A stretch of DNA of 21,862 nt from Rozella allomycis CSF55 (Eukaryota). Shown one piece after another: positions 1 to 21,862 of this stretch. How positions within the stretch are numbered: the stretch's first letter is position 1; the number at the start of each line of letters is the position of its first letter. The notes beneath the pieces were generated by a model, which was given only the letters and a program-made list of their open reading frames with translations, did no database searches and was not told where the DNA came from. The stretch spans positions 62,001 through 83,862 of the forward strand of contig KE561161.1 of NCBI GenBank assembly GCA_000442015.1, written 5' to 3'. A program made the translations under genes and the position numbers.

Positions 1-2
1 TT

Positions 3-974
3 TCTGATAGCGTCAATTTAGAGACAGCTATATCCTCAGACGCTCTTCGTTTGTCCGTGTTCATGATTCGTGACAAGAATGTTCCCGTTAGTTTAAACGA
101 GTTAATGCTAGTTTCTAAATTGAAAATGCATGAAAGAAAACCAAAATTTTACAGTTTTATTATGCGGGAATATTCTACTCAGTTCAAATATATGGATGCC
201 AAGACTAAATATGAGCAACTTTTAAAAATCGCTGAAAGCAAAATGCCGCAAAAATGGAAAATTATTCGAGATCTCTTGGACGAAGGCAATAAAAATAGCA
301 TGCTACTCCAAGCTAACTTCATGAGGGTCATCAAATTAGCGATACCCAATGCATCGGTTGAAAAGAATGGCCGTTTTATTTCAATTAATCAGCCTGGCAA
401 ACTGGATGAAAAATGGACTGATTCTCTCTCCAAGACTTTACTTTTATTGATTATGGAGGGCACACCAGCAAGACATGATCCCGTTAAGCTTTCATTAGCA
501 ACACATTCAATGAAGGCTGGTGATGAAACCACAGCTACATTACTACTATCTTACATTGCCACACCCGAGATCAAATCTATGGCAGTGGATGAAGCAATTC
601 GATTAAATCAATTTGATTTTTTCAACCATTTAGTTCATAAATACCACACGCCTATTAGTGCATTCGCTTTGACAAAATACTCAAGTTCCAACGATCTTTC
701 TGCAATACAAAACATTCAGTCAAAGTATTTTTCGGGATTCAAGAAGAAATCTGTCGATGAGCAGGTTAATGACTTGTTATACTTTGAGAAGACTCAGAAT
801 TGGAAATTCATTGATGCACTTTTAAATACAAAGAATAATTGGACCATTTTTGGCCAAAGAGATCTTCAGACACGCATATTAGATTCTTCTTTAACTAATC
901 AAGAAAAAAGAGAGATGTTATCAGTCTATATACAAAAGAAAAATGGGGCAGATGCCGCCGCAGATCGCAAATAA
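3..974 (+). CDS. Hypothetical protein, 5'-truncated at the window edge, no intron required
   Basis: The frame of ORF 51..974 is open back to base 3 (over 320 codons in AT-rich DNA). No family recognised. Confidence 0.7.
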   Translation, partial: SDSVNLETAISSDALRLSVFMIRDKNVPVSLNELMLVSKLKMHERKPKFYSFIMREYSTQFKYMDAKTKYEQLLKIAESKMPQKWKIIRDLLDEGNKNSMLLQANFMRVIKLAIPNASVEKNGRFISINQPGKLDEKWTDSLSKTLLLLIMEGTPARHDPVKLSLATHSMKAGDETTATLLLSYIATPEIKSMAVDEAIRLNQFDFFNHLVHKYHTPISAFALTKYSSSNDLSAIQNIQSKYFSGFKKKSVDEQVNDLLYFEKTQNWKFIDALLNTKNNWTIFGQRDLQTRILDSSLTNQEKREMLSVYIQKKNGADAAADRK

Positions 975-1131
975 ACTCCAATATTTAAATTAATAATTTA
1001 GTGTACAAAGTGTAGTGCATGTAACATTCTATGGTGTTTTAAGCCATTTGTCTAAAGTAAGATCATTTAAGCTTTTAGAGTCAACCCTCACGACCTAGTG
1101 TATATGGTTTTGCAATTCGCAAAATTCAAAA

Positions 1132-2720
1132 ATGAACTTTATTGACGACATCGTAATATCGTCTCCAGACAATATTATTTATGGCAGAAAGAGCGAAATA
1201 TTTATTAAAGTCAAATTTAAAAAGGAATTTGCCCAGCCATCTATAGAAAACTGTTTGTCGTTGGTCATAAACTCTGTTAGCATAACGTTGAATAAGCTTC
1301 CCTTAATATACGACATAACATCTTTAATGTCATTTAGCTATAAAAACTACAAAATCTCTTTTGAAAATGTGAAAGTTGACGAAAATGAACATTGTGTAAT
1401 TTTTCCAGTGATTTTAAGGATATGTAAGCAAACACTCACTATGTTTGATATCAGATCCATCATTGTCAAGTTATTATGGTTCACTTGTTAATATAAATTT
1501 TCAATTGTCGAAGGATGAAAAGTCTGAAACAGCCCTTGAAAATGAACTCAAGCATGCAAGCAAAAATAATATGATAATGAAAATATTAGAATCCAATGAT
1601 TGTAACAGATGATTTATTTATGTGAGAAAGATTTGTCGTTATCAATAAAAGAGAAAAATAGGCGGCCTAGCGTGAATCCCAACGAAAACATTGGGAACTC
1701 ACTTTTTAAAAGGATTATATCTCAAAACATATCCATATCAGCTCCATTTTATGCCCAATTTTACTTTAACAAAGTAGGCATTGATTCGGTCATAGCCACA
1801 ATTGTTATCAATCACAATCCAAAAGTCCAATTGCCGATAGTAATAAAGAGTTTAGACTTGAAAATATTAAATATTAAAAGAAAAAATATTGATTCCGGTA
1901 AAAAGACGACTGATGATTGTTTTCTCATTTCTAAAATAGAAGTATGTTTTTATGCACCATTCGACAAGGAAATCACACCTTTTGTATTAGATAAGTGTGA
2001 CTATAGCGCTTTGTTTAAAATTTCTCTAATTTCTGATTTTGTTTCGGATTCTTTGTTTTCCAACGACAATGATTTTCATGCACTGCTTCATGTCATTGGA
2101 AGCGATTTTGATTTGACTCTTGAAAAATCCATTGATCTCACAGAAATGTTTCACCAAAGGCGAATAAACGATATCTCTGTCTCATTTTCGCGTAAATTGC
2201 ACTCTAGCTGTTAAAAAGTTGCCGAGAAGAGGATTGTTGTCGGAAAAGTTTTCACATTGCATGTTTTTATTGTAAACCAAAGTGAATCATGTAAAAGATT
2301 TACAATCATTATTCCTTCATCTTTCTTCAATTCCACGTAAGGTATGAAAATGCTAATCGCTCTAGAAATACGAATTCACACGTTAATGAGTTGATGGAAG
2401 GAAAGAGCAATGCGATTTTTAAAAGTGATGCAGGTAATTAATATCTTGTGTTACAATTAGAAATGCTTCAAGATGTGTACCTTTCTGAAGGACCGAAGAC
2501 AAATGTGTTTTGTTTAGAAACCGAGAGTAGCGTAGGGTAATTTATATAAATGAGATATAAAAGAATCTTAAACCCCAATGAATGCTCTCAAGTGAACTTG
2601 CATTTTATTTGTGTAAAGGAAGATTTACAATCTATTGAGAGGATTCAATTGAAAGATGAGGACTCTGGAGATGTAGTAGAATTTTCTCGTGTATTAGAAT
2701 TTATGGTAGAAAGTGATTAG
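1132..2720 (+). CDS. TRAPP complex Trs65/TRAPPC13-14-like subunit (7 exons)
   Basis: GT-AG introns 1424-1454, 1602-1630, 2192-2218, 2337-2365, 2434-2460 and 2537-2563 join into one frame ending TAG 2718-2720. The C-terminus (VSFSL..IVVGKVFTLHVFIVNQS ... VFCLETESSVGILNPNECSQVNLHFICVK..IERIQLKD) resembles the Trs65-type Ig-like domain. Confidence 0.55.
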
Positions 2721-2776
2721 AAAAATAAATTTTTGAATTGTCATTATGTAATCCCTTTTAGGGAAATCCTAGCCAC

Positions 2777-3499
2777 ATGTTTCTTTCACGATCAGTTTTA
2801 AGACGTAATGCAGTAACTCCTATGAGACAGTTACTCTCTTTAAATTTTCATAATTCGCCTAGACTATCTTTATTTTTTTCAGGAAAGCCCGAGGAACAAC
2901 CATTAAAAGCGAAAATGGAGGAAAAGAATGACGATAAAAAGACCAATGAACCAGTAGAAAATAAGCCGACTGAATCCGCTTCGCGCCAAGAACTAGAACA
3001 GAAAAAGTCTGAAGAAGTTACTAGTAAAGAAGATCCTAGGGACAAGAAGATTGAAGAATTGACTAATAAATTCAGAATGACATTGGCGGATATGGAAAAT
3101 CTTAGAAACAGGACCAAGCGAGAAGTCCAAGATGCTTCATTGTTTGCAAGTCAAAAGTTTGTCAAAGACTTGCTAGCTGTCGCCGATGTTTTGGAAATGG
3201 CGATATCAGCAGTACCAGAAGAGCATAGAAACGATGATAAAAATCCACATTTGAAAAACTTGTATCAAGGGTTAGAGACTACTAGACGTGAATTGCTAAC
3301 AATCTTCAAAAGGCATGGAGTGGAAATGTATGAACCACTTAACGAGGCATTTAATCCCAACTTGCATAATGCATTATTTCAAATTCCTTCTAAAGATAAA
3401 CCCGAGGGAACGATTTTAGTTGTAGAAAAGAAGGGATGCCTACTTCATGGACGAGTGATCAGACCTGCCAATGTAGGTGTAGCTAAAAAAGCAGAATAA
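2777..3499 (+). CDS. MGE1: Mitochondrial GrpE nucleotide exchange factor (Mge1)
   Basis: LADMENLRNRTKRE, FVKDLLAVADVLE, FNPNLHNALF, KGCLLHGRVIRPANVGV are GrpE motifs. Arg/Ser-rich N-terminal targeting peptide. Confidence 0.95.
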   Translation: MFLSRSVLRRNAVTPMRQLLSLNFHNSPRLSLFFSGKPEEQPLKAKMEEKNDDKKTNEPVENKPTESASRQELEQKKSEEVTSKEDPRDKKIEELTNKFRMTLADMENLRNRTKREVQDASLFASQKFVKDLLAVADVLEMAISAVPEEHRNDDKNPHLKNLYQGLETTRRELLTIFKRHGVEMYEPLNEAFNPNLHNALFQIPSKDKPEGTILVVEKKGCLLHGRVIRPANVGVAKKAE

Positions 3500-3554
3500 A
3501 GCAATTGTTAAATGTACTATCCAAATTTAGTTTATTTATTATTAGATTAACCGT

Positions 3555-4414
3555 TTATTCTTTGGTCTCTTTGTTTTCTGATGACTTTGTTTGAATTGAC
3601 GGGAGGGGATTTTTGTCTTCAGAAATTTCAGGATAATATTCTCTTATTGGTTGACTCTTTTGAGCCAAGGGGGTAACATTTGGCCTTGTTGGAGTGTAGT
3701 GAGAATTATTGGAATACATTCCTTGATAATTGAAATTGGAAGGCGTCGATGGCTGCGCAGAGCGTTGATGATAAGAATAATGCAATGGATGAGACTGTTG
3801 ATGAGGTGATTGTTGGAAAGATGAGCTATTTAGAGGAATTTGAGACGTTGCTTGAATTGGAGATTGATAGTAAGGACGAGATACAACTGGCCTTGGGGTA
3901 TTTGAATATTGTGGAAGTCTTAGTGGCTGCCTAACTTGAGCTTGGCTAAGCGATTGGGTTGACGGCTGAGTAGCGGATGAAATGCCCCCTGCAGTATTTG
4001 GGGCATGATAAGAATCAAATGGCCGTCCAAGGCTTTGTGGGGCTCTCTGGTTGGTTAAAAGAGACAATTTAAAGAAATTTGGATTAATATCGATTGGAGC
4101 AGGAGTTGCATGGCTATTTTTACTAAACAAGAAAATTACCTTCCCTGGCCTTGCCTTAAATAAGCGATTCTTTGGCGCGCAATTTCGTGTGTAGAATCTT
4201 GATCAAGAGCCTTTTGATAAGCGTCTAAAGCATCGTTGACTTGATTGTTGCAAGATTCATATAAAACACCCAAGTTAAACCAAACTTCAAAGATAAACGG
4301 AGAAATGTGGATGGCCCTGCTGTAGGCGTCCAACGAGTCACGAAACTGGCCAATCTTGTGGTAAAGAATCCCAATGCTGCACCAGTACGCTGGATTTCTA
4401 CTGTCACGATAAAC
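3555..4414 (-). CDS. CYC8: Cyc8/Ssn6 TPR co-repressor, 3' part only (last TPRs plus Q/P/S-rich tail); 5' part lost at the N at 4416
   Basis: VYRDSRNPAYWCSIGILYHKIGQFRDSLDAYSRAIHISPFIFEVWFNLGVLYESCNNQVNDALDAY matches the final TPRs of Ssn6/Cyc8. 26-nt GT-AG intron 4114-4139 links to ORF 3555..4130. Confidence 0.88.
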
Positions 4415-4415
4415 A

Positions 4416-4416
4416 N
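4416..4416. other. Single N, probable assembly or scaffold junction
   Basis: Cyc8 homology stops exactly at the N and an in-frame stop (4430-4432) lies just beyond it. Confidence 0.8.
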
Positions 4417-4463
4417 TAATTTTAAAACCCTAATTCCGACCAATCATCATAGAATATCTCCCC

Positions 4464-4492
4464 GTCCAGTTAACAAGCACTGCGAGACTTGT
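4464..4492 (+). repeat. Dispersed ~30-bp repeat, copy 1
   Basis: GTCCAGTTAACAAGCACTGCGAGACTTGT; 4470-4492 is 22/23 identical to the reverse complement of 15903-15925. Confidence 0.7.
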
Positions 4493-4626
4493 ATTAATAT
4501 TTCCCGTTTTAGCTGACAAGGATGAATTAAGAACCAAAAGGGTTTCAATTTTGACAATTGGGTAAGCTCAAGACTTGAAGTCAAGGTATTAAATGTACTT
4601 AGGAAGCAATAATTCATTCACAAATC

Positions 4627-5657
4627 ATGATGTGTGTTTTCAGGTGGATTTATATAATTTTAATATTCTACAAAGATCTGTGCTCACCTAACGTGATTGA
4701 CAATATAACAAATCTTGATATCCCTGTACAATATATTTAAAAATATTTTAGTTCATTTATCCATTTCATATGATACCTTATTGTCAGCATGAAGAGTATG
4801 AGGCAATCGAAAAGTTGGGTGAAGGAGGTTTCGGATCAGTTTACAAGGTGATTAACGTAAGGACCAGGAGAATATACGCCATGAAAACGACTACCGCCTT
4901 AAACAAAGAAAACTTGGATTCAATTTCTCAGTCATTTTACCGTGATGTTCGCGCACTGCATATGATGAATGATACATTTGTCACTCCGAACATTTATTGT
5001 TTCAACAATGAAGGACCGAGATATTATTTTATCATGGACTATATACCAGGAAAAAGCCTTAAACATGTTCCAAATACCCTAGTTAATGTAAGAAATGCTT
5101 TAAGTAAACTTGCGATGTCTATAAATGAGCTACATCAGCGCGGCTTGATTTGGCTTGATGTGAAAATGGATAATATAATATATTATGAAGGGAATATTAA
5201 GATTGTAGATTTTGGATTTTCTGTGACAAAGGACGATGGGCCTTCAATAATAGGTGGAACAGTCATGTATCTTTCCCCTGAACACCTAAAGTACTTCAGA
5301 ATGGATAGAAAAAAACTTATGCCAACGTCCGTTTTCGATGAATCGAGCGACTGGTTTTCATATGGCGTCATATTCTATATCTTGAATGGGCGGTTATTAA
5401 ATAATGGCAAGCGTTACTATCCTTACGAGGTTATAGATGAGACTTCCATTGAACCATTATACACAAAGGATGAAGACTACATCAAAGTCTACAGGTGGAT
5501 TCAGACAAAGCCTGAAGGGTATGACAATGATGCATGGAATTTGAGCAGAATTTTTTTGTTTCAAGACAAAAGAATACGTTTTGGGTCAAAACTTGTCCCC
5601 TACAATATATATGACCTTTTGAATCATCCGTATTTTAAACTGCGAAATAAATACTAA
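4627..5657 (+). CDS. Divergent Ser/Thr protein kinase with putative N-terminal signal peptide
   Basis: GEGGFGSVYK, AMK, WLDVKMDN, DFG, GTVMYLSPE, SDWFSYG. Exon 4627-4725 (MMCVFRWIYIILIFYKDLCSPN..) joins in phase 0 through 26-nt GT-AG intron 4726-4751. The kinase call is firm; the first exon is less certain. Confidence 0.85.
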
Positions 5658-6185
5658 TGTACTTTTTAATTTTTTGAATCTACCACATTTTAACATTGAT
5701 TATTTGATTATTGAGAAAGGGGAAACAAATTGTAAAATTGCCTTGACTATGAGGTGAAAGTTTTGGGACATATAAAGCATCACCCACATGGATTGGAACA
5801 TAGTGGTATGAACCTGAAAATTTAGAAGCCGAAGACCATTCGATGTATTTTTTTATGATTATTTAATTAAAAGTTTATTAGATAGAAAAAGTGACATTCA
5901 TGAAGCGCTTTGTGACTCATTTAATACACCACTTGTTATGAGAGCGTTACTTGACATTATTTCTCAATGCAATGTTTACATAAAAGAAACTCCAAAGTCT
6001 TCAGTTTATCCATTAAAGGAATGTGCTGATTTTGTTACAAGAATTTGCAAAGTAAACAATAAAGCTAAATTAAAAAAAGATATTTGGGGTGATTGAGACA
6101 AGAGAAACTATTGGATTTCCTGTCCAAACGTCTTCTATTTTAGAATTTTAGATTTTGATTTTTTTTCCATTTTGACCCTTGTTAA

Positions 6186-7547
6186 ATGACGAACCAAGTT
6201 CCGTACAAAGTAGCAGATATTGGGTTGGCTGATTATGGGCGCAAAGAAATAGAAATTGCAGAAAATGAAATGCCAGGACTTGTTGAGCTTCGTAAGAAAT
6301 ATGGTTCTAGTAAGCCACTGAGTGGTGCTCGTATTGCTGGTTGTTTGCACATGACTATCCAAACCGCTGTATTAATTGAGACCTTGGTTGACCTTGGAGC
6401 TGAAGTTACATGGTCAAGCTGCAACATATTTTCCACGCAAGATCATGCAGCTGCGGCTATTGCAGCAGCTGGTATTCCAGTATATGCATGGAAAGGAGAA
6501 ACCGATGATGAATATCTTTGGTGTATTGAGCAAACTTTGAAGGGATTCAAAGATGGAAAAGCCTTGAATATGATACTTGATGATGGTGGTGACTTGACCA
6601 GACTTGTCCATGATAAGTACCCAGAGCTATTGAAAGATATTAAAGGAATCAGTGAGGAAACTACCACTGGGGTGCATCACTTGTATAAAATGGTAAAATT
6701 TAATTAAATGATAAGAATAGATGAAAGATGGGTCATTGAAAGTGCCAGCTATTAATGTAAATGATTCTGTGACCAAGAGTAAATTCGATAACCTTTACGG
6801 ATGTCGTGAATCTTTGATAGATGGAATCAAAAGAGCCACTGATGTAATGATCGCTGGGAAAGTCTGTATTGTCGCTGGCTATGGAGATGTTGGCAAAGGA
6901 TGTTGTGCGGCTCTTAAAGGGATGGGAGCGCGTGTAATTGTGACTGAGATTGACCCAATCAATGCACTTCAAGCTGCTATGGAAGGGTACGAAGTGACTA
7001 CGATGGATGAAGCTGCAAAGGAAGGAAACATTTTTGTTACAACGACTGGTTGTAGAGACATTGTTACAGGAGATCATTTTTCTGTCATGAAAGATGATTC
7101 AATTGTTTGCAACATTGGTCACTTTGATGTTGAAATCGACGTTGCATGGCTAAAGAAAAATGCCACTGGCTGCGTCAATGTGAAGCCTCAAGTGGATCGC
7201 TACACTTTGCCAAACGGGAGAAGAATCATCCTTCTTGCTGAAGGTAGACTTGTCAACTTGGGATGTGCAACTGGCCATCCTTCTTTTGTTATGAGCAACT
7301 CTTTCTCCAATCAAGTTTTGGCTCAAATTGCTCTTTGGACGGATTCCTCCAAATTCCCTATCGGAGTTCACATGTTGCCTAAAAAAGTATTTTCTTAATT
7401 CATAAATTATTCTAGTTGGACGAAGAAGTCGCTTTGGCTCATTTGTCAAAGTTGGGTGTTAAATTGACAAAGCTAACAAATGTTCAAGCTGAATATCTCG
7501 GCCTCGCACCTGAAGGTCCATTCAAACCTGAACACTATCGCTACTAA
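6186..7547 (+). CDS. SAH1: S-adenosylhomocysteine hydrolase
   Basis: [53 protein letters not shown]. Introns 6693-6720 (28 nt) and 7387-7415 (29 nt). Confidence 0.98.
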
Positions 7548-7611
7548 TACTAATAAATTCCAAGACTGCTAAATTTTTATTTTATTACTTTTTATTATTG
7601 CATTTAGAACT

Positions 7612-8395
7612 TTAGACGAATTTGCTTCTCACATCCAAAATCTTATCAAAATTTACTATTATGCATACTTGAAAGTATTCTTGTTCCCTCATCGAGTACA
7701 TAAAGTCCGAAGGTATCTTGTCTTCTTTTATCATCTTTTGTGAATCTATGCCTTCAATATTTAATGTCTCGCTTTGAAGATAGCATTCAACGTGATCAAC
7801 GCTAATACATAAACGTGTTATTTGCAACTTTCTATCGAAATTCATGGTACTCCTACATCTATATGAAATCAAACAATCTTCCAATTTATATTTACCTTTT
7901 CTCGCTTTGTGATTCGTGTAATGTCTTTCTCGAATGTAGATATTGCGTACGATTCTTCATCTTGATCAGATTCTATAAGATTCACTTTAATATTTTTCAG
8001 GGTCCAGTCGTATTTATTGGTTTTTGATCTACATGCAAAAAACTCATAAAAAAAGTAAGGAATCTTTGGGCTTTCAATCTCAATGTCATCTTTTCCTCAC
8101 AGTTAAATGAACTTACAGTTATGTATTTTATCATTAGTAGTTATTCTTAGTTTGGCATTTTTACAAAAGTATGTGTTAAACATATTGTGCCAGTGGTAAA
8201 GATCTGGGAACTTTGATATCTAATCGTATGCAATCTTACCTTTGTGCAGTCAAATGTTTCACAGCGGTATTTATATATTTGGTTCACTACTAGAAACGCA
8301 TTTCTTTCCCCTAAATGGTTAAAAGCAGTTTTTGCTAAAGTCATGTGAATAAATTTCACAGATAAGTTCGGCAGGGGTGGGCCATGGTTTGCCAT
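7612..8395 (-). CDS. LIM-domain-binding (Ldb1/Adn1/Mfg1-like) domain protein, 5 exons
   Basis: Introns 8211-8239, 8090-8116, 7870-7895 (GT-TG) and 7642-7668 give one frame: LYHWHNMFNTYFCKNAKLRI..YDIEIESPKIPYFFYEFF..MNFDRKLQITRLCISVDHVECYL..KIPSDFM, resembling LIM_bind family blocks (recognised by eye). Confidence 0.55.
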
Positions 8396-8680
8396 TAGAT
8401 CCAATGAGAGGTGCCAAGTAAAGAACCAAATACCAATTATAAAATTATACTTTACTCTCTATCCAGATTCCAGATTGAAACAGTGACGAAATTAACCACA
8501 AGCCATTGTCAAAGTGTATATGACAAGTGACAAAGTATGCAAAAATGTAAAATTGCATTAAACTGGATAAAATCAAAAAAAGGAGTGTCTGCTAATTGAT
8601 TCTCAAATAAATCGATCAATTCACGTTGATTGTGGATGTCATGTGACATTGATCATTTGTAAATTTCCTGGTCCTGATTC

Positions 8681-9171
8681 ATGACGCTGAAAAATGGATT
8701 TTTGCTGGGTATAGTGATTAAAATTATCTCTCAAAAGTAAGAACAGTCGATTTTATCCACGAGAGAAAGTATGTAGCTAGAATTATATTCAGAAACACCA
8801 GTGATCATTCAAACTATTTGCTGAACATTTTTACCCAGAACGCTTTGGCGCTGCATCAAGATTTGGAAAATTATATTCTGGGAAAGTTGGTTTTACTTGA
8901 AAAATATCTGTTTAGGAATATTTATTTGTATTGGAAACTAAAGCATTTCCCTTGTTCAACGGAGAGACAAAAGATTCCATGGGCCACTCATCTAAATTTT
9001 GATACCAGTAATATTGAAATCTGTGGGTCTTCCAAATTGCGCATAGATATTACAGATTCCGTATCCGGGAGTCAGGGTCAAACTGAGCTGCGGAATTTTC
9101 GACTTACTAATTTTGAAAAGGATTTAGAAAATGCATTGAACTTGATGGTTCTTTGTTTGAAAAATAAATAA
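8681..9171 (+). CDS. Hypothetical protein
   Basis: ATG 8681 plus 29-nt GT-AG intron 8709-8737 joins in frame to the open frame containing ORF 8818..9171. No family recognised. Confidence 0.4.
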
Positions 9172-9230
9172 ATAAACTACGAATATGAATATATGGTGCT
9201 ATATAATATGTAATTAAATAGAACAAAATT

Positions 9231-11472
9231 TTATCGATCATTAAATTTATGAGGATTCCAACAAAGGTTCTCTGGATTAACTCTAAGTTGAGGCTTTAGA
9301 TTAAACTTTTTTAAAGAATTTTCGATCTCTTCTGTGTCAATCTCAATGTAGAACTCTGGTGGCCCGTCTACGCTCGCCTCAGATACTCTTAGCATATTAC
9401 AATTTTCTAATGCGCTGACAACGTCATCATTTGTCATTCCAGTCAAGGAAGATATTTCTATTTCGCTAAAAAACAATATCGTACGTGTTATTGTTGTAGG
9501 TTCACGCACATCGCTTATGGCTTCTAAAACTCTCTGCTTCCAAAATTTCCTGTAACTTATTAGACCTAAATCACTTAATGGTTTCTCAGGGGTTCCAAGT
9601 ACACCTTCAACTGACGACAGCAGATAGCTAAATTCGATGAGGAAATTTCCATATCCTTTTCTTTGATACGTTGGCATAGTCAAAATACAAGATACGTTGA
9701 AATTAGATGCTGAACATTTTTCCTGTGAATAAAGCGCACCATGAACTCTTACTTTTGAAAAGTAGCCCACAAAATGGCAGCCTTCGTTATCCCATTCGGT
9801 TAAAATATAAAATAGAAAAGGCTCTACGTCATAATAAAGAGTCTTGTGATCTAGAAACATTTTGGCGAACAGACATAAATTTTGACAGTAGATCTTTCGT
9901 AAGTTACACATGCCCTTACTTTATTGGTGGATCCATTAACTTCAAAAATAGATAATGAATCATGTCGATATATTTCGTCCCCGGGCGGATGGTTGCATTT
10001 GCATTTTACCATGTGACGAACGAGGACGACATAAGATTTCATGTATTTGAAGCAATACTCACAAATATACAAGATCCCATTGTGTGTTATATATTCCTCT
10101 GGATACGGCGCACTATACCAGGGATCAATTTCATACTTCCCAAATAGAATTGTTCTAATGCGATTGGGCGTAATTTGAGGGGTATGATTAGCTGCACTCA
10201 AATATGGTAAAGGTATATTTCTTGTTAAACCAGTTTGCAAAGAGTTGAAAGATGAAGGATTTCTAAAAAATCCAAGCGGTATTTGAGGAAAAGACGACTG
10301 TCCGCCCTGAATAGGAAACTTTGCCAGACTTGAATTTGCTACAATACTATTATGTTGAACGTTTGGTTTAAATGCATCTGATGCAAAACCGTTGAAGGTT
10401 GGCATCGTCTTGAAAGGATTCATGAAAGGATTATGGGCTACAATGCTAGGTGCACTAGTCTTATTAGAGTTTTCTACTTCTCTTTGTTTTGCCCTTGAGT
10501 CGGATAATTTGAATTTCATAATATCATCGTTTTCCGGTCGACACTTTGACGTATCTGCTTGAGTTGCAGAAAGAGCCCCTTGCATCATATGATATATATC
10601 ATCACAAGTAACTAATTTCTTTTTAGCCATTTCTGAAGCTGATCTTCGTGATATTGGGGTTCCTTCTATTATTATCGAGGTCTTTCTAGGAGTATTTCTT
10701 GAGGGCACTATAAGCTCAGACGGGATCTGCGCGGTAGTCTTTGAAGGTCGGCCTCTTTTTCTTTTAAACATAATTTTTCCGTTTTCATTGTGAATGACTT
10801 CCATATTCTTTAAACCGAAAGTTTCACCTTCAATTGTGGTCGTTCCCAAAAAATTCTTCTTTAAAGGAAGAGTGACGATAAGATTCTTCAAAGTAGTTTT
10901 ACTAAGTCTCGATTCATTTATCGTTTTGAGACTCTCCGGTAGAACGTTTTCTCCATTTACCATTTTACCCAAAAGTTGCGACTTCCAATATTCATCTTGT
11001 TCATTAACAACTGATTTTGGTAATAATAATTCACGCCCATTTTTATCTCTGATACAACAAAATGCGCAACTATTTTGGCCTTCTATTTTCTGAGAACAAG
11101 AAGGGTCATTGTGGAACGCTCTATCACAACCAGGGCATAAAATAGCATCTTCCTTTTTTTCTGTTTATCAAATATCATTTACCAAAGAAATATACTTTCC
11201 GCATTTACTACAGGTTTTACAAAGAGAACATTCCCAGCTATATTCTACTAACCTCTCTTTGCAACAATTTCTGAATCTATCGTCCGACAAAGAATCTATA
11301 GAAGGCTTGATAAAATTTTACATGTTGAGTCACATCCACTGCATTTTAGGTTTGGAGCCAAGAAATCAGCTAACTCAATATTACTATCGCCTGCGCGTTT
11401 TTCAGCATACTCGGGGAATTTTATATTCTGAGAAACATTTATATTTGCGTTTTCCTCCTCTGATGAGGTCAT
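9231..11472 (-). CDS. MYST-family histone acetyltransferase (Sas3/KAT6-like) with N-terminal PHD module and AT-hook
   Basis: [78 protein letters not shown]-terminal [23 protein letters not shown] and KRKRGRP. Introns 11296-11321, 11153-11182, 9894-9919, 9723-9752, 9458-9484. Confidence 0.92.
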
Positions 11473-11666
11473 GTTGTGATTTCGAATTTTGCTGGTTTGA
11501 AAAAATAATTTCCGTGCTTCTGTAGCAAAAATAAAACAAAACGTTTTTATTTATTGAATTAAAATAGAGAGCTTTTGAAGTATTAGTTAGTGCAAACACT
11601 GCGCCACTAATGCGATTAATACGATGTTAAAAATTAAGAATAATTTGCAATATAATACCAAATCAT

Positions 11667-13185
11667 TTATTTGCCGAACAGCTTGAGGCCTATTTTAGTA
11701 CTGGTAGAATTTTTATGATCGTTTGAGGTTAATCGAAGCGACTCAAGTTTCTTCCTTCGTTCTTCCAGCTCCATCTTTTGATTCTCCAAATGCTGTTTAA
11801 CTTCCTTGTGTTTAGTAAACAATTCTTCCTCCGTTTTCTTCAATTTTTGTTCTTTTTCCTTGACCTTATCTTCAAGCATTTGGCGTAATTCAGACTCTAA
11901 CTCTTTCAATTTGAGTTCATGATTTGCTGGCCCAACCGATGTATGGTAATGGGATCTTTGATTTTTTCAGTCGTGAAATATTACACATGGTCATTATCAG
12001 ATGAGTTTAATAATTTTTGTGCTCGAAAATTCTCATATAAAACAGTATTGGTGTATTCCTTTAAGTCTTCCATATTTGAACTATCTACACTAAAGAGACA
12101 AAGTACCGAATTAATAATTGTCTTAGTTTAGCAAAATCGTTGTGTTCCTCATTGTCAACTTTTCAAAGTTGACCGAAACCTTTACCTTCGATGACACCCC
12201 ATGGATATTTTCTTCCCCGAACTTTTTTACCGTTAATTTCAAATTCCTGTGTGCTGCCAACTACGGCAAAGGGCATTTTCTCCTTTGATAAAACAAACTC
12301 GGAAGCTTTACAATGAGTTCATGATTTTCTGACATTGTCTCTTCATCATCGTATTGATCGGCAAGTGGTTGATAAATTTGAATGCCGTGATTAGCAATGT
12401 CTTCTTTAATCAATATTTAGAATCCGCAATTTATTACCCGGGCTTTGAATTGAATGATTTCTTCTTCCGTCATTGTGTCAGCCTTTGCAATAACTGGAAT
12501 CAAGTTCGCCCTCTGGTGAAGTCGCTTCATAAACTCAACATCTACAGCGCGTAGACTGAAAATATTCATTTTAATATTTACCTATGGCCAGTTGCGGGAA
12601 TAAAATAAAGCAAGGCATGAACTCTCGTGTCAATAATGTCTTTACGGTTAACCCGGGATTCCTGTTCCAAATATGAGTTGAAACGAGATTCAATACATTC
12701 TAGAATCGGCTTCCAGCTAACTTTGTGGTTAAAAATATATGTACCAATCTTGGTTGTCAATGAAATCGCCAAAGCCAGGCGTGTCGATTATAGTGAGATG
12801 CAATTGAACACCATTTTCAGATATGTCTATTAAAATGGAAAATAAAGAATACTTCCTTGAACTGATTGTATTTCTACAGTTTTAGGGGTTTCATGACTAG
12901 GCTCTTTTTCTTCTTTTGCTGGGTAGATATATGAATTAAACAGAGTATTGACCATAGTTGACTTTCCTAAACCGGATTCCCCTGATAAACATCTCCGAAT
13001 ATCTCTACCAACAACCATCATGGTAAAATTGAAGCCTTTTTTAACAGACTTCCTATGAATTTGATTAGGTAAGTTGGAAAATCCGACATACCCATTCAAA
13101 TGGCGCTTAGTACACTTTTATTGCAGCTATTATTTTTTACCTTCTCGAACTTTGTATCTTCTATTTTATGCTCTACTTCTATCAT
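11667..13185 (-). CDS. CDC3: Septin, Cdc3/SEPT7 group (11 exons)
   Basis: [51 protein letters not shown], and a C-terminal coiled coil [16 protein letters not shown]. Introns 13115-13140, 12982-13008, 12827-12852, 12717-12744, 12556-12581, 12411-12437 (GT-TG), 12283-12311, 12159-12185, 12081-12106, 11956-11984. Confidence 0.92.
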
Positions 13186-13621
13186 GGCGGAGTTGGTGTT
13201 GTTAATTAAATTTAGTAAATAAATGATTACAATTTGAGAATGCAGCCCATAAAAACTAGTTTCACAACTTTCGTTGGCGAACTCTTAACATTAATAGAGG
13301 AGTTTACCGAAATATTTATTGGCCATACTAAAATGACTTTTTAATAGAGACACATGTGTGCATATCCAATTTCATAATCATTAAACCTCCTCAGAATTAT
13401 TTAATTATTCTGTATTATATTAATTTTATACACAGGTAACTGTTTATCTTCATTCTAATCTTCCGATAACTTCTGTCCTGAGGGCTGAAAGTCAATTATC
13501 CATTGGAACGTACACCGCTTTCAAGGACTTGAACTGAAGTTTTTTAAAATATTAAAAAAAGCAATCCAAAAAGGCGTGCCTTGAATATTTCGTAATTGTA
13601 AAACCAAAATATTATAAACCA

Positions 13622-15124
<1,503 letters not shown>

Positions 15125-15158
15125 TTAATAAATCTTTTTCATACATTTAATGGCTTGA

Positions 15159-15725
15159 TTAGGCTTGGCAAAATGTTTTCGACAGCCACCTTCTATAATT
15201 TAGTTCCTTGTAGTAATCATAAACTATATGTATAAAGTACACTTTAACAATACAAGTAAGTATTGAAATTAAAAGAAGAGTACCTTGGAGGACGCTTATG
15301 TCTATTCCTACTAATGTTAGCAATGTAAAGTAAGCAAGTAAAGATGTCAATATGTCAAGTCCGTAAGCTCCTAAAATACCAGCAAAGACATTTAATATTG
15401 ATTTTCGAAGACAATAATAGCCTATGAAATATACGAACGCATAGATACATTGTAAAACGGCTAGTGAAATTACCCATATGTTTTTGTAGTCCATAAAACA
15501 AATGCAGAGGCTGGCATTCAATGTGGATATTAAAAAGTTTATAAGAGAAACCACTAACACTGCAGATTTGATTTTTAGGCACCCAAAAAATGTATAATAA
15601 TCAATTTCTTTTTGATCAAGTTTTGGTGGTGAATATGGCGATTTAAAAGGTTCCAATTCCTTAATTTTTGAATTTCTTGTTGCTATTGGAGGGGGCTTTT
15701 TGATTTCTTTGAAAAGTTGTTGCAT
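15159..15725 (-). CDS. Hypothetical multi-pass membrane protein (about 4 TM segments)
   Basis: 188-aa uninterrupted ORF with a Pro/Lys-rich N-terminus followed by four hydrophobic stretches. Confidence 0.7.
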   Translation of the reverse strand: MQQLFKEIKKPPPIATRNSKIKELEPFKSPYSPPKLDQKEIDYYTFFGCLKIKSAVLVVSLINFLISTLNASLCICFMDYKNIWVISLAVLQCIYAFVYFIGYYCLRKSILNVFAGILGAYGLDILTSLLAYFTLLTLVGIDISVLQGTLLLISILTCIVKVYFIHIVYDYYKELNYRRWLSKTFCQA

Positions 15726-15902
15726 CAGATTTTAAGGGGTATTCTGAATCTTGGAGATTTATTTATAATTAGATCAAGTTCTTATTTTTAAAATTAAGTT
15801 TAAATAATTTAGTACAAGCACATCAGAATGAAAATATACGTAAAATGTAAATATTGTAGTTTGCGTAGAGGAGCAGGATTGTGCTGTTGTGAATGAAAAG
15901 TA

Positions 15903-15932
15903 ACAAGTCTCGCAGTGCTCGTTAAATCGGAC
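15903..15932 (-). repeat. Dispersed ~30-bp repeat, copy 2 (inverted relative to 4464-4492)
   Basis: Minus strand reads GTCCGATTTAACGAGCACTGCGAGACTTGT; 17-nt exact core shared with copy 1. Confidence 0.7.
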
Positions 15933-16526
15933 ATAAAAATAGAATTTGTTCTGGAGTTTTTGTTGTAGCTTGAATAATAGCTTCTGAGATGTTTTCTTGT
16001 AAGTACCGTAACATGTCTGGAAATATATGGGAGTTTATAATTATCAATAATTTTTTTCACACACAGCAACTGTTTTATTTTTTGACATTATATCTATATT
16101 CAAAACAATCGGGAATTCATTTACCGCTTTCTTCTATCGCCCGTGACCTTCACATTTACCGTTTTCAGTTTCCTCTTGCGAATCCCGAATCTCCATTATT
16201 TTGTTCTGATAAATAAATGTCTATAAATTTTATCTATTAATATAATTGTTTAATCGATTGGATACTTTTTAAGATAAGGAGTCTCAAAACTAAGTGTAAC
16301 AAGCGATTCTCAAGTCCTAAAACGCTAACAAAGTAGATAAAACAACAATTATTTTACTTTAATTTAATTGCAAATAGACACAAATGTGCCATATTAATGA
16401 GCAATCCAACATACCGCTTCCAAAACTTCCGCCACCTATATCTCAACAACTATCTTTACTATATATTGAATGTTCTGAGTTCATAGGCCAAATTGGGGAG
16501 GATACGGAAGCAAAAAATGGTTACAG

Positions 16527-16538
16527 ACACACACACAC
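16527..16538. repeat. (AC)6 microsatellite
   Basis: acacacacacac read directly. Confidence 0.6.
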
Positions 16539-16715
16539 CACACGACAACACGTTGTAAATCCCTTAAAGTGAGTGTATATTCGAAATGAAAATGGCATTA
16601 AACATTTACTCAACTTGCCAATAATCGTTTCTGAAGTCCGGGTCGTAAACTCCCCGTCCGATAATATATTCACAATAAATCAATATTGAACTTTTATTTC
16701 GCTTAATTTCATCAC

Positions 16716-17632
16716 TCATGCATAAATTTCTAGCATTTCGTTTTCAATTTCGTGGATGTCACTTGGGATAATTAAAGAGTGCAAAGGACCTCCTAAAACT
16801 TCTTTGTGATTTAAGAACTCATTGATGCTTGCAAATTTTATACATTGTTCATCAGAACCTGCCTTGGAAATTCCGATCACTTTTCGATTTTTGGATATTA
16901 CTAATTAGTTAAACTTTTTACGTATTACAGTCTTCTTTTCTTTGTTTTTCAACATATAAAATTTGCTCAAGTGCCTGCCATACCGTCATGAAACGAGGTG
17001 GTTCATATATCTTCTTTCCTCTTTATTTTTATAATTCATTCAGGTACTTTAACAAATTCTCTTCACTTTGTTCTTTGACTTTTATGTCCAACAAGCAAAG
17101 GGTGTGTAATCCCAGGGATAAATTAGCCTTTATTTTATCATAAAAACTATCAGGTTTCCAACTTTCTGTAAAGAAAGGAATTGAAACCGTTTGACCAAAT
17201 CTGTAAAGTTGAAGCCCACAAACTCCAACAACGTTCATGATTGAAGCATTGTGTATAATCTTATAATTTATCCCGTCTTTTATCGCTCTAAGGACAAAGT
17301 CAGTATGGGTTGTTGCCCTAAGTCAAAGTTTATAGTTGTCTATTACCCAAACGGATCACCTACGACTAAAAATGCTACATTTTCAGTTTTTGCAGAGAGT
17401 ATAATTTCATCAGAAAAAGATTCCACACATTCTCTATCAGCTTCAATGATAGATTTCCCATAAAACGTTTCCTATCCATCACAAACAAAACTTTTACCAG
17501 GCGTTCCTTTGAGACCAGTAATAACGAAGTGTATGATTCTAGATAGACTTTTGAACAAGATTTTATGGCTTCTAGCCCTTTTACACTGATATCTTTTTCG
17601 TCTGCTAACCCTAACCCGATGATGAAAAGCAT
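16716..17632 (-). CDS. DPH5: Diphthine methyl ester synthase
   Basis: [87 protein letters not shown]. Introns 17472-17497, 17318-17346, 17021-17047, 16901-16928. Confidence 0.96.
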
Positions 17633-17662
17633 CAAAAGACAAGCCACGCATTTTTGTACTGT
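17633..17662. promoter_or_regulatory. 30-nt spacer between divergent start codons (bidirectional promoter region)
   Basis: DPH5 ATG at 17632 (-) and SR-beta ATG at 17663 (+). Confidence 0.55.
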
Positions 17663-18446
17663 ATGACATTACCCTACATTGTTGGAGCTACTTTCGTCAT
17701 ATTAATATTTATGTCTCTACGTATAGTACTTTCATTCATATTAATGTAGTGTTTGTTGCGCGTGTCACCAAAAAGAACGTTTTGACATTTGAAGAAAGAT
17801 CTAAAATTCTTATAATCGGTGGGATTAAAAGTGGAAAAACGAACCTCTTTTACTATGTACCTTTTATCAAACCATATAATTTAGCTGAAAACTGGCCAGT
17901 TCTACAACACAAGCAAATCATTAAATGCAAATATTGAAGATGCTTTTATGGACATACCATATCATGACATTGAAAATATATCAAAATATTGCAATCTGGC
18001 AAAAGGAATCATCTATGTTGTTGATAGCTCAACATTTAAAGATTCCTTTAAAGAAACAACAAAGTAGATTATATTTTATACCATGTTAGGATCATATATG
18101 ATATATTGTGCAAAACTAAGGATATCCCTTTTATACTCCTAAATAACAAAATTGATCTACCTAACTCATTAGGGTTGGATCAATTCAAATATATTCTACA
18201 AAAAGAATTGTAAATACATGAAGTACTCTAAATATTAGAAATTTTTGCCACTCTTTGAAAACTATGGACGATAGTTGTCAGCATGAGTTATTAGAGACTA
18301 ATGACACCGACGCCCTTGAACTAAATAAGTTATGCGGTCATGATGACTTGATAATTAGTGATTCTAGTATCAAATTTCATAATCTGGGTAGTCTTCCTGA
18401 ATGGTTAAAGGGATTTGATTTTGACGTGAAAAATAAAGATATTTGA
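17663..18446 (+). CDS. SRP102: Signal recognition particle receptor beta subunit (divergent)
   Basis: N-terminal TM anchor, P-loop [31 protein letters not shown]. Introns 17721-17749, 17857-17884, 18064-18089, 18210-18238. Confidence 0.75.
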
Positions 18447-18513
18447 TTGGAGTATTTTTCTCTTTTTGCATCATTTTTTAAATCAAAGGTAAACCAAACT
18501 GATAAACTCTTCG

Positions 18514-20286
18514 ATGAAGTTTAATTTCGAAGATATAAGATCCGATGCCGGTTATGTTTTCTTGAAACCTCTGACAATGGGGAAATTGCCATTTGTATTG
18601 TTTATTGACGTTGATTACTTTCCGATACGCTATATTAGTATGAGTGTATTTTTCATAACACAGCTAAAAATGAATTGAATAACTTTTTTGAAGGCATCAA
18701 AGCGCTTTCGAAAGATCGCGAGTTATTTGACTTTATTATGACTTCAGAATATGAAATGTTAAGCTTAAATCAGATGTGGGATGCCTTCCACTGTAGGAAA
18801 ATCAAAGGGGAAGTTACATCTATATTTGAGAGTAATTATACATAAATCTACTAGTCAGAAAGAATAAATGAGTGTTGTAAGTGGGTAGAAAATCTGATGG
18901 TTATTGTAATCTCGGACAGGATTGTCATCAAGGACCTGCACAAAGAAATTAGCATTATATGGATTTGCTCTTCGGCAAATGAAAATCCAATTGGCGATTT
19001 TAAGATAGAAACATCAATGTTTCTAAGAAATTGTGGGTTAGGCAGGCTTATTCCTGATATCAAATACAACGAGCGATTTCAAAAAATATTAAAGCTGATA
19101 CTTATGGAAAAGTTATTGGATAAATTACACGACAGAAAATGGAACAAAGTCGTTAATTTTATCAGTAAATTTATTGGCCTATGTATTTAAGGTCAAAACT
19201 TTAAGGCTTTCTTAAAAGTGAATCCTTTAGACTGGCTAACTGATTCAATATCTTCAGAATTTTTAATTACTAGGGATGGTAAAATTGAACGGGGGCCGAA
19301 AATCCCCACGGAAATAACAAAGGTCTACCAAATATTGTGTGCAGCATTTTTTGATATTGGAATAACCGTTACAAAACTAGTTGAGCTTATAGAAGCGAAT
19401 TTAAATGTCTTTAAAGGTGTTGGTTTAAAGGATAAAGATGACATCGTCAACTTTCTGATTGAATGTCGATTAGTTAAGGACAGGAATGGGGTTTTAAATA
19501 GTTCCATTTTTCATGGGACAATAAAGGACCCAATTGCGAAAAGAATAGATGACAGTGATCTTGAATTAGTATTGTTGAGGTTTAGGAAAGTTCTCATAAG
19601 ACACATGGAGTTTCATATTGATGCTACAATAAGAGTAACAAGTGTAAATCTAATTTACACTTAGGTAGAAAAATTATTTGGCATTTTGTCAAATCTAATT
19701 GATGATGGTATCCTTCTTAATTCGCATGCATAATACAGGCATAATACCTGCTTATTCTAGAAATCTGTTTGTTGAGACATTGGAGCAAAAGGGATTTATC
19801 AAAAGTAGAGGTGGAAAACTAATTTCTTTGACTGAGTCCTTTTTGTCTAAGTATGAAGGTAATTATCTTTATCGCCAATAATATGTGGTGCCTAGCATGG
19901 CAAACACTACTTCACAAAATTCATTAGATGGCGAAGAACAAAAGGCTGGTGAAAATGTTGCAAAAAAGAAAACCAATTTCAAATCGATTAAAGAAAATCA
20001 AGTTGCTCCAAAAACAAAAGCAGAATCTAATTGTAACGTCGTGGTGAAAGATGTGATTGATGATGTTCCCGTCAAGAATATTCTGGATGATGTGTCCATT
20101 AAGAAGATTCTCGCGACATTGAAGTTTATGAAATTTTTTCATAAGAAGACAAGTTTTACATTTGATGAAGTCAAGAAACGTTATCTAAAAATGTTTAGTG
20201 GTTCCGAAAACGACGCCAATTCCAAATTTGACATGGCAGCTAGGCAAAAGATAATAACTGTAGTAGATAATAAAATAATCGTTTAA
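18514..20286 (+). CDS. Multi-exon hypothetical protein, possibly degenerate NYN-like domain plus winged-helix repeats
   Basis: Introns 18638-18663, 18832-18858, 19165-19191, 19635-19664, 19708-19738 and 19859-19885 (GT-TG; alternatively GT-AG 19851-19895) join ORFs 18897, 19218, 19699 and 19885 into one frame. The domain call is tentative. Confidence 0.65.
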
Positions 20287-20354
20287 GTATTAAATATCTC
20301 CAGTTTATATTGGCAAAATTATGTAATAATGTTATCATAAAAATAGAGCTTTTG

Positions 20355-20717
20355 TCATGAACTCCAGAAATATACATTTGCGACAACGACAAATAACATT
20401 AAAATCAATGATTGAAAAATGATAAACTTTTTGAATTTAGGCTCTAATTCCCCCTGTTTAAACCACTTAAGTAAAACAAATATTGAACCTCCATAGCAGG
20501 ATATGGCAAGAGCAAATATTACATGAAGACCATTGGAATATATACCTCGAATAGTTGCAATTATGACAGTTAGGGCTAGAGAAAACCCGACAAAAGAAAT
20601 CGTTGAATTCTGAAATATTTTATCCTAAATCAAGACAATTTCCTAAAATACTTGAATTGGTTGAAATGAGAAAAGCGGCTGCTCTTCTATAGTAGACCTG
20701 TTTGATTCTGTTGCCAT
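20355..20717 (-). CDS. TMEM243: TMEM243 (C7orf23)-like small membrane protein
   Basis: 27-nt intron 20625-20651. EQPLF..QDKI..KWFKQGELEPKFKKFI..ANVYFW parallels animal TMEM243 RPLF..KDRI..WYRQGDLEPKFRKLI..ANLYF. Absent from the ORF track. An in-frame upstream ATG lies at 20756. Confidence 0.8.
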
Positions 20718-21145
20718 ATGCAATCTTAATCTATATTTGCTAAATTTCCTTGTCATATAATCTAAATTTGGCTTCTAAAAATATCCAAGTTTGTGATGTA
20801 AAAAATATGATTGCATGAAGATAACAGTCATTTCATGCGGGAGATACATCCTTACAATAGAACTAGACTACAAAAACACTTTATGCAGTTGAATCATATT
20901 CCAACGGATCTTCTATTGAAGAATTATTTTAAACCTCTCTAATTAATCTTTTGGTAATTTAAGCAACTAAAGACCCAGAGAATGGATCTTTACATCAGTG
21001 TCGCAGGAAAAAGCGGTTCCTGATGTTTGCACACATGTGACATTTTAGCTTTTTAGGCCAAGGGCCTCTTCTTTCTAATAATGATTTGATAAAATATATG
21101 AGATATGATAAAATCAACTAAATTCAATAACGTTTGCCTCTCCAT

Positions 21146-21742
21146 TTATTGATGGGTTACCGTAAACAAGTCAATGTGGGAGTTCTTTGTCAGATCTGCA
21201 TCAGAAGAAAAATATTTCATAATCTTAAAGTCGTCATTAATATCAATAGGTGTGAATTCTTTCGAATTTCTAATATTTGAGTTGGCTCCTCTGGCTAGAA
21301 GGATTTTCACAACTTCGCCTGCACCATAGAGGGTAGCCAAATGCAATGCCTATATTTAGATTCCATTTATCGTACCTATGTTTTCGACATCAATATTTTA
21401 CTGTATTATTTCCACCAAAAGTAATGTCTAAATCGTCAGTGAATGATTTATCAATGATTTCTTTGGCTAGGTCATCCTGTCCCCATATAATTGCAGCGTG
21501 TAGGCCTGTGACTGAGCCTATGTACGCCCCAAGAAATTTATAAGCATCAAGTTCTATTTCGCCTTCATATTTGAAATCATTATGTCTGTATTTTATTTTC
21601 GCTAAATCTGGATGCTCAGTCAACATCCCCCTTACAATATCAGTCTGACCATTCTTAATTGCTTTAAAGTAATTCTTTGATTGAAATAGGGTTAAATTAC
21701 CTCAATTATCGAGAACGGTAACGATTTGGCGGGAGCTGACAT
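21146..21742 (-). CDS. Ankyrin-repeat protein
   Basis: FKAIKNGQTDIVRGML, TGLHAAIIWGQDDLAKEII, NT|ALHLATLYGAGEVVKILLARGAN, FTPID. Introns 21675-21700 and 21350-21401 (two abutting 26-nt units). Confidence 0.85.
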
Positions 21743-21862
21743 CTCGATGTTAAAATGTTTACAAAATATCTAATATTTTATCTTTCGTTTGACAATTTAT
21801 TTCAATCCGAATCACTAATCACTAAGTACACGAAGGAGAAACTCCTCATTTATAAATATATC

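What the first reader, a model, noticed from the sequence alone, without database searches (positions are those of the whole stretch)
1424..21700. Length-ruler splicing: about 59 introns all 26-31 nt with a hard floor at 26 nt
Seen: every intron I could map is 26-31 nt. AGs nearer than 26 nt to the donor are repeatedly skipped, as required by reading frame: AG at position 25 (1602-1630), 24 (13807-13834; 12717-12744), 17 and 22 (12081-12106), 22 (11153-11182), 20 (8211-8239), 23 (18832-18858). Many introns lack a polypyrimidine tract or clear YTRAY branch point and end in purine-rich AAAG. Known: ultrasmall introns occur in heterotrich ciliates, Paramecium, microsporidia and nucleomorphs. Inference: the 3' splice site is chosen mainly by distance from the GT, which also explains the GT-TG and zero-exon findings below.
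Basis: partly seen in the sequence, partly recalled or inferred. Interest (0 to 1): 0.8.

Follow-up and report, generated by a model that had tools for sequence, protein, structure and literature searches.

The report
Tiny fixed-length introns in Rozella
This stretch of the fungal parasite Rozella allomycis is full of introns only 26 to 31 bases long whose ends can be predicted by counting from their starts; such tiny introns are known elsewhere, and the counting rule is still untested by experiment.

Summary
The window is Rozella allomycis nuclear DNA. A protein-to-DNA aligner with a flat intron penalty (4-300 nt) and 1 to 18 homologues per gene recovered 26 GT-AG introns in five conserved genes. 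All are 26-30 nt and none is shorter. With reading-frame-based models I curated 53 GT-AG introns: 26 nt x16, 27 x13, 28 x8, 29 x11, 30 x3, 31 x2. The rule 'first AG whose G lies at least 26 nt from the donor' predicts 52 of 53 acceptors. An A at donor position +23 occurs in 38 of 53 introns against 48 of 129 decoy sites. There is no polypyrimidine tract or branch consensus.

Six are excluded by frame and two (AG17, AG20) are not. One intron could be 18 nt GT-AG rather than 27 nt GT-TG.

No RNA data were available, so the ruler mechanism is inferred. Public gene models already contain these introns, and similar systems are published for ciliates, microsporidia, dicyemids and myxozoans. I rate it a new member of a known kind, with unproven but interesting extras: TG acceptors and a 26+26 tandem.

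The parts
13807..13834 (+). thiolase intron, 28 nt GT-AG; AG ending at 24 skipped
   Evidence: 18/18 homologues; AG24 shifts the frame
13933..13958 (+). thiolase intron, 26 nt
   Evidence: 18/18 homologues
14068..14093 (+). thiolase intron, 26 nt
   Evidence: 18/18 homologues
14234..14260 (+). thiolase intron, 27 nt
   Evidence: 18/18 homologues in AG-only runs
14529..14555 (+). thiolase intron, 27 nt, in frame without a stop
   Evidence: 18/18 homologues
14670..14697 (+). thiolase intron, 28 nt; AGs ending at 11, 13, 15 skipped
   Evidence: 17/18 homologues; one chose 14691-14718, also 28 nt
14853..14878 (+). thiolase intron, 26 nt
   Evidence: 18/18 homologues
14947..14974 (+). thiolase intron, 28 nt
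   Evidence: 18/18 homologues
15035..15063 (+). thiolase intron, 29 nt
   Evidence: 18/18 homologues
12982..13008 (-). septin intron, 27 nt, in frame without a stop, just before the P-loop
   Evidence: 14/16 homologues
12827..12852 (-). septin intron, 26 nt
   Evidence: 16/16
12717..12744 (-). septin intron, 28 nt; AG ending at 24 skipped
   Evidence: 16/16; AG24 gives a stop after 1 codon
12556..12581 (-). septin intron, 26 nt
   Evidence: 16/16
12283..12311 (-). septin intron, 29 nt
   Evidence: 14/16 AG-only, 16/16 with any acceptor allowed
12159..12185 (-). septin intron, 27 nt
   Evidence: 15/16
12081..12106 (-). septin intron, 26 nt; AGs ending at 17 (in frame, open) and 22 (frameshift) skipped
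   Evidence: 15/16
11956..11984 (-). septin intron, 29 nt
   Evidence: 16/16 AG-only
13115..13140 (-). septin first intron, 26 nt
   Evidence: reading frame only; AG14 gives an in-frame stop
9894..9919 (-). MYST acetyltransferase intron, 26 nt
   Evidence: 14/16; same as public model P0001
9723..9752 (-). MYST intron, 30 nt, in frame without a stop
   Evidence: 15/16; public model
9458..9484 (-). MYST intron, 27 nt, in frame; AG19 skipped
   Evidence: 15/16; public model
11296..11321 (-). MYST intron, 26 nt
   Evidence: reading frame; public model
11153..11182 (-). MYST intron, 30 nt; AG ending at 22 skipped
   Evidence: reading frame; public model
17472..17497 (-). diphthine synthase intron, 26 nt
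   Evidence: 11/16; the other 5 chose a different donor, giving 20, 11 or 44 nt; public model P0286 identical
17318..17346 (-). diphthine synthase intron, 29 nt
   Evidence: 16/16; P0286
17021..17047 (-). diphthine synthase intron, 27 nt
   Evidence: 16/16; P0286
16901..16928 (-). diphthine synthase intron, 28 nt; AG15 skipped
   Evidence: 15/16 AG-only; P0286
6693..6720 (+). S-adenosylhomocysteine hydrolase intron, 28 nt; AG23 skipped
   Evidence: 1/1 homologue
7387..7415 (+). S-adenosylhomocysteine hydrolase intron, 29 nt
   Evidence: 1/1 homologue
1424..1454 (+). orphan gene 1132-2720, intron of 31 nt
   Evidence: reading frame only
1602..1630 (+). same gene, 29 nt; AG ending at 25 skipped
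   Evidence: reading frame; AG25 gives an immediate stop
2192..2218 (+). same gene, 27 nt
   Evidence: reading frame
2337..2365 (+). same gene, 29 nt
   Evidence: reading frame
2434..2460 (+). same gene, 27 nt
   Evidence: reading frame
2537..2563 (+). same gene, 27 nt; AG18 in frame and open
   Evidence: reading frame
8211..8239 (-). orphan gene 8395-7615, 29 nt; AG20 in frame and open, so 20 nt is not excluded
8090..8116 (-). same gene, 27 nt
   Evidence: reading frame
7925..7950 (-). same gene, 26 nt; AG22 skipped
   Evidence: reading frame
8737..8765 (+). weak orphan gene, 29 nt; the one exception to the rule (AGs ending at 27 and 29)
   Evidence: reading frame only
17857..17884 (+). small GTPase-like gene (my reading of its motifs), 28 nt
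   Evidence: reading frame
18064..18089 (+). same gene, 26 nt
   Evidence: reading frame
18210..18238 (+). same gene, 29 nt
   Evidence: reading frame
18610..18638 (+). orphan gene 18514-20286, 29 nt (GTT donor)
   Evidence: reading frame
18832..18858 (+). same gene, 27 nt; AG23 skipped
   Evidence: reading frame
19165..19191 (+). same gene, 27 nt
   Evidence: reading frame
19635..19664 (+). same gene, 30 nt
   Evidence: reading frame
19708..19738 (+). same gene, 31 nt
   Evidence: reading frame
6052..6079 (+). short gene resembling the C-terminal part of cysteinyl-tRNA synthetase (my reading, not tested), 28 nt
   Evidence: reading frame, read; sequence shown
4114..4139 (-). TPR gene, 26 nt; AG17 in frame and open
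   Evidence: TPR repeats confirmed
21675..21700 (-). ankyrin-repeat gene, 26 nt
   Evidence: reading frame
21350..21401 (-). ankyrin-repeat gene, 52 nt removed; made of two 26-nt GTA..AG units meeting at AG|GTA (21401-21376 and 21375-21350)
   Evidence: the downstream exon starts at Ank profile position 5
20625..20651 (-). orphan membrane-like gene, 27 nt
   Evidence: reading frame
12411..12437 (-). septin 27-nt GT..TG intron; the nearest downstream AG ends at 34 and is out of frame
   Evidence: 16/16 homologues choose it when non-AG costs double; score gain 65-81
13661..13688 (+). thiolase 28-nt GT..TG candidate joining the ATG exon to exon 2
   Evidence: 15 of 16 homologue alignments begin at 13689; an in-frame stop lies just upstream and there is no AG before 13712
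14363..14389 (+). thiolase: 27-nt GT..TG, or 18-nt GT-AG (14363-14380), or no intron
   Evidence: AG-only runs: 18 nt in 17/18. Non-AG allowed at double cost: 27 nt in 16/18, gain only 1-6 points. Public model P0391 keeps all 27 nt
19859..19885 (+). 27-nt GT..TG candidate joining ORF 18514-19881 to ORF 19882-20286
   Evidence: frame arithmetic only

Best explanation
These are genuine spliceosomal introns of Rozella allomycis, compressed to the shortest length its spliceosome can handle.

Given a GTA donor, the intron end is fixed by geometry rather than by a sequence motif. An adenosine about 23 nt from the donor, probably the branch point or part of its docking site, sits at a fixed distance from the 5' splice site. 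The acceptor is the first AG whose G lies at least 3 nt beyond it. That puts the acceptor 26-31 nt from the donor.

AGs nearer the donor lie before or on top of this A, so they cannot be used. In practice the 3' site can be read off by counting from the GT.

Shown here: the intron positions and lengths, the predictive rule, the donor-anchored A, and the lack of a pyrimidine tract or branch consensus.

Inferred: that A+23 is the branch point, that the spliceosome itself measures the distance, and that TG ends and the 26+26 tandem are consequences of it.
For: 26 of 26 homology-mapped introns are 26-30 nt, although the aligner allowed 4-300 nt at equal cost.

The length distribution starts abruptly at its mode: 16 of 53 at 26 nt and none below.

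The first-AG-at-or-beyond-26 rule gives 52 of 53 acceptors. Accuracy falls to 36 of 53 at a threshold of 27 and to 28 of 53 at 8.

The 20 internal AGs ending at position 15 or later are tolerated. 15 of them would shift the frame and 1 would give an in-frame stop.

A at +23 occurs in 38 of 53 introns against 48 of 129 decoys, Fisher p = 3e-5. In introns of 27 nt or more it is 24 of 37 against 37 of 107, p = 0.002. Donor anchoring is significant (family-wise p = 0.004) and acceptor anchoring is not (p = 0.8).

Where no AG lies at 26-31, homology puts the septin exon junction at a TG 27 nt from the donor in 16 of 16 alignments.

Hadjez et al. 2026 (PMC13644364, whole text read) report the same trend in myxozoan and dicyemid introns of 20-27 bp: the conserved A's lie further from the AG in longer introns.
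Against: No RNA-seq, cDNA or lariat evidence was available. No RNA holder was listed.

27 of the 53 introns rest on reading frames in genes without known families (7 of 10 reading frames tested had no Pfam match). I curated them after the expected length was already known.

Five internal AGs, ending at 17, 17, 18, 18 and 20, are in frame and open, so shorter variants cannot be excluded from sequence alone.

The thiolase 14363 intron is an 18-nt GT-AG in 17 of 18 AG-only alignments.

The intron at 8737-8765 breaks the rule.

A+23 is missing in 15 of 53 introns. In the homology-only set of 27 nt or more it is 11 of 18, p = 0.31.

If A+23 is the branch point, 26-nt introns would have a 3-nt tail. 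That is shorter than the 5-nt tail inferred for Stentor (PMC9505925, passages seen).

129 decoy sites fit the rule, so it cannot be the whole recognition code.
Confidence: 0.55

Rival explanations
1. Ordinary branch-point scanning with no donor ruler. Each intron has its own weakly defined branch point, and the spliceosome takes the first AG a few bases after it. The narrow 26-31 nt range would then be an evolutionary end state: a deletion bias has shrunk the introns to the smallest size that still works. It would not be a measuring mechanism.
For: A sharp lower bound on intron length is usual in compact genomes (my own knowledge). Stentor shows an acceptor-anchored branch A at position 10 of 15 nt or 11 of 16 nt (PMC9505925). 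A at -4 is also enriched here, 32 of 53. In the homology-only subset the donor-anchored signal is not significant.
Against: In introns of 27 nt or more the best acceptor-anchored A column is at background (18 of 37, p = 0.8). The donor-anchored column +23 is not (24 of 37, p = 0.004). YTRAY-like motifs are no more frequent than in shuffles and are scattered over positions 5-25. AGs ending at 22-25 occur in 8 of 53 introns (9 AGs) and are skipped.
Confidence: 0.3
2. The sharpness is partly an artefact of sampling and curation. One 22-kb window, with half of its introns chosen by reading frame under a length expectation, overstates the rule. Genome-wide there would be a real tail of shorter and longer introns and some alternative use of the nearer AGs.
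For: Gene finders without homology readily produced 8-20 nt and 100-380 nt 'introns'. Five in-frame open AGs and an 18-nt alternative exist. Several 5' gene ends are unresolved: the TPR gene around the N at 4416, the GTPase-like gene and the cysteinyl-tRNA-synthetase-like gene. Ciobanu et al. 2021 give 29 bp as the lowest median intron length among the fungal genomes they compared, a set that includes R. allomycis (PMC8042348, passages seen). The table that names the species is a supplement I could not open.
Against: The 26 introns mapped with no length prior are all 26-30 nt. Every spurious short call was inconsistent between homologues, appearing in 1-4 of 16. Public models made by others agree exactly for 9 introns.
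Confidence: 0.1

Closest known systems
Ultra-short introns of myxobolid myxozoans and Dicyema japonicum (Hadjez et al. 2026, PMC13644364; whole text read, supplements not seen)
   Same: Median intron length is 22-27 bp. The 5' signal is reduced to GTA and the 3' signal to AG. There is no pyrimidine tract. Weakly conserved A's lie further from the AG the longer the intron is, which means they are donor-anchored.
   Different: These are animals, not a fungal relative, so the origin is independent. TG acceptors, tandem 26+26 units and an explicit first-AG rule are not mentioned there. Their introns go down to 20 bp, while here nothing is below 26.
Stentor coeruleus 15-16 nt introns (Nuadthaisong et al. 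2022, PMC9505925; passages seen)
   Same: Near-constant intron length, a GTA donor, AU-rich sequence, and a putative branch A at a set position with no branch consensus.
   Different: In Stentor the A keeps a constant 5-nt tail to the acceptor (position 10 of 15, 11 of 16). Here the A keeps its distance to the donor and the tail varies from 3 to 8 nt.
Short introns of Microsporidia such as Encephalitozoon cuniculi (Whelan et al. 2018, PMC6349667; passages seen)
   Same: Microsporidia are the sister lineage of Rozella and have miniature introns. That paper already notes two ~30-nt putative introns in the Rozella S23 gene that lack the E. cuniculi 5' and branch motifs.
   Different: Microsporidia have few introns, with conserved extended motifs and low splicing efficiency. 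This window has about 57 introns in 22 kb with almost no motif.
TG dinucleotides as 3' splice sites in human U2-type introns (Szafranski et al. 2007, PMC2374985; abstract seen)
   Same: GT..TG introns removed by the major spliceosome have been verified experimentally (36 human genes).
   Different: In the abstract they are alternative 3' splice sites. Here the TG would be the only productive acceptor, 27-28 nt from the donor, in 2 to 4 of about 57 introns, and this is not verified by RNA.
Recursive splicing through zero-length exons in Drosophila (Pai et al. 2018, PMC6110457; search listing and abstract only)
   Same: An AG|GT junction inside an intervening sequence lets it be removed in successive pieces.
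   Different: It is known for very long introns. Here it would serve a 52-nt sequence made of two 26-nt units, and it is inferred from sequence only.

Membership tests
U2-type GT-AG spliceosomal introns | GT at the 5' end and AG at the 3' end | tested here: met
   53 of 57 candidates are GT..AG and 51 of those 53 begin GTA. The other 4 candidates end in TG.
U2-type GT-AG spliceosomal introns | Removal restores an uninterrupted protein collinear with its homologues | tested here: met
   26 introns in 5 genes, found by spliced alignment with 1-18 homologues per gene. The other 27 are supported by reading frame only.
U2-type GT-AG spliceosomal introns | Branch-point adenosine forming a lariat | tested here: inconclusive
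   No YTRAY consensus. A donor-anchored A at +23 occurs in 38 of 53. No lariat data.
U2-type GT-AG spliceosomal introns | Absent from the mature mRNA | not testable with these tools
   No RNA holder was listed. The one run that was laid gave only chance pieces of 21-33 nt.
Ultra-short-intron genomes (ciliates, microsporidia, nucleomorphs, dicyemids, myxozoans) | Median intron length below about 30 nt with a narrow distribution | tested here: met
   The median is 27 nt and the range 26-31 in 53 introns of this window. Genome-wide values could not be computed because no genome is held.
Ultra-short-intron genomes (ciliates, microsporidia, nucleomorphs, dicyemids, myxozoans) | Reduced splice-site motifs and no polypyrimidine tract | tested here: met
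   The information lies in G1, T2, A3, weakly A4, and the final AG. The pyrimidine fraction is 0.50.
Recursive (zero-length-exon) splicing | Internal AG|GT junction that regenerates a donor after the first step | tested here: met
   21401-21350 is two 26-nt GTA..AG units joined at AG|GTA. Removing all 52 nt fits the ankyrin repeat profile.
Recursive (zero-length-exon) splicing | Splicing intermediates observed | not testable with these tools
   No RNA data.
TG 3' splice sites | Exon junction at a TG, shown by transcript sequence | tested here: inconclusive
   Homology places one junction at a TG in 16 of 16 alignments (septin). A second is supported by where homology starts. Two are ambiguous. 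No transcripts.

The most novel reading that the evidence does not exclude
In Rozella the second catalytic step would be aimed by distance and not by sequence. The spliceosome would cut at the first G-ending dinucleotide 26-31 nt from the donor, preferring AG but accepting TG when no AG is in range. Anything longer could only be removed in 26-nt instalments through AG|GTA junctions. That would make this a natural measuring spliceosome with a working window of six nucleotides. It would also explain why public gene models of this genome are truncated or fused wherever a TG intron or an in-frame intron occurs.
Probability: 0.3. Interest if true: 0.8.

Novelty: new member of a known kind. Interest (0 to 1): 0.55.

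Why it matters
How the 3' splice site is chosen when an intron has no room for a pyrimidine tract or a spaced branch point is an open question. It was raised again in 2026 for animal introns below 30 bp (PMC13644364).

Rozella is the intron-rich sister of the nearly intron-free Microsporidia. Its introns therefore show the state just before intron loss. A simple counting rule that predicts 52 of 53 acceptors gives a concrete hypothesis that RNA-seq and lariat mapping can test.

There is also a practical side, because public Rozella gene models go wrong at these introns. The thiolase model P0391 lacks the first 125 residues. The septin in P0001 keeps a 9-residue insert, skips about 66 residues and is fused to the neighbouring acetyltransferase. 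An annotation pass that knows the 26-31 nt rule, in-frame introns without stops and TG ends would repair such models.

Tried and rejected
RNA evidence. The look-up of sequencing runs listed no RNA holder. The one same-species-label metatranscriptome run (X1) was laid and gave 8 contig pieces. The ones shown are 21-33 nt long at 90 percent likeness or more, with no introns bridged. I take them as chance matches.

Whole genome. None is held for this window. So I could not make a genome-wide intron histogram or check U2AF, SF1, Slu7, Prp18 or Prp8.

Dicyemid or myxozoan origin. This was my first guess, from intron size and GC content. It was rejected when public Rozella allomycis proteins matched at 99-100 percent.

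Codon-usage gene finders of my own. With a flat intron cost they preferred 100-380-nt 'introns'. With a short-intron preference they produced 8-20-nt 'introns'. Examples are 14670-14682 (13 nt) and 9870-9851 (20 nt). Homology contradicts both, so I used these finders only as drafts.

Solved-structure search. Instead I fetched homologues with DNA references and aligned them to the DNA in scripts.

Short 'introns' of 4-18 nt near 9354-9400 in the MYST alignments appeared in only 1-4 of 16 homologues. I treat them as alignment gaps.

Pfam. 7 of 10 reading frames matched no family. Rfam and tRNA scans found nothing.

Literature. Searches for a published description of Rozella intron lengths or a ruler found only Whelan 2018, Lim 2021 (intron density 2.5 per kb) and Ciobanu 2021. 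James et al. 2013 is not held, and supplements were closed.

Full report
What the window is.

The sequence is eukaryotic nuclear DNA with the standard genetic code and about 35 percent GC. A reading frame from the septin gene matches a public protein of Rozella allomycis CSF55 at 99 percent (P0001). Reading frames of the diphthine synthase and thiolase genes match public Rozella proteins at 100 percent (P0286; P0391). My first guess was a dicyemid or a myxozoan, based on a 2026 paper on animal introns below 30 bp. That guess was wrong. No whole genome is held. No RNA holder was listed, and the one related run that I laid gave only chance matches. Everything below therefore rests on DNA, homology and literature.

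Checking the intron map without a length prior.

I wrote a protein-to-DNA aligner. It allows GT..AG introns of any length from 4 to 300 nt at one flat cost. I fed it homologues fetched by reference: two bacterial thiolases and one bacterial adenosylhomocysteinase from plasmid records, 16 fungal septins, 16 MYST acetyltransferases, 16 diphthine synthases and 16 further thiolases.

The calls that agree between homologues are:
- Thiolase: 9 introns, 8 of them in 18 of 18 homologues and one in 17 of 18.
- Septin: 8 introns in 14-16 of 16.
- MYST: 3 introns in 14-15 of 16.
- Diphthine synthase: 4 introns in 11-16 of 16.
- S-adenosylhomocysteine hydrolase: 2 introns with its one homologue.

All 26 introns are 26-30 nt: 26 nt x8, 27 x6, 28 x6, 29 x5 and 30 x1. 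Calls outside this range were inconsistent, appearing in 1-4 of 16 homologues, and sat in poorly conserved stretches. Five of the 26 are in frame without a stop, so only homology can reveal them.

Public gene models agree. My diphthine synthase model is identical to P0286 over 268 of 268 residues. My five-intron MYST model matches the corresponding part of P0001 at 99.3 percent over 700 residues.

The full set.

Adding introns that are supported only by reading-frame continuity gives 53 GT-AG introns: 26 nt x16, 27 x13, 28 x8, 29 x11, 30 x3 and 31 x2. Most of the added genes are orphans (7 of 10 reading frames had no Pfam family). I curated these 27 after the pattern was already apparent, so they are weaker evidence.

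The skipped AGs.

Six would shift the frame. These are AG17 in 12081-12106 and AG20 in 8211-8239. Homology rejects AG17 in 15 of 16 alignments. AG20 stays open.

In the modelled genes 20 internal AGs end at position 15 or later. Of these, 15 shift the frame, 1 gives an in-frame stop and 4 are open. A fifth open one is AG17 in the TPR gene.

Is it more than chance?

Internal AGs are only mildly depleted, 36 observed against 48.7 expected. So these AGs are tolerated rather than avoided.

The rule 'first AG whose G is at or beyond position k' peaks sharply at k = 26, with 52 of 53 correct overall and 26 of 26 in the homology set. It gives 51 at k = 25, 36 at k = 27 and 28 at k = 8.

At non-intron GTA sites the first AG at or beyond position 26 is spread out: 129 fall at 26-31, 131 at 32-40 and 239 beyond 40. 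All 51 intron GTA donors fall at 26-31.

Signals inside the introns.

Information is confined to G1, T2, A3 (51 of 53), weakly A4, and the terminal AG. The stretch from -14 to -3 is half pyrimidine. 16 of 53 introns end in AAAG. YTRAY occurs no more often than in shuffles and at scattered positions.

The one internal signal is an A at donor position +23, present in 38 of 53 introns. It is not just the A at -4 of the 26-nt introns. In introns of 27 nt or more it is present in 24 of 37, with family-wise p = 0.004 against shuffled interiors. The best acceptor-anchored column reaches 18 of 37, p = 0.8. Decoy GTA..AG(26-31) sites carry A at +23 in 48 of 129, Fisher p = 3e-5. For lengths of 27 nt or more the comparison is 24 of 37 against 37 of 107, p = 0.002. 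In the homology-only subset of 27 nt or more the count is 11 of 18, which is not significant.

How it most likely works.

The simplest reading is a minimal-intron regime. The branch adenosine, or whatever docks there, sits at the shortest workable distance from the 5' splice site, near +23. The second step then takes the first AG at least 3 nt further on. AGs ending at 17-25 lie before or on this A and are invisible to the machinery.

It matches the remark of Hadjez et al. 2026 that in myxozoan and dicyemid introns the conserved A's move away from the AG as introns lengthen. It differs from Stentor, where the putative branch A keeps a constant 5-nt tail.

A weak point is that a 3-nt tail in 26-nt introns would be shorter than any I could find described. 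The A may therefore not be the branch point itself.

The rule also cannot explain donor choice. 129 decoys fit it, some of them inside conserved exons. Real introns are only somewhat more AT-rich, 0.73 against 0.65.

Related oddities that bear on the mechanism.

Where no AG lies at 26-31, the productive junction appears to fall at a TG 27-28 nt from the donor.
- Septin (12437-12411): all 16 homologues choose this junction even at double cost, gaining 65-81 score points. The nearest AG, ending at 34, is out of frame.
- Thiolase (13661-13688): homology begins at 13689 in 15 of 16 alignments, an in-frame stop lies just upstream, and an ATG exon with a GTA donor lies 28 nt before.
- Two others are ambiguous. 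14363-14389 competes with an 18-nt GT-AG intron, which would breach the floor, and with no intron at all. 19859-19885 rests on frame arithmetic only.

The one longer intervening sequence, 52 nt in the ankyrin-repeat gene, is two 26-nt GTA..AG units joined at AG|GTA. Removing all 52 nt fits the ankyrin profile. TG acceptors and recursive splicing both have precedents. Here both are inferred from sequence only.

Comparison with what is known, and verdict.

Ultra-short, near-constant introns with minimal signals are established in ciliates, microsporidia, nucleomorphs, dicyemids and myxozoans.

For Rozella I found three relevant papers:
- a passing note on two ~30-nt introns that lack motifs (Whelan 2018);
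- an intron density of 2.5 per kb (Lim 2021);
- a lowest median of 29 bp among fungal genomes that include Rozella (Ciobanu 2021; the species table is a supplement I could not open).

Five searches found no description of the length floor, the counting rule, the +23 A, TG ends or the tandem unit. James et al. 2013 was not available.

I rate the confirmed part as a new member of a known kind. The mechanism is plausible but unproven.

Noticed in passing
12411-12437 (-), 13661-13688 (+), 14363-14389 (+), 19859-19885 (+): Four candidate introns of 27-28 nt begin with GTAAT and end in TG (TTG three times, ATG once). In each, no AG lies 26-31 nt from the donor. The septin case is strongly supported by homology (16 of 16 alignments), the first thiolase case moderately, and the other two are ambiguous.
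   Followed up: partly
21350-21401 (-): The only intervening sequence longer than 31 nt is 52 nt. It consists of two 26-nt GTA..AG units meeting at AG|GTA, which suggests stepwise removal through a zero-length exon.
   Followed up: partly
11667-13185 (-) and 9231-11472 (-): Public model P0001 fuses the septin gene with the neighbouring MYST acetyltransferase gene. It also keeps a 27-nt in-frame intron and skips about 66 septin residues around the TG intron.
   Followed up: partly
13622-15126 (+): The public thiolase model P0391 (284 aa) starts at an internal methionine in exon 5. It lacks the first 125 residues, although those residues align well with 16 homologues.
   Followed up: yes
5804-6150 (+): This short gene resembles only the C-terminal part of cysteinyl-tRNA synthetase (my reading, not tested). 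It has at least two tiny introns, 5845-5873 (29 nt) and 6052-6079 (28 nt). There is no room for a catalytic domain between it and the kinase gene that ends at 5657.
   Followed up: no
4390-4760 (-), N at 4416: The 5' part of the TPR gene is unresolved. The stretch holds a single N, a possible 40-51-nt intervening sequence and no long reading frame.
   Followed up: no
whole window, e.g. 6292, 6369, 6472, 6523, 6617, 6987 (+) inside the hydrolase exons: 129 sites fit GTA plus a first AG at 26-31 nt but are not introns. The visible signals therefore cannot be the whole recognition code.
   Followed up: partly
8737-8765 (+): This is the one intron that breaks the first-AG rule, with AGs ending at 27 and 29. 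It lies in a weak orphan gene whose first exon is speculative.
   Followed up: no
15750-16700: About 1 kb has no convincing gene on either strand. It includes an imperfect CA-rich run near 16523-16545. No Rfam or tRNA match was found.
   Followed up: partly

Follow-up and report, generated by a model that had tools for sequence, protein, structure and literature searches.

A candidate 26-nt GT-TG intron in a LIM_bind-like gene and evidence for a GT-TG intron class in Rozella allomycis

A LIM_bind-like gene and its paralogue

The window, that is, the whole stretch of 21,862 nucleotides analysed here, comes from the genome of Rozella allomycis CSF55, a compact, intron-rich eukaryote genome. The minus strand of the window carries a gene with a candidate intron that begins with GT and ends with TG. 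The parts of the gene are listed below in the direction of transcription, with posteriors from the gene model and with L001 denoting the locus of a paralogue.

8240-8308, minus: upstream exon part, set by alignment to L001; the start of the gene is not fixed
8211-8239, minus: GT-AG intron, 29 nt, phase 0, posterior 0.61, codon-for-codon at the first intron of L001
8117-8210, minus: exon with a weak LIM_bind match (PF01803 positions 19-43, 14.1 bits, E 0.034)
8090-8116, minus: GT-AG intron, 27 nt, phase 1, posterior 0.99, absent from the paralogue
7896-8089, minus: exon 5' of the junction (ending at 7951 under the rival join), 37% identity over 35 aa to L001, E 1e-8
7925-7950, minus: rival canonical GT-AG intron, 26 nt, phase 2, posterior 0.25, uniting the same two frames as the candidate
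7870-7895, minus: candidate GT-TG intron, 26 nt, phase 0, with a GT start and a TG end, preceded by a Lys codon
7669-7869, minus: exon 3' of the junction (starting at 7924 under the rival join), open frame
7642-7668, minus: in-frame GT-AG intron, 27 nt, posterior 0.61
7612-7641, minus: last exon with the stop codon, open frame, aligning to the last exon of L001

The two canonical introns upstream of the junction, on which a sequence-only reading of this DNA had relied to fix the frame, were recovered by the gene model, while the intron at 7668-7642 had been overlooked in that reading. Its removal lifted the alignment score against the paralogue from 35 to 46 and restored a conserved C-terminal segment; BLASTP of the unspliced downstream frames against the paralogue gave no alignment until it was taken out. 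The two exons downstream of the junction (7669-7869 and 7612-7641) then aligned to the last exon of L001 with a shuffle p of 0.0025. Both halves of the gene align in order to one paralogue, which indicates a single gene that is intact past the junction under either join. Separate genes, one of the outcomes that the sequence-only reading had named as fatal to its proposal, are therefore unlikely, and frameshifting does not have to be invoked either. As DNA, the gene is single-copy in the genome.

The assignment of the gene to the LIM_bind type, and its continuation past the junction, were borne out by a weak profile match and by the alignment to L001. The window exon and the paralogue weakly match the N-terminal part of the domain, with 18.7 bits for locus L001 and 23.8 bits (E 3.8e-5) for its public model P0001; the window exon and P0001 both lie below the family cut-off of 24.2 bits, and no profile match spans the junction. 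No Pfam match was obtained with the long frames of the window gene, and no LIM_bind match in the single exons on either side of the junction. Searches for homologues of the window gene or its paralogue found none, a search among representative sequences yielded only the paralogue's own model and five repeats-like matches, and a sequence search for solved structural relatives returned none. The Atlas neighbours of the paralogue exon were SnoaL/NTF2-like (0.89-0.91), in keeping with the NTF2-like fold described for the LDB/Chip dimerisation domain in the consulted part of PMC6800368; the neighbour of the window exon (0.78) was unrelated. The gene thus appears to be a diverged LIM_bind-like gene of the LDB/SEUSS type, and is treated here as such and not as a tested PF01803 member. 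Further upstream, a 49-nt GT-AG intron with an inner TAG at 25 nt and a weak donor can be seen by eye at 8311-8359 (minus strand); it would link an upstream frame resembling the paralogue and was not called by the gene model.

In the paralogue L001, an intron of 29 nt in phase 0 follows a Lys codon; it lies 0-2 codons away from the candidate junction, depending on the register of the alignment, which is uncertain by 2 codons at this point. This intron is forced, because its flanking frames do not overlap. No L001 intron lies within 10 codons of the rival join at 7950-7925. The first intron occupies exactly the same position in both genes. It is the only one of the three other introns of the window gene that is common to L001, a point against the TG reading; across the sample, 67 of 228 testable junctions coincided with an intron of some paralogue, and 114 of 134 shared pairs did so at offset 0. 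The public model P0001 shares the donor of L001:1855-1883 and runs to a later, out-of-frame acceptor, thereby losing the C-terminal part that the 29-nt GAG acceptor keeps.

Intron rules of the Rozella genome

Introns were called with a custom-built forward-backward gene model in a sample that comprised, besides the window, 124 loci collected by family searches and 40 further stretches, each 10 kb long. After removal of overlaps the sample amounted to 706 kb, or ~6% of the 11.86 Mb genome (1059 contigs), from which genome-wide figures are extrapolated. In a scan that used no model, GT-AG pairs peaked sharply at 26-29 nt and were at background level at 25 nt, and ~93% of the introns called by the gene model were 26-31 nt long. 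The first AG at 26 nt or more from the donor was the acceptor in 1151 of 1157 introns. Position 23, counted from the donor, is an A in 293 of the 321 canonical 26-nt introns and in 63-71% of the 27-30-nt introns, and we infer that this A is the branch point. An A somewhere at positions 20-24 was found in 307 of these 321 introns; the other 14 lack one, among them the well-fixed septin intron of the window at 12581-12556, which resembles the candidate. Branch-point motifs were not enriched in introns (CTAAC occurred 5 times vs 9.0 expected), and the tiny introns showed no pyrimidine consensus. In the 706 kb, AAG made up ~28% and GAG 3% of canonical acceptors, and GC donors were below 1%.

The candidate intron and a canonical rival

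The GT...TG stretch at 7895-7870 is present at the coordinates first proposed: it is 26 nt long and links the minus-strand frame 8096-7872 to the frame 7956-7612 without a shift. The AGs near it are dead ends, as the sequence-only reading had held, since from the same donor those at 18, 37, 43 and 46 nt lead to a stop after 2, 1, 6 and 5 codons, respectively, and no AG lies at 26-31 nt. Few in-frame ends are available here, and that the TG is among them is unremarkable by itself. The donor exceeds chance expectation: ranked against 1151 canonical donors, its score is within the top 1.1%, none of 75,887 phase-0 positions in long open reading frames matches it, and donors of its type occur 46-60 times as often among true donors as among GTs in coding sequence. 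This donor, GTAAAT, is the commonest donor hexamer among ordinary introns of the genome and departs from the extended U12 consensus, which speaks against a U12-type intron. Of the features of the genome's U2-type introns, the candidate has the donor consensus and lacks the 3' AG and the A at position 23. A tandem TG-AG acceptor of the human kind was rejected as well, the adjoining AGs at 18 and 37 nt being unproductive, although low-level use of an AG beside the TG may occur.

The TG intron had been described as needed to keep the gene open. It is not, because the canonical intron at 7950-7925 joins the same frames, which overlap by ~85 nt, and the resulting protein is equally long; what has to be decided is the join in use. 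Altogether 19 GT/GC-AG joins of 15-129 nt reach the stop at 7612, among them this one and an in-frame 68-nt GT-AG intron from donor 7895. The gene contains two 26-nt candidate introns 55 nt apart. The one sequencing run compared with the locus yielded only pieces from other organisms, with no coverage of 7770-8783.

Sequence signals do not favour the TG end. In the gene model, which is blind to homology, the posterior of the candidate was 0.244 vs 0.253 for the rival, and a profile specific to 26-nt introns gave odds of 0.19-0.38 for the TG join. The candidate has a GC content of 18%, vs 36% in the rival, and such an AT-rich body is typical of introns; it has a T at position 23, without the usual A there, and no A at 20-24. 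Taken alone, the splice signals stand between 1:1 and 1:5 against the TG join relative to 7950-7925. The site had also been presented as independent support for the use of TG. With such signals and no A at position 23 it does not provide this, and its credibility is borrowed from stronger examples, such as the septin and thiolase introns that also lie in the window.

A class of GT-TG introns

Apart from the candidate, three GT-TG introns of the window are of note.

12411-12437, minus: septin GT-TG intron, 27 nt, with an in-frame stop inside and AGs at 34 and 37 nt out of frame
13661-13688, plus: thiolase GT-TG intron, 28 nt, posterior 0.99, with no AG at 18-49 nt
19859-19885, plus: GT-TG call, 27 nt, in a gene without a Pfam match, posterior 0.98, from the gene model only

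The septin intron is the best case in the window: at its position three paralogues have an intron ending in AG and a fourth has one ending in TG, a pattern which indicates that the septin TG introns are old introns whose acceptor changed. The exon downstream of the thiolase intron begins the Thiolase_N profile. A second possible thiolase GT-TG intron (14363-14389, plus strand; 27 nt, in frame, no stop) was called with a posterior of 0.64. The call at 4414-4440 (minus strand), in a TPR gene that we take to be Cyc8-like, is unsafe given a weak donor and an N at 4416; it was set aside as evidence yet is counted among the 28 TG calls discussed below. A 26-nt GT-AG intron at 21376-21401 (minus strand) is followed by a stop.

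Across the 706 kb, TG was the only non-AG ending that stood out. Of 1299 confident calls, 25 ended in TG. When all endings were fitted jointly from equal priors, the 1519 expected introns were distributed as 1444.5 AG, 61.0 TG, 4.6 CG, 3.6 GG and 3.5 TT, with about 1 or less for each remaining ending and at most 0.4 for AA, AC and AT. Allowing TG at a prior of 1% improved the fit by 110.6 log units, vs 1.1-27.4 for the 13 other endings covered by this single-ending test, which did not reach TT. A model-free count covered 96 breaks for which no good canonical intron was available: of 13 in-frame slots behind strong donors, 6 ended in TG, where out-of-frame slots predict 0.3. Five of six TG calls still fell at 26-28 nt under a flat length prior.

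Homology points the same way. For seven of the 28 TG calls the sample contained a paralogue to compare with. In six of these seven tests no AG alternative scored as well as the TG join, the six including a Rab gene and two DEAD-box helicase genes in which the junction lies at invariant motifs; an AG alternative was favoured in the seventh. When 27 exon pairs were compared with Pfam, six matched one family on both sides and three were exactly adjacent (two TG and one GG). Two GT-GG calls were L093:2918-2943 (minus strand) and L147:8306-8333 (plus strand), the former joining positions 38 and 39 of the axonemal dynein light chain profile exactly. At L138:7674-7702 (minus strand), in what is presumably an isocitrate dehydrogenase gene, a 29-nt CG call is soon followed by a stop in frame, and a 30-nt GG end fits better by eye. 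A septin gene at L102 (minus strand) contains three TG calls, among them 1027-1054 and 1585-1611.

The idea that TG is used where no AG lies in the length window held well beyond the candidate, as 27 of the 28 TG calls have no AG at 26-31 nt. Because of this, and because the first TG is taken in all 28, TG would act as a fallback acceptor; 16 canonical introns skip a TG to reach an AG. The A at position 23 is present in 20 of the 28 TG calls and an A somewhere at 20-24 in all of them. Matched for distance, TG showed no significant depletion ahead of the AGs that are used, and AGs that lie out of frame a short way downstream were equally rare behind AG and TG ends, which makes that control uninformative.

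On these sequence comparisons, it is very probable that a class of AG-free TG introns exists in the Rozella genome. TG introns likely account for 2-4% of the sampled 26-29-nt introns. The value of 1.9% is the safe floor, because the 4% includes diffuse mass of the kind shown by GA donors, which gathered 32.9 diffuse units without one confident call. Assembly error is unfit as an explanation of the class, because its spectrum would not spare AA, AC, AT and GA.

Which join is used at the candidate site

The proteins predicted from the two joins could not be separated by their similarity to L001. The alignment scores were 129 for the TG join and 131 for the rival with BLOSUM62, and 163 and 166 with BLOSUM45; the end-to-end scores of 129 and 131 far exceeded the shuffle maxima of 69 and 61, and pairwise shuffle tests gave p values of 0.62 and 0.21, respectively. 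Scores and shuffles thus suggest a tie. The TG join becomes the likelier one here because the intron position in the paralogue is counted: if paralogues share roughly 10-30% of their introns and chance coincidence is ~1 in 600 per position, the position of the L001 intron favours the TG join, by rough inference, with a likelihood ratio of 5-100. When the signal odds, the paralogue position and the minor rivals are combined, 7895-7870 is probably a GT-TG intron in use, and it is one of the weaker examples of a well-supported TG class.

The most serious alternative, which we judge unlikely, is that the ordinary GT-AG intron at 7950-7925 joins the gene and that the GT...TG stretch is coding, possibly as a decayed ancestral intron, with the TG class real elsewhere. 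This intron has canonical ends, the modal length and the A at position 23, it is in frame and gives a protein of equal length, its sequence-only likelihood is equal to or better than that of the TG join, and its alignment score is 2-3 points higher. Its signals are nevertheless poor by the standard of the genome, since the donor falls in the 9th percentile, the combined signals in the 3rd and the GC content of 36% in a 4% tail. Decoys like it are common in coding DNA: among 219,510 positions there were 249, compared with 4 that resembled the TG candidate. It is in phase 2 and lies 10-17 codons off the L001 intron, and splicing there would give no reason for the presence of a top-1% donor where the paralogue has its intron.

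It is very improbable that donor 7895 is real and spliced to an AG at 37 or 68 nt, or that the gene is decaying after loss of its acceptor. The 37-nt AG has a good TAG context and receives 0.35 from the homology-blind model, the 68-nt join is in frame, and the strong divergence of the LIM_bind-like gene could suit decay. Both lengths, however, lie at or past background level in the intron length distribution; the 37-nt join would truncate the protein and the 68-nt join would delete 14 residues, the latter form scoring lowest in an anchored alignment (-3 vs 12 and 14). The septin TG intron of the window also skips AGs at 34 and 37 nt. Against decay, the exons 3' of the junction are open and conserved and contain a further intron. 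The 37-nt GT-AG intron had been named beforehand as a finding that would overturn the TG proposal, and with a stop after one codon and conserved exons downstream it can be regarded as unlikely.

Hardly any weight falls on the reading that position 7871 is properly an A, shown as T through an error of the assembly or a strain variant, and that the intron is a plain 26-nt GT-AG: although the assembly does contain Ns (window 4416 and L168) and a 5-nt inversion-like difference from the public Prp18 protein, errors would strike all single-base variants, whereas the confident calls comprise 25 TG, 3 CG, 1 GG and no AA, AC or AT, GA donors gave no confident call of 1288, and two septin paralogues on separate contigs both end the same intron in TG.

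A possible mechanism and the spliceosome

The preferred reading of 7895-7870 as a GT-TG intron would fit the following scheme. An ancestral U2-type intron of normal length would have changed its acceptor from AG to TG and still be spliced. Sequence statistics show a tightly fixed intron length with a floor of 26 nt, a conserved A at position 23 and, as acceptor, the first AG from 26 nt onward; statistics and homology together suggest that, where no AG lies at 26-31 nt, the first TG or rarely a CG or GG is used, the last G always being kept. The spliceosome may thus dock the 3' site by distance and the last G, with the base before it checked loosely, and one candidate cause is the change in the conserved Prp18 loop. 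At the candidate site, the very strong donor would be used with the TG at 26 nt, keeping the domain whole.

Genes for Prp18 and Slu7 are present, as is one whose motifs mark it as U2AF1-like, so that loss of Prp18, Slu7 or U2AF1 was rejected as a cause. The U2 snRNA (139 bits) has an intact branch-pairing sequence and the alpha-finger of Prp8 is nearly identical to the human one, and changes in these were likewise discarded. The Prp18 loop (L165:1670-1740) differs from that of yeast by a one-residue insertion and four core substitutions, in a comparison with only two solved homologues of which the second also has a divergent loop; the link to Prp18 may serve as a lead only. Elsewhere in the Prp18 gene, at L165:1625-1645, two residues differ from the public protein P0007; 5-nt inverted repeats flank a 5-nt loop in the DNA there, which looks inverted in one version relative to the other, through either a strain difference or a local assembly fault. 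A Prp18 exon of the genome is 97% identical to a public protein assigned to Rozella allomycis.

Taken as a whole, the following proposal is offered only tentatively, and we would not favour it over its negation: that distance from the donor sets the 3' site for a wild-type major spliceosome, which routinely joins exons at UG, or rarely at CG or GG, in the absence of any AG in 2-4% of introns including those of essential genes, that the diverged Prp18 loop is the cause, and that 7895-7870 is an extreme member without the A at position 23.

Comparison with known non-canonical introns

The UG ends known so far are rare alternatives beside AG in animals and errors in yeast mutants. According to the parts of the literature consulted, human TG 3' sites, such as those of GNAS and TSPYL2 (PMC4176328), make up ~0.02% and are alternative and AG-dependent (Szafranski et al. 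2007, PMC2374985; PMC4176328). The human TG-AG tandems share with the Rozella introns a GT donor, a TG 3' end and the major spliceosome (PMC2374985). In contrast, the Rozella sites are ~100 times commoner, appear to be the main site by the need of the frame, and in several cases have no AG from 18 to 49 nt.

Closer in spectrum are the BG sites of yeast, which are activated by loss of Prp18 or of its conserved loop, as far as the sections of Roy et al. 2023 (PMC10711555) used here describe them. In both systems UG, CG and GG are used and the last G is kept. AUG and UUG are among the most used BG sites in Prp18-deficient Saccharomyces cerevisiae, and 25 of the 28 Rozella TG calls are AUG or UUG, matching this preference (PMC10711555). 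The yeast sites, however, are mutant errors that compete with a normal AG, whereas Rozella is wild type with Prp18 present and its TG appears to be the only frame-keeping end, unlike the yeast BG sites (PMC10711555).

Paramecium has ~25-nt, AT-rich, U2-type GT-AG introns similar to the tiny introns of Rozella; their ends are reported as canonical, and the word 'non-canonical' is absent from the text (PMC12862383). The GA-AG introns of Oikopleura dioica and Eurytemora affinis are a comparable lineage-specific class, at 3.2%, in which the change is at the donor and not, as in Rozella, at the acceptor (Frey and Pucker 2020, PMC7072748). The same survey puts all minor splice combinations in fungi at 0.257%, and its main text names neither Rozella nor GT-TG. 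The passages seen of PMC8476143 mention the species for intron density only. No published report of a TG intron class in the Rozella lineage was found in a search outside of which lay subscription journals and supplements.

Implications

The 3' AG of introns is treated as nearly invariant. The site at 7895-7870 adds little proof that Rozella departs from this; its value is that of a clean either/or between two 26-nt introns that give proteins of equal length. Gene models that admit AG only would mis-cut the genes with TG introns. If the class is real, some hundreds of short introns, as extrapolated from the 6% of the genome sampled, would need a UG end to be spliced, and Rozella would offer a natural system in which to study the checking of the base that precedes the last G and the role of Prp18 in this step.

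What the first reader, a model, noticed from the sequence alone, without database searches (positions are those of the whole stretch)
12411..12437. GT-TG intron inside the conserved septin GTPase core
Seen (minus strand): [44 protein letters not shown]. The 27-nt insert contains an in-frame TAA so it must be removed. The nearest AGs (positions 34 and 37) are out of frame with the phase-0 GT donor. Removal at TG restores septin consensus spacing FKxRIxEDI. The only alternative I found is a poor GCGGAT...AG intron that loses the conserved acidic residues.
Basis: partly seen in the sequence, partly recalled or inferred. Interest (0 to 1): 0.85.

Follow-up and report, generated by a model that had tools for sequence, protein, structure and literature searches.

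The report
Septin intron ending in TG
A tiny 27-base intron in a Rozella septin gene sits exactly where related fungi have an ordinary intron, but it ends in TG instead of the near-universal AG, so either this parasite's splicing machinery accepts TG or the gene copy or its sequence is faulty.

Summary
Window 12411-12437 (minus strand) is a 27-nt insert with an in-frame TAA inside a Cdc3/AspB-type septin gene of Rozella allomycis CSF55. It starts with a consensus donor (GTAATA) and ends in TG. The next AGs (+7, +10) are out of frame.

Of 78 scorable septin loci from metagenomes, 45 carry an intron at exactly this codon boundary (FKxR|I). All 45 are GT-AG. The other 33 are uninterrupted, with the spacing that a 27-nt removal restores. 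So this is the orthologous intron with a non-canonical 3' end.

Slid alternatives (GC-AG, AT-AG) give similar protein scores, but their donor contexts are worse than all 55 reference introns. Both deposited gene models dodge the site and lose part of the GTPase domain.

My ab initio models give about 60 GT-AG introns, mostly 26-29 nt. They also show two more possible GT-TG introns of 27-28 nt, one of them in the neighbouring thiolase gene.

No RNA evidence or raw reads could be obtained, so real TG splicing (about 0.55) cannot be separated from a base error or a crippling mutation. Interest is moderate: TG acceptors are known in humans, but only as alternatives to a nearby AG.

The parts
12411..12437 (-). 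The 27-nt intron. Donor GTAATA at 12437, in-frame TAA at 12419..12417, 3' end ...ATATTG. The T at the -2 position is window 12412 and the terminal G is 12411.
   Evidence: Orthologous intron position. Donor and acceptor context scores.
12438..12555 (-). Septin exon 6 (...[26 protein letters not shown]...FKAR), which contains the G4 motif AKAD.
   Evidence: Model. Pfam Septin profile positions 127-164, E 1.2e-13. tblastn to 80 loci at 52-79% identity.
12312..12410 (-). Septin exon 7 ([33 protein letters not shown]).
   Evidence: tblastn matches in 78 of 80 loci.
11667..13185 (-). Whole septin gene as modelled here: 11 exons, 10 introns, 412 aa. The nine other introns are GT-AG of 26-35 nt.
   Evidence: Best named hits are Cdc3/AspB septins.
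12401..12405 (-). The two nearest downstream AGs (12405..12404 and 12402..12401). Used with the GT donor they give 34- or 37-nt introns and a frameshift.
   Evidence: products stop after 239 or 238 aa; HMM score 347-349 bits against 584. Acceptor context 1.6 bits (median) and -2.4 bits (below all 55).
12401..12430 (-). Span of the two slid in-frame alternatives: AT...AG (12430..12404) and GC...AG (12427..12401).
   Evidence: 584.7 and 581.2 bits. Donor context -8.6 and -3.1 bits, each below all 55 reference introns.
13661..13688 (+). Possible second GT-TG intron (28 nt) in the neighbouring thiolase gene. It would join a 13-codon ATG exon (13622-13660) to the exon that starts the Thiolase_N domain.
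   Evidence: Pfam Thiolase_N profile 1-37 on 13686-13805. Shuffle control: 95 of 20000 pass.
19859..19885 (+). Possible third GT-TG intron (27 nt, donor GTAATT) in a gene with no Pfam family. A canonical 45-nt GT-AG alternative exists (19851-19895).
   Evidence: No Pfam hit on the two longest flanking frames of that gene.

Best explanation
The 27 nt are a major-type (U2-type) spliceosomal intron of the single Cdc3/AspB-type septin gene of Rozella allomycis. It is orthologous to an old intron that other fungi keep at the same codon boundary. In this genome its 3' dinucleotide reads TG instead of AG. The most likely mechanism has these steps. The strong GTAATA donor fixes the 5' cut. Introns in this genome are held to a very narrow length (mostly 26-29 nt, and AGs that lie too early are skipped), so the 3' cut is placed mainly by distance. 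At the second catalytic step the TG at 27 nt is accepted, possibly helped by, or competing with, the AG 7 nt downstream, as in human TG-AG tandems. This yields an mRNA that reads ...FKAR|IKEDI... and a full 412-aa septin. Shown: the sequence, the orthology of the position, the exact 27-nt requirement, and the quality of the donor. Inferred: that RNA is cut at TG, and the role of length.
For: (1) 45 of the 78 scorable septin loci from metagenomes (80 fetched; 2 had no exon-7 match) have an insert exactly between the codons for R and I/V of FKxR|(I/V)LxDI. All 45 are GT...AG, 24-78 nt long. The other 33 are continuous.
(2) Among 319 in-frame, stop-free excisions tried, the 14 best by a septin HMM are all 27 nt. 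PDB alignments open a gap of exactly 9 residues.
(3) Donor context is 3.2 bits, at the median of 55 reference introns. The TG site's upstream context is 2.2 bits, better than 44 of 55. A length of 27 is modal, with 45 of 55 introns at 26-29 nt.
(4) The rest of the gene is intact: nine canonical introns, an open frame, and G1, G3 and G4 motifs.
(5) The thiolase gene next door also needs a non-canonical step. Its first domain exon (Thiolase_N profile 1-37) has an in-frame TAA just upstream, no AG and no ATG. A 28-nt GT...TG intron joins it in frame to an ATG exon with a presequence-like peptide. Only 95 of 20000 dinucleotide shuffles give such an arrangement.
(6) When any non-AG acceptor was allowed at equal cost, my gene finder chose 8 non-canonical introns, 4 of them TG. 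The three of typical length (27-28 nt) and strong donor were all TG.
(7) TG is a documented functional 3' splice site in U2-type introns when an AG lies within 28 nt (PMC2374985, abstract and section 12 read).
Against: No RNA evidence of any kind was obtained. In humans TG sites are never the sole acceptor, and AG>TG mutations activate other AGs rather than the TG (PMC2374985, section 12). In Ganoderma, GT-TG is 22 introns, or 0.024% (PMC11590231, Table 1 passage). The AG 7 nt downstream has a median acceptor context, and introns of 35 and 37 nt do occur, so frameshifting use of that AG is plausible. A CTAA motif inside the intron lies only 6 nt from the TG but 13 nt from that AG; I read this by eye and the branch point is undefined. 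The second and third TG candidates rest on my own ab initio models. Those models contain at least one false intron (5205-5231, which encodes the kinase DFG motif). The thiolase case also allows a 25-nt GT...AA intron or a TTG start. Protein scoring does not separate GT-TG (583.6 bits) from AT-AG (584.7) or GC-AG (581.2). Curators of related genomes report sequencing and assembly errors (PMC13393502, passage).
Confidence: 0.55

Rival explanations
1. The intron is ordinary and the T is wrong or private to this assembly. The true acceptor would be ...ATATAG, with the T at the -2 position being a base-call or assembly error, or one allele or culture variant.
For: A single T>A change at 12412 (minus strand) would give ATAG, the second commonest intron ending in this window (15 of 60). 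The upstream context is a good acceptor context. Curators report assembly errors in the genomes of this group (PMC13393502, passage; its Table S2 could not be read). The two deposited assemblies differ at several residues in the neighbouring gene, so variants or errors exist near here.
Against: The protein models of both assemblies (EPZ32335.1 and RKP21059.1) bypass the site in the same way. That would be unnecessary if either assembly read TAG, but the two models may not be independent. Up to two more TG-ending candidates in 21.9 kb would need further errors at the same intron position.
Confidence: 0.15
2. The TG is real but not used. Splicing goes from the GT donor to the AG 7 nt (or 10 nt) downstream, the frame shifts and the protein is truncated. 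The gene would be a very recent pseudogene or a hypomorph, perhaps tolerated in long-term culture.
For: Human AG>TG mutants activate neighbouring AGs (PMC2374985, section 12). The AG at 12405..12404 has a median acceptor context. Introns of 35 and 37 nt occur. A CTAA motif lies 13 nt upstream of that AG (sequence).
Against: Downstream of the site the gene keeps an open frame, four canonical introns and conserved sequence. No second Rozella Cdc3-like protein turned up in the protein searches: 9 hits of 20 candidates and 6 of 6, with only the two deposited models from Rozella. The frameshift product would lack half the septin, scoring 347-349 bits against 584.
Confidence: 0.17
3. The intron is slid. 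A 27-nt AT...AG (12430..12404) or GC...AG (12427..12401) intron is removed, keeping a canonical AG and giving FKARVIKD... or FKARVINY...
For: Both are in frame, stop-free and 27 nt long. Their HMM scores (584.7 and 581.2 bits) are within 2.4 bits of GT-TG. V at +1 occurs in 17 of 78 homologues.
Against: Donor contexts of -8.6 and -3.1 bits are below all 55 reference introns, while a consensus GT donor lies 7-10 nt upstream. All 60 curated AG-ending introns start with GT. The orthologous intron is at phase 0 after R in 45 of 45 loci. The GC-AG product puts Y where 72 of 78 homologues have D and none has Y. The acceptor context for 12401 is below all 55.
Confidence: 0.06
4. The insert is not removed by the spliceosome. 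It could be an IRE1/HAC1-type unconventional intron, a translational bypass, stop-codon read-through, or a U12-type intron.
For: Its size (27 nt) resembles the 26-nt XBP1 intron (recalled). U12-type introns tolerate varied termini (recalled).
Against: The site has no stable structure and no twin stem-loops: MFE -6.7 kcal/mol, z +1.16, and 180 of 200 shuffles fold at least as well. The donor is GTAATA, not the U12 ATCC-type motif (motif recalled). The take-off and landing codons (CGG, TTG) do not match. Long stop-free frames under the standard code elsewhere in the window argue against TAA being read as sense. The insert has every feature of this genome's ordinary introns.
Confidence: 0.02

Closest known systems
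TG-AG tandem alternative 3' splice sites of human U2-type introns (Szafranski et al. 2007, PMC2374985; GNAS and TSPYL2 examples cited in PMC4176328)
   Same: GT donor of normal strength. TG at the 3' end, with a pyrimidine at -3 and a purine at +1. An AG lies within 28 nt downstream (here at +7 and +10).
   Different: In humans TG is only an alternative to a productive AG. Here TG would be the only productive acceptor of a conserved, apparently single-copy gene, and both AGs give a frameshift. The intron is 27 nt long in a genome whose introns are nearly all 26-29 nt.
The conserved phase-0 intron of fungal Cdc3/AspB-type septin genes at FKxR|(I/V)LxDI
   Same: Same codon boundary and phase, and a GT donor. 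Removal gives the same spacing as in intron-less homologues.
   Different: All 45 homologous introns end in AG and are 24-78 nt long. This one ends in TG.
Tiny-intron genomes (Paramecium, microsporidia, nucleomorphs: recalled; Rozella S23 introns of about 30 nt: PMC6349667 passage)
   Same: Very short introns with a narrow length range and AT-rich interiors.
   Different: I know of no report, and found none in the searches, of TG acceptors as a class in these organisms or in Rozella.
Rare GT-TG introns in curated fungal annotation (Ganoderma lingzhi, PMC11590231 Table 1)
   Same: The GT-TG combination is seen in a fungus with transcript support.
   Different: It is 0.024% of introns there. If the three candidates here are real, they are 3 of 63 in one window.

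Membership tests
U2-type (major) GT-AG spliceosomal intron | 5' terminal GT within the genome's donor consensus | tested here: met
   The donor is GTAATA. Context is 3.2 bits, against a median of 3.0 for 55 reference introns. GTAAT starts 11 of 60 curated introns.
U2-type (major) GT-AG spliceosomal intron | 3' terminal AG | tested here: not met
   It ends in TG. The nearest AGs are out of frame.
U2-type (major) GT-AG spliceosomal intron | Length within the genome's intron length range | tested here: met
   It is 27 nt. 45 of 55 reference introns are 26-29 nt.
U2-type (major) GT-AG spliceosomal intron | Same position as introns of orthologous genes | tested here: met
   45 of 45 intron-bearing loci, out of 78 scored, have it at the same phase-0 boundary.
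U2-type (major) GT-AG spliceosomal intron | Recognisable branch point at a workable distance from the 3' end | tested here: inconclusive
   I read the intron sequences printed by eye and saw only a loose T(G/A)A or CTAA pattern. In this intron a CTAA lies 6 nt from the TG and 13 nt from the next AG. No branch-point model was built.
U2-type (major) GT-AG spliceosomal intron | Absent from mature RNA | not testable with these tools
   No RNA holder was listed and 0 contigs were laid.
TG-AG tandem 3' splice site (Szafranski 2007) | A TG acceptor with an AG no more than 28 nt away | tested here: met
   AGs lie 7 and 10 nt downstream.
TG-AG tandem 3' splice site (Szafranski 2007) | Both sites used, giving alternative transcripts | not testable with these tools
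   This needs RNA data.
Septin (Pfam PF00735), Cdc3/AspB group | Match to the Septin profile above the curated cut-off | tested here: met
   P0010 scores 234.8 bits against a cut-off of 26.2. Exon 6 alone scores 51.4 bits.
Septin (Pfam PF00735), Cdc3/AspB group | GTPase motifs G1 (GxxGxGKS/T), G3 (DxxG) and G4 (xKxD); motif definitions are recalled | tested here: met
   [13 protein letters not shown] and AKAD are present in the 412-aa model. AKAD is absent from both deposited models.
Septin (Pfam PF00735), Cdc3/AspB group | Orthology to Cdc3/AspB rather than another septin group | tested here: inconclusive
   This rests only on the names of the best hits (Cdc3 of Coemansia, Kickxella and Taphrina; AspB of Marasmius). 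No tree was built.
U12-type (minor) intron | Donor (A/G)TATCCTT and a TCCTTAAC-like branch site (recalled) | tested here: not met
   The donor is GTAATAAA.
IRE1/HAC1-XBP1-type unconventional intron | Twin stem-loops that present the two cut sites | tested here: not met
   No such fold: z-score +1.16.

The most novel reading that the evidence does not exclude
Rozella allomycis places the 3' cut of its 26-29-nt introns mainly by distance from the donor and tolerates TG as the sole acceptor. On this reading a few per cent of its introns would be constitutive GT-TG (3 candidates among 63 in this window). That is more than a hundred times the share reported for another fungus, and it would include introns in essential conserved genes. 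It would also explain why automatic gene models for this genome are so often broken.
Probability: 0.3. Interest if true: 0.75.

Novelty: new variant of a known kind. Interest (0 to 1): 0.55.

Why it matters
If RNA confirms the junction, this would be a TG dinucleotide serving as the only productive 3' splice site of an ancient, conserved intron. That is said not to occur in humans, where TG always accompanies a usable AG. It would point to distance-based 3' site choice in a genome of ultra-short introns, and would give a natural system for studying how the second splicing step recognises its site.

There is also a practical point. Both public protein models of this gene are wrong: they fuse the septin to the neighbouring histone acetyltransferase and delete the G4 motif. 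Gene finders restricted to GT-AG will mis-model such genes in Rozella and its relatives, which are widely used to reconstruct early fungal and microsporidian evolution.

Tried and rejected
RNA evidence. The look-up of sequencing runs on 11600-13300 listed one run (X1, a metatranscriptome with the same species label, holding next to none of the words). No RNA holder was listed. Read laying of X1 at 85% likeness laid 0 contigs. Neither result says anything about expression.

Whole genome. None is held for this window, so no genome-wide census of TG introns, no search for U2AF or paralogous septins, and no second copy of the locus was possible.

Independent confirmation of the T through protein fragments from other assemblies. 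The near-length search gave 6 hits of 6 candidates. All came from other organisms and end ...FK(Q/A)RV... at their own GT donors. No Rozella fragment was found.

Deposited thiolase model. The search with the first thiolase domain exon gave 107 hits of 165 candidates and no Rozella protein, so I could not see how annotators treated that N-terminus.

Protein-profile scoring to choose among slid 27-nt excisions. The scores differ by 2.4 bits or less and do not decide the matter.

Canonical-only gene finding. It rescues the frame only with a 34-nt intron plus a false 28-nt intron, which replaces conserved exon 7 by out-of-frame sequence. Rejected because exon 7 matches 78 of 80 homologous loci.

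Rejected alternatives: IRE1-type intron, U12-type intron, translational bypass and TAA read-through. See the rivals.

Literature. Searches found no paper on non-canonical splice sites in Rozella. This covers only the held library. James et al. 2013 was not read. Supplementary tables (for example Table S2 of PMC13393502, and Additional file 1 of PMC2374985) are closed and may bear on assembly errors and on TG-site context.

Full report
WHAT IS THERE

On the minus strand the window reads ...TTC AAA GCC CGG, then 27 nt (12437..12411), then ATT AAA GAA GAC ATT.... The 27 nt start GTAATA and end ATATTG. They hold an in-frame TAA at 12419..12417, so the read-through is ...[25 protein letters not shown].... 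The next AGs lie 7 and 10 nt further on (12405..12404 and 12402..12401). Both are out of frame with the GT donor and give products that stop after 239 or 238 residues.

THE GENE

Splicing ten short introns gives an open frame of 412 codons from ATG 13185 to the stop at 11667.
- The product has [13 protein letters not shown] and AKAD motifs and a coiled-coil tail.
- Nine of the ten introns are GT-AG and 26-35 nt long.
- Exon 6 alone matches Pfam Septin profile positions 127-164.
- The best named relatives are Cdc3 of Coemansia, Kickxella and Taphrina, and AspB of Marasmius (9 hits among 20 candidates).

The organism is Rozella allomycis CSF55. Protein P0010 (EPZ32335.1, original assembly) agrees with the window at the residues where P0008 (RKP21059.1, single-cell assembly) differs.

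Both deposited models are faulty in three ways.
- They fuse the septin to the downstream MYST histone acetyltransferase.
- They keep intron 2 as coding sequence.
- They jump from ...RVN straight to QDIANHG..., which deletes exon 6 and the G4 motif. In P0010 the Septin match resumes at profile position 164.
So the automatic gene finders could not handle this intron.

ORTHOLOGY OF THE INTRON

A scan of metagenome contigs with the read-through peptide returned 80 septin loci. In 78 of them both flanking exons could be placed; L063 and L073 had no exon-7 match.
- 45 loci have an insert exactly between the R codon and the I/V codon of FKxR|(I/V)LxDI.
- All 45 inserts begin GT and end AG, and are 24-78 nt long.
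- 33 loci are continuous there.

One locus, L076, is AT-rich (37% G+C). Over the 996 nt that align, its frame is interrupted only at this position, by a 24-nt intron that ends in TAG.

The position is therefore an old, widely kept intron site, and the exon-exon junction is fixed by comparison at R|I. The PDB alignments agree: Septin-1 and Septin-7 need a gap of exactly nine residues. Of 319 in-frame, stop-free excisions around the site, the 14 best by a septin HMM are all 27 nt long.

WHICH 27 NT

Protein scoring does not choose among slid versions:
- GT...TG: 583.6 bits
- AT...AG (12430..12404): 584.7 bits
- GC...AG (12427..12401): 581.2 bits

The splice signals do choose.
- Against 55 reference introns from my models, the GT donor's context (3.2 bits) is at the median.
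- The AT donor (-8.6) and the GC donor (-3.1) are each below all 55.
- The context upstream of the TG (2.2 bits) is better than 44 of 55.

The GC-AG product also puts Y where 72 of 78 homologues have D and none has Y. The orthologous introns all sit at phase 0 after R. A one-base slide (GG...TT) gives the same mRNA and cannot be told apart by sequence. I take GT...TG on consensus.

THE INTRONS OF THIS GENOME

I wrote a small dynamic-programming gene finder, trained on this window.
- The run, in which TG was the only non-AG acceptor allowed, predicted 74 introns.
- I dropped 11 as artefacts (gene fusions, antisense to another gene, or removal of conserved septin sequence). That left 60 GT-AG and 3 GT-TG.
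- 55 of the 60 are needed to keep a frame open.
- At least one of the other five is false: 5205-5231 encodes the kinase DFG motif.

Lengths are very narrow. 49 of 60 (45 of the 55) are 26-29 nt. In 20 of 60 an internal AG that would give a shorter intron (15-26 nt) is passed over. This suggests that the 3' cut is set largely by distance. That is an inference.

OTHER TG CANDIDATES

When every non-AG acceptor was allowed at the same cost, the finder chose 8 non-canonical introns at the stricter penalty.
- Four end in TG: the septin one, 13661-13688, 19859-19885, and a 60-nt artefact that lies antisense to another gene.
- The other four end in TT, AC, GT and TA, one each. They have atypical lengths, and those I checked bridge separate gene models.

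The thiolase case is the stronger of the two new candidates.
- The exon that begins the Thiolase_N domain (profile 1-37; 66-72% identical to bacterial thiolases) has an in-frame TAA immediately upstream. It has no AG and no in-frame ATG.
- A 28-nt GT...TG intron joins it in frame to a 13-codon ATG exon that encodes an arginine-rich, presequence-like peptide.
- Only 95 of 20000 dinucleotide shuffles of the upstream region offer such an exon and donor.
- A 25-nt GT...AA intron or a TTG start codon are alternatives.

The third candidate lies in a gene without known domains. It has a canonical 45-nt alternative.

WHAT COULD NOT BE DONE

- No RNA holder was listed and nothing could be laid.
- No genome is held.
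- No protein fragment from an independent Rozella assembly was found.
So neither the use of TG in RNA nor the correctness of the T at 12412 could be tested.

COMPARISON WITH WHAT IS KNOWN

TG 3' splice sites of U2-type introns are documented in 36 human genes. There they occur only as alternatives to an AG within 28 nt, and AG>TG mutants activate other AGs (PMC2374985, abstract and section 12 read). Here an AG lies 7 nt downstream, so the tandem geometry is met, but that AG is unproductive.

In Ganoderma lingzhi, GT-TG makes up 22 introns, 0.024% (PMC11590231, Table 1 passage). Short Rozella introns of about 30 nt have been noted in the S23 gene (PMC6349667, passage). I found no report of non-canonical acceptors in Rozella (searches; held library only).

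VERDICT

It is well supported (about 0.9) that this is the orthologous septin intron and that its genomic 3' end reads TG. Whether it is productively spliced at TG is my best explanation at about 0.55. The rivals are a base error or private variant (0.15), dominant use of the out-of-frame AG, meaning a crippled gene (0.17), slid AT-AG or GC-AG borders (0.06), and non-spliceosomal mechanisms (0.02).

I rate it a new variant of a known kind, of moderate interest. Its value would rise sharply if RNA data confirm the junction and the neighbouring candidates.

Noticed in passing
window 13622-13805 (+): The first domain exon of the thiolase gene has no upstream AG and no ATG. A 28-nt GT...TG intron (13661-13688) would join it to a 13-codon exon encoding [13 protein letters not shown], which looks like a mitochondrial presequence. 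Alternatives are a 25-nt GT...AA intron or a TTG start.
   Followed up: partly
window 19859-19885 (+): This is a 27-nt stretch with donor GTAATT that ends in TG, in a gene without Pfam domains. The AG 10 nt downstream is out of frame with that donor. A canonical 45-nt intron (19851-19895) is an alternative.
   Followed up: partly
window 9231-13185 (-): Both public protein models (EPZ32335.1 and RKP21059.1) fuse the septin with the MYST histone acetyltransferase gene downstream. They also keep septin intron 2 (13008-12982) as coding sequence and delete exon 6.
   Followed up: yes
whole window: Intron lengths are very narrowly distributed: 49 of 60 are 26-29 nt. In 20 of 60 introns an earlier AG is skipped, which suggests a minimum-length or ruler rule for the 3' cut.
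   Followed up: partly
window 13686-13805 (+): The best matches to the thiolase N-terminal exon are thiolases of Bacteroidota (Saprospiraceae, Hymenobacter) at 66-72% identity. No eukaryotic protein was among the named hits. This could be plain conservation or an old transfer.
   Followed up: no
window about 11160-11330 (-), compared with P0008 and P0010: In a stretch of about 60 residues of the acetyltransferase N-terminus, the single-cell assembly's protein differs from the window at several residues (R/K, V/L, G/R, I/M, and one L missing). It is otherwise almost identical. These may be allelic variants or assembly errors.
   Followed up: no
L076:1-1316: This is an AT-rich (37% G+C) metagenome contig with a septin 44% identical to this one. 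It has a 24-nt GT...TAG intron at the same R|I boundary and perhaps a second 24-nt intron near position 985. It may come from another tiny-intron relative.
   Followed up: partly
window 4416: There is a single N in the assembly, inside or next to the minus-strand gene at 3555-4450.
   Followed up: no
window 5205-5231 (+): This is an in-frame 27-nt GT...AG stretch that my gene finder removed as an intron. It in fact encodes the kinase DFG motif. It shows that intron-like strings occur inside exons, so ab initio counts here are approximate.
   Followed up: yes

Follow-up and report, generated by a model that had tools for sequence, protein, structure and literature searches.

A 52-nt intervening sequence in an ankyrin-repeat gene of Rozella allomycis CSF55 is well described as a pair of minimal introns, each complete, between which the exon has zero length, and this composition of two intron units is very probably not a product of chance. 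Judging from the arrangement of its splice signals, we put at about one half the probability that the 52 nt are removed mainly stepwise, as two units in succession. The element lies on the minus strand (21401-21350) of what we call the window, that is, the whole stretch of 21,862 nt analysed here (contig KE561161.1, positions 62,001 to 83,862).

The 52-nt element and its gene

Read on the minus strand, positions 21401-21350 consist of GTAAAATATTGATGTCGAAAACATAG^GTACGATAAATGGAATCTAAATATAG (^ marks a splice junction here and below), without any exon base between the units, and the local reading is TTT GGT GGA AAT AAT ACA ^GTAAAATATTGATGTCGAAAACATAG^GTACGATAAATGGAATCTAAATATAG^ GCA TTG CAT TTG GCT. 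The gene, all of it on this strand, starts with the ATG at 21742. Its first exon (21701-21742; 14 codons, MSAPAKSLPFSIIE) is followed by a 26-nt phase 0 intron (21675-21700; GTAATT...CAAAG), which is supported by the alignment of NYFKAIKNGQ, just 3' of it, with the FEAIK.G motif of homologues. Exon 2 (21402-21674; 91 codons), the translation of which ends in DLDITFGGNNT, leads into unit 1 (21376-21401), a complete 26-nt GT-AG intron that starts with GTAA and ends with ATAG; unit 2 (21350-21375), likewise a complete GT-AG intron of 26 nt, starts with GTAC and also ends with ATAG. Exon 3 (21146-21349) begins with ALHLATLYGAGEVVKILLARGANSNIRN and closes with the stop codon TAA at 21148-21146.

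The 3' splice site of unit 1 directly abuts the 5' splice site of unit 2 (ACATAG^GTACGA, between 21376 and 21375), and excision of unit 1 gives the junction AATACA^GTACGA, which is a regenerated 5' splice site. The letters are exactly those quoted in the original prediction, which had described 26+26 nt with an internal TAG^GTAC (21401-21376 plus 21375-21350), and its statement about the reading frame was confirmed as well. With both units out, conserved ankyrin sequence is restored and the ORF is free of stops from 21742 to 21146 (172 codons), whereas excision of unit 1 alone leaves unit 2 to supply an in-frame TAA at its third codon; read-through into unit 1 meets an in-frame TGA as the fourth codon. 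Within the 52 nt, GT occurs only at positions 1, 14 and 27 and AG ends only at 26 and 52, so that the possible pairings are 1-26, 27-52, 1-52, 14-26 and 14-52. Because there are only these five, the tandem split is the sole two-step decomposition in which both parts measure at least 26 nt.

The product of the gene is a small, conserved ankyrin-repeat protein. Exon 3 matches the Pfam family Ank (PF00023) with 25.9 bits against a cut-off of 21.1 (E 1.1e-05), and the repeat consensus G-x-T-A-L-H-L-A runs across the junction. With exon 2 as the query, 64 representative homologues were obtained at E<=1e-3, the five with names among the ten that were looked up coming from Amoeboaphelidium, Jimgerdemannia, Cladochytrium and Furculomyces/Smittium; a second homologue search added Chytridium, Spizellomyces, Rhizophlyctis and Nowakowskiella at 49-54% identity. 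Over its length, the spliced ORF is 46-56% identical to chytrid and aphelid homologues. Among the 34 homologues inspected, all that extend over the junction show an ungapped G-(G/S/N)-N-T-A-L-H-L-A in the alignment: where the window has DLDITFGGNNT^ALHLA, they have D(L)DITFGGGNTALHLA, with neither gap nor insertion. Since the homologues are gap-free here, exactly 52 nt must leave the mRNA, to the base.

This conservation also bears on the idea that the element is not a matter of splicing at all, and reflects instead an assembly error, a disabled gene or eliminated DNA comparable to the ~26-nt IES of ciliates. The window does contain other oddities that could be counted in its favour, namely an in-frame TAG near an N in a TPR gene and a septin intron without a frame-keeping AG. 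Nonetheless, we regard it as very improbable, given that the spliced ORF is intact and as similar to chytrid and aphelid proteins as stated above, that the halves of the element are not copies of each other (13/26 positions identical, which is background) and hence no duplication artefact, and that the host is a fungus with the standard code and no ciliate. The ciliate IES was rejected because long exons are open under the standard code, because a tree of S-adenosylhomocysteine hydrolase (SAHH) puts the window among fungi and because a window protein is 100% identical to one of R. allomycis. A myxozoan or dicyemid origin was considered and set aside as well, in view of the fungal homologues of the ankyrin gene, the SAHH tree and the R. 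allomycis identity. The SAHH fragment of the window has 82-87% identity to fungal and animal proteins, and the weakly resolved tree places it among early-diverging fungi with support of 88/87 for the fungal side.

As for the two oddities themselves, the septin gene (12437-12404, minus strand) has a donor GTAATA after IIQFKAR and no AG from which the conserved continuation could be read in frame; use of the AG at 34 nt or at 37 nt leads to a frameshift, and removal of 27 nt, GT...TG, would keep the frame. The explanation is either a 3' site of non-canonical type or an error of 1 nt in the assembly. In the TPR gene, which we take to resemble Ssn6/Cyc8, the in-frame TAG (4432-4430, minus strand) stands between MMIGRN and GFKI.VYRDSRNPAYW, with the only N of the window (4416) a few bases away, and there is no plausible intron that would take it out.

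An intron between T and A, where the window pair is located, was found in no relative examined (34 homologous proteins and the metagenome loci). A metagenome scan for relatives of the ankyrin gene, based on an alignment of seven sequences, gave five loci at 46-52% identity, three of them intronless and transcript-like, and no close relative with short introns was among the five. Locus L003 (1877-2231) has two introns, one after PFG and the other after ALHL plus one base, which flank a 25-nt micro-exon, GGAAATAATACTGCATTACACCTTG, encoding GNNTALHL plus one base; the first of them is also present in locus L004 (564 onward). Among ORF-style proteins that continue into an intron, the first intron is seen in P0125, P0134, P0155 and P0196, and the second in P0128, P0145, P0180 and P0191. 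The window gene has neither of these flanking introns, and its own pair falls in the middle of the micro-exon: the first position lies 12 nt upstream of the pair, and the second 13 nt downstream. No simple route from the relatives' arrangement to that of the window is apparent. The default reading is that both old introns were lost and that a gain at a new site followed; it is tempting to speculate that one intron was gained initially and that another was then inserted at its AG^G boundary.

Introns of the window and the midpoint of the element

The window is very compact, with ~16 genes in 21.9 kb, some of them only 31-67 nt from their neighbours, and a GC content of ~0.31-0.39. Gene models were made with a small dynamic-programming script and then corrected by eye and by homology, which resulted in 15 stop-free models with 44 GTA...AG introns. 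These curated introns measure 26 nt (16 introns), 27 nt (10), 28 nt (6), 29 nt (8), 30 nt (2) or 31 nt (2), and the 3' part of the thiolase gene has three more, one of 26 nt that begins with GTG and two of 28 and 29 nt. Leaving the 52-nt element aside, 47/47 verified introns are therefore 26-31 nt long, with a mode that coincides with the minimum of 26 nt and a sharp lower edge. The gene finder over-spliced once long introns were permitted, and its 'introns' of 58, 56, 34, 32, 24 and 23 nt were discarded by eye or by homology. In the literature we found no stated intron length distribution for Rozella or early fungi, although supplementary files might contain one.

The original prediction had called the element the only intron longer than 31 nt. 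This holds for the verified set, but the window also has a 45-nt GT...AG candidate (19851-19895, plus strand), which is spliced out in the public annotation of P0198, a protein identical to one encoded here. An exon at 19194-19634 (plus strand) is 100% identical, over 82% of its length, to the NCBI entry 'hypothetical protein ROZALSC1DRAFT_27496, partial' from R. allomycis CSF55. The candidate itself has an exon-like composition (GC 0.36, score -0.5) and an unusual C at position -4; its gene could instead end at the TAA at 19879-19881, with a new ORF from the ATG at 19897, and a protein atlas search with the ORF 3' of the candidate returned no result.

Splice signals are weak in the 44 curated introns. 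At the donor, A is the base following GTA in 30/44 and GTAC is present in 6/44; at the acceptor, position -4 is A or T in 42/44 and position -3 is A, T or C in 43/44. No branch-point motif is consistently placed in these introns, YTRAY occurring in 16/44 at scattered distances. In the thiolase gene, the conserved C-terminus demands a 26-nt intron, GTGCGC...CATAG, at 14853-14878 (plus strand), so that a GTA start is not universal in the window. An AG followed by an exon-initial GT is seen at three other intron ends (19664 and 19665, 19191 and 19192, 15064 and 15065, plus strand), and AG^GT alone is therefore not rare at intron ends here.

Both units of the element have the features of window introns, namely a length within 26-31 nt, a GTA start, an [A/T][A/C/T]AG end and an AT-rich interior. 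The GC content of each is 0.27, compared with 0.257+-0.071 in the 44 curated introns, and their composition scores (1.10 for unit 1 and 0.74 for unit 2) are within the range seen in true introns, though below its middle; the interquartile range for true introns is 0.57-5.07. Under a first-order model trained on the interiors of window introns, the probability of AG^GTA exactly at the midpoint (26 + 26) of a 52-mer is 4e-4, or ~4 per 10,000; it is 1.9e-3 when the element's own interior is shuffled, and ~5e-3 for a central AG^GTA if any split from 20 to 32 is allowed. With both strands of the window counted, the full double-unit pattern occurs twice where 0.30 would be expected; the copy other than the element itself is antisense to a MYST acetyltransferase coding exon.

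Two origins of the element were considered and rejected. Tandem duplication of one intron is not indicated by the match between the halves, which compares with 12.25+-2.27 in 120 pairs of 26-nt introns, and against a repeat or mobile element stands the finding that no stretch of more than 12 nt of the 52-mer recurs elsewhere in the window. No notable RNA fold that would shorten the effective distance was found within the 52 nt (z -0.83), and an Rfam search of the window gave 0 matches.

The same minimal pattern is also present in exons: curated coding sequence (14.9 kb of exon) contains 21 look-alikes of the form GTA...[AT][ACT]AG with a length of 26-31 nt, and the pattern by itself is thus insufficient for splicing. 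Selection against exonic look-alikes was not significant, as synonymous shuffles contained 27.3+-4.5 of them (fraction at or below the observed number, 0.092). Several AT-rich look-alikes of 3n length among the 21 may be real introns that are invisible to an ORF-based method. AT-rich GTA...AG stretches of 27 or 30 nt, without an in-frame stop, were noted inside modelled exons at 14529-14555 (plus strand) and 9484-9458 (minus strand), and further ones at 15253-15224 and 15448-15422 (minus strand); they belong to the thiolase gene, the MYST gene and one unknown gene. Those of the thiolase and MYST genes presumably break up otherwise conserved motifs, and they are probably real introns missed by ORF-based modelling.

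Modes of removal

If the 52 nt are taken as two ordinary, complete, minimum-length introns of the U2-type GT-AG class, placed head to tail with a zero-length exon, then each unit, with its standard signals and modal length, would be recognised as a separate intron. Since two spliceosomes can hardly be accommodated on 52 nt at the same time, removal would proceed by two successive standard splicing reactions. Should unit 1 be excised first, exon 2 would be joined to GTACGA and unit 2 would retain a working 5' site; should unit 2 leave first, unit 1 would retain the 3' site CATAG^GCA. Both orders would yield the identical mRNA, and the upstream-first order would be the likelier one during transcription. 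Counted from the first GT, the first AG is reached at precisely the modal intron length, the point where 16/44 curated introns end. As no branch motif is definable in the window introns, a branch site of unit 1's own cannot be demonstrated, and comparison lends no support to the central AG^GT, the T-A site being free of introns in the relatives examined. One RNA run, chosen by its label only, gave seven records with chance matches of 19-33 nt and one spurious joint.

Removal in one step, as a single 52-nt intron that uses the outer GT and AG and branches in its second half, is a possible if less favoured course. The central AG^GTA would then be an evolutionary leftover, either of an insertion beside an older intron or of two former introns, that is rarely or never used. 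We know of no upper limit to intron length for spliceosomes in general, so that a branch in unit 2 could suffice; CTAAAT, which unit 2 carries 5-6 nt before its end, could act as one, and unit 1 has no assignable branch motif. It also fits one-step removal that the machinery evidently ignores the 21 intron-like stretches in exons, and that the public annotation has a 45-nt intron in the neighbouring gene. Yet it would take some special cause for a first AG at the exact modal length to be skipped, the longest of the 47 verified introns has 31 nt, and the 45-nt candidate looks like exon in both GC and score.

It is improbable that the element serves as a regulated or error-prone switch, in which removal of a single unit would lead to a frameshift, an early stop and decay of the transcript, and the double intron would tune expression. 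Translation of the products of single-unit removal would indeed run into an in-frame stop after no more than 3-4 codons (TGA in unit 1, TAA in unit 2), but chance alone will place early stops in AT-rich sequence, and the double intron is not conserved in relatives.

Recursive splicing elsewhere and the idea of a length ruler

Were the pair spliced recursively, as the order of its signals suggests, it would be a miniature form, in a single instance, of the zero-length-exon recursion that is already documented. Accounts of such recursion concern BOT1 of C. neoformans, where a 375-nt intron is made up of 210 + 165 nt (10.1101/224170), and a 336-nt intron of SPNCRNA.445 in S. pombe (10.1101/226894). 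The resemblance is that an annotated single intron is in fact two, with a 3' site abutting a 5' site and two standard reactions, and that the hosts are, as here, fungi with short introns. However, those cases were shown by spliceosome profiling, junctions and branches, whereas the window pair is a reading of the DNA sequence, and their lengths of 375 and 336 nt contrast with 26 + 26 nt here, each unit being at the genome minimum.

Ratchet-point recursive splicing is established for very long introns in Drosophila and vertebrates (10.1101/006163). There too, a juxtaposed AG^GT regenerates the 5' splice site after the first step and the exon has zero length, but the introns concerned span tens of kilobases, whereas the whole element is 52 nt long here. 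At vertebrate recursive sites, a recursive exon is defined by a downstream 5' site.

Stwintrons of filamentous fungi and Lipomyces are described as being removed by consecutive U2 reactions in which intron definition picks the smallest unit first, the internal intron lying within the donor, branch or acceptor element of an external intron that comes into being only after the first excision (PMC7138796). What they share with the window element is a complex intervening sequence and consecutive U2 splicing reactions. Stwintrons are nested, however, whereas the window units are both complete in the primary transcript and lie side by side; neither interrupts a splice signal of the other, and the parallel with stwintrons drawn in the original prediction does not hold.

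Ultrashort introns are known in ciliates, microsporidia and dicyemids, to which a 2026 paper adds myxobolid myxozoans (PMC13644364). Such genomes have in common with the window a sharp length distribution below ~30 nt and weak splice-site motifs, but the portion of that paper's text available to us makes no mention of tandem or double-length introns or of Rozella. Our literature search on abutting or tandem introns and 0-nt exons likewise turned up no report of tandem minimal introns in short-intron organisms.

A spliceosome limited to about 26-31 nt, as had also been proposed, was not established, as the proposal rests on ~50 introns and the window may contain one of 45 nt. Narrow lengths in ~50 introns are equally explained by a deletion bias together with a minimum length, and a ceiling is therefore unsupported. 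It is doubtful, in our view, that intron length is gauged by the spliceosome of Rozella, with a ruler of ~26-31 nt, and that longer introns are concatenated minimal units removed recursively. If such a ruler did exist, intron lengths would be quantised (26-31 nt, then 52-62 nt); double units would be unable to shrink gradually, lengths of 32-51 nt being unspliceable; and a pair located amid the relatives' 25-nt micro-exon would record the reorganisation of intron pairs under a length constraint.

Should the 52 nt be removed in one step, the pair would be an evolutionary curiosity, and the narrow length distribution would then be no mechanical ceiling. The Rozella lineage is the sister group of microsporidia, whose few mini-introns splice poorly. 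If stepwise removal is true, the pair would be the smallest substrate of recursive splicing known, and it would offer a natural test of a length ruler against sequence motifs in the recognition of very short introns.
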